Origin: a virus
Lineage: Duplodnaviria > Heunggongvirae > Uroviricota > Caudoviricetes
Length of the DNA stretch: 64,000 bases
IMG/VR virus record: IMGVR_UViG_3300032167_007646
Reading direction: 5' to 3' (one strand)
Shown here piece by piece: positions 1-64,000 of the stretch. How positions within the stretch are numbered: the first letter of the stretch is position 1; every line of letters starts with the position of its first letter. The position numbers and the translations under genes were made by a program. The notes under the pieces are model-generated. The model had not been told where the DNA came from. It did not search any database and saw only the letters and a program-made list of their open reading frames with translations.

Positions 1-197
1 CAATATATCAAAGTAGATTCTTCTTTATTTTCATCATTTTTTTCTTCAACAGTTAAATTATACCAATTTTTAGGAATTATTGGTACTTCATTCTTCAAAT
101 AAAAATAAGGAAGAAAATAAATAAACAAACCAATCAATATTAACAAAACAATAATGATTATACATATATTTCGTATACTTTTTTTTATCATTACCAT
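1..197 (-). CDS. Partial hypothetical membrane-anchored protein (runs off window edge)
   Basis: Manually translated: ATG at 195-197 with AGGAGT RBS; MVMIKKSIRNICIIIIVLLILIGLFIYFLPYFYLKNE..., one N-terminal TM segment, no stop before base 1. Confidence 0.7.
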   Translation of the reverse strand, partial: MVMIKKSIRNICIIIIVLLILIGLFIYFLPYFYLKNEVPIIPKNWYNLTVEEKNDENKEESTLIY

Positions 198-237
198 AAC
201 ACTCCTTAAAATTTCTATATCAAATAAACTAAAATTT

Positions 238-603
238 TTAAGATAAGTTACTATATAATAATTTTATTACTTTTTCTATATTCTCTTTACCATAAATATA
301 GCCCTCAAAAGTTTTTATTAAATTACCTTTCCTATCATAATACTTTATAACCCAAGTTTCGCCATCACAAGCACTTTTATAATCTCTAAAAGGTTCTTGT
401 CTATCAAAAATACTTGCCACTTTTACCATTTCAAACATACATAATTTAAATTCTTTTACATCACTTTTTCCAGATAAATTATGATTTTCAAAATATGTAC
501 CATTTCCTTCATAATTTAATACAAAATTACAACTTTTCAAAAAATCTTCTTTTGAACAAACCATACCACAATTATGTCTTTCTAATTCAAGCATTTTTAA
601 CAT
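238..603 (-). CDS. Hypothetical protein
   Basis: 121-aa ORF, co-oriented, normal composition. Confidence 0.7.
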   Translation of the reverse strand: MLKMLELERHNCGMVCSKEDFLKSCNFVLNYEGNGTYFENHNLSGKSDVKEFKLCMFEMVKVASIFDRQEPFRDYKSACDGETWVIKYYDRKGNLIKTFEGYIYGKENIEKVIKLLYSNLS

Positions 604-619
604 ACTTAAACCCCCTATA

Positions 620-808
620 TCATTTAATTTTACGAGTCTTTACAAACTTAATAGAATTATCACTCTTATCTCCATTTTCAAATGTTGGTAAAGGATTTAA
701 CCAATTTTCATATACACATTCTAACCCAACAAATAACACAACAATAGGTAAAATTATACCAAATATACAAATCAAAAATATATCAATCATTATAATGTCC
801 TTTCTCAC
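620..808 (-). CDS. Small hypothetical membrane protein
   Basis: 62 aa with one hydrophobic segment. Confidence 0.55.
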   Translation of the reverse strand: MRKDIIMIDIFLICIFGIILPIVVLFVGLECVYENWLNPLPTFENGDKSDNSIKFVKTRKIK

Positions 809-1337
809 ACATCTCTTTTACATACTTTTCAAAAGTACCAAAATAATTAGGTATTCTTATTTTTTTCAACACTTTTACTTCTTCTCCATCATCCTTATTC
901 AAATACTCACGAGTTATATCACCTATTATAACCGTATTATATAGAAATCGTCTTACTTTCTTTAAATTCTTTATTGTATATAAATAATGCTCTGTATAAC
1001 CATTTGTATTTTCATCAGGATGGAAATAAACAGATTTTTTATACTTAATAATATCATTTTCAATACTTATTTCATCTCTTTTTACAACATTACTATTCTT
1101 TAACCCATTAAAAAAGCAACACACACCTGTAATAATACCATACAAACCAATTGCTGTCAATGATACTAATAAAAAAGTTATTAAAGAAGTTCTTTCTGCT
1201 ACGGGAAAATTTCTACCAATAGGATTTATCATACTCATAAATGCAATACCCAAACCTACCATAGCAAAACCCATTAACAATTTTAACTTTCTTAAACTTT
1301 TAAAATCTGACTCTGAAAACTTAAAAACTTGTTTCAT
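783..1337 (-). CDS. Hypothetical 2-TM membrane protein
   Basis: Two hydrophobic helices then a soluble domain; coupled to upstream gene at 1337. Confidence 0.75.
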   Translation of the reverse strand: MKQVFKFSESDFKSLRKLKLLMGFAMVGLGIAFMSMINPIGRNFPVAERTSLITFLLVSLTAIGLYGIITGVCCFFNGLKNSNVVKRDEISIENDIIKYKKSVYFHPDENTNGYTEHYLYTIKNLKKVRRFLYNTVIIGDITREYLNKDDGEEVKVLKKIRIPNYFGTFEKYVKEMCEKGHYND

Positions 1338-1975
1338 TAAACCTCATCTCCCTCATTGAGAACACAAACTATATCATATAAACTATATACTTTTTTATCT
1401 TTCAAACTACGATAAGATGAACAAACATTACAATCTACATCACAAGAATTTAAATATCTTATATACATTAAATTATCTCTTTTATTCAAAGCCATTTCTA
1501 TCTCTTTATCATCTTGTAAATATTCTTCTGAATAAGGACTATTTACACCATTATAAATATCCCATAACAAGCTCTCTACAGTATTAAAACCAAAATTATC
1601 ACAAACAAAATCTCCATCTACTGAAAAAACTACAGCAGAATTTAATTTTTCATTATAGAAAACTATCTGTTGTGTTACATCTCTTTCAACAAAAAATTCA
1701 TTTACATCACATTCCAATTCTTGATTAAAAATATCATCTTTTCTTTTACAATATGAATTTGAAGAACACTTATCACAATATTTTTTATTATCTGCATAAT
1801 CATCTTTTCTCAAAATATTATCAATACTTTGCCTACCTGTTTCTTTATCTTCTCGAAAAGAACTCAAAGTATAACAACATTCCAAAGAACCTAAATATCT
1901 ATATCCTGTCTTCTTACCCAAATAAAATAAATTATCAAACTTTTCAAAATCATCAAAATACTTCATTATAACCAC
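1337..1975 (-). CDS. Hypothetical Cys-containing protein
   Basis: 212 aa; CDKCSSNSYC and CDVDCNVC clusters; probable ATG start at 1966 after GAGGTGG. Confidence 0.75.
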   Translation of the reverse strand: MVIMKYFDDFEKFDNLFYLGKKTGYRYLGSLECCYTLSSFREDKETGRQSIDNILRKDDYADNKKYCDKCSSNSYCKRKDDIFNQELECDVNEFFVERDVTQQIVFYNEKLNSAVVFSVDGDFVCDNFGFNTVESLLWDIYNGVNSPYSEEYLQDDKEIEMALNKRDNLMYIRYLNSCDVDCNVCSSYRSLKDKKVYSLYDIVCVLNEGDEV

Positions 1976-2020
1976 CTCAAAATTTAATATTCCTGATTTA
2001 TTTTATTTAATTGTCCACAA

Positions 2021-2033
2021 TTATGTCCAAATA
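2021..2033 (-). promoter_or_regulatory. Recurrent upstream motif (minus strand TTTGGACATAA); representative copy
   Basis: Exact + strand TTATGTCCAAA at 2021, 16495, 21312, 52252; variants at 2637, 6027, 18212, 22585, 26138, 27164, 38541, 40178, 60061, all upstream of minus-strand starts. Confidence 0.7.
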
Positions 2034-2053
2034 AATACTTAAGATGTTTATAA

Positions 2054-2575
2054 TCAAATTAACTCAATCAAATCTTCTTCATAAAAATAACCCATAAATC
2101 TATATTTTTGAGTAGGTATAACATCTTTTGACATCAAAAATTTCTTGAATTCCTCTTTATTTACCCATTTATATCCCATTGTCTCACCTTTTTGCAAAAC
2201 AATAGAATCTTTATCACAATCTACTTCACAAAGAAAAGAATAAAAGAAACAATGACCTTTATCAAAAATAAATTTTACTAACTCCTTAAAATTATTAGAT
2301 AAAATACCTGTTTCCTCAAATAATTCTCTCTTTATACAAGCATATTTATCTTCACCTTTTAAAGCACTACCACCCGCAGTTGCTTCATAATAACCACCAT
2401 AACATTCTTTTGATTTATCTCTATGCATTAAAAGAAAATCACCATCTTTATGTTTTACTATAACATCACATACTAAATGATATAAACCATCTGGTATTTC
2501 TTCACCTCTAACTAAATCTACACCTGCAAGTGTTTCATCTCTATAATAACCATCCCAAATTTCCAAATGAATCAC
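2054..2575 (-). CDS. NUDIX hydrolase
   Basis: Nudix box GGSALKGEDKYACIKRELFEETG (GX5EX7REUXEEXG). Confidence 0.9.
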   Translation of the reverse strand: MIHLEIWDGYYRDETLAGVDLVRGEEIPDGLYHLVCDVIVKHKDGDFLLMHRDKSKECYGGYYEATAGGSALKGEDKYACIKRELFEETGILSNNFKELVKFIFDKGHCFFYSFLCEVDCDKDSIVLQKGETMGYKWVNKEEFKKFLMSKDVIPTQKYRFMGYFYEEDLIELI

Positions 2576-2652
2576 TCCTTTTTCTTTAATATAAATTATA
2601 TTTTCATGACTTATTTTTTATTTTATACCTAATTATTTATGCCCAAATATAA

Positions 2653-2682
2653 AAATGGTGAAAGTATAATCTTTCACCATTT
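2653..2682 (-). terminator. Intrinsic terminator after galE
   Basis: 12-bp inverted repeat aaatggtgaaag/ctttcaccattt, 6-nt loop, T-run on minus strand. Confidence 0.8.
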
Positions 2683-2688
2683 AATTTC

Positions 2689-3690
2689 TTATTTCTTGTA
2701 CTCATTCTTTGTAAAACGCCAAGAATCTTCACACATTTCATCTATTCCTCTTAATGCTACCCAACCTAATTCTTCTTTTGATTTTGTTGTATCAGCATAA
2801 CACATAGCAATATCTCCTGGTCGTCTATCTACTACCTTATAAGCCAACTCTTTACCACAAGCCTTTTCATAAGCCTTTAACACTTCCATAACACTATAAC
2901 CATTACCTGTGCCCAAGTTCCAAATAAATACACCTGTTTTGTCTGTAATTTGTTCTAATGCTTTGATATGTCCTAAACTTAAATCTACTACATGAATATA
3001 ATCACGAACACCTGTACCATCTGGTGTATTATAATCATTACCAAATACATTTAGATGTTCTCTAATACCTCCCGCTACTTGCGCTATGTAAGGTACTAAA
3101 TTATTAGGAATACCATTAGGACTCTCACCTATTAAACCACTCTTATGAGCACCTATTGGATTAAAATATCTCAATAATGCAATAGACCAATCATTATCTG
3201 ATACAAAAATATCTTGTAAAATATTTTCAATCATTAACTTTGTACTACCATAAGGATTTGTTGTATGTAATGGAAAATCCTCTGTAATTGGAACAGTAGC
3301 AGGGTCTCCATAAACTGTTGCAGAAGAACTAAATACAATCTTTTTACAACCATACTTTCTCATTGTTTCACAAAGTATTAAAGTAGAACCTATATTATTA
3401 TGATAATATTCCATAGGTTTCTCTACTGATTCCCCTACTGCTTTAAGACCTGCAAAATGAATTACTGCGTCTATTTTATTTTCCTCAAAAATCTTTTCTA
3501 CTGCTGGTCTATCAAGCAAATCTGCTTCATAAAACTTAAAATCTTTACCTGTTATTAGCTTAATCTTATCAATCATTTCTGGTTTTGAATTACTAAAATT
3601 ATCTATAATAGCAATATCATAACCTGCATCAAGTAATTCAACAGAAGTATGACTACCTATAAAACCTGCTCCACCTGTTACTAAAATCAT
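2689..3690 (-). CDS. galE: UDP-glucose 4-epimerase
   Basis: GGAGFIGSH Rossmann motif, HFAGLKAVGES, YGSTK (YxxxK), LRYFNPIGAH, GTGVRDYIHV. Confidence 0.97.
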   Translation of the reverse strand: MILVTGGAGFIGSHTSVELLDAGYDIAIIDNFSNSKPEMIDKIKLITGKDFKFYEADLLDRPAVEKIFEENKIDAVIHFAGLKAVGESVEKPMEYYHNNIGSTLILCETMRKYGCKKIVFSSSATVYGDPATVPITEDFPLHTTNPYGSTKLMIENILQDIFVSDNDWSIALLRYFNPIGAHKSGLIGESPNGIPNNLVPYIAQVAGGIREHLNVFGNDYNTPDGTGVRDYIHVVDLSLGHIKALEQITDKTGVFIWNLGTGNGYSVMEVLKAYEKACGKELAYKVVDRRPGDIAMCYADTTKSKEELGWVALRGIDEMCEDSWRFTKNEYKK

Positions 3691-3711
3691 TTAGATTACC
3701 ACCTTTTCTTA

Positions 3712-5964
3712 TTATATTCTTTCATGAAATGTTCTTGCAATTACTTCTAATTGCTTTTCTCTATCTAACTTACAAAATTGAACTGCATAACCACTAACCC
3801 TAATAGTTAAATTAGGATATTCATCTGGATTATTCATAGCGTCAATTAACATATCTCTATTTAATACATTTACATTCAAATGATGTGCATTTTGAACAAA
3901 ATAACCATCTAAAATACCTACCAAATTTTCTATTTGATTTTCTTTTGTTTTTCCTAATGCAATAGGTGTAATTGTAAATGTATTTGAAATACCATCTTGA
4001 CAACAACCATAATTTAATTTAGCCACAGAATTTAATGATGCTAACGCACCATTACTATCACGCCCGTGCATTGGATTCGCTCCTGGTGCAAATGGCTGAC
4101 CTGCTTTTCTACCATCTGGTGTACTTCCTGTTTTCTTACCATATACAACATTTGAAGTAATTGTCAAAATACTTAATGTATGTTTAGCATTTCTATATGC
4201 TTTTGTTTTACATAACTCATTATAGAAAAACTCTGTAACCCATTTAGCAAAACCATCTACATAATCATCATCATTTCCATATTTAGGAAAGTCACCAACT
4301 GTTTCAAAATCAACAATTATTCCTCTTTCATCCTTGATAGGTTTTACTTTTGCATATTTAATTGCACTTAAACTATCCACTAATACACTCAAACCACTTA
4401 TACCAAATGCCATTAACCTTTCAGGCTCTACATCGTGTAAGGACATCATTAACCTTTCATAAGCATATTTATCATGCATATAATGGATAACATTCATTGT
4501 ATTTACATATAATTTAGCCATCCAAGAAGCATATTTTTCAAATGCTTTAATTACTTCATCAAAATCTAAAACTTCTTCATCAAATACTTTTCCTACAGGT
4601 GCTATCTGCTCACCATATTTTTCATCTTTACCACCATTTAATGCCATTAATAAAACCTTAGGTAAATTACATCTTGCACCAAAATATTGCATTTGCTTAC
4701 CTGTTTTCATTGCAGATACACAACAAGCAATAGAATAATCATCACCATAATCTTTACGCATTACATCATCATTTTCATACTGAATGGAATCTGTATCTAT
4801 TGACACCTGAGCACAAAATTTTTTAAACTCTTTTGGTAATTCTGATGACCATAATACTGTAATATTTGGTTCAGCACTTGGTCCTAAATTATACAATGTT
4901 TGCAAAAATCTATAATCTGTTTTTGTTACCATTGAATACCCTTCTTCTGTTACACCTGCCAAAGAACAAGTTACCCACACAGGGTCACCAGCAAATAATT
5001 CATCATATTCAGGAGTTCTCAAATGTCTAACTAATCTTAATTTAATAACAAAATCATCTATCAATTCTTGTGCTTCTTTTTCTGTTATTAAACCCTCTCT
5101 TAAATCTCTATCAATATAAATATCAATAAATGTAGATATTCTTCCAATACTATTTGCTGCACCATTTTGTTCTTTTACAGCACCTAAATAACCAAAATAT
5201 AACCATTGAATTGCTTCACGGGCATTATTAGCAGGCTTTGAAATATCACAACCATACATTTCTGCCATTTGTTTTAACTTTTCCATAAAATCAATTTGTT
5301 TAGCAATTTCTTCTATCAATCTTATATTTTCTTCGGACATATCACATCTATCAGCAATTCTTTTCTTGTCTTTTTTTCTTTCCTCTATAAGAAAATCCAT
5401 ACCATATAAAGCAATACGCCTATAATCACCTATGATTCTACCACGACCATAAGCATCTGGTAATCCTGTTAAAATTCCAGCATGCCTTGCCCTTTTCATT
5501 GTGTCTGAATAAACCCTAAATACACCTGTATTATGAGTTGTTCTATATTCAAAAGCATCTTTTATATGCTGACCTAATTCATAACCATTAGCTTCACACG
5601 CTTGAACAGCATTTCTAAAACCTGCAAAAGGTATTACTGCTCTCTTTAATGGTGCATCTGTTTGTAAACCTACAATTATATCATTCTCTTTATCAACATA
5701 CCCTGGCTTATAATTTAATAAAGAAGAAACAGTATTAGTATCTACATCTAATACTCCACCATTAGCCATTTCCATCTGCAACAAATATTGAACTTTATTT
5801 AATACCTTACTTGTTCTATCTGTTTTATCCTCTAAAAATGAACTATCACCCTCATATTTTGCATAATGTCTTTTTATAAAATCACTGACATTTATTTCTG
5901 TTTGCCACTTACCCTCTTTAAATCCTCTCCAACAAGAGTTCTTCCATAATTCCATAATTATCAC
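3712..5964 (-). CDS. pflB: Pyruvate formate-lyase (formate C-acetyltransferase)
   Basis: 750 aa; [17 protein letters not shown], catalytic IACCVS, glycyl-radical loop IRVSGYAV. Confidence 0.97.
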
Positions 5965-6075
5965 CTCTCTTAAAAAAATAAACTGCTTACTTTATAACAC
6001 ATAATTATAAAGTAAACAGTCTCAGTATATGTCCAATAACATATTTAAACTGTAGATGAAATATCAATAAAAATA

Positions 6076-6104
6076 TTGACAAAACAACTTATTTATGTTA
6101 TAAT
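6076..6104 (+). promoter_or_regulatory. Consensus sigmaA promoter for 6132-6461
   Basis: TTGACA (6076-6081), 17 nt, TATAAT (6099-6104), extended -10 TG. Confidence 0.85.
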
Positions 6105-6131
6105 ATAATTAAGAAAAGAGGTGAAAACATT

Positions 6132-6461
6132 ATGGATATCAAAAAAATTGATAAAATCATAAAAGAGTATGCAAAAGATAAATATACAATACATACTAAA
6201 TTTTCTAACAGTTCAAGAAGTTATTATGTACATCTTACAAACTCTAAGGGAATTACAATACATTTGAGATTTTCAGACCACTTGAATAGAAAAGGTATTG
6301 GTGATACATTCTTATACAAGGGAGAAAAGAAAAAAACTGAAAAGCAATTAAGACGATACATAGAAAAGAAAATAAAAACAATCGAACAGGTTTCACTTTA
6401 TAGAACATTCGATAAACTTGAGGGCAAAGAACCTATAAAACCACCAAAAATTAAAATATAA
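6132..6461 (+). CDS. Hypothetical basic protein with SxSxY...RxSDH motif; only credible plus-strand gene
   Basis: Own perfect promoter, GAGGTG RBS, terminator right after the stop; SRSYYVHL...HLRFSDH. Confidence 0.85.
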   Translation: MDIKKIDKIIKEYAKDKYTIHTKFSNSSRSYYVHLTNSKGITIHLRFSDHLNRKGIGDTFLYKGEKKKTEKQLRRYIEKKIKTIEQVSLYRTFDKLEGKEPIKPPKIKI

Positions 6462-6464
6462 TAA

Positions 6465-6498
6465 AAAGGCTACATTTATTTAATCAAATGTAGCCTTT
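6465..6498. terminator. Bidirectional terminator between convergent genes
   Basis: 13-bp inverted repeat aaaggctacattt/aaatgtagccttt. Confidence 0.85.
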
Positions 6499-6524
6499 AA
6501 ATTTTTATCAAAACAATCAAACCA

Positions 6525-6752
6525 TTATTCAAATGTTGGTAAAGAATCTAAATTATTATCTTCTTCTCCATCATTTACACCACGAACATACTTTGTACCC
6601 TCTCTATCTACTGCTGCAACACCGTCTAATTTACCATCTTTTGCATATTGATATGCTGTTTCTACATCAATTACTTCACCATTATCAAGCTTAAAAGCCT
6701 CATTAACTTCATGACCATCTACTGTGCCTTTTTTTACTGCTACTATTTTCAT
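6525..6752 (-). CDS. DUF3892-like small protein
   Basis: FKLDNGEV...YVRGVNDG...NNLDSLP pattern typical of DUF3892. Confidence 0.75.
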   Translation of the reverse strand: MKIVAVKKGTVDGHEVNEAFKLDNGEVIDVETAYQYAKDGKLDGVAAVDREGTKYVRGVNDGEEDNNLDSLPTFE

Positions 6753-6802
6753 ATTATCGCTCCTTTCTATACTTATTATTTACAAATATATTTAAAATAT
6801 AC

Positions 6803-6830
6803 AAAGGACTTTCAATTTTGAAAGTCCTTT
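6803..6830 (-). terminator. Terminator after rtcB
   Basis: aaaggactttca/tgaaagtccttt inverted repeat. Confidence 0.8.
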
Positions 6831-6845
6831 TACTATATATTTTTA

Positions 6846-7934
6846 CTAATCTTGTTTATAATTAAATACGGGAATTAAAATATTCTCTATTTCTACCAAT
6901 TCTTTCAATGATTCAGCAATATATTCTCTCTTTTTATAAACCATTGGAGCTTCTGATAATCCTGACTGATTTATATTATTTGAATATACACCTTTCATTT
7001 CTTTCTTAAATTCACTAACAGTAAACAAATCTTTTGATTCTGCCCTTGAACAAATCCTACCTGCACCGTGAGGAGCACTATAATTCCACTCTTCACAACC
7101 TTTACCTTTTCCTATAATAACACCACCATATATAGGGGAAGCAGAAATAGGAATTACAACTTTTTCATCTTTTTGTGCTGAAATAGCACCTTTACGAATA
7201 ATCTTATTTTCATCATCTATATAATTATGAATACTATGATATTCTTCCACAACTTTTACTTTCAAAAATTTACAAAGAATATCTATTATTGTCATTCTAT
7301 TTTCTTTTGCAAATTGTTGAGCAATTATACTATCTTGAATATACTGTTCTTTCAACTCACCCTCTAATTCAGAAAATATTCTTGTATTCTTTTGATTACC
7401 TTTATCTATGTAATAATCATAAACCTGCTGGCCTAACAATCTACTACCTGAATGAATTGTAAGCCAATAACAACCATCACTTGCTTTATCTAATTCTATA
7501 AAATGATTTCCACCACCAAGTTCACCTAATTTTGAATAACATCTATCTATATCTACTTGTTTTATACAGTTCAATTTTGAAAGATTTACATTATCCTGAT
7601 GTCTTGACACAATGGAATCAATTCTTTTCTTTTCAACTAAATTCTCTCTAACAACTGCGTCTAACTGACCTAATTCTATTCTCTTTGCATTCAACTTTAC
7701 AGTTACTATACCACAACCTATATCACTACCAATTAAACTAGGCAATATAACATTATCATAAGTAAATGTACTACCAATAGTTGTTCCTATCCCTGGACAA
7801 ACATCTGCCATTATTCTTATCTTACTATTTTCTAAACTATCCAAATCACATAAATGCTTTATCTGTTGAATACTAACATAATCTGCATCATCTATTATAA
7901 ATCTCGCTGAAGTATATTTACCTTTTATATTCAT
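6846..7934 (-). CDS. rtcB: RtcB-family RNA ligase
   Basis: IGSDIGCG, GGGNHFIE, IHSGSR, HNY, IRKGA, SAPHGAGR, EAPMVYK motifs. Confidence 0.93.
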   Translation of the reverse strand: MNIKGKYTSARFIIDDADYVSIQQIKHLCDLDSLENSKIRIMADVCPGIGTTIGSTFTYDNVILPSLIGSDIGCGIVTVKLNAKRIELGQLDAVVRENLVEKKRIDSIVSRHQDNVNLSKLNCIKQVDIDRCYSKLGELGGGNHFIELDKASDGCYWLTIHSGSRLLGQQVYDYYIDKGNQKNTRIFSELEGELKEQYIQDSIIAQQFAKENRMTIIDILCKFLKVKVVEEYHSIHNYIDDENKIIRKGAISAQKDEKVVIPISASPIYGGVIIGKGKGCEEWNYSAPHGAGRICSRAESKDLFTVSEFKKEMKGVYSNNINQSGLSEAPMVYKKREYIAESLKELVEIENILIPVFNYKQD

Positions 7935-7959
7935 CTAACTCACCCACCTACTATATTTT

Positions 7960-7988
7960 ATTATAACAAAAAATATAACAAAAGTCAA
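7960..7988 (-). promoter_or_regulatory. sigmaA-type promoter for rtcB
   Basis: Minus strand TTGACT, 17 nt, TGnTATAAT. Confidence 0.75.
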
Positions 7989-8000
7989 TAAGTATAAAAT

Positions 8001-8028
8001 AAAAAGGTCTTAATAATAAGACCTTTTT
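8001..8028 (-). terminator. Intrinsic terminator
   Basis: aaaaaggtctta/taagaccttttt inverted repeat. Confidence 0.8.
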
Positions 8029-8035
8029 ATTAACT

Positions 8036-8734
8036 TTATTTTTTTAATTTTATATCAGCAAAGACCAATGAACTATCTCCCTTTACTGCTCTACTCATTA
8101 TATGAATTTTTTTTGAATTTTTTAAGTCTATTTCAACTGTTTTTACTTCTCCTGGTTTTAAGTATATCTCTTCTAATGGATTATCCACACTCTCTTTATA
8201 ATCTACACCATCACTACTATCTCTAAATGGTATATTCACATCAAAATTACCTGTATTTTTTATTGTTAATTTTAAATTATTATACCCATCTGTATTTATA
8301 TATAGATATTCATGTGAAGCAGAATGAACTTTTTCCAAATAAACAACACTATCATAAACATCTGTTCCTATTTTACAAATACTTTTATCAGTAGTAAACT
8401 TATAAGATACACCTGAAACCAAATCTTCTGTCACCTTATACCAATCTTTTTCACCTAAAATAACTGTATTTGTTTCACCATCCCAATCAACAGGAATACC
8501 AAATTTTTCACAAACAGCCCTTACAGGTAAATAAGTTCTATTATTATAAGTAATAGGTCTTATTTCAGAACCATCTTCCTCAATTGGTACCCAAGCTTCA
8601 TTATCCACCTTCATACTCAAAGTGTTATCAATATAAGCAGTAATAGTAGTTAAATTAGTACCTGCTAAAACACCTACTGAAAAAATACTCACCATAAATA
8701 ATGACAAAAAAACAATTTTTAAACTTTTATTCAT
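8036..8734 (-). CDS. Secreted protein with copper-amine-oxidase-like N-terminal (stalk) domain
   Basis: Signal peptide (..VGVLA); PITYNNRTYLPVRAVCEKFGIPVDWDGETNTVIL is the clostridial stalk-domain pattern. Confidence 0.85.
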   Translation of the reverse strand: MNKSLKIVFLSLFMVSIFSVGVLAGTNLTTITAYIDNTLSMKVDNEAWVPIEEDGSEIRPITYNNRTYLPVRAVCEKFGIPVDWDGETNTVILGEKDWYKVTEDLVSGVSYKFTTDKSICKIGTDVYDSVVYLEKVHSASHEYLYINTDGYNNLKLTIKNTGNFDVNIPFRDSSDGVDYKESVDNPLEEIYLKPGEVKTVEIDLKNSKKIHIMSRAVKGDSSLVFADIKLKK

Positions 8735-8782
8735 TACAAATCCTCCTAAAATTTATTTATAATAATTTTCATTATTATCAAA

Positions 8783-9295
8783 TTAATATTTCTCTAAAAT
8801 CTCTATACAACTCTTCAACAATGTAAATTGTTGATTCAAATAACTCACACTACCTGATTGTAACTGCTGTTCATATTCATTATATTTTAACTTTGCAGAA
8901 CGTAATTCTATATCTCTTACACCTTTTAATACTGAATAAGCTTCTCTTTTTGAAACACTTACTGCAAGAGAACAAAAACCACCTTTTCTCATTATTTGAT
9001 TTATAGTATAAAATTCATTACCTACAACTTTCAAATCATATTCATATAAACAATATTCTGAAGCAACAGTACAAACTCTATTTATATCATTTACAAATCT
9101 TTTTAACAAATCCTCAGATATTTTATCTGTTCCAAAATGTAACCCTAATCTATGTATCTTCCCTAAAATAGCGGGATAAGAACGATTTGGAAAAGTACTT
9201 TGTAATTCTTCCTTACTTACCCCTTTTGCAACACATTTAATCAATCTATTTTCTTCTTCCCTAGTCCAATACAATCCCTTTTTCATCATTCTCAC
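8783..9295 (-). CDS. Myb/SANT-like HTH protein (putative DNA-binding regulator)
   Basis: WTREEENRLIK...EELQSTFPNRSYPAILGKIHRLGL. Confidence 0.6.
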   Translation of the reverse strand: MRMMKKGLYWTREEENRLIKCVAKGVSKEELQSTFPNRSYPAILGKIHRLGLHFGTDKISEDLLKRFVNDINRVCTVASEYCLYEYDLKVVGNEFYTINQIMRKGGFCSLAVSVSKREAYSVLKGVRDIELRSAKLKYNEYEQQLQSGSVSYLNQQFTLLKSCIEILEKY

Positions 9296-9317
9296 CTACC
9301 TTTTTCCTTAAAGTTAA

Positions 9318-10076
9318 TTATTTCTGAATTTGTATGCTCTTTGCAACTTTTGCTGCCATTTCTTCAGTTAATTTTGCACCTAAAAAACAGTAATGAGCAT
9401 CATGTGAAAATATTATAGTATTTTTATCTGCAATATTCAATTCCTTTGTATCATATGACATAAGACCATTTATTTTATTAAAAACAAATGGTAAACACAA
9501 ATGACTTAATTTTTCTACTTCCTTTGAATAACTTTCTGTATACCTTTCTAATGATAAACTACCATCATAATTTTGAAAAACATAAGGAGTATTATCAGTA
9601 TTTGCATATTTTCTAACTATTTTTCTATACTGAATTGTAAGACTTAATGACTCTACACCAAATTTAAAATTTAAAATATAACCTTTATCACATATTATTT
9701 TATATTTAGGACCTAAATATTTTATAACAGCTTTTTCAAATTCTTTAATACCCATTTCTTGACCAAATGTTTTTAATCTTTCTATTAATTCATTTACTCT
9801 ATCATTTGCACGAGAAGAAGCCATATATGCTTCACTAACAGCCTTTCTTTTTGACTCACAATCAACTATAGCCTCTGATAAAGTATTTAACAAAGAACGT
9901 AATTCAGGTTTCAATTTAGGAATTGAATAAGACATTGTATCAGGTATCATTCTTTTTTCACCATTTGGTTCTATTACCTCATAATAAGGTCCATTTGAAG
10001 TATTACAAACAACACCAATTACACCATTATCAAACTTTCTAATATCACCTAATTTTAATTCTTCCATATATAACAC
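9318..10076 (-). CDS. Hypothetical protein, paralog family A (SH3/KOW-like N-terminus + coiled coil)
   Basis: LKLGDIRKFDNGVIG N-terminus shared with 10082, 11512, 36003. Confidence 0.8.
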   Translation of the reverse strand: MLYMEELKLGDIRKFDNGVIGVVCNTSNGPYYEVIEPNGEKRMIPDTMSYSIPKLKPELRSLLNTLSEAIVDCESKRKAVSEAYMASSRANDRVNELIERLKTFGQEMGIKEFEKAVIKYLGPKYKIICDKGYILNFKFGVESLSLTIQYRKIVRKYANTDNTPYVFQNYDGSLSLERYTESYSKEVEKLSHLCLPFVFNKINGLMSYDTKELNIADKNTIIFSHDAHYCFLGAKLTEEMAAKVAKSIQIQK

Positions 10077-10081
10077 TCCTT

Positions 10082-10408
10082 TTAATAATCTTTACTATAT
10101 CCTAATTTTTCTTGAAGTATTTTTATATTACTATTATGACTATTTGCCTTAAACATATATTCACTTGATTTCTTATTTGCTTCTATCATACAAGTATATT
10201 CTTCTGCAATCTTTTTTAAAATTTCTTCTTGTTCTACTGTAACATCCGCTTTACCAACTACAGAGCCAAAAGAAATAGAGCGTTTCATACCATTAGACTG
10301 AAAAACATCATAATAAGATTCTCTTTTATTCACATAAACAACTATAGCATCAAAATGATTAGAATAAATACCAAACTTTCTTATATCTCCTACCTTTAAT
10401 GCTGCCAT
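10082..10408 (-). CDS. Hypothetical protein, paralog family A (short)
   Basis: LKVGDIRKFG...YYDVFQSNG. Confidence 0.75.
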   Translation of the reverse strand: MAALKVGDIRKFGIYSNHFDAIVVYVNKRESYYDVFQSNGMKRSISFGSVVGKADVTVEQEEILKKIAEEYTCMIEANKKSSEYMFKANSHNSNIKILQEKLGYSKDY

Positions 10409-10426
10409 AATATCACTTCCCTATAA

Positions 10427-10732
10427 TTACATTTTGTTTGCTAAATAAGAACTAAGAAACATAAAGTTTAAAATGTCACAGGTATATCTTTTACTATATT
10501 CTTCTACAATAGGCTTTGCATAAGCGTCTAATGCTTCATTAGGAATAATCACAATAACATATATAGTTTCAACTTTTCTACCGTCATATTTTGATTCTCT
10601 ACAAACAACACTTATATTTCTATTTGATATACCATCTGCCTTAAATCTATCTCTTATTTCCTTTGCAATACCTTTTGTTTTATTTGAAATCATATAAAGC
10701 ACCTCCTCAAAAACATATATTATCACACTCAC
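10427..10732 (-). CDS. Hypothetical protein, LPD29-like; paralog of 61425
   Basis: AKEIRDRFKADGISNRNISVVCR resembles ANEIRGTLKENGVPYGYVSVTCH. Confidence 0.6.
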   Translation of the reverse strand: MSVIIYVFEEVLYMISNKTKGIAKEIRDRFKADGISNRNISVVCRESKYDGRKVETIYVIVIIPNEALDAYAKPIVEEYSKRYTCDILNFMFLSSYLANKM

Positions 10733-11328
10733 TTTTTACTATTTTTACCCATAGTATAAGCCTGCATTAATGCCTCTTTTAAACCCCATACAGACACCTC
10801 ATGAAAATCTAAGCCATCAGAATTTCTTGTTTCTAATGTTTCAATACCTAAGACACTATTTGCAATGTTTTCTAAACCTTTATCCACAGACAACTTACCC
10901 TCTTTTACTGCTTTCATACTATCAGCAGTTGAACGTTTTAAATCATTCAAGGAAGTATGTGTATCTAGCCAATAAGCATACTGACATAAACTCTCACGAA
11001 TATTAGCATCTGTAAACATATATTTACTTAATGCTAACATTTTCCAAGACTTACCCTTCTTAACACTATATCTATATGTAAAAGTATAAGTACCATTTTT
11101 CTCTACAAAATCTATAATACTTAAACTTTCATTATCTGTTTCAATAGATAAATGGTTATTATCAGACAAATTAAAAGTATAACCATAATTTTTCATTAAA
11201 TTTTGCATTTGTATTTTTATATTTCTTGTTGACATATCAATCATCCTCCACTTTAAGATATATTCTACTTTCCTTCTTCTCCCATTCATATTGAGAAAAA
11301 TCCCCGTCCTCCGTTCTAAATCTACCAT
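10729..11328 (-). CDS. Protein with C-terminal DUF6900-like domain
   Basis: IANSVLGIETLETRNSDGLDFHEVSVWGLKEALMQAY. Confidence 0.8.
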   Translation of the reverse strand: MVDLERRTGIFLNMNGRRRKVEYILKWRMIDMSTRNIKIQMQNLMKNYGYTFNLSDNNHLSIETDNESLSIIDFVEKNGTYTFTYRYSVKKGKSWKMLALSKYMFTDANIRESLCQYAYWLDTHTSLNDLKRSTADSMKAVKEGKLSVDKGLENIANSVLGIETLETRNSDGLDFHEVSVWGLKEALMQAYTMGKNSKK

Positions 11329-11494
11329 ACATTAAATCAACTTCTGTTATTTCATGAAGTTCACCATCACCATTTTTCCAATAAAATCTATGATAATATT
11401 CAGGATTAAAAGTCTTTGGAGTTTCTTCCAATATTTCTTTTATCAAAATATCAAACATCTCTTTCAATGAAACATTCTTATAACTTATCATCAC
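11237..11494 (-). CDS. Hypothetical protein
   Basis: 85 aa with RBS; the overlap implies the 10729 gene really starts near 11235. Confidence 0.65.
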   Translation of the reverse strand: MMISYKNVSLKEMFDILIKEILEETPKTFNPEYYHRFYWKNGDGELHEITEVDLMYGRFRTEDGDFSQYEWEKKESRIYLKVEDD

Positions 11495-11511
11495 TTAACC
11501 CTCACTATTCC

Positions 11512-12306
11512 TTAATATATACTTCTTGCTATTGCTATTGCATTATCTTTTGTTAATTTACAAGTTGTCAAATGTAGTTTGTACTCTCTCTTATAAACTA
11601 AATCACCATATTCTACTTTTAAATTTACATTATTTCTATCAGCAACAAAGAAAAATCCTGAATTTTTTAATTGTTGCAAATCTACTGAAAAAATAGTTTC
11701 AGACTTTTTAGATAATTTTTCTAACAATAATTGATATGCTCTATGACCTTTATCAGCATAACGAACAACTTTACCATTATAACTTGTTACTCTATCTTTT
11801 ATAAAAGGATAATCTTCTTGTGTTACATTTTCTTTCAAATATCTTTCCTCTATAAAAATAATTTCTACCCTATCCATTTCTTTTACTTCTATTTTCATTC
11901 TATAAGGATTTTCCTTAAATATTTTTGTTCTAACTTCATCAGAAAAACTTTGATACAACATACCATAAAAATCATCTTTTGTAAATAATCCTTTTTCTGT
12001 TCTTAAAGATGCCTCTAATTTACCAAATTTTTCTGTTACTTCCTTATGTTTCTTTTCTAATTCTGCCATTTTTGTATTTATACCCGCTATCTCCCACAAA
12101 CAAGAAGATATTTCTTCTAATGTATTTCTTTCTCTCTCAGGTAATTTTGCTTCTTTATACATAAAAGATGTTGGTACACTAACTCTATCTCCATCTTTTG
12201 TAATAACAGTATATTTATTATTCATCATACCTGAAATTAAGCCTACTACACCATTCTCAAATTCTTTTATTTGTCCTATTCTTGCTTTTTCAATCATACT
12301 CATCAA
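11512..12306 (-). CDS. Hypothetical protein, paralog family A
   Basis: ARIGQIKEFENGVVGLI, then coiled coil. Confidence 0.8.
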   Translation of the reverse strand: MMSMIEKARIGQIKEFENGVVGLISGMMNNKYTVITKDGDRVSVPTSFMYKEAKLPERERNTLEEISSCLWEIAGINTKMAELEKKHKEVTEKFGKLEASLRTEKGLFTKDDFYGMLYQSFSDEVRTKIFKENPYRMKIEVKEMDRVEIIFIEERYLKENVTQEDYPFIKDRVTSYNGKVVRYADKGHRAYQLLLEKLSKKSETIFSVDLQQLKNSGFFFVADRNNVNLKVEYGDLVYKREYKLHLTTCKLTKDNAIAIARSIY

Positions 12307-12309
12307 CTC

Positions 12310-13080
12310 CTAATTTAGAATTTTACATCTTCTCAAACCATTCTCAAAATACTCTGGATTTAATTCAATACCTATACATTTCCTATCTAAATCAAGAGCA
12401 ACTTTACAAGTAGTAAAACTACCACTAAATGGGTCCAAAACAACATCACCTTTATTACTTGAGGCTAAAATAACCCTTTTTAATAGTTCTTCTGGTTTCT
12501 GTGTAGGATGATTTTGATATTCTGCCATTCTAAATCTAACCCTATTCATATTCCACACATTACCTGGAACTTTCTTTGTATTATAAGGTTGAGGAGGATT
12601 TTTTCTATAATCTATCAATTTCCTCTCACTACCTGTTTTTGCTTCTACCAATATATCTTCTGCATTAAAAGTATATTTAGATTTACTTGTTTTAGTACAC
12701 ATTATAATTGGCTCATATAAAGAACCAAATTTATTTTTTGCCTGCACTCCTGAACTATCATAAGTCCATACAATACGATTTACAACATTATAATTTTCTG
12801 ATACATAAATATCTAAATAAGGCATATATTGAGTTGAAGTCATTATGTAAAAAGTACCATTATCTTTTAATATTCTAAAACACTCATCTATCCAACTATA
12901 ACACCACTTCAAATACTCTTTATAATCTTTCCACTTATCAGAATCATTACCAAAATCTTTTCCTATATTATAAGGTGCATCAGCAAATATCAAATCTACT
13001 GTTTTATCATTTATATCTTTTAATGCTAATAAACAATCTTCATTATAAAATATATTATCATCAACTATACTTTTTATCAT
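12310..13080 (-). CDS. yhdJ: Beta-class DNA adenine methyltransferase, YhdJ-like
   Basis: LIFADAPYNIGK (motif IV variant), VWTYDSSGVQAK, EAKTGSERKLIDYRKNPPQPYN, HPTQKPEELL, VLDPFSGSFTT; strongly recalls E. coli YhdJ. Confidence 0.85.
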   Translation of the reverse strand: MIKSIVDDNIFYNEDCLLALKDINDKTVDLIFADAPYNIGKDFGNDSDKWKDYKEYLKWCYSWIDECFRILKDNGTFYIMTSTQYMPYLDIYVSENYNVVNRIVWTYDSSGVQAKNKFGSLYEPIIMCTKTSKSKYTFNAEDILVEAKTGSERKLIDYRKNPPQPYNTKKVPGNVWNMNRVRFRMAEYQNHPTQKPEELLKRVILASSNKGDVVLDPFSGSFTTCKVALDLDRKCIGIELNPEYFENGLRRCKILN

Positions 13081-13089
13081 CTCTAACCC

Positions 13090-13380
13090 CTACTTTGTAA
13101 AATGAATTATCAAATACTCCATTACTTCTACTAAATTCTTGAAAATCTTATTTACAGAAACCATACCTATGTGACCATTTACAGTATCTTTATAAATAAT
13201 CATCCAATCAACACTAGAAGTTTGACCATTTCTTTTTGGTGGTCTTAAAACAATTTCACCACTTGCATTAAAAGGTTCTAAACCTAACCATTTTGCAAAC
13301 TCATTTATATTCTTACTATTCCATCTCTTTATTTTACCACAATATTTAATTGCTTCTTGTCTTGTTTTCATATTTATCAC
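13090..13380 (-). CDS. Hypothetical protein
   Basis: 96-aa ORF in operon. Confidence 0.65.
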   Translation of the reverse strand: MINMKTRQEAIKYCGKIKRWNSKNINEFAKWLGLEPFNASGEIVLRPPKRNGQTSSVDWMIIYKDTVNGHIGMVSVNKIFKNLVEVMEYLIIHFTK

Positions 13381-13988
13381 CCTCTTAATATACTTTCAAC
13401 ATCTCTTTTTGCCTGTGGATAACTCTTATAATGAACACATTTAATTCCTAATTTATCTGCTGGTCTTAAATTTGATATTTTATCATCTATAAACAAACAT
13501 TGTTCAGGAATTAAATTAAAATCATTTATCATTTTCAAATAAATATTTATATCTGGTTTTATCATTTTCACATCACAAGACCATATACCACCATTAAACT
13601 TACCTACAAAATCTAATGCTTTCATATTTGCACCACGAACATAATCCGAATAATTTGAAAGAAATAATACCCTATATCCTCTTTTCTTATATTCTTCTAT
13701 CCAAGAATGTGCAAATGAATATTGTTTAACACATTCACCTATTCTACTAAAAGCATAAGTTATTTCTTTTCTATAATTAGGTGCAAAAGAAACACAATTC
13801 TCTAAAAATTGTTCTTTTGTATATCTACCTGCATCAAAATCTATGTAATTAGAATTTTCAAATATACATTTTGCAACTACTTTACAAGTCTTTTCATCAT
13901 CAAACAACCTTCTTAAAAATGCTTTATAATGCCAACTAACCAAAACACTACCTATATCAAAAATTATAGTTGTTATCAATGAAATCAC
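13377..13988 (-). CDS. HAD-family phosphatase (YihX-like)
   Basis: IIFDIGSVL, LSN, KPDINIY, LFIDDK motifs I-IV. Confidence 0.9.
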   Translation of the reverse strand: MISLITTIIFDIGSVLVSWHYKAFLRRLFDDEKTCKVVAKCIFENSNYIDFDAGRYTKEQFLENCVSFAPNYRKEITYAFSRIGECVKQYSFAHSWIEEYKKRGYRVLFLSNYSDYVRGANMKALDFVGKFNGGIWSCDVKMIKPDINIYLKMINDFNLIPEQCLFIDDKISNLRPADKLGIKCVHYKSYPQAKRDVESILRG

Positions 13989-13995
13989 TCCTACT

Positions 13996-14367
13996 TTATC
14001 TCTTTTTATTTACATAATTTATATATGACGCAAAATAACCATTCTTTAGATATTTAGAAGGTATTTTCAAACTATTTATTGCATCACATAATTTAGACAT
14101 TCTAATCCATTCACTAGTAAATAATTTTATTTCTTTTGTTGAAAACTTATCTTTTCCATCCACCCAAGCCTCTGCATTTAAACCTATTCTTCTATCCGTA
14201 GGAAAAGTAAAACTACACATTATATACTTATCTAAAAAAGGATATTTCAAATTAGAAAGAACTATTTTATCATTATTACAAGAATCTTTTTCAGGCATTA
14301 CAGAAATACAAAAACCTGCTTGATTACACAAATCCACAACTCTATCACATATATTTTCAATATCCAT
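13996..14367 (-). CDS. Hypothetical protein, paralog family B
   Basis: STKEIKLFTSEWIRMSKLCDAINSLKIP. Confidence 0.75.
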   Translation of the reverse strand: MDIENICDRVVDLCNQAGFCISVMPEKDSCNNDKIVLSNLKYPFLDKYIMCSFTFPTDRRIGLNAEAWVDGKDKFSTKEIKLFTSEWIRMSKLCDAINSLKIPSKYLKNGYFASYINYVNKKR

Positions 14368-14384
14368 AATAAAACCACCTTATA

Positions 14385-14786
14385 TTATAAAATTCTAAAA
14401 TGCTTCCCACATTTTTTATAAGATTTTTTTAATAACTCTTCTAATTTACCATTTTCTAAATACACTTTTGGAATTTTGATTGAATTTATCATATCTGATA
14501 TTTCACTTATTGCAACCCAATGTTTTGAAATCTTTTCAATTTCTTTTGTAGATAAATTAAAAATACCATTTATTGACATACAAGGTCTACAATTTATATA
14601 TTTACTATTTCTATTTACATCATCATCAAATGTTAAACAATTTAAAACCCATTTTGGTGCATAATAATATAAATAAATACCATAACTTTTACTAAATTGA
14701 TAATAATATAATGTAACTCTGTAACCTCTGTCAAAACAATATTTTACAAGATTATCTATTTGATATTCTATATCCATAATAAGCAC
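14385..14786 (-). CDS. Hypothetical protein, paralog family B
   Basis: STKEIEKISKHWVAISEISDMINSIKIP. Confidence 0.75.
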   Translation of the reverse strand: MLIMDIEYQIDNLVKYCFDRGYRVTLYYYQFSKSYGIYLYYYAPKWVLNCLTFDDDVNRNSKYINCRPCMSINGIFNLSTKEIEKISKHWVAISEISDMINSIKIPKVYLENGKLEELLKKSYKKCGKHFRIL

Positions 14787-14792
14787 CTACTC

Positions 14793-15209
14793 TTAATTCT
14801 TTATCACAAATCTTTTACCTATTTCCCTATATCCTTCAGACATAAAATTATAAAACCACTCATCACCTACGCCATTACCAACAAAGGTAGGCATTTTTAC
14901 AATATTTAATTCTTTATTAAAAGCATTTATTTTTAACCACATATCACATAAATCAATTATTTCTTTATCAGTTAATTCACCATATTTATCTATATATTCA
15001 CTTATAGCTACTGAAGCATACCAATATGTTAAACCACTCTGATTTGCAGAATACCAGGGTTTCACTAATTCAAAAATATTTTCATTAATCTCTGACTTAA
15101 CTTTCAGAAATAATTCTGTTGGATAATATTTATTTCTAACAGCATAAAATTTAAAACCATACTTTTCTGCTATCTCTATATACTTTTTTACCATATTTTT
15201 ATGAGTCAT
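14793..15209 (-). CDS. Hypothetical protein, paralog family B
   Basis: TDKEIIDLCDMWLKINAFNKELNIVKMP. Confidence 0.75.
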   Translation of the reverse strand: MTHKNMVKKYIEIAEKYGFKFYAVRNKYYPTELFLKVKSEINENIFELVKPWYSANQSGLTYWYASVAISEYIDKYGELTDKEIIDLCDMWLKINAFNKELNIVKMPTFVGNGVGDEWFYNFMSEGYREIGKRFVIKN

Positions 15210-15221
15210 AATAACAACCCC

Positions 15222-15617
15222 TTATTTTCTTTTTCTTGCCAATATATCCCTAACACATTCTTTTATTTCTTCAGGACTATCCTCAATTTTTAATTCATTT
15301 AATGTATTACAAGCATTTAATAGTCTTTTCCAATGAGCACAAACTACTTCAGCAAAATCACAAGTCATAAACCCTGAACCACCTGATAATCTACAAGGTT
15401 CTGCATAAAAATATAAACTACAAATCTTCTCATTATTTGAATAAAATTTCCTTAAATGCATTCTAACCCAGCTAGTAGGTTCAACAGAATTTTCATTATT
15501 TGGTACTATAAACAAGCTACCATACCCTAAATCAAAATGATAACCTAATTCTGTTATAACTGTATCTACTTTTTTTAATTTCTTTCTTAATTCTTGATTT
15601 AACATTACACTTTCCAC
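15222..15617 (-). CDS. Hypothetical protein, paralog family B (divergent)
   Basis: AEVVCAHWKRLLNACNTLNELKIE. Confidence 0.7.
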   Translation of the reverse strand: MESVMLNQELRKKLKKVDTVITELGYHFDLGYGSLFIVPNNENSVEPTSWVRMHLRKFYSNNEKICSLYFYAEPCRLSGGSGFMTCDFAEVVCAHWKRLLNACNTLNELKIEDSPEEIKECVRDILARKRK

Positions 15618-15817
15618 CCTTTGCTAAAATAAATACCTTTTAAAAAACTTAAACACTCATACGCATTATGCATACTTACTACTAATTTTTCTCCCGTTTT
15701 ATTATCAATCAATTCATAAATATCACAATTAAAATCAGGTCCTACACAAACAGTCAAATCCATATCTGTTTCATTATTTATTCTTTCTACCATTTTCTCA
15801 CATAATTTATATTCCAT
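15605..15817 (-). CDS. Hypothetical protein
   Basis: 70 aa with AGGAG RBS. Confidence 0.65.
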   Translation of the reverse strand: MEYKLCEKMVERINNETDMDLTVCVGPDFNCDIYELIDNKTGEKLVVSMHNAYECLSFLKGIYFSKGWKV

Positions 15818-15828
15818 AACTTAACTCC

Positions 15829-16428
15829 TTAAATATAATCCAAATACACCCTTTGATTCTCTGGTGCTTGATATAAATAATATCTTAAACACTTATCATA
15901 ATTCATAAAATACTCACTATTATTATGTGTTATTTCTGGATTATTTAATGTCTCATTCAAACAACGAACTATATTCTGTAACAATGTCTTATGTAAAGAC
16001 TGCATCCCTGGCATTATACCCTCTTTGAATAATAAATCATTTTTCATCCATAAAGGACAGCCTAACATATGCTTATCTACCTGCGAAACACCAAACAACC
16101 TATTCGCTAAATCTGCACTACTTCTACTACGAGGGTCATCATCAAAATACCTAATACCCTGTTGAGAAAACATATATAATGATTTCATAACTGTATAGTG
16201 CATTTTCATTATCATATTACTTGTTGTTATATCTTTTTTAAAGTCCTTTACTATTGTTGAATTAACATTATTCTCCATTAAAGTAAATACTGTTTTACTC
16301 TGTATTTTAACTGCTTTTAGCATTTTATGTTGCTCATACATATCAACTTGACTTAAAGTAACATTAGCCTGTGAACACAACTTAAATAATTTTGTGATTT
16401 CTTCCTCTAATCTTGTCATAACAATCAA
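15829..16428 (-). CDS. Hypothetical helical protein
   Basis: 199 aa, RBS, first gene of a motif-preceded unit. Confidence 0.75.
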   Translation of the reverse strand: MIVMTRLEEEITKLFKLCSQANVTLSQVDMYEQHKMLKAVKIQSKTVFTLMENNVNSTIVKDFKKDITTSNMIMKMHYTVMKSLYMFSQQGIRYFDDDPRSRSSADLANRLFGVSQVDKHMLGCPLWMKNDLLFKEGIMPGMQSLHKTLLQNIVRCLNETLNNPEITHNNSEYFMNYDKCLRYYLYQAPENQRVYLDYI

Positions 16429-16514
16429 CTCCTTATAAATCTGCTATACTAAATTATACTTATTAGACTGTTATTTATGTTTTTATTAACTTAATTATGT
16501 CCAAACTTTATTCA

Positions 16515-17000
16515 TTATTCTTCTACTAAAAGGTAAAAACCTTTCTTCAAATATAAAGAAAGAGCAACAGTATTATCTTCATCAACCTGTAAAAAAACAT
16601 CTGCCAAACCCTCTTCATATAATTTTTTTAATATACCATCTAAATAATAAGAACCTAAACCTTTTCCCCTATATTCATCAACTAAACAAAAGTCATATAA
16701 ACAAGCTGAATTTTCAAAATAATCCAAACAAAAACAACCTATATTCTTATCATCTCTTTGAATTAAAAATAAATCAAAAGAAGAAGTTAAATTAGAACAA
16801 AAATAAACAATATATAATAACCACCTAAATTTCGATATAATTTTTTTCTTTTTCAAATTTTTCTCAAAACAATCTATAAAAATAGAGGTATAAATTATAT
16901 AATCCTTTATTCTTTTACAGCAATAAAATGAGTTACCGTAATCAGTATCTACACAAGACAACAAATCTTTAACATAAAAAATATCATTACTTTTACTCAT
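16515..17000 (-). CDS. GNAT-family N-acetyltransferase
   Basis: YRGKGLGS acetyl-CoA motif A; LQVDEDNTVALSLYLKKGF. Confidence 0.85.
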   Translation of the reverse strand: MSKSNDIFYVKDLLSCVDTDYGNSFYCCKRIKDYIIYTSIFIDCFEKNLKKKKIISKFRWLLYIVYFCSNLTSSFDLFLIQRDDKNIGCFCLDYFENSACLYDFCLVDEYRGKGLGSYYLDGILKKLYEEGLADVFLQVDEDNTVALSLYLKKGFYLLVEE

Positions 17001-17668
17001 TTTATCACCTGTTTATCTTCTTCTAAAATCCTTAACACTTCTAATAATTCAGGTAAATAATCTGGCAAACTATTATATTCTTCTTCTTTAATTTCTACAT
17101 TTAATTTTCTAACATCTTGTAAAATAACTCTATAATATGCTACACAATCTCTGGAACCTTTTGTAACTGATACCAAATCTATGAAAGTATATGTATCTGT
17201 CTTTGATATTATATAAGGTGTATCAACTTCTTTATTAAATACTATAATTTCTGACCCATTAGTAGAATTTAAAGTTGTATTCAATTTCTCAACCAAATCA
17301 ATCATAATAGACTTATTAACATTATTATTAACTTCTAAAATAGTAGAAGTAATACTTATACAATTTTTACCAACATTAACAGAAGTCATAGAACCCTCAT
17401 TATTTACTTCTAAATTTGAATTATTATAAGCTAATAAATTATAACTTTTACCATTATAATCCATTGGCACAAAACTTAATTTACTCTCTGAACTTATCTC
17501 TACACCACTCTTTGTAATAGCATAATAATGTTCTATTCCCTTACAATATAACCCCTGTGAACCTATTACACCCAATATACAAAATAAAAGAAAACTAATT
17601 ACCAATACTACCAACATTTTCTTCATATTCCACAATTCCCCCATCATTATCTTCACTAACTTCCTCAC
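16997..17668 (-). CDS. Hypothetical exported/membrane-anchored protein
   Basis: MKKMLVVLVISFLLFCILG signal/TM; true start probably about 17626. Confidence 0.7.
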   Translation of the reverse strand: MRKLVKIMMGELWNMKKMLVVLVISFLLFCILGVIGSQGLYCKGIEHYYAITKSGVEISSESKLSFVPMDYNGKSYNLLAYNNSNLEVNNEGSMTSVNVGKNCISITSTILEVNNNVNKSIMIDLVEKLNTTLNSTNGSEIIVFNKEVDTPYIISKTDTYTFIDLVSVTKGSRDCVAYYRVILQDVRKLNVEIKEEEYNSLPDYLPELLEVLRILEEDKQVIK

Positions 17669-18143
17669 CCTCGCACCAAGAAGAATCTAAATGACACATA
17701 AATTCTACAACTTCTATAAGACACCAATTTAACAAAATTGCACAATTATCTACAATCTTTTTCAATGCTTCTACGGGTGTTAAATTTTGACTTAATTTCT
17801 TTATAAAAATCTCATCACTATTATAACATATATCAAACTCATTGTCAATATTCTTAAACAATTTATTTAAGTCTATATCACTTAAATACAAACCTTTAAC
17901 ATAACGAGATAATCTTAAATATGTCTCAATATTTTGATAACTCTCACTACTCACATGACCACTACAACTATCTAAAACAATAAAACCTTTTTTTTGCAAA
18001 TCCAAAACTATTGGCAATATAGTATCATCTACATCACACAAAGTTCCAGTACAATTTCTTATAGGACAAATAAATGTACCTTTAACTGACTTTAAGTAAC
18101 TTAAATCAAAACTATTACCACATTCTAAACATACATAAGCCAT
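17595..18143 (-). CDS. Hypothetical Zn-ribbon protein
   Basis: CLECG...CPIRNC N-terminus and KKGFIVLDSCSGH motif; acidic tail. Confidence 0.7.
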   Translation of the reverse strand: MAYVCLECGNSFDLSYLKSVKGTFICPIRNCTGTLCDVDDTILPIVLDLQKKGFIVLDSCSGHVSSESYQNIETYLRLSRYVKGLYLSDIDLNKLFKNIDNEFDICYNSDEIFIKKLSQNLTPVEALKKIVDNCAILLNWCLIEVVEFMCHLDSSWCEGEEVSEDNDGGIVEYEENVGSIGN

Positions 18144-18225
18144 AATATCACACCCTTTCTTTATTTTAAATTATAATAAACTGTTTATTTTTCTGTCCAT
18201 TTAAAATTACTTTTTGCCCAAATAA

Positions 18226-18249
18226 ATAGACAGCCAAAAGGCTGTCTAT
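18226..18249 (-). terminator. Intrinsic terminator
   Basis: atagacagcc-aaaa-ggctgtctat. Confidence 0.8.
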
Positions 18250-18264
18250 CTATTGAAATAAAAA

Positions 18265-18552
18265 TTATTCTATTTCTTTTCCATCATAAACTTTTTTTGA
18301 TTTACGAACTTCTTCTGCTGCCATATCCTCTACACTTAAAGAACATTTAGAACAAGAATTACCATAAATTTCATCCATAAGTTTTGTAGGATTTTCCTTT
18401 GCAAGAGCCTTAAGGTCTCTACCTGATTTTGTAGTTACTACTTTAACAGAAGTATCTTCACATTCAGAACATCTTCTATAAACCTTATAATGTCTTGCTT
18501 TACCATTTATTAACTTCTTGATAAAACCCATTTCTCTGCACCTCCTATACAA
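18265..18552 (-). CDS. Small Zn-finger-like protein
   Basis: CSEC and CSKC pairs. Confidence 0.65.
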   Translation of the reverse strand: MYRRCREMGFIKKLINGKARHYKVYRRCSECEDTSVKVVTTKSGRDLKALAKENPTKLMDEIYGNSCSKCSLSVEDMAAEEVRKSKKVYDGKEIE

Positions 18553-18613
18553 ACCACTCTAAAATGTGAACTTTTATATTAGAATACTCAACTCTTGGAG
18601 TATTTTTACAGTT

Positions 18614-19135
18614 TTATTCTTGTGATACTAATACTTCACAATATTTATAAATTTTCTCAAACATATCTTCAGGGAATTTAAATCTTGTTTCTTGCCTTAC
18701 CTTTACAAAATCTAAAAAATCTGTGCCATATTGCATAGAACGGGCATACCAATCACATACCATTTCCAGAATATCTAATTCACTCATCTTATCAAATTCC
18801 TCAAAATGTTCAGGATGATGTCTATTATTTTCCCAATGCTTTTCAATTACATCCTTTTCACTATTTGATAATTGAACATTTGGATTTATAAAAGCACTTT
18901 GATTACCATAAATGCTTGATAATAACTCTAATTCAGGTCCTATTAATTTTGAATTATCATGAATATTTGCCCTATTTAATAACATTATTGCTAAATCTTG
19001 CTCATTTATAGAATCCAAATATTTACTCATTTTAACACACGCAGAAATTACAAAAGACTTATGCAACATAGTTTCTTGTATATGAGAAAACATTTTTGAA
19101 TTCAAAGCATTATTACTATTACTTATCATACGCAA
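18614..19135 (-). CDS. HD-superfamily-like metal-dependent hydrolase (DUF5662-like)
   Basis: H...HDNSK...HW..NRHHPEHF...EMVCDWYAR metal-ligand pattern. Confidence 0.7.
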   Translation of the reverse strand: MRMISNSNNALNSKMFSHIQETMLHKSFVISACVKMSKYLDSINEQDLAIMLLNRANIHDNSKLIGPELELLSSIYGNQSAFINPNVQLSNSEKDVIEKHWENNRHHPEHFEEFDKMSELDILEMVCDWYARSMQYGTDFLDFVKVRQETRFKFPEDMFEKIYKYCEVLVSQE

Positions 19136-19137
19136 AC

Positions 19138-21261
19138 TTACTCCTTATTTTCTACCTTTAATTTTACAGATATATTAGAAGTCAATATAACATTATCTAA
19201 TCCATCAAACTGCATTATCATATTATATTTTCCTACTGATAACTCTGAAGCATCTATATATGGTCTTATATTATCCTTAGTAATTGAGGATAAAACAGAG
19301 TCCTCACCACTTATAACTATACTAAAAGTACTATCCTCTATAATGGCCTTATAATTACTATTTAAACCCCTTAATTCCACATTTTCTTTATTAAATGTTA
19401 TAGTACTCGTATTTAACAATTCAAAATGTAAAGTTATAATAACCTCATCATTTTCCCCTGCAAAATAAATACCATCTGACAAATAATCAGATATTTTTAT
19501 AGATTTCGCAAACTCATTATTTGTCAAGTTATTAACATCTATATTTATATCTGCCAAAATATCTAATACTTCTAAGGATGCAATTCTATCTTTATTTCCA
19601 GCTAATCTCACATTCTGTGGTTCAAAAGTAAAACTATCTACTTTATAACCACCTATAACTTCTTGACTCAATTCTATATTTATTGGTATTTCCTTTACAG
19701 GATAACTTTCACCATATGCTTTAACCTCATAATTATCAAATGTAAAATAATCATTAGATAACTCATTACCATTTCTATCATATACTATTGGTTCTGCATT
19801 ACCCTCAAATGTACCCACTGCGTCAGTAGTATCATAAGTATAAACTACCTTATCAACAGTATCTATTTTGGATTTACCACCTGTTAAAATAACCTTATCT
19901 ATATCACTATATAATACAGGAACAAAAGTTGAACTGCTCAATTCTGAATATCTTTCTAAAACAATAGGTACTTCTTTACTCACAATAGAGTCTAATTCTA
20001 CTGTTATTGTATCTCCTGCTAAAAATCTTATATCACAATTAGGAGCACCCTCTACATAACCCTGTAATAATACAGCATTAACATAGGATAATTTAGTCAA
20101 GTCTGCTACAACTTTTATATCTTCTTTATAAATCTTATCTACAACAGAACGATTTGCAGTTACTTCTACATCCACAAATTCTTCTGAAGTAATTTCAAAT
20201 GTTTTTCCTGTTGATTCTATAACCTGAGTATTAATCACCTCAATAGGAACATCATTAAAAACAACAGATGTCATAGGATTTGAAACATTCATAAGTAATA
20301 CCCAACCCACAACACCTACAACTATTGAAGATAAAGTTGCTACTATCTCATCTTTACTAAATAACTCTTTAATACTAAACTTATTAAACTTAAATTTAAC
20401 CTTTTCCTTTACCTGACTAACATCTGTTACTTCTTCTTTTTTCTGATATTTATAAAGTAATTCAGTTAATTTTTCTTTTGTTAAATTACCCTCTATTTTA
20501 CCATTATAAGAAAGAGAAACATTACCTGTTTCTTCTGAAACTATAATTACAACTGCGTCTGTAAACTCACTAGCACCAACTGCTGCACGATGGCGAGTAC
20601 CTAATTTTTTATTTATATTAGTTTTCTTAGTTAAAGGTAAATAACAAGTTGCTGCTGCTATTCTATCCTTTACAATAATCATAGCTCCATCATGCATTGG
20701 TGTGTTTTTTTCAAACATATTTATAATTAACTGTGAAGTTATTGTAGAATCTGTTTCTAACCCTGTTTCAATATACTCTGTTAAAGGTATATCTCTTTCT
20801 AATACAATCAAAGCACCTGTTTTAACCTCACCCATTGAAAAACACGCTTTTGAAAGTTCTGCAATACTTTTATCACTATAATACTTATATACTTCTTTAT
20901 CTTTCTTAAATAAAGAAATTATATCCAAATCACCAACTATATTTTTCTTACCTAAACTTTCAATAAATTTTCTTATCTCTGGTTGAAATACTATTATTAT
21001 TGCAAATAATAAAATAGTTAATACACTTTGGAATATTACTAATATAGCATCAAAATTCAAGAGATAAGCTACATTATAAAACAAAAATAAAATAAAAATA
21101 CCTTTTAACACTATCTTTGCTCTTGTATTCCTTAATCCTTTTATTATTTTATGTATTAAATATATCAATATAAAAATTTCTATAATATCTCCTAACCTAA
21201 ATGTAGGTATATAAACAGAAGATATCTCTTTTAATTGTGTTAAAAAATTCAAAAACCTCAC
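19138..21261 (-). CDS. cdaA: Diadenylate cyclase CdaA fused to YbbR/CdaR repeat domains
   Basis: 3 N-terminal TM helices, VFQPEIR, GALIV, catalytic HDGA and GTRHRAA, IIVSEETG; then a TM helix and several YbbR-like repeats (707 aa). Confidence 0.92.
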   Translation of the reverse strand: MRFLNFLTQLKEISSVYIPTFRLGDIIEIFILIYLIHKIIKGLRNTRAKIVLKGIFILFLFYNVAYLLNFDAILVIFQSVLTILLFAIIIVFQPEIRKFIESLGKKNIVGDLDIISLFKKDKEVYKYYSDKSIAELSKACFSMGEVKTGALIVLERDIPLTEYIETGLETDSTITSQLIINMFEKNTPMHDGAMIIVKDRIAAATCYLPLTKKTNINKKLGTRHRAAVGASEFTDAVVIIVSEETGNVSLSYNGKIEGNLTKEKLTELLYKYQKKEEVTDVSQVKEKVKFKFNKFSIKELFSKDEIVATLSSIVVGVVGWVLLMNVSNPMTSVVFNDVPIEVINTQVIESTGKTFEITSEEFVDVEVTANRSVVDKIYKEDIKVVADLTKLSYVNAVLLQGYVEGAPNCDIRFLAGDTITVELDSIVSKEVPIVLERYSELSSSTFVPVLYSDIDKVILTGGKSKIDTVDKVVYTYDTTDAVGTFEGNAEPIVYDRNGNELSNDYFTFDNYEVKAYGESYPVKEIPINIELSQEVIGGYKVDSFTFEPQNVRLAGNKDRIASLEVLDILADINIDVNNLTNNEFAKSIKISDYLSDGIYFAGENDEVIITLHFELLNTSTITFNKENVELRGLNSNYKAIIEDSTFSIVISGEDSVLSSITKDNIRPYIDASELSVGKYNMIMQFDGLDNVILTSNISVKLKVENKE

Positions 21262-21325
21262 CCCAAACCAAAAATATTATACTACAGTATAATATTTCCA
21301 ACTGTAGCCTTTTATGTCCAAATAA

Positions 21326-21363
21326 AAAAGACACAGATAATTTTTCTTTTTTCTGTGTCTTTT
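21326..21363 (-). terminator. Intrinsic terminator
   Basis: aaaagacacaga/tctgtgtctttt inverted repeat. Confidence 0.75.
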
Positions 21364-21398
21364 CAACTTCAATATTAATTTAACAATTTATTGAAAAA

Positions 21399-22196
21399 TC
21401 AGAGTTTTATTTGATTTTTTCTATACATAGATGCTAAATCTTTTCTATCAATATAAATAACATTATTACCCTCTAATGTAATCTTAAATGGAAAATAATC
21501 AAAATCTTTTTCCTTATAATTACATTCTTTCAAGTCACTTTGTAAAACACCAAGTAAATATGCCTTTCTAGGTCCACCAACTAATTCTTTTAATATATCA
21601 GTATCTATGATAATAGGTAAACCCCTATAACCACTTATTCTACTTGCGTGTAAAAAAGACATATAAATTAAATCAGTTGGAACAATATATTTTGCCCCTC
21701 TATTCCAGCACCATCTTAATAATAATCTTATTTCAGGTCTTATACTACGACACTTCAATATTTCTTCTTTTGACTTTAATTCTTGAATTATTTTTAATTC
21801 ATTAAAAGATAATGACATTGCATCTTGTAATTGAATATCTCTAAATACACCATTATTCATAGGTAAAGATATTTTTTCAGAAGTATTCTCAGTATTTACT
21901 ATACTAAAAGAGTCTCTTGAAAGTACTTCTACTTTCTTTCCGTCTTTTTCTACCCTTAATATCTTTTTTACTTCCTCATCCCATAATGGATATGTTCTTG
22001 CAATATTTCCAAAATGATAATGTTTTTTATCATCATAAGTTGTACAATAAACATACAAACCTAATGTATTATTTGAACAATAAGGTTTTTCTTTTTTAAT
22101 TAAAAAAGACTTCACATTATCTTCTTCTGAATCACAAAAACCATTATAATCTAATTCACTTAAATCTGCATAAAATTTATCTGACATAATACTCAC
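21399..22196 (-). CDS. Hypothetical protein
   Basis: 265-aa ORF with RBS. Confidence 0.75.
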   Translation of the reverse strand: MSIMSDKFYADLSELDYNGFCDSEEDNVKSFLIKKEKPYCSNNTLGLYVYCTTYDDKKHYHFGNIARTYPLWDEEVKKILRVEKDGKKVEVLSRDSFSIVNTENTSEKISLPMNNGVFRDIQLQDAMSLSFNELKIIQELKSKEEILKCRSIRPEIRLLLRWCWNRGAKYIVPTDLIYMSFLHASRISGYRGLPIIIDTDILKELVGGPRKAYLLGVLQSDLKECNYKEKDFDYFPFKITLEGNNVIYIDRKDLASMYRKNQIKL

Positions 22197-22206
22197 ACTC
22201 CTTTAA

Positions 22207-22551
22207 TTAACTCGCAAAAGGAGTAGCATATACTAAATCACCATTATTTATTTGTCTTTCTATAAAGTCCATAGTTTCAAAACAAAAATAGAAAGTATCT
22301 ATTCCTGATATAGTAATATACCAACAACCTTTATAAAAATCATCTTTTTTAGCAGTAGCTTTACTCTTAAATTTTTTTGTTAAATAATCTTCTATACAAG
22401 ATTTTGCCTGAGCATTTTTACCTAATTTTAGTTCTACAAGTTGACTATTACCTATAATAAAACCTGCATTATCTAATTGTGTTAAATAACCCTTAACTAC
22501 TTTACGAACTGTATTATTTTCAATAGGACTTTTTACTGCCATATTAAACAC
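22207..22551 (-). CDS. Hypothetical protein
   Basis: 114-aa ORF. Confidence 0.7.
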   Translation of the reverse strand: MFNMAVKSPIENNTVRKVVKGYLTQLDNAGFIIGNSQLVELKLGKNAQAKSCIEDYLTKKFKSKATAKKDDFYKGCWYITISGIDTFYFCFETMDFIERQINNGDLVYATPFAS

Positions 22552-22607
22552 TCCCCTATATTTATTCTAAACAAATATAAGTATTTATGCTCAAATTTCA
22601 TGTATTT

Positions 22608-23273
22608 TTATTTTTCAATATGTACTGATTTTACACCTTCTATTGATAATATTTCACTTTCTAAATCTGTTAAAATCTTTATATTTCTAACCAAAACAAC
22701 AAATTTTATTTCTATAAAATCACTTTTTATATTATCTACAAGACCAATATCTACAACTTCTAAACCATTATCAATTAAAAAATCCTGTAAATTATTTATT
22801 GTATTATCTAAACTTTCAACAAAAACACTTACATTTTTTCTTAATCCTTTTTTAGTAGTAAAGCCCAAAAAGTGTAAAGAACTATAAACTATAATTGTTG
22901 TTAAAATACCTGCTGAATAAAATCCACCACCTATTGCTAAACCCACACACGCAACAACCCATAATGTTGCAGCAGTAGTTAAACCCCTAACTGAAAAACC
23001 ATCTTTAAGTATTGCTCCTGCACCTAAAAAACCTATACCTGAAACCACTTGAGCACCTAAACGAGTTATATCAATAGTATTGTCTATTCTATGCATATAC
23101 TCACCTAAAAGCATAATTAAACAAGAGCCTAAACAAACTATCATATGTGTTCTAACCCCCGCTGGTCTATTCAATTTTTCTCTTTCCAAACCTATTATAC
23201 CACCTAATATAGCAGAAATAATAAGTCTAATAGATATGTATAAATTACTTAAAATTAAATCCAAAACCAACAC
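22608..23273 (-). CDS. mgtC: MgtC/SapB family membrane protein with C-terminal ACT-like domain
   Basis: IGLERE, AGVRTHMIV, RLGAQVVSGIGFLGAGAI, GLTTAATLW. Confidence 0.92.
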   Translation of the reverse strand: MLVLDLILSNLYISIRLIISAILGGIIGLEREKLNRPAGVRTHMIVCLGSCLIMLLGEYMHRIDNTIDITRLGAQVVSGIGFLGAGAILKDGFSVRGLTTAATLWVVACVGLAIGGGFYSAGILTTIIVYSSLHFLGFTTKKGLRKNVSVFVESLDNTINNLQDFLIDNGLEVVDIGLVDNIKSDFIEIKFVVLVRNIKILTDLESEILSIEGVKSVHIEK

Positions 23274-23280
23274 CCTTTAA

Positions 23281-23508
23281 TTAAACATAATTTTCAAACT
23301 TTGCATCTTCTTTACTTATAATAAATTCTTCATCATTACCAAATGAACGAACTTTAAAACCTCTTTTTCTATTTATCCAACATCTTTTTCCACCAACACT
23401 AATTGGTTTATTATAATATCTAAAATCATAATCAGTTAAAACATATAAACTAACAATTACTAAAGCTAACATAATTAAACCAACTATTACTTCACCTATT
23501 CCTATCAT
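23281..23508 (-). CDS. Small membrane protein
   Basis: N-terminal TM, 75 aa. Confidence 0.6.
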   Translation of the reverse strand: MIGIGEVIVGLIMLALVIVSLYVLTDYDFRYYNKPISVGGKRCWINRKRGFKVRSFGNDEEFIISKEDAKFENYV

Positions 23509-23518
23509 AATAAAAACC

Positions 23519-23710
23519 TCACTTCAAATAACTTGCCTTTGGTAATTCATCTACATATTTTGCAGATGTATTCCATTGACTTCTACATTTATTACAAAAC
23601 ACTATTTTCTTTTTTCCAGCATATCCTATAATCTCCCAATAAGATTTATCTTTTGGTACACAACAACAAGAATTTCCACTTGCTGAACTACCCATCCAAC
23701 CATTTGCCAT
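23519..23710 (-). CDS. Small Cys-rich hypothetical protein
   Basis: SCCC and CNKC motifs, 63 aa. Confidence 0.6.
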   Translation of the reverse strand: MANGWMGSSASGNSCCCVPKDKSYWEIIGYAGKKKIVFCNKCRSQWNTSAKYVDELPKASYLK

Positions 23711-23722
23711 TACAACACCCTC

Positions 23723-23929
23723 TTAATCAATTTTATATTTAGGTAAGCCATTTTTCTCAAAATATGCTATCATTTCATCTAAATTATCTTCATCTTCTTT
23801 TATATCAAAACTATTTATAATTTCCCTACTAATTCTTGTTGCTTTTGATTCTCTCAATGCAAAATAAGGTAATACAAAACCAACTATACCAATACAAATA
23901 CTTATAAATATCATACAACCAATTAACAT
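23723..23929 (-). CDS. Small membrane protein
   Basis: N-terminal TM, 68 aa. Confidence 0.6.
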   Translation of the reverse strand: MLIGCMIFISICIGIVGFVLPYFALRESKATRISREIINSFDIKEDEDNLDEMIAYFEKNGLPKYKID

Positions 23930-23943
23930 ACAAACACTCCAAA

Positions 23944-24555
23944 CTATTTAATTCTATTCATTATTTTATCAGTTTCTTCATACACTTTTTGAATTGTTTT
24001 GTCTGCGCTAAAATCATCTTTTTTACCATCACCTATTCTATTATGCATTTTTGTATAAACTAATGCTACTAACTCTCTTTCATAAAAACCATCAAATAAC
24101 CCTGGTCTATATCTTTTATTTAAATCAACTGCATCTATATATACATAATAATCCAAAGTAATAGAAGTACCCCTCTTTTTCATTCTTAAACCATAAGGCT
24201 TATTTATTACTTCAGTAAAACCATATTCCCTACAAACTTCTTCAAATATTTTTATTCTATTTAATTCTTCGTCTGTAAAAGGCTTTTTACGAGGTCTCTT
24301 ATGATTTACAAATTTATATGCCAAGTCCTCGTCAGACTTTATTCCATTTATAAATTCTCTATAACAATCTTTATGCACAGCAAAATTCAACTGTAATTCC
24401 TTACCTAACTGCCTAAATTTCATAGGTGGAACTACAATACAATATTCTTCTTCTCTCTTTACATATTGACCACAAATAGCGCAGACTTTATTATCTACGC
24501 TACTTTTAGGTCTAAATGTTATTACATCTTGATTCTTATTTGTTAATAACCACAT
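23944..24555 (-). CDS. Hypothetical protein with N-terminal Zn-finger
   Basis: CAIC...HKDC. Confidence 0.7.
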   Translation of the reverse strand: MWLLTNKNQDVITFRPKSSVDNKVCAICGQYVKREEEYCIVVPPMKFRQLGKELQLNFAVHKDCYREFINGIKSDEDLAYKFVNHKRPRKKPFTDEELNRIKIFEEVCREYGFTEVINKPYGLRMKKRGTSITLDYYVYIDAVDLNKRYRPGLFDGFYERELVALVYTKMHNRIGDGKKDDFSADKTIQKVYEETDKIMNRIK

Positions 24556-24564
24556 AAAATCACC

Positions 24565-24768
24565 TTATTTTGCCCTATAATAAATATCAGGATTACTTGT
24601 AACATTATAAATATAACTACCACAACGAACCAATAAAGCGTCTTTACCATAATATTTATCCTTCATACCTTTAATACTACCTGACGCTGAAAAATTAGGG
24701 TAATTATCTATACCTAATCTTTCTCCCTCTTTTACTGCTAAATACCTTGTTCTTGCCATAATAAACAA
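24565..24768 (-). CDS. Small hypothetical protein
   Basis: 67 aa with RBS. Confidence 0.65.
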   Translation of the reverse strand: MFIMARTRYLAVKEGERLGIDNYPNFSASGSIKGMKDKYYGKDALLVRCGSYIYNVTSNPDIYYRAK

Positions 24769-24783
24769 CTCCTTATAAGTTAA

Positions 24784-25308
24784 TTACTTCTTAATTCCAT
24801 AACCACCTACAAATTTACTTACCTCTGAACTAACAACAAATACTTCTTTATCGCAAAGTTCTCTTATATCTGCTATTACAGATTTAACATCTTTACGAGG
24901 TAAAACAATCATCACAACACTCATTGATTCTTTTGACCCTTTACCATCTAAAACAGTAAAACCTCTATCTGCTTTATTCAAATATTCAATTACTTTTTCC
25001 ACTTTATTACTCTTAACCATTAACTGAATACTTGAAGTTCCTAATGCTATTTTACCCTCTAAAACAGAACCAACATACATACCCGTAGAATAACCTAAAC
25101 AATAGAAAAATAACATTAAAGGTTCACCACTTAATGTATCTATAATTGCAGAAATAACCAAACCCCAAATAACACATTCCAAAAAACCTAATGCTGCAGC
25201 TTGAATTCTCTGTCCTTTTACCATAAATACCGTCTTTACAGAAGATATAGAAATTTCTAATATCTTTGCTAAACATACTATTAAACAAGAAAAAATAGTT
25301 TCTAACAT
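24784..25308 (-). CDS. DUF5698/DUF2179 family membrane protein
   Basis: AKILEISISSVKTVFMVKG...AAALGFLE..IW; C-terminal PII-like RGFTVLDGKG. Confidence 0.8.
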   Translation of the reverse strand: MLETIFSCLIVCLAKILEISISSVKTVFMVKGQRIQAAALGFLECVIWGLVISAIIDTLSGEPLMLFFYCLGYSTGMYVGSVLEGKIALGTSSIQLMVKSNKVEKVIEYLNKADRGFTVLDGKGSKESMSVVMIVLPRKDVKSVIADIRELCDKEVFVVSSEVSKFVGGYGIKK

Positions 25309-25320
25309 ATCCTTAACTCC

Positions 25321-25488
25321 TTATGAAAAAATATCTAAAATATCTAAAATAAAATCTAAAACTTCAAAGAAAAATCCTAATTTAGATTCTTTCTTTTCAC
25401 CTATATGGTCTTTATAAATTTTACCTTTACCTTGACCTATTAACTTACCTTTATCATCATATATCTGATTATTTCTAAATTCAACCAT
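25321..25488 (-). CDS. Small hypothetical protein (55 aa, absent from ORF track)
   Basis: MVEFRNNQIYDDKGKLIGQGKGKIYKDHIGEKKESKLGFFFEVLDFILDILDIFS; AGGTG RBS and own promoter. Confidence 0.65.
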   Translation of the reverse strand: MVEFRNNQIYDDKGKLIGQGKGKIYKDHIGEKKESKLGFFFEVLDFILDILDIFS

Positions 25489-25502
25489 ACATCATCACCT
25501 TT

Positions 25503-25531
25503 ATTATAACATAACTTTTTATATTTTTCAA
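25503..25531 (-). promoter_or_regulatory. sigmaA-type promoter
   Basis: TTGAAA, 17 nt, TGnTATAAT on minus strand. Confidence 0.7.
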
Positions 25532-25552
25532 TACCCATGTAAACAATTTTGA

Positions 25553-25669
25553 TTACATTTGACTTAAATAACAATAACCTACTATTAAACACATCATTAT
25601 AACACAAACTATTACAACCATTAAATAAAAAACTAATTTTCTCTCTTTACTCTTTTCTCTATCTTTCAT
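25553..25669 (-). CDS. 38-aa single-TM mini-protein (absent from ORF track)
   Basis: MKDREKSKERKLVFYLMVVIVCVIMMCLIVGYCYLSQM; GAGGT RBS overlapping the upstream stop. Confidence 0.55.
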   Translation of the reverse strand: MKDREKSKERKLVFYLMVVIVCVIMMCLIVGYCYLSQM

Positions 25670-25679
25670 ATTAAATACC

Positions 25680-26147
25680 TCATTTTACACGTAATCCAAA
25701 CCATACTCTACCTACACGACTATTCTTTGTCATAATTGCCGCTGTTTTTTGTGCATCTGACTTACTATATGTTTTAGCCTGATTTATATAAAAAGTATAT
25801 TCACCTCTACCATTACCTTTATACATTCTACTATACACGCCATCATCTGAAGCTATTATCCAAACTTGCTTTGACTCTGCATCTTTTTTTGCTAATCTTG
25901 CTTCTTCTTTTTCTTGTTTATCTAACATTCTTTCATAATATGCTTCTTCTTCTGGAGTCATTATATCAGCATTTCCATCATCATACTGTAATACATAATC
26001 ACCATTTTTATAAAAAGTACCCATATATCTATACCCATTACAATTACACCAATCTCGTGCTTCTATCTCATTATTAACAGATATGAAATGAACCATTATA
26101 ATCACTCCCTTACATTCTCTTAATTTAATATACCTATTTATGTCCAT
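25680..26147 (-). CDS. Hypothetical protein
   Basis: True start probably MVHFIS (about 26096, AGGGAG RBS). Confidence 0.7.
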   Translation of the reverse strand: MDINRYIKLRECKGVIIMVHFISVNNEIEARDWCNCNGYRYMGTFYKNGDYVLQYDDGNADIMTPEEEAYYERMLDKQEKEEARLAKKDAESKQVWIIASDDGVYSRMYKGNGRGEYTFYINQAKTYSKSDAQKTAAIMTKNSRVGRVWFGLRVK

Positions 26148-26153
26148 AAAAAC

Positions 26154-26182
26154 AGTGAGGTAAATTTTATTTATACCTCACT
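26154..26182 (-). terminator. Intrinsic terminator
   Basis: agtgaggta/tacctcact. Confidence 0.65.
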
Positions 26183-26193
26183 AAAAATTTATT

Positions 26194-27123
26194 TTATTCT
26201 AATTCTTTTTGTGAACTCTCACAATATTCTTTATTTAATTCAAAACCTAAATAATTCCTTTTTAACCTTTTAGCAACTCGACAAGTAGTACCACTACCTG
26301 AAAAAATATCTACAACTAAGTCACCTACACCTGTATAATATCTTATAGCCATTTCAGGTATTTCTTCAGGAAATGGAGCAGTATGCCCTACTGTATTTTC
26401 ACCTTTACAATTCACTTTTATTACAGGTGTTATTCTTACTATATCCCTTCTCCAACCATTTATAAAATCTCTATCTATTTCATTTTCTGGTTTTTGATAG
26501 TCATTCATCATAATACTTCTAATTGAAAATCTTTTTCCTCTACCTTTTTCTGACTTTGTAGGACAGTTAGGATTTTTACACTCCCAAGACTGAACACCTA
26601 TACTACTACAACTATTTGACTGCATTATCATTTCACCACAATCAGGACAAGGTATCTTTGTCTTATCTAATTTATGTTTAGCAAATACTAAAATATGTTC
26701 ATAACAATTCACAGGATATTGATAAAATGGATATGGAGGATTACCTAAATGTCTTTTACTTTGAGGTTCACCCTTATCCCAAATATAATCATCTATATAC
26801 TCAAAACCTATTTCTTCAAGCATCATAGTAAACATAGCACCTAATGGTAATCTCCTAACACTCCATTTTGCCTTACCTACTTGACAACTTATATCACCAA
26901 CATTAACTATAACATAATGATGATTTTTAACAGTTCTATAAGTCTCTATAAAAATATTTTTCATATCATTCATATAATCTTCAACAGTTTCCCATTGAGA
27001 ATACTCACGAGCATTAAAATAAGGTGGTGAAGTAACTATTAAATCTATACTATCATCACTCATATGTTTTAATCCGTCTAAACAATCTATATTATGTATC
27101 TTATTTAATTCCAAATAATTCAC
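26194..27123 (-). CDS. Beta-class DNA methyltransferase (N4-C/N6-A) with Cys-rich insertion
   Basis: LIVTSPPYF, HTAPFPEEI, VVDIFSGSGTT; insert CPDCG...WECKNPNC. Confidence 0.9.
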   Translation of the reverse strand: MNYLELNKIHNIDCLDGLKHMSDDSIDLIVTSPPYFNAREYSQWETVEDYMNDMKNIFIETYRTVKNHHYVIVNVGDISCQVGKAKWSVRRLPLGAMFTMMLEEIGFEYIDDYIWDKGEPQSKRHLGNPPYPFYQYPVNCYEHILVFAKHKLDKTKIPCPDCGEMIMQSNSCSSIGVQSWECKNPNCPTKSEKGRGKRFSIRSIMMNDYQKPENEIDRDFINGWRRDIVRITPVIKVNCKGENTVGHTAPFPEEIPEMAIRYYTGVGDLVVDIFSGSGTTCRVAKRLKRNYLGFELNKEYCESSQKELE

Positions 27124-27198
27124 CCCTCAAACTTTATATATTTATTTTCTTTTATGCATTGATTTATGTCCATATATAAATAAAAACAGAATAAAAAT

Positions 27199-27223
27199 AA
27201 AAGCGTAGATATCCTACGCTTTT
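27199..27223 (-). terminator. Intrinsic terminator
   Basis: aaaagcgtag/ctacgctttt. Confidence 0.8.
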
Positions 27224-27239
27224 ACAAATTCTATTATAT

Positions 27240-27851
27240 TTACTTAAACATTTTTGCAGGAATAATATCAACATTTGCCCTATGAACATACACAAGACCA
27301 TCATCAATATAAATCTTTGTAGTCTTTGGCAAATCAGCAGGAACTTCTGTATAACAGTCATCACCCTGAAACATACAAATAGGTGCTCCTGTCTGACTGA
27401 ATACTACTACTACACTCTTTTTACCAAATTCATTACGATAATTATTGATTACCCTATCTACACCCTGCAGACCTGTTGAAGCATTAGGTGTTGAAAGTGT
27501 ATCAGGTACTTGAAAGTCTGTAATCATATCTACACCCTCTTGTGCAAATACCAATGTATTACCTACATGTTCCCACTCATAACCATCAATAGTAATATCT
27601 ATGTACGAAGAGTCATTACCCATTGAATCAGTTCCACCCTCAAGAGAAATATTATCACCATTAAGGGTTAGAATTTTATTTCCAAAGTTATCATACTCCC
27701 AAACCTGATAGTCATTACCAAAGAGTTCACCCTTCCAACTTGCTATCAAACTCTTAAGTCCTGAACAACCTGTTAGACAGACAAGAACCAAAATAACTGC
27801 CATAACAACAATACACATTTTTGCAATATAACCTACAAATTTCCTATTCAT
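27240..27851 (-). CDS. Lipoprotein, DUF5052-like
   Basis: Lipobox LTGC; YDNFGNK, VVVFSQTGAPICMFQGD, PKTTKIYIDDG. Confidence 0.75.
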   Translation of the reverse strand: MNRKFVGYIAKMCIVVMAVILVLVCLTGCSGLKSLIASWKGELFGNDYQVWEYDNFGNKILTLNGDNISLEGGTDSMGNDSSYIDITIDGYEWEHVGNTLVFAQEGVDMITDFQVPDTLSTPNASTGLQGVDRVINNYRNEFGKKSVVVVFSQTGAPICMFQGDDCYTEVPADLPKTTKIYIDDGLVYVHRANVDIIPAKMFK

Positions 27852-27899
27852 TTTTTCTTTTCCTCCAAAACTAAAATATTAAGTTTTCACTTTATATTT

Positions 27900-27928
27900 A
27901 TTATACCACATTTACACACTTTTGTCAA
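27900..27928 (-). promoter_or_regulatory. Consensus sigmaA promoter
   Basis: TTGACA, 17 nt, TGnTATAAT. Confidence 0.85.
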
Positions 27929-27933
27929 GCTTT

Positions 27934-28608
27934 TTAATCCCATACAAAAACATTTTTTTCAATAAGTATATTTCCTTCTTCATCTTTTTTTAATTCAATA
28001 TTCATTTCTCTTACAGAAGAACAACTACCTATACCCTGTGTTTCATACTTTTTACCATATTCATTCTTAAATAATTCTAATTTATCTATTTTTACAACAG
28101 AATAATATTCACCTTTTCTATATACAGAAATTTTAGGATTTTCTTCTAAATATTTTTTCAATTCTTCTTTATTTACCTTAAATTCTTTCCAAGGCCATCT
28201 CCATAATTTACCTAATATATCCGCACATATTCCTTGAGGATTTCCTGAAATATGAAAACCATATTTATTTGTTATTGTTTCTGGCATAAAAGATAAATCT
28301 ATTTTCTCTTTACGTAAAGAAATCTCTAATAAACTTTCAAATCTCTTTAATGTTTTATAATCTTGCAAATGTGCATTTTTCACAGTTAGGCCTACTTCTT
28401 TTAGTACATTTTCCACAATTTTATCCACATTCTTTGCTGCATATAATCTCTTATATAAAATATCAGCTTCTTTCTTATTCATATATGATATATCACCCTT
28501 TGGGTCAACAACTTTAACTGTATTAGGGTTTTGTATTCTACCATCTATTCCTATTCGTGTCTTATCAGTATATACTTCATAAAACTTAAAATTACTTACC
28601 TGTTTCAT
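27934..28608 (-). CDS. Hypothetical protein
   Basis: 224 aa, AGGAG RBS. Confidence 0.75.
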   Translation of the reverse strand: MKQVSNFKFYEVYTDKTRIGIDGRIQNPNTVKVVDPKGDISYMNKKEADILYKRLYAAKNVDKIVENVLKEVGLTVKNAHLQDYKTLKRFESLLEISLRKEKIDLSFMPETITNKYGFHISGNPQGICADILGKLWRWPWKEFKVNKEELKKYLEENPKISVYRKGEYYSVVKIDKLELFKNEYGKKYETQGIGSCSSVREMNIELKKDEEGNILIEKNVFVWD

Positions 28609-28930
28609 AAAATCAACTCCTAATTTATTTTTACTACTTTAAAATAAGTTTAATTGTACCATCTAACTGTAGTTATAAAAATAATATGTCTCCATATTTA
28701 CAAAAATTTTATATTTTTTATAGATAAAATATTTTTATCATTACTTTATCACAAATATAATTTAACTTATAAAAATTATAAATATTTCTTCAAACAAGCA
28801 TAAAATAATATTGTTATTTCAATATTTTATTATTTAAAAATATAACATTATACTTTTTATTGCTATTTCAACAAATCATTCAATTTCTTTTAAAAAAGAT
28901 ATTTTATTTTAAAATATGATAAAAACAAAA

Positions 28931-28952
28931 GGTGAGTATTTAAATACCCACC
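28931..28952 (-). terminator. Probable terminator
   Basis: ggtgagtattt/aaatacccacc imperfect hairpin followed by T-run on minus strand. Confidence 0.55.
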
Positions 28953-28959
28953 CATAGTT

Positions 28960-29328
28960 TTAATTTTCATACAGCATAGCAGTACCATCAGAATACATAC
29001 CACCTACAAAGTTATAATTATACTTCTTTGCAACCTTTTTTGCTATCTCCCAGACCTGTTCCTTATTCACATCTTCACGAAAACTGTAATAAAATTGAAC
29101 TTCATTACCCAACTTATAAGTATTAGTTTCCTTATCATAGTCATTACAAAAACCACCCTTAAAAACTAATGCACGAAAACAATTAAATCTATTATATTTA
29201 GACTTATCATAATACTTAAAATAGTTTTCTTCTGTTGAATCACTATAACCATGAGTATAACAACACATATCTGGATATGCTTTTTGTATAGCACGAACTA
29301 TTGCTTCTACACATTTAAAATCCACCAT
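28960..29328 (-). CDS. Hypothetical protein
   Basis: 122 aa, RBS. Confidence 0.7.
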   Translation of the reverse strand: MVDFKCVEAIVRAIQKAYPDMCCYTHGYSDSTEENYFKYYDKSKYNRFNCFRALVFKGGFCNDYDKETNTYKLGNEVQFYYSFREDVNKEQVWEIAKKVAKKYNYNFVGGMYSDGTAMLYEN

Positions 29329-29341
29329 TAATAACTACTCC

Positions 29342-29572
29342 TTATAGATGATGATTATACTTAAATTGACTGTTATTGCCTTTTAACTTTATCTCACTTG
29401 TTTCAAAGCAACAACCATCTCTATCAATATGTTCAGTCCAAGCACAACCACCTTTTTCTTTCAAAAGTTTTTTAGCAGTTGTTATGCTTATACCCGTTTC
29501 ATATTCTTCACCATCAGAACTACGCCAATTATGTATTCTCATAATTAACCCCTCTTTGAATGAATAGTACAA
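29342..29572 (-). CDS. Small hypothetical protein
   Basis: True start probably MRIHNW (29542). Confidence 0.65.
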   Translation of the reverse strand: MYYSFKEGLIMRIHNWRSSDGEEYETGISITTAKKLLKEKGGCAWTEHIDRDGCCFETSEIKLKGNNSQFKYNHHL

Positions 29573-29751
29573 CCTCTAAATACCACTTCTTCATGTTCTG
29601 CCATACCATAGCCACGAAGTTCTGTACCTACATCAAAAGAAACATCTTTTGCTTCAACAGTAGTATAACCCTGTTCCCTACACTTTTCAGCAATAAGTTC
29701 CTTAATTTCAGTAGGAGTCAAACTAATAGTAATATTATTTCCAATCTTCAT
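29545..29751 (-). CDS. Small hypothetical protein
   Basis: 68 aa, GAGGTG RBS. Confidence 0.65.
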   Translation of the reverse strand: MKIGNNITISLTPTEIKELIAEKCREQGYTTVEAKDVSFDVGTELRGYGMAEHEEVVFRGCTIHSKRG

Positions 29752-29777
29752 TTTCTACACCTCTCTATTTTTATATT

Positions 29778-30047
29778 TTAACTATTATAAGCATCTATAA
29801 TTGCTTGTCTTTGTTCTGCATTTGGTTTACAAATGACAATCAGACCTGTTCTATCCTGATGAATATAATAAACATATTCAAAATTCAAATAGTTCTGATT
29901 ACTTCCCAAAGAAATTTCTACTGAACCTGTATATCTATGAACTAATGCAGGACAACTATCAATTTCCCTAATAGGCTCTTGATATACAGAAAGTTCTTTT
30001 ATTTCTCTACCTTTACTATACTTCTGTAAAAACTCACGAACTGTCAT
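29778..30047 (-). CDS. Small hypothetical protein
   Basis: 89 aa, GAGGTG RBS. Confidence 0.65.
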   Translation of the reverse strand: MTVREFLQKYSKGREIKELSVYQEPIREIDSCPALVHRYTGSVEISLGSNQNYLNFEYVYYIHQDRTGLIVICKPNAEQRQAIIDAYNS

Positions 30048-30060
30048 ATTATAGCACCTC

Positions 30061-30867
30061 TTACTTATTTATAATTGTAATAGGAGATTTTTCTACTCCA
30101 TCTTTTGATACCTGCCAATAATTACAAAGATTATTTTTATGTGCTCTATCAAACATATCTTCTGTAGCTGCAGTTAAAAATACAAAAGCAGTTAAACCTG
30201 GTCTTTCTCCATTTTCACTTGTAGTAAGATGATATACCTTATGCCAACCTGCTTCAATATACTTTTTAGCAATAGCATTTCTCAAAACTATGGGAAGTTC
30301 ACTATTTACTTGTGCCTCAAACCATTCAAACATAGGTTCATTTTCCTTAAGTTCCTTATCAATCTCATCTACATACTTATCAACCTTTGAAAGTGTTTTC
30401 AGTTCAATCAATTCTTTTGGACTAATAGCCATTTTTACATCTTCTCCTTTATTTAATACTTCTTTTAATTCCTCTTTTAATTCCATTTCTATTGATTTTC
30501 TTTTCCATTCTAATACTGTTTCATAGGAAGAAATCATATGATAGTCAAACTCTTTGTAATCTTCTGATTCCAACCACTTAACATATGAGTCTTTTGTCAA
30601 GAAAACAAAATGACTAACTCTTTCACCATCTTGTTCCATACCTACAAAAGCAACTACATACCAACCTGCATCAATATACTTTGCTGCAATTTCCTGACAA
30701 AACTCTTCAGAAAGTTCTACTTCTGTAAAAACACTATGCCAAGCAAACCATCTATGCTCATTTTGTTCTAACAAGTCTTTATTTATTAAACTAAGCCAAT
30801 AATCAAACTTTTCTTCTTTACTTATCTCTATTTTTCCTAATTCATCAGGACCATAAGCTCTTGCCAT
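30061..30867 (-). CDS. Paralog family C, two tandem domains
   Basis: KYIDAGW...FVFLT and KYIEAGW...TSENGERPGLTAFVFLT; internal MAISP start at 30432. Confidence 0.8.
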   Translation of the reverse strand: MARAYGPDELGKIEISKEEKFDYWLSLINKDLLEQNEHRWFAWHSVFTEVELSEEFCQEIAAKYIDAGWYVVAFVGMEQDGERVSHFVFLTKDSYVKWLESEDYKEFDYHMISSYETVLEWKRKSIEMELKEELKEVLNKGEDVKMAISPKELIELKTLSKVDKYVDEIDKELKENEPMFEWFEAQVNSELPIVLRNAIAKKYIEAGWHKVYHLTTSENGERPGLTAFVFLTAATEDMFDRAHKNNLCNYWQVSKDGVEKSPITIINK

Positions 30868-30868
30868 T

Positions 30869-31297
30869 TTATTTCACCTTACCCCTCAATACAGTATAAT
30901 CAAAATCACTATTTGGGAAACAACAAGGCATAGAATACTTAAAATATTCTGAACCAAATATATGATAACTTTCTATATTTGTCATTGTTTCAAAAAACTT
31001 AGGTATATCTTTTGCTTCCAAAAATGCAAAATATGTTACTTTTTCCCCTAAATCTTTATTCTCACTACTTGTTTGATGTACTACAACTTCCCAACCCGCC
31101 TTAATATATCTCTTTGCAATTTCATCTCTTATATCTGAGTTTAATTCATTATCAAAAATATAATCACGCCAAGAATAAAGACCTTTCTTACCACATAACA
31201 AATGCTTATCTATAATATCTTCCATTCTTTCAGCAAACTTTTCAATTTCCTTTTGATACATATATTCAACAGTTAATTCCTTAGGACTTATTGCCAT
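30869..31297 (-). CDS. Paralog family C
   Basis: MAISPKE...RYIKAGW...TSSEN. Confidence 0.8.
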   Translation of the reverse strand: MAISPKELTVEYMYQKEIEKFAERMEDIIDKHLLCGKKGLYSWRDYIFDNELNSDIRDEIAKRYIKAGWEVVVHQTSSENKDLGEKVTYFAFLEAKDIPKFFETMTNIESYHIFGSEYFKYSMPCCFPNSDFDYTVLRGKVK

Positions 31298-31709
31298 TTA
31301 AATCTCCCCATTTCTTTTCTTCATAAGAACTTTTAATTTTATCTTTAGTTATTACATAATATATTTTTCTCTTATCTAATGTATCCACATATTCCTTAAA
31401 AAAACTATCAATAGTATGTTCTGTCAAAAATGCAAAATATGTAATACCAGGTCTTTCACCATTTTCTGTTGATGTTTGATGAACAACCATATCCCAACCT
31501 GCATCAATATATTCTTTTGCTACAGCATTTCTTAAATCTTCTCGATATTCATTAGGAAGTATTACATCAAACCATTCACTATTTCTACATTCACCCGCAA
31601 ATCGTAATTTTTCATCTATTTTCTCAACAATTTCTTTCACTGCCTTTTTATCAAAACCTACTACATCCTTTGGACTTAATGCCATATTTATACCCCTCTC
31701 TTTACTCAT
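31281..31709 (-). CDS. Paralog family C
   Basis: MALSPKD (true start about 31685)...EYIDAGW...TSTENGERPGITYFAFLT. Confidence 0.8.
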   Translation of the reverse strand: MSKERGINMALSPKDVVGFDKKAVKEIVEKIDEKLRFAGECRNSEWFDVILPNEYREDLRNAVAKEYIDAGWDMVVHQTSTENGERPGITYFAFLTEHTIDSFFKEYVDTLDKRKIYYVITKDKIKSSYEEKKWGDLNGNKS

Positions 31710-32076
31710 TTACTCTTATCTGCTCTATTGAAGGCATATTTTTTGAATTACACCATTTTGGTTTTTCACTATGTTTATATCCATTTATTGAAGAAACATC
31801 ATTACCCACAAAGAAAACACCAATATTATATTCCTCTATAGATAACCAAACAGTATTATTTGTCATAATATTTCTTAAAATAACATGTCCACTTGTCTTT
31901 ATTTCAAGTTCAAATTCTTCACCATCACAAGCAACAATATCAACAGTACCTTTTCTTCTTAAATCAAAATAATCTTGATTACCTTCAGTAGTGTGAAAAA
32001 TTATTCCACCATAATGTAATTCTTTTATACCATTATTATATAATTCTTTTAGACTTAAACATACTTTTTTATCCAT
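31702..32076 (-). CDS. Hypothetical protein
   Basis: 124 aa, coupled to neighbours. Confidence 0.7.
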   Translation of the reverse strand: MDKKVCLSLKELYNNGIKELHYGGIIFHTTEGNQDYFDLRRKGTVDIVACDGEEFELEIKTSGHVILRNIMTNNTVWLSIEEYNIGVFFVGNDVSSINGYKHSEKPKWCNSKNMPSIEQIRVNE

Positions 32077-32257
32077 TATTTATAACCTCAAATCTTAAAA
32101 TATAACCTTCATTAAAATTCTGTTCAAACTTCCTTAAAGTAAACTCATCAAATTCCTTTTGTGTCATATGTATAAAAGGATTATTCTTTAATACTTTTTT
32201 TGTATCATGTATTTTTTCAACTTCTGGTTCTGAAAAATGAACATATTTAACTTTCAT
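32069..32257 (-). CDS. Small hypothetical protein
   Basis: 62 aa, AGGAG RBS, first gene after a sigmaA promoter. Confidence 0.65.
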   Translation of the reverse strand: MKVKYVHFSEPEVEKIHDTKKVLKNNPFIHMTQKEFDEFTLRKFEQNFNEGYILRFEVINNG

Positions 32258-32285
32258 ATCATTAACACTCCTTTATCTTAAATTA

Positions 32286-32314
32286 AGTATAACACAATTA
32301 TTACTTTTTGTCAA
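32286..32314 (-). promoter_or_regulatory. sigmaA promoter
   Basis: TTGACA, 17 nt, TGnTATACT. Confidence 0.8.
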
Positions 32315-32332
32315 TACTTTTTTTATAAAAAA

Positions 32333-32358
32333 TTAGAGATTGTATATGCAATCTCTAA
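32333..32358 (-). terminator. Intrinsic terminator
   Basis: ttagagattg/caatctctaa. Confidence 0.75.
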
Positions 32359-32379
32359 ATAAATTCAATCTTTTAATAT

Positions 32380-32742
32380 TTAAGGAATTCTTTTCTTTTT
32401 TACTACATCATATTTTAACTCTTGTTTATTTATAACATCTCTTACAAAATTATGACTTCCCAACTTAGTACAAAATACAAATTCTGTAGTATTCTCTACT
32501 TTGCCAAAATTTATTCTATAATATACAGTATCCCATCCTGCTTCTATATATTCTTCTGCAATATCTTTACAAATCTTATCACTTAAACCACCCTCTAAAA
32601 TGACTGTTACATAATCTGTAACGTCACCTTTGGTTAGTTCAAGCATAATCTTATCTATTTCTACTACTTTATTACTTACTATTTGTCTTAAACATTTATT
32701 TTCTTCTCTTAACTTATAAAATTCTTTTGGACTTACAGCCAT
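32380..32742 (-). CDS. Paralog family C
   Basis: MAVSPKE...EYIEAGW...FVFCT. Confidence 0.8.
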   Translation of the reverse strand: MAVSPKEFYKLREENKCLRQIVSNKVVEIDKIMLELTKGDVTDYVTVILEGGLSDKICKDIAEEYIEAGWDTVYYRINFGKVENTTEFVFCTKLGSHNFVRDVINKQELKYDVVKKKRIP

Positions 32743-32744
32743 AG

Positions 32745-33098
32745 TTAATCCTCCTTCTCAACTACCAAATAATCTCTTAATTCTGATTTACCTTTCGCAT
32801 AATCTTTATCTTTTCTTTTACAAAGAATAAATTTTGTAGATTTACTATTTTTAAAATCTAAAATATGAGAACAAACCATAGGCCAACCCTCATCTACATA
32901 TTCTTGACTTATCAATTCTCTTAATTCTTTACTTAATATTCCTGGTAAACAAACGACTACAAAACTACCTTTTGCTTTATCACCAACTGCTAATTTACGA
33001 AGTTTCTTATCCATTTCTTCTACTTTTTCTTTTACTATATCTTCTAATAAACATTGTCTATTTATTTCATTATAAAATTCTATTGGACTTAATGCCAT
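32745..33098 (-). CDS. Paralog family C
   Basis: MALSPIE...EYVDEGW. Confidence 0.78.
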   Translation of the reverse strand: MALSPIEFYNEINRQCLLEDIVKEKVEEMDKKLRKLAVGDKAKGSFVVVCLPGILSKELRELISQEYVDEGWPMVCSHILDFKNSKSTKFILCKRKDKDYAKGKSELRDYLVVEKED

Positions 33099-33100
33099 TT

Positions 33101-33760
33101 TTATCTATCCCCTTTAACTTTAAAACATTTTTCAATATTTTTTAATTCACCTACTACTAACAATGTTCTATCTACATCAAAAACAGTATTAGGTAATATA
33201 TTACAATTAAAAACTTTACCCATCTTAAATGCTAAAATATTTATACTATACTTTCTTCTTATATCTACTTCCGCAACAGTTTTTCCTATCCAAGAGTCAG
33301 GAATTGTAACTTCAAAAACACCAAAATTATCATCTATTTCCATATAATCCAATATATGGTCAGCAGTATATCTAATAGCAGCCCATTCTGCCACTTGTTC
33401 CTCTGGATAAACAACTTCATCTGCACCATTTCTTAATAAAAATTTTCTTTGAACTCCACGCTCTGCTCTTGCTACTACATACTGAGCACCTAATTCTTTT
33501 AATAAAGAAGTTGTTTCTAGTGATGCTTGAAAATCTTTTGCAATAGTTACAAAACAAACATCAAAATCACTTACACCTAATGTTCTTAAAAAATCTTCAT
33601 TTGTACTATCACCTATTTGAGCATTTGCAACTATTGATAACACACTATTGATTCTATCTTCTGAATTATCTATTGCCATAACTTCATGACCTAGTTCATA
33701 CATCTTTTCTGCAATATGCTTACCAAATCTACCCAATCCTACTATTAAAATTGATTTCAT
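33101..33760 (-). CDS. trkA: TrkA/KtrA K+ uptake regulatory subunit (RCK_N + RCK_C)
   Basis: VGLGRFG, GDSTNEDFL, LKELGA, GADEVVYPE. Confidence 0.95.
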   Translation of the reverse strand: MKSILIVGLGRFGKHIAEKMYELGHEVMAIDNSEDRINSVLSIVANAQIGDSTNEDFLRTLGVSDFDVCFVTIAKDFQASLETTSLLKELGAQYVVARAERGVQRKFLLRNGADEVVYPEEQVAEWAAIRYTADHILDYMEIDDNFGVFEVTIPDSWIGKTVAEVDIRRKYSINILAFKMGKVFNCNILPNTVFDVDRTLLVVGELKNIEKCFKVKGDR

Positions 33761-33771
33761 AATATACCACC

Positions 33772-35100
33772 TTACCCCACATTTACTTTTTCCATTGGTT
33801 TTTTAGATATATTTTTAACTTTTGGACTCAATGTTGCAAAAATTAAAGTTAAACAACCAACTCTACCAAAAAACATTAAAAACATTAGAATACACTTTGA
33901 TATAAAACCTAAACTTGATGTTATACCTAATGATAATCCTACTGTTCCTATTGCTGAAGCAGTTTCAAATAAACAAGTTAATAAATCCAAACCCTCTATC
34001 TTACTTATTATACAACCACTTACTATAAATAACATTATATACATTAATAATATACTACTTGCATTTTTCATTACACTATTATCTACACGCCTACCAAAAC
34101 ATTCTACATCTTCTTTCTTACGAAATGAAGAAAAAGCACTTAATATAAGTATTGCTATTGTAGTAGTTTTTAATCCACCCGCAGTAGAACCTGGTGAACC
34201 ACCTATTAACATTAAACATATTGTTAATAATTTACCTACCTCACTCATACTATTAAAATCTAATGAATTAAATCCTGCAGTTCTTGTTGTTACTGACTGA
34301 AATAAAGAACCTAATATTCTTTCACTACCTTGTAATTCATTAAATTCAAAAAAGTAAAAATATACTGCTGGAATAATTATTAAAAATACACTTGTAAATA
34401 ATACAATTTTACTTTGTAAACTATATCTTTTCAATCTAAAACCAAATTGCTTTATATCACTCCATACAGTAAATCCAAGACCACCCACTATTATTAAAAA
34501 CATTATCACAATATTTAAAATAATATTACTACTATACCCTGTCAATGAACAAAATTTATTCTCTACACTACCTAATAAATCAAACCCTGCATTACAAAAA
34601 GCGCTAATTGAATGAAATACAGATTTCCATATTCCCAGTACACCAAAATCTGTATAAAATACTGAAAACATAAATAATGCACCAAGTAATTCAATAATTA
34701 AAGTAATCTTTAATATAAATAATGTTAATTTTACTATACCACCAACTTGATGTGCTGAAATAGAATCTTGCATTAAACTTCTTTGTTGAATACCTACCTT
34801 TTTACCAGCAAATATCAATCCTAATAAAGATATTGTTACAACACCTAATCCACCTATTTGTATTAACAATAAAATTAAAAATTGTCCAAAATAAGACCAA
34901 TAACTTGCTGTATCAAATACAACTAAACCTGTAACACAAGTTGCAGAAATAGAAGTAAACAAACAATCTATATAAGAAGTCCACACACCATTTACATTAG
35001 ATATAGGTAACATTAATAAAATACTTCCAATTATTATTACACTCAAAAAACCTAATATAATCTGTTGAGAATAACTTAAATTTTTTATCTTTTTATTCAT
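33772..35100 (-). CDS. trkH: TrkH/KtrB K+ uptake membrane subunit
   Basis: Four MPM repeats with filter glycines: TCVTGL, FCNAGF, TRTAGF, IGTVGLS. Confidence 0.95.
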   Translation of the reverse strand: MNKKIKNLSYSQQIILGFLSVIIIGSILLMLPISNVNGVWTSYIDCLFTSISATCVTGLVVFDTASYWSYFGQFLILLLIQIGGLGVVTISLLGLIFAGKKVGIQQRSLMQDSISAHQVGGIVKLTLFILKITLIIELLGALFMFSVFYTDFGVLGIWKSVFHSISAFCNAGFDLLGSVENKFCSLTGYSSNIILNIVIMFLIIVGGLGFTVWSDIKQFGFRLKRYSLQSKIVLFTSVFLIIIPAVYFYFFEFNELQGSERILGSLFQSVTTRTAGFNSLDFNSMSEVGKLLTICLMLIGGSPGSTAGGLKTTTIAILILSAFSSFRKKEDVECFGRRVDNSVMKNASSILLMYIMLFIVSGCIISKIEGLDLLTCLFETASAIGTVGLSLGITSSLGFISKCILMFLMFFGRVGCLTLIFATLSPKVKNISKKPMEKVNVG

Positions 35101-35108
35101 TATAAAAC

Positions 35109-35612
35109 CTACTTTATCTTTTTATCTACAACAACTATTGTATCATTATGCCAACCACCATGAGCAACCAACAATATTTCTTGTATTTCAAATCCATATT
35201 TCTTACCTATACCACCACTATTCCAGCTACAAGTAATAACATAGCCTCCTGGTTTTACAATACGACCAATCTCAGCCTTTTGTTTTGACCAATATGAACT
35301 CTGTGTTGTTTGATAATTTACACTCATACCCAAATTCTTATAACATTCAGAGATTTGTCTGGGCGAATAAGGAGCATCATATAATACAGTATCAACAGAC
35401 TCATCCTCAAACATCTTTAAGAAATCAGTAGCATCCATATGATATGTAGTATCATATTGAGGGTCTAAATCATTTGTTATCGTCGCAAATTTATTACTAT
35501 TTGCAAAAGGGTCTATAATAACCCCATTTGCATATTTATTTATCAAATCACCTATTGCCTTTATACTAAAAGTATTACTATTTGGCATAGACCAAACTCT
35601 GTTTATTTCCAT
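35109..35612 (-). CDS. Small phage-type DNA adenine methyltransferase
   Basis: IIDPFAN (motif I), VLYDAPYSPRQ (motif IV variant), WNSGGIG, HGGWHND. Confidence 0.75.
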   Translation of the reverse strand: MEINRVWSMPNSNTFSIKAIGDLINKYANGVIIDPFANSNKFATITNDLDPQYDTTYHMDATDFLKMFEDESVDTVLYDAPYSPRQISECYKNLGMSVNYQTTQSSYWSKQKAEIGRIVKPGGYVITCSWNSGGIGKKYGFEIQEILLVAHGGWHNDTIVVVDKKIK

Positions 35613-35624
35613 AATTAAATCACC

Positions 35625-35987
35625 TTATCTATTCTTAACTGTTGTAACTGAAATATAATTACTACAATCAGGATTTTCAAGCCACTTCTTACGAGTTTCA
35701 TTTGTTAAAAATACATATTTTACTATCCAATTATATGTTTCAGCCTGTGTTTTCTCAATCTGATAAGCCACTTCAGCCCAACCATTTTGTAAATATTTAT
35801 AACAAACTTCTTCACAAACCTTATTCAAAGGTTCTTCTGTATCAAAATAAGTAATTCTACAAATATCTAATAATTTATATGTAGCACGCTCAATTATTTT
35901 TGCATCTAATTTCTCAACTATTTCATCTACTGTTTTCTGTAATAAAGCCTTTTGATGTTCTTCAAATCCACTTGGACTAATTGCCAT
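35625..35987 (-). CDS. Paralog family C
   Basis: MAISPSG...KYLQNGW...YVFLT. Confidence 0.78.
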   Translation of the reverse strand: MAISPSGFEEHQKALLQKTVDEIVEKLDAKIIERATYKLLDICRITYFDTEEPLNKVCEEVCYKYLQNGWAEVAYQIEKTQAETYNWIVKYVFLTNETRKKWLENPDCSNYISVTTVKNR

Positions 35988-36002
35988 TTTTATAACCCCC
36001 TA

Positions 36003-36767
36003 CTAATTTTTTGTAATTGTACTCTTAATAATATCTATTAAATCATCTGTTAATTTACTTGCTCTAAATCTATATACTGTACTATTATAGAAATATCCTT
36101 TTTCTTCATAGACAAATATATCTTTTTCTTCACTCACCATTACATTCTGCATATTAACAGATTTATTTAACTTTATAATATCCTTACTCATATAAAGTTC
36201 ACGACAAAGATTAGGTATATTATAATCTTTTACATTTAATTCCCAATTACCTGTTTCACTACCACCCACAGTTTCAGGAACAACTATATCATAATAATCT
36301 ACAATATCACTAACACACTTTTCTTGATATATTTCAACTCTAAAACAGCCACTGTGATATGTCATATCTACAGAACATTTTTCACTTAATTCTTTAATTA
36401 AATTTTTATCTAAACTTGCAGTAACTTTTTCAATAAATTCATCTATTCTATATTTACTACCTTTTAGTCTTAACTTTAACTGAATATCAGTTAAAATATT
36501 ATTTATCTGAAATAACTTATCATTCTCTATTTCTATTCTCTTTAATATAGAGTTCTTTTCAAACAAATAATCCTTATACTCTCTATAAATACTTGCTGTT
36601 TCACTATCCAAATCTATAAATGTATATGGAGTACCTTTTCTTACACTATTTATTTTTCCATCTTCACATAAAACACTATAATAATCAGGTTTTTCACTAA
36701 TAATCATACCTACTTCACCTGTACGAAATTTAAATATATCTCCAATACTTGCTTTATTCATTTTCAC
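36003..36767 (-). CDS. Hypothetical protein, paralog family A
   Basis: ASIGDIFKFRTGEVGMI...YYSVLCEDG, then coiled coil. Confidence 0.78.
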   Translation of the reverse strand: MKMNKASIGDIFKFRTGEVGMIISEKPDYYSVLCEDGKINSVRKGTPYTFIDLDSETASIYREYKDYLFEKNSILKRIEIENDKLFQINNILTDIQLKLRLKGSKYRIDEFIEKVTASLDKNLIKELSEKCSVDMTYHSGCFRVEIYQEKCVSDIVDYYDIVVPETVGGSETGNWELNVKDYNIPNLCRELYMSKDIIKLNKSVNMQNVMVSEEKDIFVYEEKGYFYNSTVYRFRASKLTDDLIDIIKSTITKN

Positions 36768-36790
36768 ACCACCTAAATTATTATAAAAAT

Positions 36791-36819
36791 ATTATACCAT
36801 AACTATTCCTATATGTCAA
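36791..36819 (-). promoter_or_regulatory. Consensus sigmaA promoter
   Basis: TTGACA, 17 nt, TGnTATAAT. Confidence 0.85.
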
Positions 36820-36846
36820 TACACACAAAATAAAAATATAATAAAA

Positions 36847-36871
36847 GTGCTGATACTCAAAGTATCAGCAC
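36847..36871 (-). terminator. Intrinsic terminator
   Basis: gtgctgatact/agtatcagcac. Confidence 0.8.
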
Positions 36872-36914
36872 CATTTTCAATTACCTGTTTCATCTTTTCT
36901 CATATTAAAACCCC

Positions 36915-37262
36915 TTATCTAACACAATGCCATTCACTAGTAATATGAGATTTTTCCCAAATTTCATAGGTTTCTTCTGTTAAAAATACAAATGTTGTAA
37001 GACCTTGTCTCTCACCATGTTCACCTGAAGTTCTATGATATATCTTTTTCCAACCCTCTTTTACATAAGCCTTTGAAACCTCATTACGTAATTCTTCAGA
37101 ATACTCACCCTCAACAATTACCTGAACCCAAGAGTACATCTGATTTCCAGCAGTCTTAATAAGTGCATCATCTATTTGTGTAATTACACTATCAAGTCTA
37201 CCCATATCAGAAGCCACCTTAATTCTTTGATATTCACTAGGTCCAATCATACCAACTACCAC
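36915..37262 (-). CDS. Paralog family C
   Basis: MIGPSE...AYVKEGW...TSGEHGERQGLTTFVFLT. Confidence 0.8.
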   Translation of the reverse strand: MVVGMIGPSEYQRIKVASDMGRLDSVITQIDDALIKTAGNQMYSWVQVIVEGEYSEELRNEVSKAYVKEGWKKIYHRTSGEHGERQGLTTFVFLTEETYEIWEKSHITSEWHCVR

Positions 37263-37306
37263 CTTTCACCTTAAAAATTTATAAGAATATCATTACTTTT
37301 ACTTAT

Positions 37307-37335
37307 ATTATAACAAAAAAAGTCTCTTTTGTCAA
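37307..37335 (-). promoter_or_regulatory. Consensus sigmaA promoter whose -35 lies in the loop of a terminator hairpin
   Basis: TTGACA (37330-37335), 17 nt, TGnTATAAT (37307-37312). Confidence 0.8.
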
Positions 37336-37344
37336 GAGACTTTT
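37318..37344 (-). terminator. Terminator after the 37352 methyltransferase
   Basis: aaaagtctc/gagactttt. Confidence 0.75.
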
Positions 37345-37351
37345 AAACTTT

Positions 37352-38080
37352 TTATTTTATATCTGAATAAATTTTACTTATTCTATCTATACTTTTTTCA
37401 AAATACTCTCCATTTAGCTCACAACCATAAAAATTCCTATCCAAATTAACACAAGCCAACGCTGTTGTTCCACTACCTGAAAAACAATCTAATACATTAT
37501 CTCCAATATTAGAATGTTTTTTAACCAATTCTTCTATTAAACCTAAAGGTTTTTGAGTAGGATGAAATCTATCTTTACTATGACAAATAGGATATTTATA
37601 AACACCTATATCATATTCACTATTAAAAGTTGGTTTTGACCCTTTTACACCAACAACTGCTATCTCACGAGAATTAGTTAAATAATTCACTTTACTATTA
37701 ATTGGAACAGGATTTGTCTTTTGCCATTCTATGAAACGTAACTGCTTAAATTTTGCATTCTCAAAATATTCTTTTAATTTAGTTATTTTCCATAAATCAT
37801 AAAAACAGATTAAAGTTCCACCTTTACGAAGTACCCTGTAACTATCCAATATAACTTTATCTAAACCTATGAAATTATTATCCCAATCACCAAAATCCAT
37901 AGACATTCTAAATCTATCAACATCTCTACCTGTTTTTTCACTTTTGGCAAAATTTGTTTCCCTTGAAACTTCATAAGGAGGGTCTATTAAGACTAAATCT
38001 ATACTATTTGACTCAAGAGTCTTTATATATTCAAAACAAGAAACATTCTTTAATTCTATATGTAAATCATTATTAGTCAA
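37352..38080 (-). CDS. Beta-class DNA adenine methyltransferase
   Basis: LVLIDPPYE, HPTQKPLGLI, VLDCFSGSGTT. Confidence 0.92.
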   Translation of the reverse strand: MTNNDLHIELKNVSCFEYIKTLESNSIDLVLIDPPYEVSRETNFAKSEKTGRDVDRFRMSMDFGDWDNNFIGLDKVILDSYRVLRKGGTLICFYDLWKITKLKEYFENAKFKQLRFIEWQKTNPVPINSKVNYLTNSREIAVVGVKGSKPTFNSEYDIGVYKYPICHSKDRFHPTQKPLGLIEELVKKHSNIGDNVLDCFSGSGTTALACVNLDRNFYGCELNGEYFEKSIDRISKIYSDIK

Positions 38081-38112
38081 AATAAAACCCCTCCTATAAA
38101 TAATTATAAATA

Positions 38113-38439
38113 TTACATTCCACTAAGACCTATAAGAGCAAGAATACTTGCACCACTTATAGCAATAACAAGAAGAGCTCCTAATATACCACAAATCTGT
38201 AAAGCAAAGAATACCCAAGGAAGCCAAGTAGGACAATCATCTGCTTTTAAAGGCTGACCATTTTTATCTGTCATAGTATTTTTAGCATGCTTATACATAT
38301 CAATAATAGTACCTACTCCACAGCAACCACCTGTTAAGAGCCAAATGATACCTGTACCAATTTTACCTAAATAAAATCTATGAATACCCCAGCATCCTAA
38401 AAATCCATTTAACAATGTTGAAACCAATTTACTTTTCAT
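38113..38439 (-). CDS. TM2/NINE domain membrane protein
   Basis: FLGCWGIHRFYLGKIGTGIIWLLTGG. Confidence 0.88.
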   Translation of the reverse strand: MKSKLVSTLLNGFLGCWGIHRFYLGKIGTGIIWLLTGGCCGVGTIIDMYKHAKNTMTDKNGQPLKADDCPTWLPWVFFALQICGILGALLVIAISGASILALIGLSGM

Positions 38440-38596
38440 TACCTTTTCACCACCTTTACGCTATGATATAGTATAAATGATTTTATATAAATCAAAGAAA
38501 TTGACTAATTTCATACTTTTATTTTACAAACTGTCCATCAATATGTCCAAAAAAGAACACAGATGCTTTTATATTATAACATCTGTGTTTTACAAA

Positions 38597-38809
38597 TTAT
38601 TTCTGTTTATGTTTTATATTATCAATTAAAAGTTCTGTTTCTTCTCTCCATTCCCCCATTATACCTACTTTTTCTATATAACCCCTCATATAAGAAACAA
38701 ATCTTTCTACTTCCACTACATTTTCCTTATACCCTAATTCTTCTTTAAAAATTTTACGCAAAGCTTCCAAAATAGATTCTTTAATATAATTTTCATATTC
38801 TACTTTCAT
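38597..38809 (-). CDS. Small hypothetical protein
   Basis: 70 aa, GAGGAGG RBS. Confidence 0.65.
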   Translation of the reverse strand: MKVEYENYIKESILEALRKIFKEELGYKENVVEVERFVSYMRGYIEKVGIMGEWREETELLIDNIKHKQK

Positions 38810-38831
38810 ATAGATAGCCTCCTCAATTTCT

Positions 38832-40163
38832 TTATAAAATAACTTCTTTTATAGTCATAAAATACCCCAATTCATTTATTTTATAAACTTCACAAACAAG
38901 TTCAATTTCCCCATTTGGTCCTACTTTATTTACAAAATGCTCTATCATATTATTCTCATCTGTTTCTCTATCTATATAACAAAGAACTGAAATAAATGTA
39001 AATTCTTCATTCTCACCTTTTAATGAAATATAAGGTTCATCTTCTCCTAAATTCATAGTTGCAATAGTACCTGATACTTTTATATTTTTATTTAAGTATT
39101 TTTCTTTTGTTTGTACTAAATCTAATTGTAAATCATTCTTTAACTCATCAAAAGAAACTTCTAATTCATACTCTGTACTACCCATTACTTCTGAAAAATA
39201 TTTAACATATTCTTCTGATGGACCCTCATCCACTACTTCTTCTAACTTAAAATATATTTCATTTATATCTAAATAATAATTACTACTATCTATATCTGAT
39301 ATATAACAAACCATACTTATTTCTTCTTTTTTATTATACTTTTTTAATTCTTCAATTTGCTTATTTCTTTCTTCTTCATCACTATCTAAATAACAAATAA
39401 TTTTTTTACTGTTATTTCTATCTAACGAAATTAGTGTTACATAAGGCTTATCTACATCTAACTTTAATTCACCTAAACCACCTTTTACTCTTACATCCTT
39501 ACCTAAATACTCTATTATTGCCTCTTCTTTACCCTCATTTAACTTTGCAATTAAATCATCCACAGAAACCTCTGTATCAAAATTTGTTATATGTTCTGAA
39601 TTATCATTATATTCTTTTGTGTCATCAAAATCTTTTGGACTTTCAAAATCAATATCATCATCATAACCGTCATTATCTAAATCACTATAATTATCTTCTT
39701 TTTTCTGTTTTTCTTCTTTTTCTTTCTTTTCCCCTCTATCTTCTAAACCATAATCTATTTTTTCTTCCACTACTTCAATGTCTTGAATTTTTATCTCATC
39801 TTCAACTTGATTTATTTTAAATATTGTAAGACCTACTGTAGCACCAACTATTATCATAACAATACATAAAATTAAACATATTATACAAGCAACTGCATCA
39901 ATAATCCAGGGTATATGATTCTTTACATCTTCAACTAAATTATTACCATTTTTATCAGTCATCTTATTACGACAAATATTTATATTATCTACTAACGTTC
40001 CTATACCAAAACAACCATGAGTTAATAACCATAAAATACCTGTTCCTATTTTACCTAAATAAAATCTATGAATACCAAAACCACCTAAAAAGAAACAAAG
40101 TAAAAAAGTAACTAATTTACTTTTCATACAATCAGTCCTCCTTAAATTTACAAAATTACCCAT
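38832..40163 (-). CDS. TM2 domain protein with acidic linker and two tRNA_anti-like OB-fold repeats
   Basis: FLGGFGIHRFYLGKIGTG (true start about 40127); repeats EVSVDDLI...YLGKDVRVKG and EVSFDELK...YLNKNIKVSG. Confidence 0.8.
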   Translation of the reverse strand: MGNFVNLRRTDCMKSKLVTFLLCFFLGGFGIHRFYLGKIGTGILWLLTHGCFGIGTLVDNINICRNKMTDKNGNNLVEDVKNHIPWIIDAVACIICLILCIVMIIVGATVGLTIFKINQVEDEIKIQDIEVVEEKIDYGLEDRGEKKEKEEKQKKEDNYSDLDNDGYDDDIDFESPKDFDDTKEYNDNSEHITNFDTEVSVDDLIAKLNEGKEEAIIEYLGKDVRVKGGLGELKLDVDKPYVTLISLDRNNSKKIICYLDSDEEERNKQIEELKKYNKKEEISMVCYISDIDSSNYYLDINEIYFKLEEVVDEGPSEEYVKYFSEVMGSTEYELEVSFDELKNDLQLDLVQTKEKYLNKNIKVSGTIATMNLGEDEPYISLKGENEEFTFISVLCYIDRETDENNMIEHFVNKVGPNGEIELVCEVYKINELGYFMTIKEVIL

Positions 40164-40199
40164 ATTATATTAGTTATTTTTGTCCAAATATAACAAAAA

Positions 40200-40223
40200 C
40201 AGTGGATGTAATCACATCCACTG
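40200..40223 (-). terminator. Probable terminator overlapping the stop of 40212
   Basis: cagtggatgt/acatccactg. Confidence 0.65.
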
Positions 40224-40868
40224 CTTCCTTTTTTTAGTACAATCTTTCCAACTCTTACTACCCAATCTACTTCTTGTAAGGTCATCCCATACAGTAGGTA
40301 AACTATAACCACTACGAGAGGGTCTTACATAATCCTTATATTCAGGAATACTATTTAATCTTCTCTCATTCATAGTATGAGGATGTCTGTAGGCTCTACA
40401 ACGAGAACCAATAGAACCCACACAAGGTACAGGGTCAGAACGATATTCATAAGGAATATCTCTATACCATCTATACTTTTTCTTCTTTTTCCAAAGATTT
40501 ATATAGTCAGTAATACCATTATCCCTATAAAAATCAATCTTTGATTTATATATACGAGGGTCAATAATACGATAATTGCCATCTACAAACATATATTGTT
40601 TATTATAAATAACATACTCAATATCTGAATGATAATCACCATTACTATCTGTATAACCCTTATGTCTAATAGGAAAATAATACTTATCATTTCCCATATT
40701 TATATTATCAAGATATGTATTACTATAAGTATTACCACACCAATTCTTTTGAGAATTTGCTGCTAAAAACTTTAACATATCATCAATACTAGGAAATGCG
40801 TGGGTATAATACCCATTATTCACATCATACAAATAAATCTTTTCACTTAAATTTTCAATCTTATACAT
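40212..40868 (-). CDS. Hypothetical basic protein with LPxxWDD...SWK...QW C-terminus
   Basis: YRHPHTMNERR...RPSR...LPTVWDDLTR...SWKDCTKKRKQW. Confidence 0.75.
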   Translation of the reverse strand: MYKIENLSEKIYLYDVNNGYYTHAFPSIDDMLKFLAANSQKNWCGNTYSNTYLDNINMGNDKYYFPIRHKGYTDSNGDYHSDIEYVIYNKQYMFVDGNYRIIDPRIYKSKIDFYRDNGITDYINLWKKKKKYRWYRDIPYEYRSDPVPCVGSIGSRCRAYRHPHTMNERRLNSIPEYKDYVRPSRSGYSLPTVWDDLTRSRLGSKSWKDCTKKRKQWM

Positions 40869-40957
40869 TATTAAGCAACCTCCTTTATTAAGTTACTTAA
40901 TAATCATTCCACACCTTCATAATTAACACTCCAATCTATTTATACTTAATTTTTCAC

Positions 40958-42388
40958 TTAAATAATATTTTTCCAATCTACAGCTTCTTCTAACAATGTA
41001 TCAGCAACCATTAAACCCTGTGCTGCTGCCTGTGCTAAACTACGAGTAAATCCTGCACCATCACCAATAGCATAATAACCACTATGACAGTCTAATTCAA
41101 ACTTATCATTTGTTTTAGGTCTTGCACTATAATACTTACATTCAATACCATAAAGTAATGTATCGTAATTTGCTGTTCCTGGTGCTATCTCATCCAAAGC
41201 ATGTAATGTTTCAATAATATTGTCCAACTGTCTCTTTGGTAAACATAAACTTAAATCACCTGCTACTGCACCTTTTAATGATGGTCTTACAGTAGATTTC
41301 TGAAGTCTATGTTCATCAGTCCTTCTACCATTCTCCAAATCACCTAAACGCTGCACAAGCACAGAACCACCACTAATCATGTTGGCCATACTTGCAACAT
41401 GTCTTGCATATTCAATAGGCTTATTAAATGGTTGTGTAAACTTAATAGTAGATAACAAAGCAAAGTTTGTATTTTCTGTCTTTTTATCCTCTGCTTTATA
41501 AGCATGACCATTAACTGTCAATACACCATTTGTATTCTCTATTACAACCTCACCTCTACCATTAAAGCAGAACATTCTAGTACTATCACCATATTTCTTA
41601 CTAATATAATGAATTTTAGGTTCATAGATTTTCTTTTCAAAATCTTCCCAAATAACTGCAGGAAGTTCTACACGCACACCTATATCAACTTGATTATTAG
41701 TTAATTCAATTCCTTGTGCCTGACACCAAGAACTAAAGAAATTACTACCTACTCTACCCACTGCAAATATAACCTTATCTACTAAATCATACCCTTCTAA
41801 ACCATTCTTTGATTTATTAGTAAAATAAATGCACTTTTTATCATCATTTGTTGAATTATCACCAACACAAGTTACATTACAGTTGGTCTTAATCTCTACA
41901 TTATCTAATCTTTCTAAAAACTCAATCATATTTACCATTGTTTCAAAATTAGCATCTGTACCTAAATGCTTACATTGTGATTGAGCCATATGTAAATCAT
42001 GTTGTAAACATAACTTCTTCAATTCATTATTTGGCATATATCTATCATTTGTTGCACCAAAATCTACAAGAATAGAGTCTGCTTCTTCTATATAATTTAA
42101 TACTTCATCTCTATCTCTAATATCTTGCAACCAACCGCCAAATTCAGTAGTTATATTATATTTACCATCACTAAAGGCACCTGCACCTGCCATACCCTCC
42201 ATAATAGCACAATGGTTACACTTAATACACTTATCCACTTTCTTTGCTAAAATAGGACAAGAACGCTTTTTAATAGGATTACCCTTTTCATAAATAATTA
42301 CTTTAATTTTTGGATTGTTAGTAGCCATCTTATAAGCAGCCATTAAACTACTAATTCCACCACCAATAATTCCAACTTTCATCCTCAT
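40958..42388 (-). CDS. FAD-dependent oxidoreductase (COG2509-like)
   Basis: IIGGGISS, YEKG, GMAGAGAFSDGK, AIGDGAGFTRSLAQAA. Confidence 0.9.
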   Translation of the reverse strand: MRMKVGIIGGGISSLMAAYKMATNNPKIKVIIYEKGNPIKKRSCPILAKKVDKCIKCNHCAIMEGMAGAGAFSDGKYNITTEFGGWLQDIRDRDEVLNYIEEADSILVDFGATNDRYMPNNELKKLCLQHDLHMAQSQCKHLGTDANFETMVNMIEFLERLDNVEIKTNCNVTCVGDNSTNDDKKCIYFTNKSKNGLEGYDLVDKVIFAVGRVGSNFFSSWCQAQGIELTNNQVDIGVRVELPAVIWEDFEKKIYEPKIHYISKKYGDSTRMFCFNGRGEVVIENTNGVLTVNGHAYKAEDKKTENTNFALLSTIKFTQPFNKPIEYARHVASMANMISGGSVLVQRLGDLENGRRTDEHRLQKSTVRPSLKGAVAGDLSLCLPKRQLDNIIETLHALDEIAPGTANYDTLLYGIECKYYSARPKTNDKFELDCHSGYYAIGDGAGFTRSLAQAAAQGLMVADTLLEEAVDWKNII

Positions 42389-42392
42389 AACC

Positions 42393-43277
42393 TCACTTCA
42401 AAATTGTAACTTTTTCACCCATTTGTCTTTCAAACGCACTATAGCAAGACATTTTAGGTGGTCTATCAAATACTGCAAAAACTATTTTATCAAAACTATT
42501 TTCAAACACTTCTAAATTTATTAAATCTATCCAATTCTTTGCTATAACATTTGGGTCATTATCAAATACACCACAGCCAAATGCACCTAAAATAAGAGTT
42601 TTACAACCTCTTTCTTTAAACTCTAGCAATATCTTAAACATACGATTTTTCATATCCCAATCAGACTCTTTTACACCATTTCTCATATCTACTCTTTTGA
42701 GAATTGCACCTCTGTTAATTGCTGGACAAGTTATAACATCTGCTAAAACATATTCTACATTTTTATAATCTCCATTCTTAAAGAAAGGTACTTTTGGAGA
42801 AAAAATCATATTATCTGTATAATCAGGTAATGGATGTTTAAAATTCTCTGTATAATACTGATGTGCTTCATCTGTCATTAAAGAATCATATAATGCTGAA
42901 CACAAACACAAACTTTCTTCTTGTGCTTTTGCACCTGTAAGCCAACCACCACCTGGATTTCTTGCAGAAGCAAAATTCAAAACACCAAGATTATCTGTAC
43001 CCTTTAATCTTAATATAGCATCAACTGTCTTTTCTGTTGTTAATTCTATATCTATTTTACTAAAATTGTCTAACTTATTATATAAATTAAATGAGGGATA
43101 TTTTTTATTTTCACTTATAAAACTTGTATTATATTTCATTCTGTCAATAGCACAACTAATATCAATAATTTTTCCATTATATGAATATCTACCACTTTTA
43201 CAAATTTCTAATACAGATTTTGCATTTGGAACTATTGCGAATCTATCTCTATCCATCATAATTACACCACCAATCAA
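42393..43277 (-). CDS. TIGR02452/DUF2263 macrodomain protein, bacterial-type poly(ADP-ribose) glycohydrolase
   Basis: VLNFASARNPGGGWLTGAKAQEESLC (GGG-X7-QEE), IFSPKVPFF, LILGAFGCGVF.N. Confidence 0.9.
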   Translation of the reverse strand: MIGGVIMMDRDRFAIVPNAKSVLEICKSGRYSYNGKIIDISCAIDRMKYNTSFISENKKYPSFNLYNKLDNFSKIDIELTTEKTVDAILRLKGTDNLGVLNFASARNPGGGWLTGAKAQEESLCLCSALYDSLMTDEAHQYYTENFKHPLPDYTDNMIFSPKVPFFKNGDYKNVEYVLADVITCPAINRGAILKRVDMRNGVKESDWDMKNRMFKILLEFKERGCKTLILGAFGCGVFDNDPNVIAKNWIDLINLEVFENSFDKIVFAVFDRPPKMSCYSAFERQMGEKVTILK

Positions 43278-44899
43278 TTTACTTTTTCTAATTTACTATT
43301 CTCAAATTTATAGCAATTATTACAAATTTCTATTATCTTTGGTCTATGAGTTACTATTACAACTGTCTTATCTTTTAATACACTTTTTATTAACTCAACC
43401 ATTTTTTCTTCTGTTTCTACATCTACATTACTTGTAGGTTCATCCAACAAATAAATTTCTTTATCTTTTCTTAATAAACCCCTAATTAAATTTAATCTTT
43501 GTCTTTGACCTGTTGAAACAAAGACACCCCTCTCACCTAATAAAGTATCTAAACCATATTTTTGTCTATCAAACCAATCTTTTAACCCTACCTGTTCTAT
43601 ATAATCTATCAACAATTCATCTGAAATATTTTCACTACCTAAAACTAAATTATCCCTTAAACTCATATCTAATATTTCAGTATCTTGCGCTATAAATACA
43701 CACTCTAAACGCTTATCTGTCTTTTCACCATTTATATACACATTATCTGTCTCTATTTCACCTGATAATATATGAAGTAAAGTAGTTTTACCTTGACCTG
43801 ATTCACCATAAATACAAGTAATATCACCTCTATTTAATTCAAACAAAGGAATATTTATATGTACTAACTTATCTATATTTTCTTTTTCTATTTGATAAGT
43901 AAAATCTAAATTCTCTATTTTTGCACTTACAAAATCATTCTCATCTAATTGATTTCTCTTATTCATATCTGCAACTACTTCATCTAATTTTTTCTTTGCA
44001 CCCAAAAATTCCATATTTTTTTCAAAGGTTACAGAAAAATGTTTTGCAATATGAACCAATTGTAACCCTACAACAGATATTAAAGAGAAAAAGCCAACTG
44101 CATCAAATGAAGTACCTTGTAAAAAATTAAAGTATATTAACAAACAAATAGGTACAAACATAAATATTGACATTTTAAAGAAACAGAAAAAGAATTCTTT
44201 TGTCATACTATATTTTATAGTTCTTCTTCTACAGTCCTCAACTCTTTCTACCATTTTACTATCTATAAAATCAAAACCTTGCATTTTTTGAACTGTACCT
44301 ATATTTATAACTGTATCAGCAACTAACTTATTTCTTAAACCCTCTGCTTCTGTTAATTCACTTGCTCTTTTCTTTACAAATCTACTTCCTATTATTTGAA
44401 AAGTTACAGCCAACAATATTAAAAAAACAAATACTAAACCTAAACTCCAATGAAAATCCCATATTTTATAACTAAAGAATAAAATATAAAACAATGATAA
44501 AGGAAATTGCTGAACAGTCTGTGTATAAGCATTAACTTGACGAGCAATCATTTTTGTTAATAAACCACTTATATATCCTGTATTATATTTTTTAAGAACA
44601 GTAGGCTTTATATTATATATTTTCTTAAAGTATAATGAACTTACACCATTTTCAATACTTGTTAAAGACATATCATTATAACAATCTGCTATAAACTCTA
44701 ATACAGCCCAAATAAAGAAAAATAAAGCATAATGCAAAATTAATATAGGTAAATTTTCTATATCATTTACAACTTTTTCAGTTAATCCTGCTAATATTAA
44801 AACATAATTACAACTAAATATAGACCATAAAGCAGAAAAACAAACTTCTATTATAGGTCTCCATTTTGGTATTCCCTGAAATACTTTCACTATACTCAC
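43274..44899 (-). CDS. ABC exporter, fused permease + ATPase
   Basis: Multiple TMs; Walker A GESGQGKTT, signature VSTGQRQR, Walker B LLDEPT, H-loop VTHR. Confidence 0.92.
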   Translation of the reverse strand: MSIVKVFQGIPKWRPIIEVCFSALWSIFSCNYVLILAGLTEKVVNDIENLPILILHYALFFFIWAVLEFIADCYNDMSLTSIENGVSSLYFKKIYNIKPTVLKKYNTGYISGLLTKMIARQVNAYTQTVQQFPLSLFYILFFSYKIWDFHWSLGLVFVFLILLAVTFQIIGSRFVKKRASELTEAEGLRNKLVADTVINIGTVQKMQGFDFIDSKMVERVEDCRRRTIKYSMTKEFFFCFFKMSIFMFVPICLLIYFNFLQGTSFDAVGFFSLISVVGLQLVHIAKHFSVTFEKNMEFLGAKKKLDEVVADMNKRNQLDENDFVSAKIENLDFTYQIEKENIDKLVHINIPLFELNRGDITCIYGESGQGKTTLLHILSGEIETDNVYINGEKTDKRLECVFIAQDTEILDMSLRDNLVLGSENISDELLIDYIEQVGLKDWFDRQKYGLDTLLGERGVFVSTGQRQRLNLIRGLLRKDKEIYLLDEPTSNVDVETEEKMVELIKSVLKDKTVVIVTHRPKIIEICNNCYKFENSKLEKVN

Positions 44900-44927
44900 C
44901 TACTTTATCACACATCATACCTATTTA

Positions 44928-44956
44928 ATTATATCATATTTAAAAATGTTTGTCAA
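44928..44956 (-). promoter_or_regulatory. Consensus sigmaA promoter for the ABC-PARG-FAD operon
   Basis: TTGACA, 17 nt, TGnTATAAT. Confidence 0.85.
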
Positions 44957-44969
44957 TATATAACAAAAG

Positions 44970-45003
44970 AAAAGCTATTCAAAGTTTACTCTGAATAGCT
45001 TTT
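44970..45003 (-). terminator. Terminator after adhesin gene
   Basis: aaaagctattca/tgaatagctttt. Confidence 0.8.
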
Positions 45004-45015
45004 ATATATTAATTG

Positions 45016-48000
45016 TTACTCTTTTTTATTTTTTAATATTACGATATATGCCCCAAAAGAACCTAAAATAAGCATTAGGCCTATTAATCTATAATATTTA
45101 TAACCATTACCACCTGTATTTGGTATAGTATCAGATTCTATAGTATCATAATAATTTTCAAAAACTATATATCCATCAACTGTTGTTTCCAAATCAGGAC
45201 TAATAGTTATTACACCATCTAATCCTACAATTACTGTATATACAGTTTCATCCAATTTATAATTTGCTGGTGCTTTTATTTCTTTAAGATAATAAGTCTC
45301 ACCTAAAGTTAATGCAGGAAAATAATATAAACCATTATCATAGTCAATAGAATTTTCTATTAAATCAGTACATTCAAAATCTGAATATAATCCAAACTCT
45401 GCAGCATACAATAATTTATTATTATCCCCATCTACTTTTTGAATTGTAAATGAACCTTTTCTATTTGCTATAAATATATTTGCAACGTGGTCTCTACACT
45501 CAAAATAAGTAATAAATTTACCTGCTAATCTTTCTGCACTATCACCTTTATCTACAGATAAGAAAAAGTATCTATTTTCACCATTTGAAAAATAACCATC
45601 TGGCACACTTACTTCTCTTACTTTTAACAAAGTATTCAAAGGTAATAGTAAACCATCTTCATTATTTAACCAAATAATTTGTCCATTTTCATCAGTTGTT
45701 TTATTACTCAATAAAACCCAAGGGTCTAACATTTGATTATTTATATAATCTAAAACTTCTTCTTTAGAAGATAAAGAGTTTAATGACTCTAATTCTTCAA
45801 CAGTTAAAGTTCTCATTTTATACAATTCAAATTCAGCACCTTGCAATTTTAATTCCAAATCATTAGCGTCATATTTATGAATTATAATTTCTGTTACATT
45901 TGCGTCAACATTACCCTCTGGCTGCACTATTGTTATATCATTAGATATATCATCACCTAAATTCTTAAATCCTGAAATATGTGCATTATTACTTATTGTT
46001 ACAGTTTGACCTGATATACCTATTATTCTTACTGAATAACTTACCCTATAATAATTTTGTACTACATCATTATCAATAATACAAGTCATTGTATGAATAC
46101 CAGGGTCATATAATAATCTAAACAAATCTTCATCCAAAGCATACCAATTTTCTTTATCATCACTATACTCTACAACTACAGAATCAGTTAAAAGATTCAT
46201 ATCTTTTGTCATTTCATCTATAATATGAATTCTATTTATACCCTCTAATAATGGATTTATAGCTTCTACAATAACTTCATATTTAGCAAGATATTTATTT
46301 GTATTATCTGGTACTTGCACCATTTGCTTCTCTAATACAGTATGTTTATACTCATATACTGAATTACTTAAACTTTCTAATTCACCAGTATTTAAATAAG
46401 CATAAGATTCATTACCTAAATTATATCTATATATACCCTCATTATTTAATTTATTTACATCTAAAGCCACTTTATACCTAATTATTGGAGAATAATAACG
46501 ACGACTCCATTCTTCTGTATACCAACAATAATTTGGAGTTATACCATAATAAGGTATTTCTAGTTCAAAACCAAAATCTGACTGCTCTTTTATAGTTGCC
46601 ATAGGAACAGAAACATAAATAGGATTATCAGATTCATCTTGCGTAGAATCCAAAAAATAATTTGCATTCTCATTTATATTTAATAAATTACTCTCCCAAG
46701 CATATTCACTATCTTCAAAAGGATATAAATAATAACTTAAATTTTCTGTATCTTTATTTATATCATCTACCCAATATACTTCTAATGAATCTTCCACATA
46801 TTTTGCATAAGTAATATCTTCAAGAGTATCTATATAAGTAAATCCTTTACCCTCTGAATAATTCATTACATTATGACGTATTTCATAAGTTAAAATTAAC
46901 TCTTTACCATCTGGACTTAATTCCTCATTTATAACATTTTTTCTAAAATACTTATAATTATTTCTACTTTGAACAATTAAAGTACTTTCTCCTCTTAATG
47001 GACCTACCCAACCATTTGTATACCAATCACAAAAATTCTTATGAATCTTAAAATCTTCCTTTGCACCCTCCAAAGTCATAGGAAATTCTAAATGTATATA
47101 CAAATCTTCTGGATATGCTGATAAACCACCATAAGAAAAGTCATCTGCATTATTATCATCCGCTAATGAGAAATATATATTAGGTGAGGGACCACCCTCA
47201 TAATTCTTATTATTTGTTCTATCAAAGAAAAGCAATCTATTTAAGATAGTATCAGTAATATCCTCACCATTTTTTGTTTTTATAGTAAAATCTATACCTA
47301 AATTTCTCGCTTCTTCTTGACTATATAATATATAAGAACCATATAAATCTGGAGTATCCAACTTCAACTTATCTATATAAGTAATATCACCATTTTCCTT
47401 AAATGGTGTATAATCTTCAAAAAAGAAATCTGATAATGGCTTATCCGCAGGTACAAACCAATCAATATACCAAGTTGTATATAAATTACCATGCTCATCT
47501 GATTTAATACCTGTATTACCCTTCTTAATTGTTGAAGGTTTATCTATAACCACAGTTTCATCAATAAATCCATTTTTTTCTACTTTTGAATGATTTACAA
47601 CATATTTACCGTCATTTTGCTCTAATTTTTCACTATACGTTGTAGCATATTCTATCATTACATACAATATACTACATTCCAAATCAGGTAATAAATATTT
47701 AAAAGATTTACCATACCAATAAATTGCTGAACCATCTGTTATAGGAAAATTATCCTCTGTTAAAGAATCAAATTCTTCTTGTGAATTACACTCTATCCAA
47801 GGAATTCTTTTATATACATCATCATATCCTTCCTCTGTACTATAAGCAATTATACTACCACCCTGATATGGAAATACATAATCTATTTCCTCTGATAATG
47901 TATCTGTAATTAAATAACCACCATAATCTATATGTTCATCAGAATACATACTTAGGTTCCAGTCAACATAACCTCTTCCATTTTTATAATTATCCAAATA

Positions 48001-49629
48001 AACTATTTTATCTATTAAATCTATTTCTTCAAAATAAAAATAATCTGAATCACTAAAAGTTTCATCTTCCATAATAATATCAATACTATTATTTATTTGT
48101 ACACTATCTAAATCTTCTAAATGATAATACTCAAAAAAATCAGTCTCTATACATACATTATATTTTAACTCTGCAAATACATCAACAGGAATATTAAAAG
48201 GTTCTTCAAAAATAATCTCTGTTTTTATTTTTTCTTCATCTTTTATATATTCAATAGTAATTTCATTATTTGGTATTACATATTCAGTCAAAGTACCCTG
48301 TTTATCAGTTATTTCAAGTCTTATATCCTCTATAACTAATATATCCTCTAACTCTTTATCTTTATACTCCAAATAAGTTTCAAAAACTTCATAACCATAT
48401 GCAAACTCTAAAATATCTATAATAGATTGTACTTCTATATTTGTATAATTATTTATTCTTACATTATAAGAGATAATATTTTTACCTCTTTCCCAATTTG
48501 GATGACCAAAAGAACCCAAATCTGTTCCTTCTTTTAAAATTTCACCTTTTGATTTATCTAATTTTATAGTTATAATATTACCTTTACCTAAATCAATAGT
48601 AACACTATCACCATTTGTATTATTCCATAAACCAGAAAATTCTAAATTCCATTTTATTACAGACTGTTGAACACCTTCATCATTTAAAACAACATATATT
48701 TTACCATCTGAACTAATATGATAATCACCATAAATTATTCCATCTGAACCTACTAATTGTCCATCAATAGGATTTCCTACAGTGATACCCGCAAATTCCC
48801 AAACATAAAATTTATTTAGCTCCAATAAATTTGAACTTGTAGCAAACTGTAAAGTTAAATCTACATCAAAATCCAAATATACATTCATATCAGAGGGAGC
48901 TTCACCTGCTATTAGGTCATATCTATTATCTTCTGATATAATATAAGCAGCTATCAGAAATTCATCCATACTATGAAAATCTGCAATATCATAAATATTA
49001 CCACCTATTTCTATGGTGTCTGATAAGAAAGAAACATCATTAGACATAAGTTCAACAGAAGTTAATTCATCCAACATCTCTACTGATGTATCAAAAACAA
49101 CTTCTTTTTCTTCTATCTTAATCGCTTCCTCACTTTCATTACTGCTATTTTCTTTTGAAGATACTTCTTCATCTTTCAAAACTTCCTCAGTTTCAATAAT
49201 ATTCTCATTAGAAATTTCAATTTTATCTTCTTCAAATTCTTTTTGATTCTCTATCACTTCTTCAAAAGAATTTTCTAAATTCTCAACTGAATTTTCTAAA
49301 CTTACCTCAACTTCTCCATTATCTGAGGTCAAAGGTTTACTATCTTCCTCACTCATATTCAAAATTGTTACATCTCCATTAGATTCTGAATTTTCACTAT
49401 AATTATTATTTAGTTCTTCTTCTTCATCTAAAATCATTAAAGGATTATGTAAACCCATTTTCTTAAATTCTGCTAAACTCTCCTTATTATCTATAATAGT
49501 ATTTATGACTACTATATCAGAGTCATCTAAAGTATCTAACGCAAAAATAGAAACAGTATTAAAAATATTTAAAGAAAATAATAAGAAAGCAATCAAAAAT
49601 GATATTATTCTATTTATAAATTCTTTCAT
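45016..49629 (-). CDS. Large sortase-anchored adhesin / pilus tip protein
   Basis: Signal peptide, acidic linker, Ig-like repeats, SpaA/Cna-B domains (KLQGAEFELY, YYLKEIKAPANY), IPNTGG sorting signal + TM + basic tail. Confidence 0.88.
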   Translation of the reverse strand: MKEFINRIISFLIAFLLFSLNIFNTVSIFALDTLDDSDIVVINTIIDNKESLAEFKKMGLHNPLMILDEEEELNNNYSENSESNGDVTILNMSEEDSKPLTSDNGEVEVSLENSVENLENSFEEVIENQKEFEEDKIEISNENIIETEEVLKDEEVSSKENSSNESEEAIKIEEKEVVFDTSVEMLDELTSVELMSNDVSFLSDTIEIGGNIYDIADFHSMDEFLIAAYIISEDNRYDLIAGEAPSDMNVYLDFDVDLTLQFATSSNLLELNKFYVWEFAGITVGNPIDGQLVGSDGIIYGDYHISSDGKIYVVLNDEGVQQSVIKWNLEFSGLWNNTNGDSVTIDLGKGNIITIKLDKSKGEILKEGTDLGSFGHPNWERGKNIISYNVRINNYTNIEVQSIIDILEFAYGYEVFETYLEYKDKELEDILVIEDIRLEITDKQGTLTEYVIPNNEITIEYIKDEEKIKTEIIFEEPFNIPVDVFAELKYNVCIETDFFEYYHLEDLDSVQINNSIDIIMEDETFSDSDYFYFEEIDLIDKIVYLDNYKNGRGYVDWNLSMYSDEHIDYGGYLITDTLSEEIDYVFPYQGGSIIAYSTEEGYDDVYKRIPWIECNSQEEFDSLTEDNFPITDGSAIYWYGKSFKYLLPDLECSILYVMIEYATTYSEKLEQNDGKYVVNHSKVEKNGFIDETVVIDKPSTIKKGNTGIKSDEHGNLYTTWYIDWFVPADKPLSDFFFEDYTPFKENGDITYIDKLKLDTPDLYGSYILYSQEEARNLGIDFTIKTKNGEDITDTILNRLLFFDRTNNKNYEGGPSPNIYFSLADDNNADDFSYGGLSAYPEDLYIHLEFPMTLEGAKEDFKIHKNFCDWYTNGWVGPLRGESTLIVQSRNNYKYFRKNVINEELSPDGKELILTYEIRHNVMNYSEGKGFTYIDTLEDITYAKYVEDSLEVYWVDDINKDTENLSYYLYPFEDSEYAWESNLLNINENANYFLDSTQDESDNPIYVSVPMATIKEQSDFGFELEIPYYGITPNYCWYTEEWSRRYYSPIIRYKVALDVNKLNNEGIYRYNLGNESYAYLNTGELESLSNSVYEYKHTVLEKQMVQVPDNTNKYLAKYEVIVEAINPLLEGINRIHIIDEMTKDMNLLTDSVVVEYSDDKENWYALDEDLFRLLYDPGIHTMTCIIDNDVVQNYYRVSYSVRIIGISGQTVTISNNAHISGFKNLGDDISNDITIVQPEGNVDANVTEIIIHKYDANDLELKLQGAEFELYKMRTLTVEELESLNSLSSKEEVLDYINNQMLDPWVLLSNKTTDENGQIIWLNNEDGLLLPLNTLLKVREVSVPDGYFSNGENRYFFLSVDKGDSAERLAGKFITYFECRDHVANIFIANRKGSFTIQKVDGDNNKLLYAAEFGLYSDFECTDLIENSIDYDNGLYYFPALTLGETYYLKEIKAPANYKLDETVYTVIVGLDGVITISPDLETTVDGYIVFENYYDTIESDTIPNTGGNGYKYYRLIGLMLILGSFGAYIVILKNKKE

Positions 49630-49655
49630 ATTAACACCACTTTTCTATATATTAA

Positions 49656-50351
49656 TTACTCTACAACTCTTTCACCACGAACTATTAACCTTTGTGTTCC
49701 TACTCCAGGTGGAGTACAAGTAATCAAACTTACATATTCTTTACCCTCTATTATATTTAAACACTCTAAATCCTCAGGTTCCACTATATCTACATTATCA
49801 ACTTTATATTTATACTTTTCACCTAAAACTGTTATGAAAAAAGAATCACCATTCTTCATTTGGTCTAAATCTGTTAATAATCTAGCAGTAGCTAAAGCAG
49901 TATGCCCACATATAGCCACATGAGTATTTATTTTACCTGTTGGAAAAGAAGTATATTCCATATGTCCTACACCTACTGATAATTCTGGTCCTTCTGTCCC
50001 ATGATATATCGCTAATTCTACATTTATTTTAGGTATCTCTAATACACCCATTACCCCATCATTATGTAAATTTAAGATTGAATTGTAATCATCTAATTCA
50101 CCATTTATAAATTTTGCTTTTGCTCTACGAATATCATTTATCTTAAACAATTCTTCATTGTAAGCGTTTGCTCTATTTATTTCAACATCTTTCTCTGTTA
50201 TAGGCATTTTAGAAACATACTCACCATATTCTTTTATTACAAAACTTTGGTTTCTTCTATTTACAAAATCACTTATTTCAGGATAAAAAGTTACTATTAA
50301 ACCTACTAATACAAAAAGTATACTTATTACACAAATTAGATTTTTTTTCAT
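49656..50351 (-). CDS. srtC: Class C (pilus) sortase
   Basis: MGVLEIPKINV, GHTAL, LITCTP, RLIVRG catalytic H/C/R. Confidence 0.93.
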   Translation of the reverse strand: MKKNLICVISILFVLVGLIVTFYPEISDFVNRRNQSFVIKEYGEYVSKMPITEKDVEINRANAYNEELFKINDIRRAKAKFINGELDDYNSILNLHNDGVMGVLEIPKINVELAIYHGTEGPELSVGVGHMEYTSFPTGKINTHVAICGHTALATARLLTDLDQMKNGDSFFITVLGEKYKYKVDNVDIVEPEDLECLNIIEGKEYVSLITCTPPGVGTQRLIVRGERVVE

Positions 50352-50383
50352 ACTCTTAACCCCTTAACCTAAAAATAAGAAAT

Positions 50384-50412
50384 GAACCCCTCACCCTCTG
50401 AATGAGGGGTTC
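50384..50412 (-). terminator. Hairpin between pilin and sortase genes
   Basis: gaacccctca/tgaggggttc. Confidence 0.7.
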
Positions 50413-50421
50413 TATATAAAA

Positions 50422-52032
50422 TTAGTTATTTACTTTCTTATCTTTTGAACGATAAAGGAAAAAGAGAACACCACAAGCAATTACAAGCATACTTAAGCCA
50501 TATACCTTAAATGGTAATGTACCACTACCACCTGTTTGAGGTAATGAACCACCAACACTATTATTAATAGTTACAACTACATTACCTGGCATTTCAGAAT
50601 CTTCATCTTCAACTGAGAATGATGAAGTTATTGTAGCAAGGTTCTGTCTATGAGTTGTTTCAAACTTATCATCTTTTGCATCACCATCTACTGTATATAC
50701 AGCATTAATATTTGCATTAATATTACCTAATAATGGATTATAACCTGCAGGAGCCGCTGTTTCTTTAATATAATAAGTAGCTGCGTCTAATCCTAAAATT
50801 GTCATAATACCTGTATTATCTGTTGTAATTTCAGTAACAGCATCCACAGTTCCACTTGTTACTACTTCATATACATTATTTGTAGAAGTTTCTTTTAAAT
50901 ATACAGGATTATTATTAGCTGCATCAGAGAATAACTTAAATGAAGCACCTTCCAAATAATCACTTGTATTATTAGCATCTACTTTATGAATACTCATACT
51001 ATAAGAATAAACTATTGTATTATCCCAAGCAGTAGTATTTCTTTCACTTGTATTATAAGGGTCACTGCTATATGTTAACATTGCTCTTGATAAATTACCA
51101 CCTTGACCTGTCTCACCATTTCTTAATACAAATTTTGAAGAATCTACATTAGCAGTATAAACTATATCCACACCTGTAATACCATTTGCAACAGCATTTT
51201 TCATACCACTAAATATAATTGATACAGTATTAGCCGCTGAATCTTCTTCTACAGTATATGTAATACTAGCAGGAGTAGCTACAGTAGCACTTGCTGAATT
51301 CTTAAAAACCACACTTTCTATATCATCAAATACAATACCTTTTTCTAACTCTATATCAATAGTATAATCATATTGTGTATAACCCCTCATATCAGTTATT
51401 GAACCTGTTAATTTATATTCAATAGGCTCATCAAAAGAAATATCAGTAATATCTATATAACTATCTGAATCATCATCATATACTTTCATAAGTAAAGTAG
51501 GAGCACTTGACTTTACTGCTACTGTCTCATTTTTTGTAGCTACTTCTAGAATAGCCAATGAACGAGCCTCATGAACACTTGTTTCTTCTACAATTAAATA
51601 ATAACCTTTACTTTGTACCTGAATACTTTTAGTACCTGAACCTGCAGGGTCAATAGGATTACCTATAGCATAGTTCATAATTTCTGCTGCAAAGGCATCT
51701 ATATCAGCAGCAGTTGTTAAACTTGAAACATACTCAACAGCACTATTTTTACCTTTACCTGCTAAAAACTCTGGAGTAAAATATCCAGCAAAATCAGGGT
51801 TTAATGTATAACCTATTTTTTCATTCTCACCCTCACCTGTTGATGTTGCAGAGAAAATCATATACGCATCATATGTATCTCCATCTGTTCCTGTAAGAGT
51901 AATTGTATAAACTTCAGCAGCAGATACATTTACACAAACAAGAGAAAACAACATCATAATAACTAATAATGAACTAAAAATTCTTTTCATCTTTTTGTCA
52001 GCCTTACACCACATAAGGCTTCCTCCTCTCAA
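50422..52032 (-). CDS. Major (backbone) pilin, SpaH/EbpB-like
   Basis: Signal peptide, VAVKSSAP pilin-like Lys, E-box YYIKETAAPAGYN, LPQTGG + TM + basic tail. Confidence 0.9.
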   Translation of the reverse strand: MRGGSLMWCKADKKMKRIFSSLLVIMMLFSLVCVNVSAAEVYTITLTGTDGDTYDAYMIFSATSTGEGENEKIGYTLNPDFAGYFTPEFLAGKGKNSAVEYVSSLTTAADIDAFAAEIMNYAIGNPIDPAGSGTKSIQVQSKGYYLIVEETSVHEARSLAILEVATKNETVAVKSSAPTLLMKVYDDDSDSYIDITDISFDEPIEYKLTGSITDMRGYTQYDYTIDIELEKGIVFDDIESVVFKNSASATVATPASITYTVEEDSAANTVSIIFSGMKNAVANGITGVDIVYTANVDSSKFVLRNGETGQGGNLSRAMLTYSSDPYNTSERNTTAWDNTIVYSYSMSIHKVDANNTSDYLEGASFKLFSDAANNNPVYLKETSTNNVYEVVTSGTVDAVTEITTDNTGIMTILGLDAATYYIKETAAPAGYNPLLGNINANINAVYTVDGDAKDDKFETTHRQNLATITSSFSVEDEDSEMPGNVVVTINNSVGGSLPQTGGSGTLPFKVYGLSMLVIACGVLFFLYRSKDKKVNN

Positions 52033-52065
52033 ATTTTATTTTTTTTATTTTTAAATTACAATAAA

Positions 52066-52094
52066 ATAACCTTGTAACAAAGTTACAAGGTTAT
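52066..52094. repeat. Perfect 13-bp inverted repeat upstream of pilin (operator or hairpin)
   Basis: ataaccttgtaac-aaa-gttacaaggttat. Confidence 0.7.
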
Positions 52095-52300
52095 GGTTTT
52101 TATATAAGTAAATTTAGGCATAGGACATCTACAAAAGGAATTAATTTCCTTTTATAACAATATTTAATTCACTTCTTCAAATAACCAATAAACTTATAAC
52201 AGAGTTACAAAAATTATCTACTGTTATACTAATTATTTTATCAGTTATCATTTATGTCCAAATTATAACATACTGAGCATATATTTTCTTTATTATGTTA

Positions 52301-52333
52301 AAAGAGTATTGTAATATGTTTACAATACCCTTT
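52301..52333 (-). terminator. Probable terminator
   Basis: aaagagtattgta/tacaatacccttt. Confidence 0.6.
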
Positions 52334-52349
52334 TATTTCAACAACTTAA

Positions 52350-53510
52350 TTACTTTAATACAAATATGTATTTACCCTGTAATTTATCTACAAATTTACT
52401 TGCACTCTTTTCTATTTTCTTCTTACTAATAGGTATAAAATCCAAATTACTTAAAGATTTCTTTTCTTTATAATCCATAAAATATTCTTCATGTCTTATT
52501 CCATTTATATCACAATATTTTATTAAATTATTTACCAATTCTTTTGTTATTCTTATATAATTATCAAACACACGATTATATACCATATTATAAATACTAC
52601 TATATACAAAATAATCATAATCTTTTATATGCTTTTTCATAGTATCTAAAAACATCTTTTTATATTCAGGGTCCTCTTTATCAAAAGTTGTTGCATCTAT
52701 TTCAAATTGAACAGTAAAATTCAAATCATTATCTTTTGCAAACTTCTTATACTTATCAATAGTTTTTTCACTACCATATTCACAAATCAATATAGCATAT
52801 TCAGTATCCTCTGCTTTACCATTTTTTTCAGGGTTATAATCAAATTTATCAAATGATAATACCTTTTCTTCCATCCATTTTGGAAAACTTATAGAACTAA
52901 ACCAACCATCTACATAAACACTAAAAATATCATTTTTACCATTCACTAATTCTCCTACTAAATCAAAACTACTTATACGCATATATAAAGTTAAATCTTT
53001 ATTTGTATGCTCTGGTTTTAATTGAACTACTGGTATATCCTCTCTCTTTGTATCACCTTTACCTGTAATATAAGGAACATTATCTCTAACCCTTACACTA
53101 AAATTAGTAGGATTACAATAAGAACATAAATTTTGTATATCTTCAATTCTTACCTTTTTCTTCTCATTGAATGTGGGAAAAATAATATATCCACCTACAA
53201 TGACACCATTTCTTTCTATTAAACTCTCAATTTGAATATCATTATTTATAGGATTACCATCCATATCATACATAGGTAAATCTTTTAATTGTTTTGAACC
53301 ATTAGAAATTATATTACATTTTTCATCTACACTAAAATCACAAGATTTACATTTCTTTATTAACTTCTTTGCTTCATCAATGCTAAAATGAGAAATAATC
53401 CAATCTTTAGACCCCTGCATACCTAATTCTGATGGTTTTCCTTTCAACATTAAACCAACTAATCCCCAACCTTTATCAATTATTGTACCTAATACTTTCA
53501 TATATAACAC
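52350..53510 (-). CDS. Hypothetical protein
   Basis: 386-aa ORF with RBS. Confidence 0.8.
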   Translation of the reverse strand: MLYMKVLGTIIDKGWGLVGLMLKGKPSELGMQGSKDWIISHFSIDEAKKLIKKCKSCDFSVDEKCNIISNGSKQLKDLPMYDMDGNPINNDIQIESLIERNGVIVGGYIIFPTFNEKKKVRIEDIQNLCSYCNPTNFSVRVRDNVPYITGKGDTKREDIPVVQLKPEHTNKDLTLYMRISSFDLVGELVNGKNDIFSVYVDGWFSSISFPKWMEEKVLSFDKFDYNPEKNGKAEDTEYAILICEYGSEKTIDKYKKFAKDNDLNFTVQFEIDATTFDKEDPEYKKMFLDTMKKHIKDYDYFVYSSIYNMVYNRVFDNYIRITKELVNNLIKYCDINGIRHEEYFMDYKEKKSLSNLDFIPISKKKIEKSASKFVDKLQGKYIFVLK

Positions 53511-53514
53511 TCCT

Positions 53515-54192
53515 TTATAACTTCATAAATCCCCATTCTAATAAATTTCTTAAAAAATAAACATATATAAATCTACCAAATATTGCTAATATTAACGAAT
53601 AAATTAAAATCTTAAACGATTGTTTTGGGTTATTCCATAACACTAATAAAGCCAAAACCCAATTCACTGCTTCCATACCATTATATCTAAAATTAAAATA
53701 ATCAAAACCAAATGAAAAAGCCATTACAAAAAATACTGCTAAAATTACAGAAGATAAAAAAGTTGCCATTTTACCTGTACCCCTTGCATACCAACATAGG
53801 ATTGAAGGAATAGGAGAAGCAAAAGCCAATATCAACCAATAAATAATAACTCTCTCAAACACAAAACCCTCTATAAAATATGTAGCAGTATAATAACTCA
53901 ATAACATACCTATAAAAAACACAAAAACATTTATGACTGCTCTTAAAGGAGTTTTACTGACTACACTTATTGTTAAAGCACATAATAACCATATTGACAT
54001 TCTACTAAAAAATGCACCTAAATCAAAAACCATAAATATCTCATGAATGTACTCTAACTCTATAAAATCTAAAATTCTTGAAATCAAACCCAATAGAATA
54101 CCTATTGTAAATGATATATAAGTATTAAATACTTTATTTCCAAAAGGTCTGTCTATAATTGGTTTTCTTATTTTTTCTAATAACCTTACCAT
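53515..54192 (-). CDS. Polytopic membrane protein, DUF6518-like
   Basis: About 7 TM; SKTPLRAVINVFVFFIGMLLSYY. Confidence 0.7.
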   Translation of the reverse strand: MVRLLEKIRKPIIDRPFGNKVFNTYISFTIGILLGLISRILDFIELEYIHEIFMVFDLGAFFSRMSIWLLCALTISVVSKTPLRAVINVFVFFIGMLLSYYTATYFIEGFVFERVIIYWLILAFASPIPSILCWYARGTGKMATFLSSVILAVFFVMAFSFGFDYFNFRYNGMEAVNWVLALLVLWNNPKQSFKILIYSLILAIFGRFIYVYFLRNLLEWGFMKL

Positions 54193-54217
54193 TTACACCA
54201 CCCCTCTAACTTATAAT

Positions 54218-54242
54218 AGGCGTAGAGATAAACTCTACGCCT
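54218..54242 (-). terminator. Terminator ending the PARP operon
   Basis: aggcgtagag/ctctacgcct. Confidence 0.75.
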
Positions 54243-54251
54243 ATCTAATTT

Positions 54252-57200
54252 TTAACTATTTAAACCTAATTTCTTTACTGCACTATCAAAATATTTCTTT
54301 TGTTTATCTGAACATCTACCTGTCTTTGATATTGTTGTTGAAACACCCTTTTCTATATCACTTAATGTCTTAAAATCAGAATGAGCCACTACTTTACAAG
54401 CAAGTGCCTTTATATCATCACTCTCTTGAACATCTTTCTTATCATCTGCAACCTCATCTGATTTTATAATACCTAATTTAACACAAGCCCTATTTATATA
54501 ATAAAGTTGTTTTTCAGAACAAGTTTTCTTTTGACTTACAGTTTCAGATATACCTTTTTCCAAACTATCTAATGTATTGAAATCAGGATGCTCTTTTAAT
54601 TTTTCAGCCTTTTGAACTCCTGTTAAACCTGATTTATCTCTACCACCCTCGTCCTCTACTAATACATCTTCAATATTTAATTGATTTGGTTTTGGTAAAT
54701 TATTATGTTCTGTTGCTAAATCAATAGCAGTTGCACCATATTTCATTAAGATTTTCCAAATATTTTTAACATCATGTTTTAACAAGTAGTATCTACCTAA
54801 AATATCCGATAACTCAACAATTTCTAATTTAGTTAATTGCATTTTATCCATTTCTCTTAAGTCTTTTAATACCCTATATGTTAATTCAAAATGATTATAA
54901 ATAAGATTATGATTATAACATTCAGCCCTTAAAGCATTTCTATATTTCTTTAATTTTCTACCATCTAATGAACCTACTACATTACAATCTGCCACTATTT
55001 CTTCTACACCATTATTCCAATCATTTCTATCAACACAACTCATTAAAACTTCTAAAAATCTCTCTAATTCTTTTGCTGAATCCTGATATTTTACTTCATT
55101 AAACGCTACAGCCCTTCTTATACCATTATCTGAATATCCACTATAACGACCTGTTCTTCTCTCTGCTGCAACATTCACTTCATGATATTTAATATGTTCA
55201 TCTAAATATCTCTTTACTCTTTCTAATACAGGACCTTTAATAAGTTCATCTTGCTTTCTTTCTTCCTCTTTTGCCTTATATTCCTCTATTAAAGGAATTA
55301 AAGAGGTTTCAATTACCATATAAAAAGCACTAACATTATTATACCACTTTATAGAATTAAAGAATTCACCTGCATCCATATCACTATGATGATACTTAAA
55401 ATCACCACTACCATTTTCATTATATTTTTCATTCAATGCAGTTCTATACTTTTCAACACCTATAAATGAACTGTTTTTCTTTAATTCTTTAAGAACATCT
55501 ATTCCATTCTGATACAATAACCTATAATGTTTTTCAAAAGTTATTTTATCATTCTTCAATCCAATAAATAATTCTTTTAAAGCATTATATAAGTTTTCAA
55601 AATCATCACTGTAGTCAGATATACACTTATTATAAATTTCTTCTGGTATAGCCTGTTTAAGTTCATCTATCACACTATCTGTATGTAATGGACTATCCAT
55701 ATTGCAGAAATTAACATATGCTAATGACGCTGCTGAACCCCTTTCAAATAATCTCTTTTCCTTAAAGATTATAGAAAGAACACCTAATGTAAATGTATCT
55801 AAATCTGGAGTATCTAATAATCTCTTTAAGTCATTCTTCAAGGCACCCAAATTTAAATAATCATACAATTTTTCTTCTTCTGCTTCTTGTTTAGCATTAC
55901 TATAAGTTTCCATTATATCTTTCAACATATCAGCATAAGGAGCCATTATCTTAAATGCTACTAAATCATATAAATTCTTCTGTTTCATATAAGGTTGCAT
56001 TTTCTTATTAGCACGCTTAGCAATCAATAAATCACAATAATCCTCAAAATACTCCCTATTTGTTTTCTCTTGATTTACAACTAAATCATCATAATCTACA
56101 AATAAGTCTGCACGATTATTTGCTTCTTTATAATCCTTTAAGTTAGATACTAACTCGCCAAGAATATTATATAATTCTCCACAATCTTTCTTAAATTTCT
56201 TAAAGTTACCTTTATATTTTTTCAAAATTGCCTTATAAAATTCTTCTCTTGGTGGGTATTCTTGTGTAGCTAAACGCATAACCTTATCCTTATCTAAATT
56301 CATTAAATTATAATGCTGACAAGTCATAATAGTATGTTCTATACCCTTTGAAGTTGTAATTAAAGAACATAAAAATTGTGCTATTTCTTCTTCTGTTTCT
56401 AAATAAGCAACACATTTTAATAACTTCTGAATATTAACTAAAGATTCCTTTATAATATTTCTATATCCACCTTGTATTACCCTAAAATATCTTGAAACAT
56501 TAAAAGGTATAATATCTGCATTAAATTTAGCATCTAAATTATAACGACCTTTTTCTATCTTTGAAGTACCATCTATATCTATACCTATCCTCTTATCTAC
56601 ACCATCTAACATATATTTAGAATAACCCTCATCCATATTCTCTGGTCTTTTAATAACAGGTTTGCTACTCATAAACATTGTCATACAATCATTTATATAA
56701 TTTATAACCCTATTATACCCATACGCATCTTTTGACATTATCTTATCTAATTCTTCCTCAGATATTAAACCTTTATTTACAAGTGTTTTAATATCTTTTA
56801 TAGCCATTAATTTTGTTACCATTGTTTCCCAAGTTAATACAGCCTTATAAAAAGAAACTTGACCATTTATATTCCAATATTTCAATTCAGGGTCTCTCTC
56901 ACTTACTTTCATCTTTTCAGATAAATAACTTGTTATAAATTCTGTAAATGCTGTTTTTAATAAACTACTTTTTGCAAGATTATAAGATATTAACAAATCC
57001 TGTGTATATTTCAAATAGTCAGGATGATGTTGTCTTGTAGCCTTACTTATAATTCTATTTAATCTATCACACAAAGATTTTGGAATAGGTAATCCAACTT
57101 CAACAAACTTCAAAGCATATTTTACATAACCTGCTGTATTCATTTGACTTTTATCTTCTTCTTTAACAGGTATTTTAACAACTTTTCTATCCTCTATTTT

Positions 57201-58034
57201 ATTATATAAATTAGGGTCTAAATCTCCATTTAAACAAGAAATTATATTCTCCTTTATCCACTCCAAAGGTTTTTCTGTTTTAGTTCCATCACCAAATTTT
57301 ATAGGATATAAACCTGTTTCTTTATTTTCAACAAGAGTATCACCATTCCATTTTACTAAAAATGTAGTTAAATCACGCAAACCTTCTACTCCATCTTTTA
57401 ATAAAACTTCACCTGTATGACCTGCCATATATTTATAATACTCTTTCTGCCATTTCTTTTCCATAATAATAGCAATTATCTTTATATCTCTTAATGTTTT
57501 AGACTGAATAGTTCTCATAGAAGCTAAACTTGTCTTATCTATATTGAAAAAGTCTGCTGCACAGTTACAACCAAATCTTAAAACCTCATGAGTTTTCTTA
57601 TTCGCAGCAAAATGAGCATATCTTACAGGGCGAGGACATAAATCACACTTATGTCCATTATTTTTACCCGCATCTGTCATTCCATCATATACCCAATCTT
57701 CCAAATTAAACTTCTTTATACCCATTTCCTCTGTCAATTTCTTTATTTTCTCTTTTATTTTTTGATTTCTCTGTTCTATCTGTAATTCAACAGTACCATT
57801 CAAATCCTTATATAATTCCACAGAAAAACCCCTAAAATATGAGTCTAATAATTGTCTTTGAACAGGATTAAATAAAGCATAAACTTCTTCACTCTCATCA
57901 CCCTTATAACGATTTTCAATAGCATCCATTACAACTCTATCAAATTCCTCTTTTGTTTCCTGCTCTCTCTGAATCTCTTCATCACTTTTAGTTATCTGCA
58001 TATCTTTTGCATCATCTATATACAAACGAGACAT
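54252..58034 (-). CDS. 1260-aa hypothetical protein with N-terminal Zn-binding motif and two C-terminal ~50-aa repeats
   Basis: WVYDG...CDLC...RYAH...FGCNC; repeats HPDFNTLDSLEKGI...CSEKQ..Y...KLG and HSDFKTLSDIEKGV...CSDKQ..Y...KLG. Confidence 0.85.
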   Translation of the reverse strand: MSRLYIDDAKDMQITKSDEEIQREQETKEEFDRVVMDAIENRYKGDESEEVYALFNPVQRQLLDSYFRGFSVELYKDLNGTVELQIEQRNQKIKEKIKKLTEEMGIKKFNLEDWVYDGMTDAGKNNGHKCDLCPRPVRYAHFAANKKTHEVLRFGCNCAADFFNIDKTSLASMRTIQSKTLRDIKIIAIIMEKKWQKEYYKYMAGHTGEVLLKDGVEGLRDLTTFLVKWNGDTLVENKETGLYPIKFGDGTKTEKPLEWIKENIISCLNGDLDPNLYNKIEDRKVVKIPVKEEDKSQMNTAGYVKYALKFVEVGLPIPKSLCDRLNRIISKATRQHHPDYLKYTQDLLISYNLAKSSLLKTAFTEFITSYLSEKMKVSERDPELKYWNINGQVSFYKAVLTWETMVTKLMAIKDIKTLVNKGLISEEELDKIMSKDAYGYNRVINYINDCMTMFMSSKPVIKRPENMDEGYSKYMLDGVDKRIGIDIDGTSKIEKGRYNLDAKFNADIIPFNVSRYFRVIQGGYRNIIKESLVNIQKLLKCVAYLETEEEIAQFLCSLITTSKGIEHTIMTCQHYNLMNLDKDKVMRLATQEYPPREEFYKAILKKYKGNFKKFKKDCGELYNILGELVSNLKDYKEANNRADLFVDYDDLVVNQEKTNREYFEDYCDLLIAKRANKKMQPYMKQKNLYDLVAFKIMAPYADMLKDIMETYSNAKQEAEEEKLYDYLNLGALKNDLKRLLDTPDLDTFTLGVLSIIFKEKRLFERGSAASLAYVNFCNMDSPLHTDSVIDELKQAIPEEIYNKCISDYSDDFENLYNALKELFIGLKNDKITFEKHYRLLYQNGIDVLKELKKNSSFIGVEKYRTALNEKYNENGSGDFKYHHSDMDAGEFFNSIKWYNNVSAFYMVIETSLIPLIEEYKAKEEERKQDELIKGPVLERVKRYLDEHIKYHEVNVAAERRTGRYSGYSDNGIRRAVAFNEVKYQDSAKELERFLEVLMSCVDRNDWNNGVEEIVADCNVVGSLDGRKLKKYRNALRAECYNHNLIYNHFELTYRVLKDLREMDKMQLTKLEIVELSDILGRYYLLKHDVKNIWKILMKYGATAIDLATEHNNLPKPNQLNIEDVLVEDEGGRDKSGLTGVQKAEKLKEHPDFNTLDSLEKGISETVSQKKTCSEKQLYYINRACVKLGIIKSDEVADDKKDVQESDDIKALACKVVAHSDFKTLSDIEKGVSTTISKTGRCSDKQKKYFDSAVKKLGLNS

Positions 58035-58052
58035 TCAAACCACTCCTTTCAA

Positions 58053-59600
58053 CTAATTTCCTATCTCTACTTCTACAATATATCTTATTTTATATCTGTT
58101 CTGATTATATACTATAAATTCATTATGAAATAAAGAATAATAATTTGTCTTAAACATTTGATAAAACTTTTCTTTACTTATCTTCAAATCTTTTGTTCCA
58201 CCAATACCCTTTATATCACAACCATACTTAAAAGCATCTTGACCTACACCCATAACACTATTACAACCCGTAGGTGCATGAGCAAAATTACGAGCATGCA
58301 TTTCCATGTGCATTTTACCTAATGCTACATCACATAATAACAAGAAATATCTATTACCTTTATTACGAGTACCACCAAAACGAGAAGTAGAATACTGTAA
58401 TGCTTTTGAATATTCTCCAAAATATACTCCTGGACCAAACATAGCGCCTGTCAACTGAATATTAGGTCCTAAATTTGCAGGAAGTTTAATACTTGTAGAT
58501 AAAATACCCAATAAATTTGCACCTCTAGTTCCATGAAATAATGAAACTACATTACCACAACTTGCATCAAATTGAGGTGCATTTAACTGATTTACCTCAT
58601 AAACATTTACTAATCTTGTTCTTAAATGGTGATTATCTAATTGTTCTTTCTTCATTTTCTCTTTAATTGAATTAAATATACCCTCATCTGTTACAAGAGT
58701 TATTTCACTATTTAACCCTTTATATTTTGTTGTAGTATCAACATCATAATTAGTATTTAATACAGCATTTGATAAACCTACTTCCAATATTTCCAATAAA
58801 TCATATTGTTCCATCAATTTTTCACCTGTATCTAATAACCAATCTGTTGAACCTCTACTTATAACACGAGGTATTGTCATATTATACATATTAGATAATT
58901 CTGCTATATCATTACGAAGTTTCTCAATATTCCTTTTAGCAGTCGCTAATTTATTTTGAACTTCACTTATTTGCTTTAATATTTCTCTACCCCTTAATAT
59001 CATTTTATGATTTATCATACCAAGAGGGTTTTCTGAACTTTGGAATTGTTCAGGATTTATAGACCTTTTAATAGTCTGATTAGCCTCAGCATAAATGGTT
59101 TCCACCAATTTTGATACTTTTGGAGAAATAGCTTTAATTTCTGTTTTCTTTTCTGGTTTTGTTGCCTTTAATTCCTCTGCTAACTCCTTATTTTTATCAA
59201 TTATACCCTTTGCAACATTACTATCTAAAACATTTTTCTCTGTTACAAAACCTTTTGCTGCTGCACTACAGTTAGGATAAATAGAAATGACTTCAACTTC
59301 TTGATAACCCTCTTTTAACCTTTTCTTACATTCATCCAAATAAATATTTTTTACCATTATCTCACTTGCAAATCTTCTAATTCTTGCCTGTATATCATCT
59401 GAACCTAAACGACCACTAGTTATTGCTAAATAACACATTTTTCCATCTTTTAGAATTTCTATATTACAAAATTTATTACTTACTTTATTAGTCTTTATAT
59501 CACCTTTTGAATAAATATAAGATGCTATTTTCATACATTCTACATTTACATTTGTATAAACTTTATCAATATCACCAATTATTTTTATATTATCAGCCAT
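58053..59600 (-). CDS. Poly(ADP-ribose) polymerase (WGR-like + regulatory + catalytic domains)
   Basis: SNKFC.IE...SGRLG (WGR-like); MYNMTIPR (regulatory); FHGTRG, GAMFGPGVYF, ALQYS, LLLCDVALGK, HNEFIVY (H-Y-E triad). Confidence 0.93.
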   Translation of the reverse strand: MADNIKIIGDIDKVYTNVNVECMKIASYIYSKGDIKTNKVSNKFCNIEILKDGKMCYLAITSGRLGSDDIQARIRRFASEIMVKNIYLDECKKRLKEGYQEVEVISIYPNCSAAAKGFVTEKNVLDSNVAKGIIDKNKELAEELKATKPEKKTEIKAISPKVSKLVETIYAEANQTIKRSINPEQFQSSENPLGMINHKMILRGREILKQISEVQNKLATAKRNIEKLRNDIAELSNMYNMTIPRVISRGSTDWLLDTGEKLMEQYDLLEILEVGLSNAVLNTNYDVDTTTKYKGLNSEITLVTDEGIFNSIKEKMKKEQLDNHHLRTRLVNVYEVNQLNAPQFDASCGNVVSLFHGTRGANLLGILSTSIKLPANLGPNIQLTGAMFGPGVYFGEYSKALQYSTSRFGGTRNKGNRYFLLLCDVALGKMHMEMHARNFAHAPTGCNSVMGVGQDAFKYGCDIKGIGGTKDLKISKEKFYQMFKTNYYSLFHNEFIVYNQNRYKIRYIVEVEIGN

Positions 59601-59621
59601 TTGTATTCACCCTCTTTCACA

Positions 59622-60014
59622 TTATACACCATATTCTCTTTTAATACGATTTTCTAAACTTTCTAAATAATTTGTTACACAACCTAATTGAAAATTTCTT
59701 GAAGTCCTATCCCTTCTACGAGCCGCATTCTCCCATAATCTCTTATGACCTAATACAGAACTTATATCTGAATGGAATAAACCATTTGTTGAAGTATAAT
59801 CTATAATTTCTTTATCAGTTCTACCATTAAATTCTATACCATTACTACTTAATATTGCTTTACACAAATTTAATAAAGATAAATCCATATTTTTAACTAT
59901 TTCATCACAATCTGAATTACCCCACCAATAAGGAGAATATCTATAACTTTCTACAAATATTCTCTGTTGTTTTGCATGTTCTATATAACTTTTCGCTGAC
60001 ATCATAATTATCAC
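59622..60014 (-). CDS. Hypothetical protein, paralog family D
   Basis: YIEHAKQQRIFVES...LLNLCK...LWENAARR. Confidence 0.78.
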   Translation of the reverse strand: MIIMMSAKSYIEHAKQQRIFVESYRYSPYWWGNSDCDEIVKNMDLSLLNLCKAILSSNGIEFNGRTDKEIIDYTSTNGLFHSDISSVLGHKRLWENAARRRDRTSRNFQLGCVTNYLESLENRIKREYGV

Positions 60015-60080
60015 CTTTTTTCTATTTATTTACTTTAAAATAAAATAAACTGTCATTTATTTATGCTCAAAAATTTTCTT

Positions 60081-60461
60081 TTATATTAATCTACATTCTT
60101 TTACTACTAATTTTTCAAAATTCTCCAACGCTTCAACAACATTCTCTAAATAATAATATCTACTTGTTTTACGTCTTGTTGCACCCTCCCATAAGTCTAT
60201 TTCACTTTTAACTCTATGCACAAATAGAGAATAATTCTGTCTTGAACCTACAAAAGTTATAATAGATTCTTCTGGCTCTTCTTGAAAAGGAATATTATTA
60301 TAAACCAACAAAATTTTACACAAATTTAAAAGGGCTAATTTCATATTCCTTTTAATATCATTAAATTCAGAACTACCTATATAATAAAAATCATCTCTAT
60401 GACTTTTTACAAATTCTTTTTGTTTTTGATAATGTTCAAAATATGTATTTAATGATAACAT
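60081..60461 (-). CDS. Hypothetical protein, paralog family D
   Basis: YFEHYQKQKEFVKS...LLNLCK...LWEGATRR. Confidence 0.78.
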   Translation of the reverse strand: MLSLNTYFEHYQKQKEFVKSHRDDFYYIGSSEFNDIKRNMKLALLNLCKILLVYNNIPFQEEPEESIITFVGSRQNYSLFVHRVKSEIDLWEGATRRKTSRYYYLENVVEALENFEKLVVKECRLI

Positions 60462-60479
60462 AAAATCAACCCCTAATTT

Positions 60480-61055
60480 TTATTTCTCATATCTTTGTGT
60501 TAATTCAAACATAAATTCATTTACACTTATCAAATCATAATAATGTTTTGTTGCTCTACCCTCACCTGTTGTTTTCTTCTTTACAGATTTACGAAGATTA
60601 GTCATCTCTTTTTGATAAGTTTTCTGTAATTCTTGACCTGATAAACCTAATGCTTGTAAATGTTTATACAAATTATCTCCAACAACTGTACCTGAAAAAT
60701 AACCTAATTTCTTTAATTCCTCTTTACTATAACTTTTTTCTTCTGGTACTTTCTTACCATTATTTATATAATCTGATACAGCTTTCAAAACATGTTCATC
60801 TTTATAATAATATTTTATACCATGACCCTCGCCAAACTTAAATTTGTCAGCAACTTTTTTTACATAATCAAAACATTCTCTATGCATTTCCAATGCTCTC
60901 TCATTTTGATATGTTCCACCACATACTGCATCTAAAATAAACGAACTTACCCTACTACCTGACATATAACCATTATTATGAGCGTCCTGTGGTGTAAAAA
61001 TCTTATTGCTATCTACACCTGGTATTAAAATTTTACCTTGCCTCATCACAATCAC
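60480..61055 (-). CDS. Hypothetical protein with two family-E (putative wHTH) repeats
   Basis: DAHNNGYMS...KYYYKDEHV and ELKKLGYFS...KHYYDLISV. Confidence 0.72.
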   Translation of the reverse strand: MIVMRQGKILIPGVDSNKIFTPQDAHNNGYMSGSRVSSFILDAVCGGTYQNERALEMHRECFDYVKKVADKFKFGEGHGIKYYYKDEHVLKAVSDYINNGKKVPEEKSYSKEELKKLGYFSGTVVGDNLYKHLQALGLSGQELQKTYQKEMTNLRKSVKKKTTGEGRATKHYYDLISVNEFMFELTQRYEK

Positions 61056-61058
61056 CCC

Positions 61059-61421
61059 TTAAAAATATAATGTTTTTATCATATTCTCTAATGTTAATAT
61101 TTCATATTGATGACTCTCACGCCATAATTGAACTTTATTATAATCATTATACCATTCCATACCTACACCTAATATACTTAAACTATCATGAAGTCCAGGT
61201 AATTTACTTATTTTCCAAGGCCTTCCTATCTCATCTACTACTAATTGCTTTATTAACTGAACATCCATACCATAATCTCTACCCATTAAATGAGCACAAA
61301 CTACTAATTTTGCCATACTTGAATTATCACCCGCACCCCAACTACCTAATGGATAACACTCTATAGCATTTAATAACTGCAATAAATCTACTTTATTTCT
61401 TCTTCCAAACATTATTATCAC
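61059..61421 (-). CDS. Hypothetical protein
   Basis: 120-aa ORF. Confidence 0.7.
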   Translation of the reverse strand: MIIMFGRRNKVDLLQLLNAIECYPLGSWGAGDNSSMAKLVVCAHLMGRDYGMDVQLIKQLVVDEIGRPWKISKLPGLHDSLSILGVGMEWYNDYNKVQLWRESHQYEILTLENMIKTLYF

Positions 61422-61424
61422 TCC

Positions 61425-61691
61425 TTATAAACTTAATCCTATATACAAAGTATTTGACTTATATTTATCTGATAACGCTTTATGATAATCACAAATAAAA
61501 TTCAACAAATACATACCATTTGGTAATCTATGTTCACCTGCTTTTAATAACTTTATTCTTATTTCTTCTACAATACCATTATCTGTTCTAACTTGATGAC
61601 AAGTAACACTAACATAACCATAAGGAACACCATTTTCTTTCAATGTACCCCTTATTTCATTTGCTATTGCCTTTACTCTACCTGATAACAT
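61425..61691 (-). CDS. Hypothetical protein, LPD29-like; paralog of 10427
   Basis: ANEIRGTLKENGVPYGYVSVTCH. Confidence 0.65.
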   Translation of the reverse strand: MLSGRVKAIANEIRGTLKENGVPYGYVSVTCHQVRTDNGIVEEIRIKLLKAGEHRLPNGMYLLNFICDYHKALSDKYKSNTLYIGLSL

Positions 61692-61702
61692 ATTAACACC
61701 TC

Positions 61703-62440
61703 TTATTCTGCATAAAATTCTTTTATTATACCTGCTATTCTTGGGGGAGCTACATAATCTTTATATTCATCCATTTTTGCTAAAAAAGTTAATTCTTTGA
61801 CAGTTAATTTTTTTGCTATATTTATGGCTGTGGATACACCATTAAAATCTTTTGTCATAGGTAAAGAACAATACACATTAAATGTTTTAGTAGAGGAAGT
61901 TGAAGGTGTTACTAAACCTATATAATATTTTTTATTTGAAGTATTTTTATTTACAGAAAAATCATCCAAATATTCAGTTAATTGAGTTATTTGAATAGAA
62001 ATGCGTTCAGAAAAAGTATCTACTGATTCATTAGCACGCTTTACTACCTCAAATTTAACTTTAACACTATTATTTTTTAAATAAAGGTCTTCCAAAATGG
62101 ATTTCCACTTCTTTTCTACAATAGAATTCTTCTCTTCAAAAGTTAAAGAAGTCCAACTTTCTTTAAAGCCTATTGAACCTTTATATTTACTATTACCATT
62201 CGTATAATAATTTTGTGCTAAACCATTTATCCACTCATTTATTCTAATATTTACACCATTTACAACAGTATTAAAACCATCTATATAACGACTTGAATAT
62301 GTATGATTTGTAGCATCATGCATATTATCAAATGTCATTTCAGGCACTTTGGGACTTTCTAATATTTCTTTTTTAGTACCTTTATATCTTTCACTTTTTT
62401 TATAGTCAACATTACCTAAATTTAAAGCCATATTAAACAC
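61703..62440 (-). CDS. Hypothetical protein
   Basis: 245-aa ORF. Confidence 0.75.
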   Translation of the reverse strand: MFNMALNLGNVDYKKSERYKGTKKEILESPKVPEMTFDNMHDATNHTYSSRYIDGFNTVVNGVNIRINEWINGLAQNYYTNGNSKYKGSIGFKESWTSLTFEEKNSIVEKKWKSILEDLYLKNNSVKVKFEVVKRANESVDTFSERISIQITQLTEYLDDFSVNKNTSNKKYYIGLVTPSTSSTKTFNVYCSLPMTKDFNGVSTAINIAKKLTVKELTFLAKMDEYKDYVAPPRIAGIIKEFYAE

Positions 62441-62488
62441 AACCTCTCTATATTTTTTAATTTTTTACATTTATTTTTTACCTTATCA

Positions 62489-62525
62489 ATGTCAATTAGG
62501 TTTGTGAAACAAACCTAATTGACAT
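62489..62525 (-). terminator. Strong hairpin / terminator
   Basis: 17-bp perfect inverted repeat atgtcaattaggtttgt/acaaacctaattgacat. Confidence 0.8.
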
Positions 62526-62534
62526 CGATTTTAT

Positions 62535-62927
62535 TTACGCTACCATATTCCAATTTACCAACAATTCTGGTAAATTTCTTACTACAGCATTATTTCTATA
62601 TAAATTCTCTAAACCACCTACAACATAAAACGAATTTGCTGTTACACCCAATATTTTACACGCTTCTTCAAAAGTAGGAATTTTATTAGTACTATAACCC
62701 ATAATACCATACATTGTTAAGATACAGTAATCATAACTATATGGGGAAGTCATAGAAGTAGCCTGCGCCATTAAAACTAACTTTGCATGCTTTTCTTCTA
62801 ACTCATAAGGTCTTTGTTTACGAGCAATAGGATAAGTTACCAATATCTTCTCAAATTGTTCTTTTATACTTTTTTTTGTTATTCTTTCATTTCTGGCTAA
62901 TTTTACATTCTCAAACATATTTACCAC
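62535..62927 (-). CDS. Hypothetical protein
   Basis: 130 aa; PTFEEACKILGV motif. Confidence 0.7.
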   Translation of the reverse strand: MVNMFENVKLARNERITKKSIKEQFEKILVTYPIARKQRPYELEEKHAKLVLMAQATSMTSPYSYDYCILTMYGIMGYSTNKIPTFEEACKILGVTANSFYVVGGLENLYRNNAVVRNLPELLVNWNMVA

Positions 62928-62932
62928 CCCTT

Positions 62933-63457
62933 TTATAGAATACCTAATTCATCTGCTATCACTTTATATACTTCAAAACACTTATAATCTCCTACAATGT
63001 CATTTTTATTTTCTATTCTTGGTATTCTTTTTATTATAATTTCAGTACGACTTTGACCAAACTTTAATTCACGAAGAATACCCCTAATACTTTTTTCATC
63101 TGTAATTTCATCCCCTAATTTAAATAAATCATATATCATATGAAAATAATGAAAATTTGAAAAGACATAAGGATTACGAGAATTATATAATTCATAAGCA
63201 TTTAATATTGCAAATATATCATTCTCATTATAATAATATATACCCTTTTTACCATTTGGAAACTTTATTTTCCTTACATTATTCTTTATGTAATATGCAC
63301 ATTTTTCTACATTCTCATTAAAATACATTATATTTATTTTACAAATACAAGCCTTTATTTGAACCATTAACTCTTTTACATCTATATACCCTAAACGCTT
63401 TGCATCAGCAAAACTTTGAATTTTTGAACCATCTACACAAGCAATTATTTCTTTCAT
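62933..63457 (-). CDS. Hypothetical protein, family E
   Basis: DAKRLGYID...KIKFPNGKKGIYYYNENDI. Confidence 0.72.
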   Translation of the reverse strand: MKEIIACVDGSKIQSFADAKRLGYIDVKELMVQIKACICKINIMYFNENVEKCAYYIKNNVRKIKFPNGKKGIYYYNENDIFAILNAYELYNSRNPYVFSNFHYFHMIYDLFKLGDEITDEKSIRGILRELKFGQSRTEIIIKRIPRIENKNDIVGDYKCFEVYKVIADELGIL

Positions 63458-63474
63458 ATATATACACCTACTTA

Positions 63475-63804
63475 TTATAAAATATCACCATATTTTTTTA
63501 CTACTTTATCCTTTAATGCTGCAGGATAAAAAGGTAGATGATTATAGCAATAATCATATACACTTATTGGATTACACAATGATTTAACTATACCTAACGA
63601 ATCTCTATTATCACAAATATAAATAAAATATTTTGCCTCTACTAAACCTAAATAATAAAAATCCTTATTACTTACCCTTTTATTTTCCTTTATATTTTTT
63701 ATTGATACACCAACCCTATCCACTACCAAATCAATATTCTTTTCATATAATTTCTTTGTTTCTCTTATATAATTACGCAAAGTCAATTCTTTCAATTTTA
63801 ACAA
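63475..63804 (-). CDS. Hypothetical protein (possibly family E)
   Basis: 109 aa; KDFYYLGLVE. Confidence 0.65.
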   Translation of the reverse strand: MLKLKELTLRNYIRETKKLYEKNIDLVVDRVGVSIKNIKENKRVSNKDFYYLGLVEAKYFIYICDNRDSLGIVKSLCNPISVYDYCYNHLPFYPAALKDKVVKKYGDIL

Positions 63805-63808
63805 CCCC

Positions 63809-64000
63809 TTATCTAAAGCGTTTATTATAAATCATTAACAATTCTCTTAATTCATAAATATTTCTATCACAACCAAATTTATCACATATCCAACCTATGT
63901 CTAAATAATTCTTCTTATTTAATCCTAATTTATCACACGATTCTTGATAATTAGGTAACATATCTACTTTATAATCTTTTATTCTACAAATTGTTTCCAT
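63809..64000 (-). CDS. Small hypothetical protein at window edge
   Basis: 63 aa; PNYQESCDKLGL resembles the 62535 motif. Confidence 0.55.
   Translation of the reverse strand: METICRIKDYKVDMLPNYQESCDKLGLNKKNYLDIGWICDKFGCDRNIYELRELLMIYNKRFR

Follow-up and report, generated by a model that had tools for sequence, protein, structure and literature searches.

The 64,000-nucleotide stretch of DNA analysed here (the window) encodes a PARP and a bacterial-type PARG which, in a reading of the sequence that we hold with evenly divided confidence, may constitute a real but optional pair of enzymes for writing and erasing PAR. The claim of a self-contained writer and eraser is supported only in part. 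The invariable partner of the PARP is an orphan protein of 1260 amino acids and not the PARG.

Identity of the PARG and PARP genes

The PARG gene (42393..43277; this and all other features below lie on the minus strand) was identified by profile and structure-sequence matches. Its product covers all 146 positions of the PF10021 profile (PARG_cat_microb; 129 bits, cut-off 23.5; E 2.3e-37) and positions 3-266 of 266 of TIGR02452 (210 bits, cut-off 50). Over its entire length it can also be aligned with two PARGs of solved structure, from Thermomonospora curvata (3SIG; E 1.4e-36) and from Deinococcus radiodurans (5ZDB). The catalytic loop (42915..42953; residues 109-121), aligned to 3SIG and 5ZDB, reads GGG-WLTGAKA-QEE and fits the PARG signature GGG-X6-8-QEE, while the second, diphosphate-binding macrodomain loop, GAFGCGVFDNDP, aligns with GAWGCGVFGNDP of the T. 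curvata enzyme and is conserved. Like these two PARGs (E ~1e-36 over the full length), the window protein thus keeps the catalytic QEE and the diphosphate-binding loop; unlike them, it is phage-borne and stands behind a consensus sigmaA-type promoter, and its identity to them is ~35-40%. Family membership together with the motif is no chance match, and the original prediction of a PARG with a GGG-X7-QEE loop about 15 kb from a PARP is fully borne out. Translation probably begins at ATG 43259, since GGTGGTG precedes this codon and the resulting 288 aa match the length of homologues. The next-closest PARGs (50-53% identity) lie in unrelated gene contexts without a PARP.

The PARP ORF (58053..59600) lies 14.8 kb upstream of the PARG and, by profile matches, encodes a WGR-like region, a PARP_reg (HD) domain and an ART domain with the residues H356, Y393 and E494. 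The protein scores 95.3 bits against PF00644 (cut-off 26.7) and 45.3 bits against PF02877 (cut-off 26.8); its match to the WGR profile PF05406 (residues 38-102; E 4.6e-4) reaches 20.7 bits, below the cut-off of 22. The orthologue in the relative L022 was flagged 'WGR (weak)', and PF05406 is present in more distant homologues. The closest solved relatives are catalytic fragments of PARP2, PARP1 and PARP4, and the three catalytic residues align with the PARP2 triad and are invariant across 15 homologues; here too, membership and triad are no chance match, and neither are the Nudix and promoter matches described below. An intact PARP is conserved in about 40 protein clusters. The window PARP is no more than about 32% identical to cellular PARPs.

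A His occupies the position of PARP1 Y986 beside the catalytic Glu, where the sequence reads HNE. This residue speaks for an enzyme that forms no chains in vivo and might instead work as a mono-ART, with host targets or nucleic acids as its substrates, or consume NAD+ to help take over the host, in which case no PAR would be made and the phage would offer the PARG no product to erase. The lack of a PARG in most PARP-bearing phages points the same way, as does the capacity of PARP-family enzymes to modify nucleic-acid ends (PMC9458441). We nevertheless consider such a non-polymerising enzyme very improbable, as the H-Y-E triad is complete, Glu included, and does not vary. The protein also retains an HD regulatory domain and a WGR-like region, features typical of polymerising PARPs that respond to breaks. 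Bacterial homologues of the same architecture, moreover, produce PAR in vitro (PMC5966428).

Organization of the PARP operon

The PARP operon consists of a 130-aa ORF, the PARP and the 1260-aa zinc-ribbon protein, perhaps with a 225-aa gene added. Its first gene, the 130-aa ORF (59622..60014), returned no family match and is preceded, at a distance of 57 nt, by TTTGAGCATAA (60071-60061(-)), a variant with two mismatches of the element-specific upstream motif TTTGGACATAA. When up to one mismatch is allowed, TTTGGACATAA occurs 13 times, where 3.7 occurrences would be expected, and 12 of the 13 sites are on the coding strand. The relatives L008 and L022 have the same variant, TTTGAGCATAA, in front of their PARP operons, which agrees with the earlier proposal that the PARP unit lies behind a novel motif at 60061.

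In the orphan partner (54252..58034), a CxxC...CxC zinc ribbon at residues 130-158 is invariant, and two helical CSxKQ repeats lie towards the C terminus. The protein adjoins the PARP in every relative examined (about 35 protein clusters), and the match lists of the two proteins have 12 contigs of equal length in common; the Aneurinibacillus and Bacillus genomes searched contained no homologue of it. Structure prediction of the PARP with partner residues 1-480 gave an ipSAE of 0.43 (best control, 0.00); by comparison, 58 of 80 solved complexes and 2 of 110 mismatched pairs attain this mark. The prediction, in which the runs had at least 85% of their contacts in common and the partner pLDDT was 71 or higher, weakly suggests a PARP-partner complex. 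A 12-bp hairpin just past the partner stop codon (54216..54244) lacks an obvious T-tract on the coding strand, and a full terminator occupies the equivalent position in L001.

It is conceivable, although we would rather doubt than assert it, that huge gut phages possess a new two-component ADP-ribosylation system, with the WGR-HD-ART PARP and the 1260-aa zinc-ribbon protein as an obligate pair and the PARG as an optional, early-expressed reset. The partner could then be an in-trans DNA/RNA sensor, an HPF1-like specificity factor or the main acceptor.

Promoter and neighbours of the PARG

The unit formed by an ABC exporter, the PARG and a FAD-dependent protein is headed by a sigmaA-type promoter (44928..44956) of the form TTGACA-17-TATAAT, which matches the consensus at 12 of 12 positions, with a TG upstream; this sequence (44956-44928(-)) is the sole perfect promoter of its type within 40.5-60.4 kb. 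An equivalent 12/12 promoter lies immediately 5' of the PARG in L012, and before a 90-aa ORF and the PARG in L001, so that the consensus promoter noted earlier at 44928 not only exists but recurs. Upstream of it, a terminator-like hairpin with a T-run (44970..45003) ends the adhesin gene. The ABC exporter, a fusion of TMD and NBD identified by family matches (43274..44899), stands between promoter and PARG and is missing from the equivalent position in L012/13 and L001. The gene for the FAD-dependent protein (PF21688; 40958..42388) begins 4 nt past the PARG stop and belongs to the conserved backbone, with 74-97% identity in relatives, whether PARG-bearing or PARG-less. In this lineage the PARG, where present, always has the FAD-dependent gene immediately downstream and a perfect TTGACA-17-TATAAT promoter ahead of it, and the gene order running from the partner to the PARG and the FAD-dependent gene is common to the window, L012/13 and L001. 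In the window, a cargo island (45016..54192) encoding a 225-aa ORF, a 386-aa ORF, a SpaA-type pilin, a sortase and an LPXTG adhesin of 1537 aa separates the PARP operon from the PARG.

NUDIX hydrolase

A NUDIX hydrolase had been proposed as a third member of the cycle. The gene is indeed present (2054..2575; upstream motif variant at 2647-2637), matches PF00293 (47 bits) and keeps the Nudix box (GX5EX7REUXEEXGU) complete, as G-SALKG-E-DKYACIK-RELFEETGI. Among the NCBIfam matches listed, the best was YfcD (46 bits, cut-off 152), NAD+ diphosphatase scored 20.6 bits (cut-off 158) and no ADPRase model appeared. A Pro ~16 residues after the Nudix box is an ADP-ribose-specific signature, and this residue is not present in the window protein. 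Being generic, 40 kb away and without a match to an ADP-ribose-pyrophosphatase model, the enzyme cannot be demonstrated to belong to the system and is excluded from it on present evidence. Pfam domains of the MacroD, TARG1 and ARH3 types, whose enzymes take off the ADP-ribose nearest the protein, were absent from the window ORFs scanned (nearly all ORFs of at least 95 aa).

Nature of the element

The window is part of an uncultivated phage-like element of very large size and low GC content, whose host is probably a Gram-positive bacterium of the animal gut. Its phage identity is circumstantial, because no structural phage genes were found within the 64 kb, and much of its content (including PFL, TrkAH, MgtC, CdaA, the sortase pilus and the ABC exporter) represents host-like functions. 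These two features would suit a giant plasmid or other extrachromosomal element on which PARP, partner and PARG formed a host-like module for DNA-damage or stress signalling, a role similar to one already proposed for bacterial PAR metabolism, and a 722-kb Aneurinibacillus plasmid does carry a PARP and PARG pair. We regard a plasmid as unlikely, however, given that the relatives of 395-652 kb encode the anti-Pycsar protein Apyc1, Thg1, Tpt1, many orphan methyltransferases and arrays of small paralogous ORFs, with genes all on the same strand, a gene set and layout typical of huge phages. In addition, several window proteins have homologues in gut 'Bacteriophage sp.' records, and the family occurs in none of the GTDB species genomes.

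Distribution of PARP and PARG

Among the relatives, the PARG is present solely in the nearest sub-lineage (the window, L012/13 and L001). In a 395-kb relative only 5.5 kb separate it from the PARP, the PARG belonging to the transcription units that come next beyond the operon of PARP and partner; by our arithmetic, a random site in this contig would fall within +/-6 kb of the PARP ~3% of the time. In four more distant lineages (L023/24, L005/6, L007 and L011) no PARG was detected in the corresponding slot or within 10 kb of the PARP, and the flanking FAD-dependent gene is retained in the PARG-less L023/24 and L005/6. PF10021 occurred on 1 of 31 other PARP-bearing IMG/VR contigs (1 of 14 among those at least 90% complete), and none of 80 IMG/VR PARP loci had a PARG within 10 kb. 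Deposited phages showed a PARP in 8 records, a PARG in 20 and both in one. A comparable PARP (31-32% identity) is found in just two GTDB species genomes, each with PF10021 on the same replicon or contig, compared with a control rate of 1 of 14 genomes. In bacteria the correlation of PARG with PARP is weak (Perina et al. 2014, PMC4245714). Independent distribution among relatives, which would tell against the earlier proposal, is therefore partly seen: the two enzymes go together in the nearest sub-lineage, but not within 10 kb in the four other lineages and on few of the viral contigs.

The pairing as such is already known, as active pairs have been published in two bacteria (PMC5966428): Herpetosiphon aurantiacus (PARP Haur_4763, PARG Haur_1618) and Clostridioides difficile CD160 (PARP QEW_4625, PARG QEW_4455), whose cognate PARGs reverse PARylation by these PARPs in vitro (PMC5966428, PMC8120803). 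The window PARP resembles theirs in its H-Y-E residues and in an ART domain preceded by PARP_reg and a WGR-like region; the window PARG, like theirs, belongs to the DUF2263/TIGR02452 type with GGG-X6-8-QEE, and the two genes share a genome in separate operons. Unlike theirs, the window pair resides on a huge phage-like element, its PARP operon includes the orphan 1260-aa zinc-ribbon protein, and its PARG is restricted to one sub-lineage.

Identical enzyme families occur in jumbo and huge phages (viral PARPs and viral bactPARGs are listed by Perina 2014, PMC4245714), a PARG in Bacillus phage G (gp114) and Lak phages, and a PARP in Xanthomonas phages XacN1 and Xoo-sp13, Stenotrophomonas phage CM1 and Klebsiella phages. 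In contrast to the window, these phages nearly always have one enzyme or the other; both are present in IMG/VR UViG_3300032132_000001 (~22 kb apart) and in the uncultured huge phage LR756511.1 (~400 kb apart). Their proteins are 25-37% identical to those of the window, and none is accompanied by the 1260-aa partner. The 722-kb plasmid NZ_CP116888.1 of Aneurinibacillus sp. Ricciae_BoGa-3 resembles the window in carrying a PARP (31% identity) and a PF10021 PARG ~70 kb apart, but belongs to a cultured bacterium and lacks a partner homologue. The statement that no such pair on a mobile element has been characterised is thus correct as regards characterisation, although uncharacterised pairs do exist on this plasmid and in the huge-phage records.

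Discussion

We favour an optional pair because the family motifs of both enzymes are intact, the PARG is so near the PARP in the 395-kb relative, and the window, L012/13 and L001 share the gene order and the 12/12 promoter before the PARG. Further grounds are the PF10021 found with both related GTDB PARPs, the in vitro reversal of PARylation by cognate bacterial PARGs (PMC5966428, PMC8120803), and the strict adjacency of PARP and partner in all relatives with a weakly supportive complex prediction. The same reading is weakened by the absence of the PARG within 10 kb in four PARP-bearing lineages and at 80 of 80 loci, and from 30 of 31 contigs, by the PARP-free context of the next-closest PARGs and the single deposited phage with both enzymes, and by the weak correlation in bacteria (PMC4245714). 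The locus also turned up in no RNA run.

Several of these observations would also accord with an independent role of the PARG as an early counter-defence or immunity gene, removing ADP-ribose set by host or competitor ARTs on RNA or protein (for example at the 2'-OH or phosphate ends of RNA), its nearness to the PARP reflecting a shared cargo hot spot. We incline against this explanation, the main rival to the optional pair. Early anti-defence genes are often under host-type promoters, and a perfect one drives the PARG, which occupies a hypervariable slot among other accessory cargo and is missing from most PARP-bearing relatives and viral contigs. Bacillus phage G and Lak phages carry a PARG and were unmatched by the PARP query, and the RNA-repair genes (RtcB in the window; Thg1 and KptA/Tpt1 in relatives) fit an RNA conflict. 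Furthermore, both 2'-OH ADPr-RNA made by RhsP2 and 5'-phospho-ADPr-RNA are substrates for hydrolysis by bacterial-type PARGs, which shield cells from the toxin (PMC11833690). The distance of only 5.5 kb in the 395-kb genome and the PARG in both bacterial genomes with a related PARP argue against independence, and there is no known host ART target.

Returning to the optional pair, we observe what the genes encode, their preserved motifs, the arrangement of the operons, the two kinds of promoter and the spread among relatives, and we infer enzymatic activity, timing, targets and the action of the PARG on the PARP product as follows. The sub-lineage would have acquired a bacterial-type PARG in a variable slot just downstream of the PARP operon, as a recent and optional add-on, and later insertions of the sortase pilus island and, in the window, of the ABC exporter would have widened the gap from ~5 to ~15 kb. 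In the mechanism that we find most likely, host RNA polymerase would transcribe the PARG from the onset of infection, and the element's own programme would turn on the PARP operon. Activation of the PARP would run through its WGR-like region, and the enzyme, probably together with the zinc-ribbon partner, would build ADP-ribose chains on itself, the partner or other targets, and the PARG would shorten them, thereby resetting the signal and limiting the NAD+ drain. Of the self-contained and possibly temporally split PAR cycle first envisaged, the location on one contig, the preserved catalytic motifs, the separate units and the two promoter types remain, whereas co-distribution is seen only in the nearest sub-lineage and the NUDIX enzyme, on present evidence, falls outside.

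Writer and eraser pairing is not new in kind. The phage PARP lineage nevertheless bears on whether poly-ADP-ribosylation has a physiological role in the bacterial world, and supplies concrete proteins for expression. With the PARP always next to the same orphan partner and the PARG sometimes added, it offers a natural experiment with and without an eraser, and the phage PARG is a test case for a recent proposal in which bacterial PARGs confer immunity to ADP-ribosylating toxins. If the two-component reading is true, it would amount to a virus-run poly-ADP-ribose cycle inside bacteria.

PARP, PARG and their upstream signals

The original prediction placed a PARP and a bacterial-type PARG on the same element, and both were borne out. 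The ORF at 58053-59600(-) exceeds the cut-off for the PARP_reg and PARP catalytic domains, with a WGR match slightly under its cut-off, and its residues H356, Y393 and E494 align to the PARP2 triad and are invariant in 15 homologues. Residues 492-494 (58119-58127) are HNE, whereas PARP1 and PARP2 show YNE; elongation or branching of the chains could be altered by this His, which stands in for Tyr two residues ahead of the catalytic Glu. The ORF at 42393-43277(-) covers the complete PF10021 profile (E 2.3e-37), scores 210 bits against TIGR02452 (cut-off 50), carries the GGG-X7-QEE catalytic loop at residues 109-121, and aligns over its full length with the solved T. curvata and D. radiodurans PARGs, including this loop and the GAFGCGVFDNDP loop. 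Its start is likely the ATG at 43259, with GGTGGTG just before it, which would give a protein of 288 aa, matching the closest homologues. Judged by sequence, both enzymes look catalytically competent. A NUDIX hydrolase had been assigned to the same poly-ADP-ribose cycle: the gene is present at 2054-2575(-) with an intact Nudix box, but its part in the cycle was not supported, as there was no ADP-ribose-specific match and it lies 40 kb off. It is a generic Nudix hydrolase that adds nothing to the writer/eraser system, and no other ADP-ribose-processing domains were detected among the scanned ORFs of the window.

The sigmaA promoter proposed for the PARG unit was confirmed at 44956-44928(-) as TTGACA-17-TATAAT (12/12) with an upstream TG, preceded by a terminator at 45003-44970. 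A perfect sigmaA-type promoter stands ahead of PARG in all three PARG-bearing lineages: directly before PARG in the relative L012, before a 90-aa ORF and PARG in L001 (a locus on a 395-kb contig), and before the ABC gene in the window, where an ABC exporter (43274-44899) is interposed between promoter and PARG. Because in the 89% identical loci L012/L013 the same promoter is directly in front of PARG, with no ABC gene between, the exporter of the window looks like a very recent insertion in the PARG leader. The element-specific upstream motif, TTTGGACATAA, has 13 matches (with at most one mismatch) where 3.7 would be expected, and 12 of the 13 are on the coding strand. The copy said to head the PARP operon is indeed there, at 60071-60061(-), as a two-mismatch variant, TTTGAGCATAA, which is also found at 22595 and is kept ahead of the PARP operon in two relatives (L008 and L022). 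A variant of the motif also lies ahead of the NUDIX gene, at 2647. A further match, at 54144, falls within a 225-aa ORF and was set aside as probably due to chance.

A conserved unit of PARP and an orphan partner

PARPs close to that of the window fall into about 40 protein clusters, and the adjoining 1260-aa Zn-ribbon protein (the partner; 54252-58034(-)) about 35; 12 contig sizes are common to the two match lists, and the partner gene begins 2-100 nt past PARP in every locus examined (L001, L005/6, L007, L008, L011, L022, L023/24 and the contig of P0005, an NCBI-sourced PARP). On the strength of these cluster counts, common contigs and adjacency, PARP and partner make up a conserved unit. 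The operon is closed by a terminator in L001, and the same position after the partner gene in the window holds a hairpin without a clear T-tract. P0005 was considered as the characterised C. difficile CD160 PARP and rejected; it comes from an 11-kb contig of assembly GCA_016852305.1, which looks like a metagenome, and the usual partner gene accompanies it there. When IMG/VR was scanned with single proteins, neither PARP nor PARG had a close relative there.

The partner has no family match in Pfam, PHROGs, NCBIfam or PDB sequences and no tblastn match in phages; neither GenBank phages nor five other PARP-bearing records contain a member of its family. Its best-conserved portion is the N-terminal 480 residues, which include an invariant CxxC...CxC at residues 130-158 and were modelled by AF2 (pLDDT 76.6) as a small beta zinc ribbon amid helices; the C-terminal 340 aa were modelled as helical (pLDDT 91.3), with two CSxKQ repeats. 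In searches of PDB and AFDB clusters neither model was matched convincingly to a known fold; at best, AFDB gave uncharacterised proteins at TM ≤0.5, and the ESM Atlas feature matches, all <0.9, are leads at most. When PARP and partner residues 1-480 were predicted as a complex, the ipSAE was 0.43 (best control, 0.00), with at least 85% of contacts agreeing between runs and a partner pLDDT of at least 71. This mark was attained by 58 of 80 solved complexes and by 2 of 110 mismatched pairs, and passes at 0.60 or lower are rated weak; a PARP-partner complex is thus weakly suggested by the models. Because the two genes are strictly adjacent, it is likely but unproven that their products are physically or substrate-related.

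PARG in a variable cargo slot

Carriers of PARG among the close relatives are the window, L012/L013/L014 (89% identical) and the 395-kb contig (L001/L003; 57% identical), and in every carrier lineage PARG lies directly 5' of a gene for a FAD-dependent protein (40958-42388(-) in the window). The latter is a backbone gene, 74-97% identical among relatives and more conserved than PARP, partner or PARG. Homologues of its product, a PF21688, COG2509-like protein, occur in 38 Campylobacter phage records and among gut 'Bacteriophage sp.' fragments.

Between the partner and FAD genes lies a slot that is a hot spot for cargo, filled differently in each lineage. It holds four small ORFs and PARG in L001 (15459-17995); a 225-aa ORF, a 383-aa ORF, a pilin, a sortase, an adhesin and PARG in L012/13; and the L012/13 content plus the ABC exporter between promoter and PARG in the window (42388-54252). 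L023/24 and L005/6 keep the FAD gene with a slot devoid of PARG, which contains a lone 225-aa gene in the former (L023 13882-14819) and an 85-aa ORF with a DUF6900 gene in the latter (L005 15515-16415). PARG was not found within 10 kb in L007 and L011. We regard it as solid that one sub-lineage gained PARG, along with a host-type promoter of its own, beside a much older PARP-partner operon. In the 395-kb genome PARG lies 5.5 kb from PARP, a distance with a chance of roughly 3% by a post hoc estimate.

Co-occurrence of PARP and PARG beyond this lineage

Among GTDB species genomes, just two encode a PARP of this kind (31-32% identity), and both also hold PF10021: Aneurinibacillus sp. Ricciae_BoGa-3 has the two genes about 70 kb apart on one replicon, a 722-kb plasmid, and Bacillus sp. 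M6-12 has them about 111 kb apart on the same replicon or contig. The control rate was 1 in 14 genomes. At least 159 PARP-like viral loci are present in IMG/VR; among the 31 searchable large PARP-bearing contigs, PF10021 was present in one, a 395,473-bp contig with terminal repeats, and none of 80 fetched loci had a PARG within 10 kb of PARP. In GenBank phages, PARP was found in 8 records and PARG in 20, LR756511.1 alone being common to both lists. The next-nearest PARGs (50-53% identity; loci L015 and L105) are on 31% G+C contigs. They were rejected as neighbours of partner or PARP, the upstream protein being unrelated, and the rest of these contigs showed no match to the window or its relatives.

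Nature of the element

The 64-kb window has a G+C content of 24-31% and a strongly negative GC skew, and its minus strand carries nearly all ORFs. By megablast, the stretch from 42 to 62 kb had no match, and the window no near-identical DNA, in PLSDB plasmids or GenBank phages. Host-like physiology genes comprise a pyruvate formate-lyase with glycyl-radical domain (3712-5964), its activase not being seen within the window, MgtC (22608-23273) and a TrkA/TrkH pair for potassium uptake (33101-35100). Three orphan N6/N4 DNA methyltransferases occur within 25 kb (12310-13080, 26194-27123 and 37352-38080), with no restriction partner recognised. At 19138-21261, a 707-aa protein with the CdaA N-terminal TM domain fuses the diadenylate cyclase CdaA to YbbR, the domain that is its usual regulator, and represents a c-di-AMP synthase on a phage-like element. 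The window, rich in accessory genes, further encodes a UDP-sugar epimerase, GNAT and TM2-domain proteins, a sortase-dependent pilus locus with an LPXTG adhesin, the ABC exporter and many small ORFs without any family match; neither tRNAs nor virion genes were found in the 64 kb.

The relatives reached through PARP are on metagenomic contigs as long as 395 kb and 652 kb, where the genes around PARP include anti-Pycsar Apyc1, Thg1, KptA/Tpt1, YAcAr and methyltransferases. Across L001 (352-2280), L005 (793-6445) and L011 (119-9501), the genes 5' of PARP include Apyc1 homologues, Thg1, KptA/Tpt1, YAcAr and an NMNAT-like nucleotidyltransferase. KptA/Tpt1 is an NAD+-dependent RNA 2'-phosphotransferase; together with RtcB of the window (6846-7934), these 5' genes form an RNA-repair and NAD+-linked neighbourhood.

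Homologues of the pyruvate formate-lyase and the FAD-dependent protein are found in human faecal 'Bacteriophage sp.' records. DNA nearly identical to 54252-59600 occurs in 20 DNA runs of animal gut or faeces (14 studies, sheep metagenomes among them), which contain 53-99% of its sampled words; the element, or close kin of it, is therefore widespread. No RNA sequencing runs holding the PARP-partner locus were found. The content of the relatives, the faecal phage homologues, the gut runs and the Gram-positive surface machinery point to a huge phage of a gut Bacillota host, a giant plasmid of such a host being less likely.

Coupled pair or independent eraser

In vitro, what bacterial PARPs make is removed by their cognate bacterial PARGs (PMC5966428, PMC8120803). 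This erasure, the 5.5-kb placement and the presence of PARG in both PARP-bearing cellular genomes lead us to favour, at about an even chance, a functional and coupled write/erase pair, in which PARG would be produced early by the host RNA polymerase and PARP would be produced under the element's own motif. Two points speak against a cycle that is obligatory: such an eraser is missing, near PARP or altogether, from most relatives and from almost every other PARP-bearing viral contig, and the PARP/PARG correlation in bacteria is weak according to Perina et al. (PMC4245714). The main rival, a PARG acting in counter-defence independently of PARP, strikes us as possible but rather doubtful. In its favour, bacterial-type PARGs strip 2'-OH and phosphate-end ADP-ribose from RNA and shield cells from an RNA-targeting ART toxin (PMC11833690), phage G and Lak phages carry PARG and gave no match to the PARP query, and PARG is located in the variable cargo slot with an early-type promoter in front.

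Systems of PARP and bacterial-type PARG have been characterised in vitro from H. aurantiacus and C. difficile CD160 (PMC5966428), lists of viral PARPs and, separately, of viral bactPARGs have been published (PMC4245714), and NAD+/ADPr domains are common among jumbo phages (PMC9503650). It had been proposed that no such pair encoded by a mobile element is characterised; in the literature searched we likewise found no description of a phage or plasmid with both PARP and PARG, but pairs do exist, unremarked, in public records. Since such systems are known and co-occurrences are on public record, the pair is not new in kind, and the more unusual feature is the obligate orphan partner of PARP.

Follow-up and report, generated by a model that had tools for sequence, protein, structure and literature searches.

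In the present study, we analysed a 64,000-nucleotide stretch of viral DNA (the window) and found that it encodes a PARP followed directly by a giant protein of 1,260 aa. The same order, with the PARP directly upstream of the giant, was observed at every one of the 14 distinct loci examined (the window, L001, L002, L004, L006, L007, L008, L012, L013, L014, L031, L032, L033 and L037), across which giant identity falls to ~21%. Because the PARP is followed by the giant in all 14 loci, the giant is most likely the dedicated partner of the PARP. An earlier sequence-only reading of the window had proposed the giant as an undescribed activator, scaffold or substrate of the PARP, and the idea of an undescribed partner stands, since the synteny comparison found the two genes linked in every locus. 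A partner that never leaves the PARP provides a direct experimental handle on phage PARP function; phage and bacterial PARPs have been catalogued, and our literature search found no report on the action or targets of phage PARPs.

Linkage and layout of the PARP–giant pair

The window is a large, low-GC phage-like element. Three minus-strand genes lie in a row, encoding a 130-aa protein (59622..60014), the PARP (515 aa; 58053..59600) and the giant (54252..58034); the intergenic gaps are 21 and 18 nt, and each gene is preceded by a purine-rich ribosome-binding site. The 130-aa gene is preceded, at a distance of ~45 nt, by a promoter-like motif, TTTGAGCATAAA (60060..60071, minus strand). It is one of seven exact matches to TTTGRRCAWAWA, all of which are intergenic and on the minus strand; 0.78 matches were expected by chance, and none of 100 shuffles reached seven. 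These results suggested that the motif is a putative promoter. At the other end, the unit is closed by a hairpin (54216..54244, minus strand; -21.4 kcal/mol, z = -5.0) with a perfect stem of 12-13 bp, which lacks a good U-tract on the coding strand. A strong hairpin occupied the same place after the giant in 9 of 12 relatives, with a sequence unrelated to that in the window. The operon outline drawn earlier, headed by the motif, spaced by gaps of about 20 bp and closed by the hairpin, was confirmed in all of these elements, including its ORFs.

Across the 11 measured loci, 4-28 nt separated the PARP from the giant, apart from a single gap of 101 nt, and the other neighbours of the pair all varied among the 14 loci. 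Pairwise identities of the PARPs and of the giants were correlated, with r = 0.90 (66 pairs). No protein with the N-terminal module or C-terminal repeat of the giant was found within 6 kb at any of 42 further phage loci that encode a PARP in IMG/VR. The module was observed only on large phage-like contigs and was absent from the 185,579 species genomes searched.

The 130-aa gene, termed family D, appears to be co-transcribed here. It shares 36% identity with its paralogue at 60081-60461, more probably starts at the ATG at 60005, preceded by AAGGTG, and had no match in Pfam, PHROGs, NCBIfam or PADLOC. Family D was dropped as a third component, as relatives carried unrelated small genes upstream of the PARP, or none (e.g., L007). 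Because the gene is not conserved, the module comprises two genes, not three; of the two to three components proposed earlier, the pair was retained.

The PARP and its clade

The PARP of the window combines a divergent WGR domain, a helical regulatory domain and an ART domain. Pfam recognized PARP (4.5e-27) and PARP_reg (1.2e-11, residues 159-273), and the best PDB matches were PARP2, PARP4 and PARP1. The ART triad H356/Y393/E494 aligned to the PARP2 triad and was invariant in 7 orthologues. The Pfam WGR model gave no match on this protein; WGR homology at residues ~37-105 was detected by hhalign against WGR-bearing relatives (97% probability, E 9.4e-11). This divergent WGR reads TSGRLG, and its tryptophan is replaced by serine or threonine in most clade members. 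Judged by its sequence, the PARP appears equipped for poly-ADP-ribosylation: it retains a WGR, albeit a divergent one, along with the autoinhibitory helical domain, and its H-Y-E centre is intact.

The giant-linked PARPs formed a discrete clade with a clade-specific conserved linker (SIYPNCS...); ~40 clusters showed at least 44% identity to the PARP of the window. The next relatives showed at most 34% identity and were shorter by ~60 aa (451-473 aa); in contrast to the SGR of the clade, their WGR was recognized by Pfam, and they differ from the clade in the linker. Bacterial and phage WGR-type PARPs resemble the window in combining WGR, helical regulatory domain and H-Y-E ART, and in that the organism with the PARP also encodes a PARG eraser. 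The window clade also differs from these other PARPs in that, in the loci examined, the giant always follows it. Previous studies have shown PAR synthesis in vitro by HaPARP of Herpetosiphon aurantiacus and CdPARP of Clostridioides difficile CD160 (PMC8120803, PMC5966428), compiled the viral ARTs of the PART family (PMC9503650) and proposed a role as DNA-damage sensors for PARPs of gut jumbo phages (PMC11662467); in the text searched, none of the four describes a partner of the PARP–giant type.

The giant protein and its relatives

The N-terminal module of the giant (residues 20-215; 57390..57977, minus strand) contains a Cys/His core (residues 114-163; 57546..57695) with the pattern WxYDGxxDxG...C130xxC133...RYxH141...FGC156xC158xxDFF. 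In 18 homologues, W114, Y116, D117, G118, C130, C133, H141, C156 and C158 were invariant, which agreed with the CxxC...H...GCxC zinc motif noted before. Across the wider family, only C130 and C158 are universal cysteines, so the putative zinc site is described better by C-(C/H)-H-C than by CxxC...GCxC. The AF2 pLDDT of the core was below 50, and the residue pattern suggests that it may bind metal. At the C-terminus, the repeat HMM matched residues 1135-1189 (54468..54632, minus strand; E 4e-26) and 1204-1258 (54261..54425, minus strand; E 5e-23), each comprising three helices, and two or three copies were detected in every full-length giant homologue scored. The two ~50-aa repeats and the long helical middle read from the letters were both borne out, as the AF2 model was nearly all helix. 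Residues 215-480, specific to the giant, lie within the best-conserved part of the protein; the mean column identity was 65% for residues 1-480 versus 41% for the C-terminal half.

Structural comparison of repeat 2 with HTH domains of sigma-4, LuxR and WhiA by VIA-align gave a weak likeness, with Z 4.1-5.8 and rmsd 1.7-2.5 over 42-62 residues. The values for WhiA (Z 5.8, rmsd 2.3, 60 aa), NarL (Z 4.3, rmsd 1.7, 42 aa) and SigC, SigF and SigD4 (Z 4.1-4.4) all fell short of the level at which true similarity can be told from chance for small helical domains. The giant is unlike a typical DNA binder because it is not basic overall (pI 6.3); the repeats have a pI of ~8.6. DNA binding by the giant is conceivable, through these HTH-like repeats.

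No match to the giant was found in Pfam, PHROGs, NCBIfam or PADLOC, and 18 family members had no Pfam match at E up to 0.1. Profiles of the full-length protein, N-terminal module and repeat returned nothing below E 0.39 against PDB sequences, and nothing was found with the repeat profile. Nothing was found either by tblastn of the giant against GenBank phages and PLSDB plasmids, by tblastn of one of the short forms described below, by megablast of the DNA, or by searching IMG/VR and 185,579 species genomes with the N-terminal half. Foldseek, advised earlier for domain slices, was run on two AF2 half-models (pLDDT 73 and 82.5) and gave no PDB fold match (best E 0.5 and 0.08). With the same half-models, the best E in AFDB clusters was 0.1, a wide VIA-align search retrieved nothing more specific than helical hairpins and bundles (Z at most 6.2), and the ESM Atlas gave TM values of at most 0.20 by shape and scores of at most 0.80 by features. 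The models suggest that the giant has no known fold, which is provisional because half-models rather than single-domain models were searched.

Specific resemblances were also considered. The likeness to AIPR-like tails suggested in the sequence-only reading gained no support, as the 18 members had no such Pfam match at E up to 0.05 and the sole AFDB row named 'AIPR protein' (rank 14) was a weak match (E 0.34, probability 0.16, TM 0.08). PARP-type zinc fingers have the spacing Cx2Cx28-30Hx2C, whereas the giant has C130x2C133x7H141x14C156xC158 (Cx2Cx7Hx14CxC); with no zf-PARP match by Pfam in the 18 members, this assignment was discarded. A PAR-binding zinc finger of the PBZ type was dropped on ligand spacing.

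The giant turned out to be an enlarged form within a broader family that lacks annotation and includes ~200 clusters of short forms (550-900 aa). The short forms carry its N-terminal Cys/His module (E 1e-25 to 1e-9), and the C-terminal 55-aa three-helix repeat is common to many of them. These proteins (e.g., P0039, P0048 and P0093) are true homologues from large phages; they differ from the giant in lacking ~600 central residues, in having Gly-His at C133 and a single cysteine at the CxC, and in not adjoining a PARP. Only 1 of ~28 short-form loci had a PARP within 10 kb. Because the short forms mostly live without a PARP, the basic function of their family is independent of it. Genes near the short forms encode, among others, a 5'-3' exonuclease, Toprim, DNA methylases and an actin-like protein, and in some phages the N-module protein and unrelated neighbours have another N-terminal domain in common. 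In total, ~230 sequence clusters of wholly unannotated large-phage proteins were brought to light.

Proposed role of the giant

The PARP is related to a human enzyme that senses DNA breaks. The N-terminal region of eukaryotic PARP1 carries zinc fingers, which are Cys/His modules, and BRCT, and HPF1 serves as an accessory factor. By analogy, the giant may act as this region and HPF1 do, as non-catalytic modules or partners that direct where a WGR-HD-ART enzyme acts, and on what. The giant differs in being a separate 1,260-aa polypeptide, and no sequence or fold similarity to the PARP1 region or HPF1 was detected.

Our leading reading, to which we give slightly less than an even chance, is that the PARP and the giant form an obligate co-transcribed module of one lineage of phage-like elements, with the giant as a non-catalytic scaffold that targets or regulates the enzyme. 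The giant has no detectable catalytic domain and no homology to characterised proteins, and its activity is proposed from context. The two genes would be transcribed together, with the unit ending at the hairpin. The giant would be a metal-binding, all-helical, non-enzymatic scaffold that binds the PARP, and its Cys/His module, together with the two HTH-like C-terminal repeats, would position the PARP on a target, most likely DNA, or activate it there. Acting in trans, it would do for the PARP what the long N-terminal region does for eukaryotic PARP1, and it may also be a major polymer acceptor; PARG, often encoded nearby, would remove the polymer. If targeting in trans is true, the pair would illustrate how a minimal WGR-HD-ART core can be guided when the N-terminal domains of eukaryotes are absent.

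The physical binding of the two proteins and the direction of regulation are inferred. Complex prediction for the PARP with giant residues 1-480 gave a score of 0.42, compared with 0.00 for the best control; at least 79% of contacts agreed between runs, and the partner pLDDT was at least 65. In calibration, 58 of the 80 solved complexes reached the pass mark, as did 2 of the 110 mismatched pairs, and passes at 0.60 or below comprised 7 of the 80 solved complexes and both mismatches. The score of 0.42, graded by the tool as weak support, lies in a band where passes are wrong more often than right unless the prior is high, so the modelled contact is a hint of binding, not proof.

A bolder version, which we hold to be doubtful, is a two-piece machine of giant phages in which a pared PARP needs a new-fold 1,260-aa protein for target recognition or activation, and in which the end modules define the family. 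If true, this would make the giant the first dedicated cofactor of a PARP outside eukaryotes, and the C-(C/H)-H-C metal site and the HTH-like repeat would be the hallmarks of a widespread large-phage protein family that is wholly uncharacterised.

Strict adjacency and co-inheritance fit equally well with the giant being mainly a substrate or brake of the PARP rather than a targeting scaffold, that is, a PAR-soaking acceptor or a toxin-immunity-like inhibitor that silences the NAD-consuming enzyme until a signal comes. An enzyme-first, partner-second order with a short gap is common in enzyme/regulator pairs, and the PARG and FAD-dependent protein nearby suggest controlled turnover. We nevertheless consider this role unlikely, as 1,260 aa with conserved end modules common to PARP-less relatives exceeds what a simple inhibitor or acceptor needs, and the sequence shows no conspicuous acceptor tract, whether acidic or Ser-rich.

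We also assign a low probability to mere co-expression, in which the giant is a large-phage protein with its own job (e.g., replication, recombination, or as an early or injected protein) and one subfamily became fixed beside the PARP. The ~200 PARP-less short-form clusters that keep the N-terminal module, many also the repeats, favour this explanation, as do their neighbours and the N-terminal domain found in unrelated proteins. However, chance co-location would not outlast divergence to ~21% identity in 14 of 14 loci while other neighbours change, the linked PARPs are a clade of their own with a remodelled WGR and conserved linker, and the giant gained ~600 residues absent from the short forms.

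Neighbourhoods of the pair are rich in genes for NAD/ADP-ribose and RNA-repair proteins (Thg1, Tpt1-type PTS_2-RNA, YAcAr, an Apyc1-like protein, PARG and RtcB), which, with the common design of large sensor plus effector, is in line with a conflict system for competing-phage exclusion or counter-defence, where the giant would sense an invader or a defence signal of the host and the PARP would be the effector, modifying proteins or DNA ends by ADP-ribosylation or draining NAD; this is very improbable, however, as no component matched PADLOC (PADLOC-DB 2.0, 0 matches for 8 proteins of the region), the giant lacks an NTPase, repeat-sensor or other recognisable sensing domain, and the module was seen only on large phage-like contigs, not in the 185,579 species genomes searched.

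Two nearby genes, those for PARG and the FAD-dependent protein, are frequent satellites of the module. The microbial-type PARG eraser (42393..43277, minus strand; Pfam PARG_cat_microb 2.3e-37) is separated from the giant by ~11 kb in the window, including a pilin/sortase/ABC-transporter block; in L006 it follows the giant at a distance of 1.6 kb. The FAD-dependent protein (PF21688 by Pfam; 40958..42388, minus strand) has orthologues (phmmer E ≤1e-158) downstream of the giant, at a distance of at most 2.5 kb, in L002, L004, L006, L008, L031 and L033.

Linkage of PARP to a giant protein

Three minus-strand genes were called in series in the window, encoding a 130-aa protein (59622-60014; 'family D' in the sequence-only reading), a 515-aa PARP (58053-59600) and a 1,260-aa protein, here the giant (54252-58034). 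The gaps measured 21 and 18 nt, in agreement with the roughly 20 bp claimed earlier, and each ORF was preceded by a purine-rich ribosome-binding site. The sequence-only reading had proposed a candidate PARP system of 2-3 components. PARP lay immediately upstream of the giant in all 14 distinct loci examined, which comprised the window, the related metagenome loci L001, L002/3, L004/5, L006, L007, L008, L012, L013 and L014, and four from an independent metagenome scan (L031, L032, L033 and L037). The two genes were separated by 4-28 nt, except for a single gap of 101 nt (11 loci measured). Pairwise identity fell as low as 21% for the giants and 39% for the PARPs, and the two sets of identities were correlated (r = 0.90, 66 pairs). 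The giant homologues, all from metagenomes, fell into 27 clusters at the 90% identity level, with further, more divergent ones in addition, and, a few fragments excepted, measured 1,058-1,353 aa. Several PARP and giant clusters had identical longest-contig sizes (395,031; 136,383; 42,462; 31,370; 26,815; 24,992; 12,039), as expected for a one-to-one relation. Such genomic evidence is what is usually seen for subunits or for an enzyme and its obligate cofactor.

The remaining neighbours differed from locus to locus, and family D did not hold as a system component. In L001, L002, L004 and L008, PARP was preceded by a different small gene, the four being alike in alignment; in L006 by a third type of small gene in three copies; and in L007 by a proton pyrophosphatase gene. 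The family D paralogue at 60081-60461 was 36% identical to the 130-aa gene, and neither was conserved. The gene downstream of the giant was likewise variable. The four alike small genes (L001 6052-6393; L002 5942-6355; L004 6023-6358; L008 4032-4394) encode 112-138 aa with a common 'DYxKIQxLYE' motif, unrelated to family D.

To place the pair among known systems, we compared it with described PARPs. Two bacterial WGR-PARPs, from Herpetosiphon aurantiacus and Clostridioides difficile CD160, synthesise PAR in vitro and are partnered by a PARG (PMC8120803, PMC5966428). Viral enzymes of the PART family have been catalogued (PMC9503650), and a role in sensing DNA damage has been suggested for gut jumbo-phage PARPs (PMC11662467). 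No mention of a conserved large PARP partner was found in the available text of these four sources. Compared with known bacterial and viral PARPs, the enzyme type is thus known, whereas the obligate, unannotated giant partner is new.

The two proteins and their predicted complex

The 515-aa protein matched Pfam PARP (4.5e-27) and PARP_reg (1.2e-11), and its best solved relatives were PARP2, PARP4 and PARP1. H356, Y393 and E494 aligned with the catalytic H-Y-E triad and were invariant in seven orthologues. The N-terminal domain did not match the Pfam WGR model; profile-profile comparison with WGR-bearing relatives revealed WGR homology over residues about 37-105 (97% probability, E 9.4e-11). 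By these alignments, the region is a divergent WGR reading 'TSGRLG'. The PARP appears to have kept all that catalysis requires, but its DNA-sensing WGR is remodelled. About 40 clusters were at least 44% identical to the window PARP (509-527 aa, apart from a few fragments and a single cluster of 583 aa), and identity then dropped sharply, the next relatives being at most 34% identical, 451-473 aa long and recognised by Pfam as carrying WGR. The giant-linked PARPs are, on sequence comparison, a separate clade of their own. Between the WGR and the helical domain, at residues 105-125, all PARPs of this clade strongly conserved the segment S-I-Y-P-N-C-S-x-A-A-K-x-F-V. This segment, as compared within the clade, may be where the giant docks.

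The giant had no match in Pfam, PHROGs, NCBIfam or PADLOC, and its profiles found nothing among PDB sequences. Two AF2 half-models (pLDDT 73 and 82.5) were helical almost throughout, which bore out the long helical middle claimed earlier, and gave no convincing fold match in the PDB, AFDB clusters or ESM Atlas. The claimed W-x-Y-x-G...Cys/His motif proved real: W114, Y116, D117, G118, D121, G123, C130, C133, H141, C156, C158 and the following DFF were invariant or nearly so in 18 homologues. This core lies in an N-module (residues 20-215). The two proposed C-terminal repeats, three-helix units of 55 aa, were located at residues 1135-1189 (E 4e-26) and 1204-1258 (E 5e-23). The one coherent structural hint came from the last repeat, which aligned weakly with the helix-turn-helix domains of sigma-70 region 4, of LuxR-type proteins and of WhiA, with Z values (4.1-5.8) too low to rule out chance. 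With a pI of 6.3, the giant is not markedly basic. Among 42 IMG/VR PARP loci at most 31% identical to the giant-linked clade, none encoded a protein with the N-module or the C-repeat within 6 kb, suggesting that the partnership is specific in both directions at the clade level.

The multimer check suggested by the sequence-only reading gave weak support for binding. A single prediction, in which the whole PARP was paired with residues 1-480 of the giant (paired 7-row alignments), scored 0.42 against 0.00 for the best control. In the calibration of the tool, 58 of 80 solved complexes and 2 of 110 mismatched pairs passed; 7 of the 80 and both mismatches did so at scores of 0.60 or below. The runs of the prediction agreed in at least 79% of contacts, with partner pLDDT of at least 65. 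Given the strong genomic prior, we counted the score as a mild plus.

The wider family and possible roles of the giant

A profile of the giant's N-terminal half found 233 proteins among 1.84 billion representatives. Eighteen were giants or giant fragments; the rest were mostly short forms of 550-900 aa that matched profile positions about 20-215 only, with the core DWxYDGxxDTGxxGGGxCxLGHxLRYEHYA...FGxxCxSDFF. Many ended in 1-3 copies of the same 55-aa repeat. The giant is thus an enlarged representative of a family that carries no annotation, its central part being about 600 residues longer. Across this wider family, only C130 and C158 were universal cysteines; in the short forms C133 was replaced by Gly-His and H141 was kept, so the putative metal site is likely C-(C/H)-H-C.

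We tentatively favour, at somewhat under an even chance, a giant that acts as a non-catalytic scaffold: it would bind PARP and place or activate it on a target, probably DNA. The features weighed were the conserved metal-type module, the giant-specific region 215-480, which belongs to the most strongly conserved portion of the giant, and the two HTH-like repeats. The giant may itself be a major ADP-ribose acceptor, and PARG would reverse the mark made by PARP. It is rather unlikely that the giant is instead a substrate or brake of PARP. Mere co-expression, with the giant doing a job of its own, is similarly doubtful; in its favour, the short forms occur without PARP linkage, a PARP being near them in one of about 28 loci (L010, 5 kb away). 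It seems improbable that the pair is a conflict system in which the giant acts as the sensor.

Transcription signals and surrounding genes

The motif reported at 60061, TTTGAGCATAAA, was located at 60060-60071 (minus strand) in the spacer upstream of the 130-aa gene. It is one of seven exact TTTGRRCAWAWA matches (2636-2647, 18211-18222, 21311-21322, 22584-22595, 40177-40188, 52251-52262 and 60060-60071), all intergenic and on the minus strand; 0.78 were expected, and none of 100 shuffles reached seven. Looser copies, TGGACATAA and TTGGACATA, occurred in additional spacers. TTTGRRCAWAWA is a genuine recurring signal and probably marks one class of promoters in the element. Beyond the 3' end of the giant gene, the closing hairpin (claimed at 54218-54242) was recovered at 54216-54244 on the minus strand, with a perfect 12-13 bp stem (-21.4 kcal/mol, z = -5.0). 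A strong hairpin (-15.6 kcal/mol or lower), unrelated to that of the window, followed the giant stop codon in 9 of 12 relatives, which supports a transcription unit ending at that point. Since no good U-tract accompanies the window hairpin on the coding strand, and the gene that comes next, for a predicted membrane protein (53515-54192), has no motif of its own, some read-through is possible.

Two satellites of the pair were frequent: an FAD-dependent protein (PF21688), encoded no more than 2.5 kb downstream from the giant in six loci (L002, L004, L006, L008, L031 and L033), and a microbial PARG (L006). In the window, the genes for PARG and the FAD-dependent protein occupy 40958-43277, with some 11 kb separating them from the giant gene upstream. 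The FAD-dependent protein (40958-42388) is extremely conserved, matching its relatives at phmmer E 1e-158 to 0. From its proximity to the giant in the six relatives, it may belong to the ADP-ribose module as a third member. The intervening cell-surface/export-type block (43274-52032) encodes an ABC transporter, two SpaA/pilin-type proteins (1,537 and 536 aa) and a sortase, and looks like an insertion because PARG follows the giant by only 1.6 kb in L006. Directly upstream of the pair in L014 (1520-4389) were genes for an NAD-dependent DNA ligase adenylation-domain protein and a ParB_N-HNH protein, which fits a DNA-end context.

The neighbours of the short forms included a 5'-3' exonuclease, a Toprim protein, DNA methylases and an actin-like protein. 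In the L015-L022 subgroup (for example L016 5393-9965), the short-form gene was flanked upstream by genes for an actin-like (ALP_N/MreB-like) protein and a coiled-coil protein of 797 aa, and downstream by a 5'-3' exonuclease gene. On phage-like contigs (L035 8523-17308; L043 748-9181; L048 8484-15465; L029 997-9974), an extra N-terminal domain of about 150 aa was common to the N-module protein and one or both neighbours (measured in L029, L035 and L043); it looks as if unrelated cargo proteins carried a shared N-terminal 'address'. The L035 neighbours were an LRR_5 protein and a DUF2201 metallopeptidase/VWA protein, with an AAA_5 ATPase coming next (Pfam, L035 only).

Judged by the gene content of related 130-395 kb contigs, the element carrying the pair appears phage-like. 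The whole window has a G+C content of 27% and a GC skew of about -0.4, with essentially all genes on the minus strand. It also carries four cell-type genes (3712-5964, 6846-7934, 19138-21261 and 33772-35100), encoding a pyruvate formate-lyase-like glycyl radical enzyme, an RtcB RNA ligase, a CdaA-YbbR fusion (di-adenylate cyclase) and a TrkH cation transporter.

Follow-up and report, generated by a model that had tools for sequence, protein, structure and literature searches.

The PARP gene and its surroundings

Within the window (the whole stretch of DNA that was analysed, 64,000 nucleotides), an open reading frame for a PARP of 515 aa is located at 58053-59600 on the minus strand, exactly where the sequence-only reading had placed it. 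Every motif quoted in that reading was recovered in the translation (FHGT, GAMFGPGVYF, ALQYS, CDVALGK, SLFHNEFIVY, NKFCNIE...SGRLG and MYNMTIPR), an agreement far beyond chance. The gene lies between a small upstream gene and a 1260-aa orphan, termed here the partner, and a gene for a PARG, an eraser of PAR, is found on the same element. The features considered below are as follows.

58053..59600, minus strand: PARP gene (P0001), 515 aa, with N-terminal extension, degenerate WGR domain, helical regulatory domain and H-Y-E ART
59286..59489, minus strand: degenerate WGR domain of the PARP, residues 38-105 (Pfam, hhalign, residue counts)
58731..59126, minus strand: helical regulatory (HD, or PARP_reg) domain, residues ~159-290, with MYNMTIPR inside it (Pfam PF02877, model)
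58062..58703, minus strand: ART catalytic domain, residues ~300-513 (alignment, PARP2 alignment, PARP1 superposition)
58128..58247, minus strand: long acceptor loop of the PARP, residues 452-491 (loop-length counts, PARP2 loop alignment)
54252..58034, minus strand: partner gene, 1260 aa, orphan (junction sequence, adjacency in the loci read)
57534..57716, minus strand: Cys/His module of the partner, residues ~107-167 (alignments of the partner family)
54216..54244, no strand: 12-bp GC-rich palindromic hairpin directly after the partner stop codon (sequence scan)
59622..60014, minus strand: 130-aa gene, upstream of the PARP start codon by 21 nt (ORF list)
42393..43277, minus strand: microbial-type PARG (PAR eraser), 294 aa (Pfam PF10021, 129.1 bits; GGG-X7-QEE)
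40958..42388, minus strand: FAD-dependent protein, directly downstream of the PARG (annotation, locus comparison)
2054..2575, minus strand: NUDIX hydrolase, candidate ADP-ribose-processing enzyme (Pfam PF00293, 47 bits)

The partner gene starts 18 nt past the PARP stop codon and has an AGGAG ribosome-binding site of its own, and a sequence scan found no terminator between the two genes. Judged from this arrangement, PARP and partner are probably co-transcribed, and the upstream 130-aa gene, which has a paralogue at 60081-60461, probably belongs to the same transcript as the PARP. The hairpin 3' of the partner lacks a clear coding-strand U-tract. A promoter scan of the window gave 47 sites, fewer than the 54 that chance alone would give, and is uninformative in AT-rich DNA; the hairpin was the sole signal of use.

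The element bearing the PARP is most likely a giant low-GC extrachromosomal replicon (a huge phage or a megaplasmid), and its host is most likely a Gram-positive bacterium of the animal gut. Its earlier description as phage-like could not be confirmed: no phage hallmark gene was found on the element, a sortase pilus locus and genes of host-like character are present on it, and the PARP had no close relative in IMG/VR in single-protein and close-family scans, its family also being absent from phage records. A megablast search of phage records with 24 kb of the element gave no match, scans of the window for tRNAs and Rfam families returned nothing, and a PFL tblastn against phages gave short fragments and prophage-adjacent host genes, which are uninformative. 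The PARP recurs in many gut metagenomes: the exact protein is present on 23 contigs, and 14 studies have the gene in runs from animal faeces and gut, four of these studies being marked as possible sources.

Domains and active site of the PARP

Pfam assigned the catalytic domain (PF00644) to residues 309-512 with an E-value of 4.5e-27 and 95.3 bits (cut-off 26.7), the match spanning profile positions 4-198 of 199, and the regulatory domain (PF02877) to residues 159-273 with an E-value of 1.2e-11 and 45.3 bits (cut-off 26.8). MYNMTIPR falls inside the PARP_reg match, and an AlphaFold2 model of the protein (a prediction with mean pLDDT 78.6) places helices at residues 160-282. The ART of this model superimposes on that of human PARP1 with a Z of 26.4 and an rmsd of 2.4 A over 224 of 241 residues. 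The regulatory and H-Y-E catalytic parts recognized by eye in the sequence-only reading are thus confirmed by profile and by fold. In phmmer, the PDB matches were PARP2, PARP4 and PARP1 (E ~1e-18 to 1e-16), and the top Foldseek matches of the model were WGR-HD-ART chains of PARP1 and PARP2 (E ~1e-23, TM 0.35-0.42); the rmsd of these same matches exceeds 20 A because domain orientations differ.

Alignment to PARP2 identified the catalytic triad as H356, Y393 and E494. Together with G357, K399 and Y403, these residues are invariant in all 34 sequences compared (27 family members and seven distant relatives), so that the catalytic Glu is intact and the third triad position is in no case Ile, Leu or Tyr. 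Of the residues lining the nicotinamide pocket, G357 (PARP1 G863) and the stacking Y403 (PARP1 Y907) are present and invariant in the family. The nicotinamide-anchoring Ser, equivalent to PARP1 S904, is Ala400 in this copy, and NAD+ binding here may therefore be weaker; Ser occupies the position in 17 of the 27 sequences of the family and, among 159 other PARPs, in 131, and this Ser/Ala variation among otherwise conserved orthologues suggests that the substitution is tolerated. Across the family the ART is the best-conserved part (mean pairwise identity 0.72-0.76, against 0.23 for the linker). The WGR domain, the N-terminal extension and the HD each retain ~0.5 identity and are therefore also under constraint.

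The acceptor loop comprises 42 residues between G451 and E494 and is 41-47 residues long in all 27 family members, as against nine residues in the closest ~450-aa relatives; in 128 further PARPs of prokaryotes and viruses it is shorter than 40 residues. In PARP1, the acceptor loop holds the elongation and branching determinants G972 and Y986 (PMC7544232). The sequence-only reading had drawn attention to a His at the Y986 position, and the PARP2 alignment does place H492 opposite the Tyr that lies two residues before the catalytic Glu. That His is real, but it does not distinguish this protein: 24 of the 27 members have it, which makes it the family consensus, and at the same position 159 loci of prokaryotic and viral PARPs have Asn in 85 cases, His in 23 and Tyr in 12, making Tyr the rare state. 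The phenotype cited for the PARP1 Y986H variant was found in the literature, the variant being active, with strong automodification, ~16-fold more branching and strongly hyper-branched PAR (PMC7544232). Since His is common both in the family and in prokaryotic and viral PARPs, however, H492 cannot be read as a Y986H-like change; the residue at the homologous position is the same, but in this family it is natural and sits in a very different active-site background.

The N-terminal domain is more divergent. The WGR profile scored 20.7 bits over residues 38-102, under the Pfam cut-off of 22 bits, but alignment of WGR-positive relatives to the PARP N-terminus by hhalign gave 97% probability (E 4.8e-11, residues 38-105), and the PARP3 WGR structure 2eoc was the top PDB match of the N-terminal profile (E 0.055). 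Three conserved WGR blocks (NKFxN, xGRxG and KxGY) are present, with G63-R64 kept in this copy. Where the signature has Trp or Tyr followed by Gly-Arg (W/Y-G-R-x-G), the PARP reads S-G-R-L-G; of the 27 family members, 26 have Ser or Thr at the aromatic position and 16 retain the Arg, and the Gly is invariant. From these comparisons the region is accepted as a divergent homologue of WGR, as the earlier reading had it, but the break-sensing function that went with that assignment is weakened: since all but one of the 27 members lack the aromatic and the Arg varies, DNA-dependent activation may be altered or lost. The family also has a 37-residue N-terminal extension and, after the WGR domain, a conserved block of the IYPNCS type.

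Description of the protein as eukaryote-like proved to be overstated. Its closest relatives are prokaryotic or element-borne (31-34% identity, 170-221 bits), as compared with 69 bits for PARP2, and only in the 42-residue acceptor loop does it clearly resemble PARP1/2. Human PARP1 and PARP2 share the fold, the triad and a similar acceptor-loop length, and their WGR-containing chains align over model residues 5-515. Identity to them is nevertheless only ~19-25% (24% for the PARP1 ART), zinc fingers and BRCT are lacking, and the PARP differs further in having His for Tyr before the catalytic Glu, Ala for the nicotinamide-anchoring Ser and a degenerate WGR domain. The nearest sequences outside the family are ~450-aa bacterial relatives (P0042-P0048) with the layout of CdPARP and HaPARP, and two PARPs from Bacillales, all at 30-34% identity. 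Relative to the ~450-aa proteins the family is ~60 residues longer, and it differs from them in the N-terminal extension, the IYPNCS-type block, the missing WGR aromatic and the acceptor loop (42 residues against nine).

[quoted passage not shown] Given NAD+ and activated DNA, these proteins of the same three-domain layout automodify with PAR in vitro, which their own PARGs reverse (PMC5966428, PMC8120803). They are the only two bacterial PARPs to have been assayed, and a physiological target or activator is not known (PMC8120803). PARPs are also annotated on very large replicons, in jumbo phages (among them Klebsiella phage vB_KpM_FBKp34, Xanthomonas phages XacN1 and Xoo-sp13, and Stenotrophomonas phages) and on megaplasmids: plasmid matches come without exception from replicons of 360 kb-1.17 Mb, phage matches from genomes of 137-595 kb, and IMG/VR relatives for the most part from contigs >100 kb. 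The jumbo-phage and megaplasmid proteins, however, are at most 31% identical to this PARP, with partial coverage. Bacterial and phage PARPs are thus already known, and the present protein is a divergent addition to them; only the pairing with the partner is new.

The partner and the PARG

The partner, of which the sequence-only reading made no mention, adjoins the PARP in every locus read (L001, L002, L163, L165 and L166), across 50-100% PARP identity. Its homologues form 35 clusters, 11 of which have longest contigs equal in size to those of PARP clusters. As a general companion of PARPs the partner domain was rejected, none of 160 other PARP loci having it, and beside the closest prokaryotic PARPs it is also missing, its place there being taken by a DUF3846 gene. 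One distant case of the partner domain was seen 5 kb from a PARP (L169). A family scan of IMG/VR found no close relative of the partner, and the single IMG/VR record that carries the partner domain has no PARP.

The protein comprises a conserved N-terminal domain, a helical middle part and two C-terminal repeats of ~55 residues, and belongs to a wider unnamed family of 282 representative clusters. Searches for a Pfam, PHROG, PADLOC, PDB or phage tblastn match found none, nor did PDB profile searches with the N-terminal, Cys/His and C-terminal parts. Fold searches were weak, with a best Z of 5.2 and a TnsD-like match in AFDB reaching E 4.8e-4 at TM 0.16-0.18; ESM Atlas feature matches (<=0.88) are leads only. 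In the Cys/His module, C130, C133, H141, C156 and C158 are invariant in the PARP-linked subfamily; of these, only C130 and C158 persist in the wider family. Weak fold matches of this module were obtained to C1 domains (Z 4.1-4.8) and to PARP1 Zn1 and Zn2 (Z 3.7-3.9), the latter scoring lower than the C1 domains and under the guide value for noise of ~8. No zf-PARP match was found by Pfam in 19 orthologue segments even at an E-value of 10, and identification of the module as a PARP-type zinc finger was rejected on this lack of sequence support and on the absence of two of the four Cys from the wider family.

Complex prediction for PARP and partner gave an ipSAE of 0.37 in three runs, as compared with 0.00 for the best control, with contact agreement of at least 71% and partner pLDDT of at least 73. 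The result is graded as weak support, a grade that errs in the majority of cases unless the two proteins were already likely to pair: the mark used was passed by 58 of 80 solved complexes and by two of 110 mismatched pairs, and passes at scores of 0.60 or lower comprised only seven of the 80 solved complexes and both of the mismatches.

The PARG (PF10021/DUF2263; Pfam cut-off 23.5 bits) has the catalytic signature GGG-X6-8-QEE in its translation, as GGG, seven residues and QEE. It lies 15 kb from the PARP in the window, in a syntenic block, and in L163 an orthologue lies 5.5 kb from the PARP, collinear with the window. Its pairing with the FAD-dependent protein is conserved in L163, and the FAD-dependent protein also occurs in L165 and L166. 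Within 10 kb of the PARP, no PARG was present in L002, L165 or L166. PARG as a general neighbour of PARPs was rejected, with none found at 160 other loci by tblastn and none in four jumbo-phage records by HMM. Those four IMG/VR records have WGR-PARPs and no microbial PARG at all, and in the 160 jumbo-phage and megaplasmid loci neither the partner domain nor a PARG lies within 10 kb of the PARP. On related elements, the genes near the PARP encode a nucleotidyltransferase, KptA/Tpt1, a YAcAr SLOG domain and Apyc1-like anti-Pycsar proteins. In the window, the NUDIX hydrolase may have a link to the PARP system.

Interpretation and alternative readings

Poly(ADP-ribosyl)ation has a central place in the DNA-damage signalling of eukaryotes; to our knowledge, almost nothing is known of its role in prokaryotes and mobile elements. 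The findings described above are probably best accounted for by a catalytically competent PARP of bacterial type that forms a two-gene module with the partner and whose product is reversed by the PARG of the element, a reading put forward from sequence and held with moderate confidence. The PARP would use NAD+ to make poly(ADP-ribose) on itself and on the partner or target macromolecules, with the helical domain presumably keeping the enzyme off until an activating signal arrives, and the element-encoded PARG would remove the PAR so made. The partner is most likely a targeting or activating subunit of the PARP, or its main substrate, in which case the two proteins would be expected to bind, although any such role is conjecture for a protein that matched no known fold or family. 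As the DNA-sensing residues of the WGR domain are degraded, activation may depend on the partner and not on contact between WGR and DNA breaks alone. The biological role may be reversible PAR signalling in DNA transactions of the replicon, or in conflict with the host and rival elements.

A more elaborate version of this proposal, which must be regarded as quite unlikely, is that of a split PAR-signalling machine. The partner would sense or target in trans through its Cys/His module and helical domains, replacing the zinc fingers and intact WGR domain of PARP1, and His492 together with a loop of PARP1 length would give highly branched PAR; the PARG would reset the system, which would act on DNA ends of the element or on host defence proteins.

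The PARP could instead be a self-sufficient sensor of DNA breaks like PARP2 and PARP3, in which WGR binds nicks or ends and unfolds the HD, short hyper-branched PAR is made by way of His492, and the neighbouring gene is uninvolved. WGR, HD and ART are all present for such a function, G63-R64 and the three WGR blocks are kept in this copy, and the acceptor loop has the length seen in PARP1/2; HaPARP and CdPARP are active when assayed with activated DNA (PMC5966428), and PARP1 Y986H shows ~16-fold more branching (PMC7544232). The reading is unlikely, however, given a WGR domain that has lost its aromatic in 26 of 27 members and does not conserve its Arg, and it leaves the strict linkage of the partner unexplained. 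His and Asn are also usual in prokaryotic and viral PARPs, and therefore a mutant phenotype seen in the PARP1 background is not simply transferable to this protein. A different possibility is that the PARP is an effector of abortive infection or exclusion, triggered by foreign DNA or damage, that depletes NAD+ and so stops the cell or a competing phage. An active PARP uses up NAD+, bacterial immunity commonly ends in NAD+ depletion, and genes of the NAD+/ADPr network are found near the PARP on related elements. These neighbours, however, resemble counter-defence and not defence, no PADLOC-DB 2.0 model matched PARP, partner or PARG at E <=0.01, no link of a WGR-PARP to defence was found in the literature, and a dedicated PARG fits reversible signalling better than terminal exhaustion of NAD+; the weapon is accordingly considered very unlikely.

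Equally doubtful is that the protein is in practice not a polymerase, either because it mono-ADP-ribosylates a specific target (protein, or DNA or RNA ends) or because this copy is catalytically weakened. Ala400 in place of the nicotinamide-anchoring Ser would be in keeping with this, as would PARP3 and PARP4, which share the fold and triad and are classed as mono-transferases (PARP4 is named "protein mono-ADP-ribosyltransferase" in the PDB). The invariant Glu of the H-Y-E triad, the maintenance on the element of a PAR-specific eraser of the PARG type and the conserved length of the long acceptor loop in 27 of 27 members speak for polymer formation, however, and Ser and Ala vary at position 400 among conserved orthologues.

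Under the favoured reading of a PARP reversed by its PARG and joined to a partner, the family offers a compact and tractable system, in which a single replicon brings together a PAR writer, its eraser and a protein that is strictly inherited with the writer and is a candidate for its regulator or substrate. Should the partner prove to control or receive PAR, an accessory factor of a PARP would for the first time be defined outside eukaryotes, and part of the unnamed family of 282 clusters would gain a function; should the PARP behave like CdPARP, the findings would merely extend, in a routine way, what is known of bacterial PARPs to giant gut elements. Natural variants also occur in the family at sites studied in PARP1, namely Y986 (His, Tyr or Asn), S904 (Ser or Ala) and the Arg of WGR.

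A divergent member of the bacterial PARPs

Bacterial enzymes with the WGR-PARP_reg-PARP_cat arrangement are already established; HaPARP and CdPARP carry out PAR automodification when given NAD+ and activated DNA; PARP inhibitors block them, and each enzyme's own DUF2263 PARG reverses the modification (PMC5966428; PMC8120803). This places the window PARP in a known enzyme group, as a new and divergent member. What is new is its strict pairing with a 1260-aa orphan protein in a two-gene module, an acceptor loop of PARP1/2 length, a degraded WGR signature, and the presence of writer and eraser together on a giant gut replicon. No literature was found that connects WGR-PARPs with defence against phages or with counter-defence, and none of the bacterial enzymes has a known physiological role, target or cofactor.

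The open reading frame lies exactly where the sequence-only reading had put it, and every motif quoted there was found in the translation.

58053-59600, minus strand: PARP gene (product P0001), 515 aa; a GAGGG-type ribosome-binding site precedes its ATG start codon

Pfam searches placed the catalytic (ART) domain at residues 309-512 (PF00644, 95.3 bits, E 4.5e-27) and the helical regulatory domain (HD) at residues 159-273 (PF02877, 45.3 bits), both far over the curated cut-offs, and phmmer matched PARP2, PARP4 and PARP1 among PDB sequences at E ~1e-18 to 1e-16. In the PARP2 alignment H356, Y393 and E494 fall on the H-Y-E triad, as had been proposed by eye, and H492 is aligned to the Tyr that stands two positions N-terminal of the catalytic Glu. 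No catalytic residue is missing; E494, together with H356, G357, Y393, K399 and Y403, is invariant in 34 of 34 aligned sequences. Overlaid on the ART domain of human PARP1, an AlphaFold2 model built from 34 homologues (mean pLDDT 78.6) bore out the expected fit (Z 26.4, rmsd 2.4 A, 224 residues). Its top Foldseek matches were WGR-HD-ART chains of DNA-break-bound PARP1 and PARP2 at E ~1e-23, with TM of only 0.35-0.42 and rmsd >20 A because domain orientations differ.

The His at the Y986-equivalent position had also been likened to the hyper-branching PARP1 mutant Y986H. The literature agrees on that mutant, which shows strong automodification and branching up ~16-fold in vitro, in the PARP1 background (PMC7544232), but the likeness to a mutational event does not hold. 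Within the PARP family (27 aligned members) the position is His in 24, Tyr in two and Asn in one, so that His is the consensus; it is also His in 5/7 distant relatives. Across 159 other prokaryotic and viral PARP loci it is Asn in 85, His in 23 and Tyr in 12, so that outside eukaryotes it is Tyr that is unusual. The position of the Ser that anchors nicotinamide (by motif equivalence, PARP1 S904) is occupied by Ala400 in this copy; it is Ser in 17 of the 27 family members and 131 of the 159 other PARPs. The loop from G451 to E494 has 42 residues (41-47 across the family) and aligns with the acceptor loop of PARP2, which is similar in length; the closest relatives have 9 residues there, and 128 other PARPs of prokaryotes and viruses have <40. 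In PARP1 the acceptor loop carries G972 and Y986, determinants of chain length and branching (PMC7544232).

The N-terminal WGR domain

The homology of the WGR-like domain suggested for the N-terminus stood, but its signature departs from the W/Y-G-R type, the motif being S-G-R here. WGR was not called in a Pfam search of the whole protein, and the N-terminus searched alone scored 20.7 bits, short of the cut-off of 22. The family N-terminus profile ranked the PARP3 WGR domain (2eoc) first among PDB entries, though only at E 0.055. Compared profile to profile with the N-termini of the ~450-aa relatives, the closest WGR-HD-ART PARPs outside the family, whose own WGR scores 54-60 bits in Pfam, family N-termini matched with 97% probability and E 4.8e-11 over residues 38-105, a decisive result that makes this region a true WGR homologue. 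The domain is nonetheless degenerate, with Ser/Thr at the aromatic position in 26/27 family members and the Arg retained in 16/27. In PARP1 the WGR-motif Trp and Arg touch the DNA 5' end and pass the signal to the helical domain, so with this signature degraded direct DNA-break sensing cannot be assumed. With a mean pairwise identity of 0.50, versus 0.23 in the adjoining linker, the domain is still under constraint.

Between WGR and HD lies a conserved, family-specific block, I-Y-P-N-C-S-x-A-A-K-x-F-V (P0001 residues 106-125, window 59226-59285; mean identity 0.59), in which C111, S112 and A115 are invariant and which the ~450-aa relatives lack.

The PARP-partner module

54252-58034, minus strand: partner gene, 1260 aa, 18 nt after PARP, with its own AGGAG site

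No terminator was found between the two genes, and a GC-rich hairpin lies 3' of the second. PARP followed by partner was the order in every locus read: both proteins are identical to the window copies in L001, ~75% (PARP) and 54% (partner) identical in L163, from a 395-kb relative, 55% and 37% in L165/L166 (L165 from a 652-kb relative), and 50% and 34% in L002. Partner homologues form 35 clusters, 11 of which have a longest contig equal in size to that of a PARP cluster. The partner was absent from the flanks at 160/160 other PARP loci, and the closest prokaryotic PARPs have a DUF3846 gene in its place. These PARPs, from an Aneurinibacillus megaplasmid (L003) and Bacillus sp. M6-12 (L004), each followed by the DUF3846 gene, represent another conserved PARP neighbourhood (L003:13107-13967, L004:12545-13387), distinct from the PARP-partner pair; in L003 an IS605 OrfB insertion separates PARP from the DUF3846 gene and a UvrD-type helicase lies upstream.

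No family in Pfam, PHROG, PADLOC or PDB matched the partner. Its N-terminal 480 residues have a predicted fold (pLDDT 78.5), for which no convincing structural relatives were found. A Cys/His module (C130, C133, H141, C156, C158), invariant within the subfamily, is in structure a weak match to C1 domains and to the zinc fingers of PARP1 (Z 3.7-4.8), a likeness for which sequence support was not found. By exhaustive HMM search residues ~20-215 belong to a wider unnamed family of 282 representative clusters at E <=1e-3, mostly of 550-900 aa, which retains only two of the partner's Cys; no Pfam domains were found in ten of its proteins.

Complex prediction with PARP and the partner's N-terminal 480 residues gave 0.37 in three runs versus 0.00 for the best of three controls, with >=71% of contacts agreeing between runs, partner pLDDT >=73, and a verdict from the tool of 'weak support'. 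The score mark is passed by 58/80 solved complexes and 2/110 mismatched pairs, yet scores <=0.60 include only 7 of the 80 solved complexes passing and both passing mismatches. Because the genomic prior is strong, the score was read as modest support that PARP may bind its partner.

The wider family has a core of D-W-x-Y-x-G-x-x-D-x-G ... C-x-L-G-H-x-L-R-Y ... F-G-x-x-C-x-x-D-F-F (alignment A8, on the partner's N-terminal domain), and its domain occurs on one contig only in IMG/VR. L169, an 82-kb phage-like contig with a DNA pol A fragment, a 5'-3' exonuclease and many small ORFs, carries two separate genes ~5 kb apart (L169:1-979, L169:6001-8064), one for a 468-aa WGR-PARP_reg-PARP protein and one for a 687-aa distant partner homologue, the sole link between partner family and PARP seen outside the 515-aa PARP family.

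Distribution, eraser genes and the nature of the element

A word-indexed search of 5.8 billion proteins found ~40 clusters of 509-527 aa with 44-96% identity to PARP, all metagenomic and some on the 395-kb and 652-kb contigs; next come the ~450-aa proteins (30-34%) and then the Aneurinibacillus megaplasmid and Bacillus sp. PARPs (31-32%). No close relatives occur among 185,579 species-representative genomes or in IMG/VR (best match there <=29%), and phage records hold distant PARPs only (24-44% identity, partial coverage), some of which already bear a poly(ADP-ribose) polymerase annotation. The identical protein is on 23 contigs, and the gene is present in animal faeces/gut metagenome runs, sheep included, from 14 studies, four runs being possible sources. 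Homologues also occur in 20 plasmid records, all very large and predicted non-mobilizable (12 listed, H34-H45, of 360 kb to 1.17 Mb), from Pseudomonas, Vibrio, Variovorax, Paenibacillus, Bacillus and other hosts. With the plasmid and jumbo-phage matches, WGR-PARPs look like typical giant-replicon cargo.

The window also carries a PARG on the same strand as PARP, directly followed by a gene for an FAD-dependent protein, and a NUDIX hydrolase.

42393-43277, minus strand: microbial-type PARG (PF10021, 129 bits; GGG-X7-QEE signature)
2054-2575: NUDIX hydrolase

L163 has a matching PARG with its FAD-protein gene 5.5 kb beyond PARP, whereas at 160 other PARP genes no PARG was found inside 10 kb; PARG homologues occur in Bacillus phage G and Lak megaphages. 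Collinearity with L163 holds across the window except for ~11 kb inserted between PARG and the PARP-partner genes (45016-52032 and 43274-44899, minus strand). The inserted DNA carries a sortase pilus locus, with a SpaA/GramPos_pilinBB backbone pilin, a sortase and an adhesin of 1537 aa with SpaA domains, as well as an ATPase of the ABC type that scores 84.7 bits against the PADLOC model mad3.

The window has 24-31% GC, many ORFans and all substantial genes on one strand; tRNA and Rfam scans gave no matches. Host-like genes are scattered singly over 2689-35100 (minus strand), away from their usual operons, and orphan DNA methyltransferases occur in the same span.

2689-3690, minus strand: GalE-like epimerase
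3712-5964, minus strand: pyruvate formate-lyase (PFL)
6846-7934, minus strand: RtcB
12310-13080 and 26194-27123, minus strand: orphan N6/N4 DNA methyltransferases (at least two)
19138-21261, minus strand: CdaA-YbbR fusion
22608-23273, minus strand: MgtC
27240-27851, minus strand: DUF5052
33772-35100, minus strand: TrkH

On a rough estimate the element is about as likely to be a huge phage as a megaplasmid-like replicon, and a chromosomal island is a further possibility of low probability. The gene repertoire of the window and its relatives fits descriptions of large phages (PMC9503650). The sortase/LPXTG pilus, an unusual feature for a phage, points to a Gram-positive host. Structural, replication and conjugation genes were not seen. 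A 222-kb relative is absent from IMG/VR, though its JGI sample supplies other IMG/VR contigs.

In the relatives, the 10 kb upstream of PARP form an island of counter-defence and nucleotide-repair genes (L163:352-1419, L165:793-2034, L165:21080-21581). It comprises genes for Apyc1-like (anti-Pycsar) metallo-beta-lactamases, Thg1, KptA/Tpt1 (PTS_2-RNA), YAcAr, a CTP_transf_like nucleotidyltransferase, PNP_UDP_1 and a nucleoside deoxyribosyltransferase.
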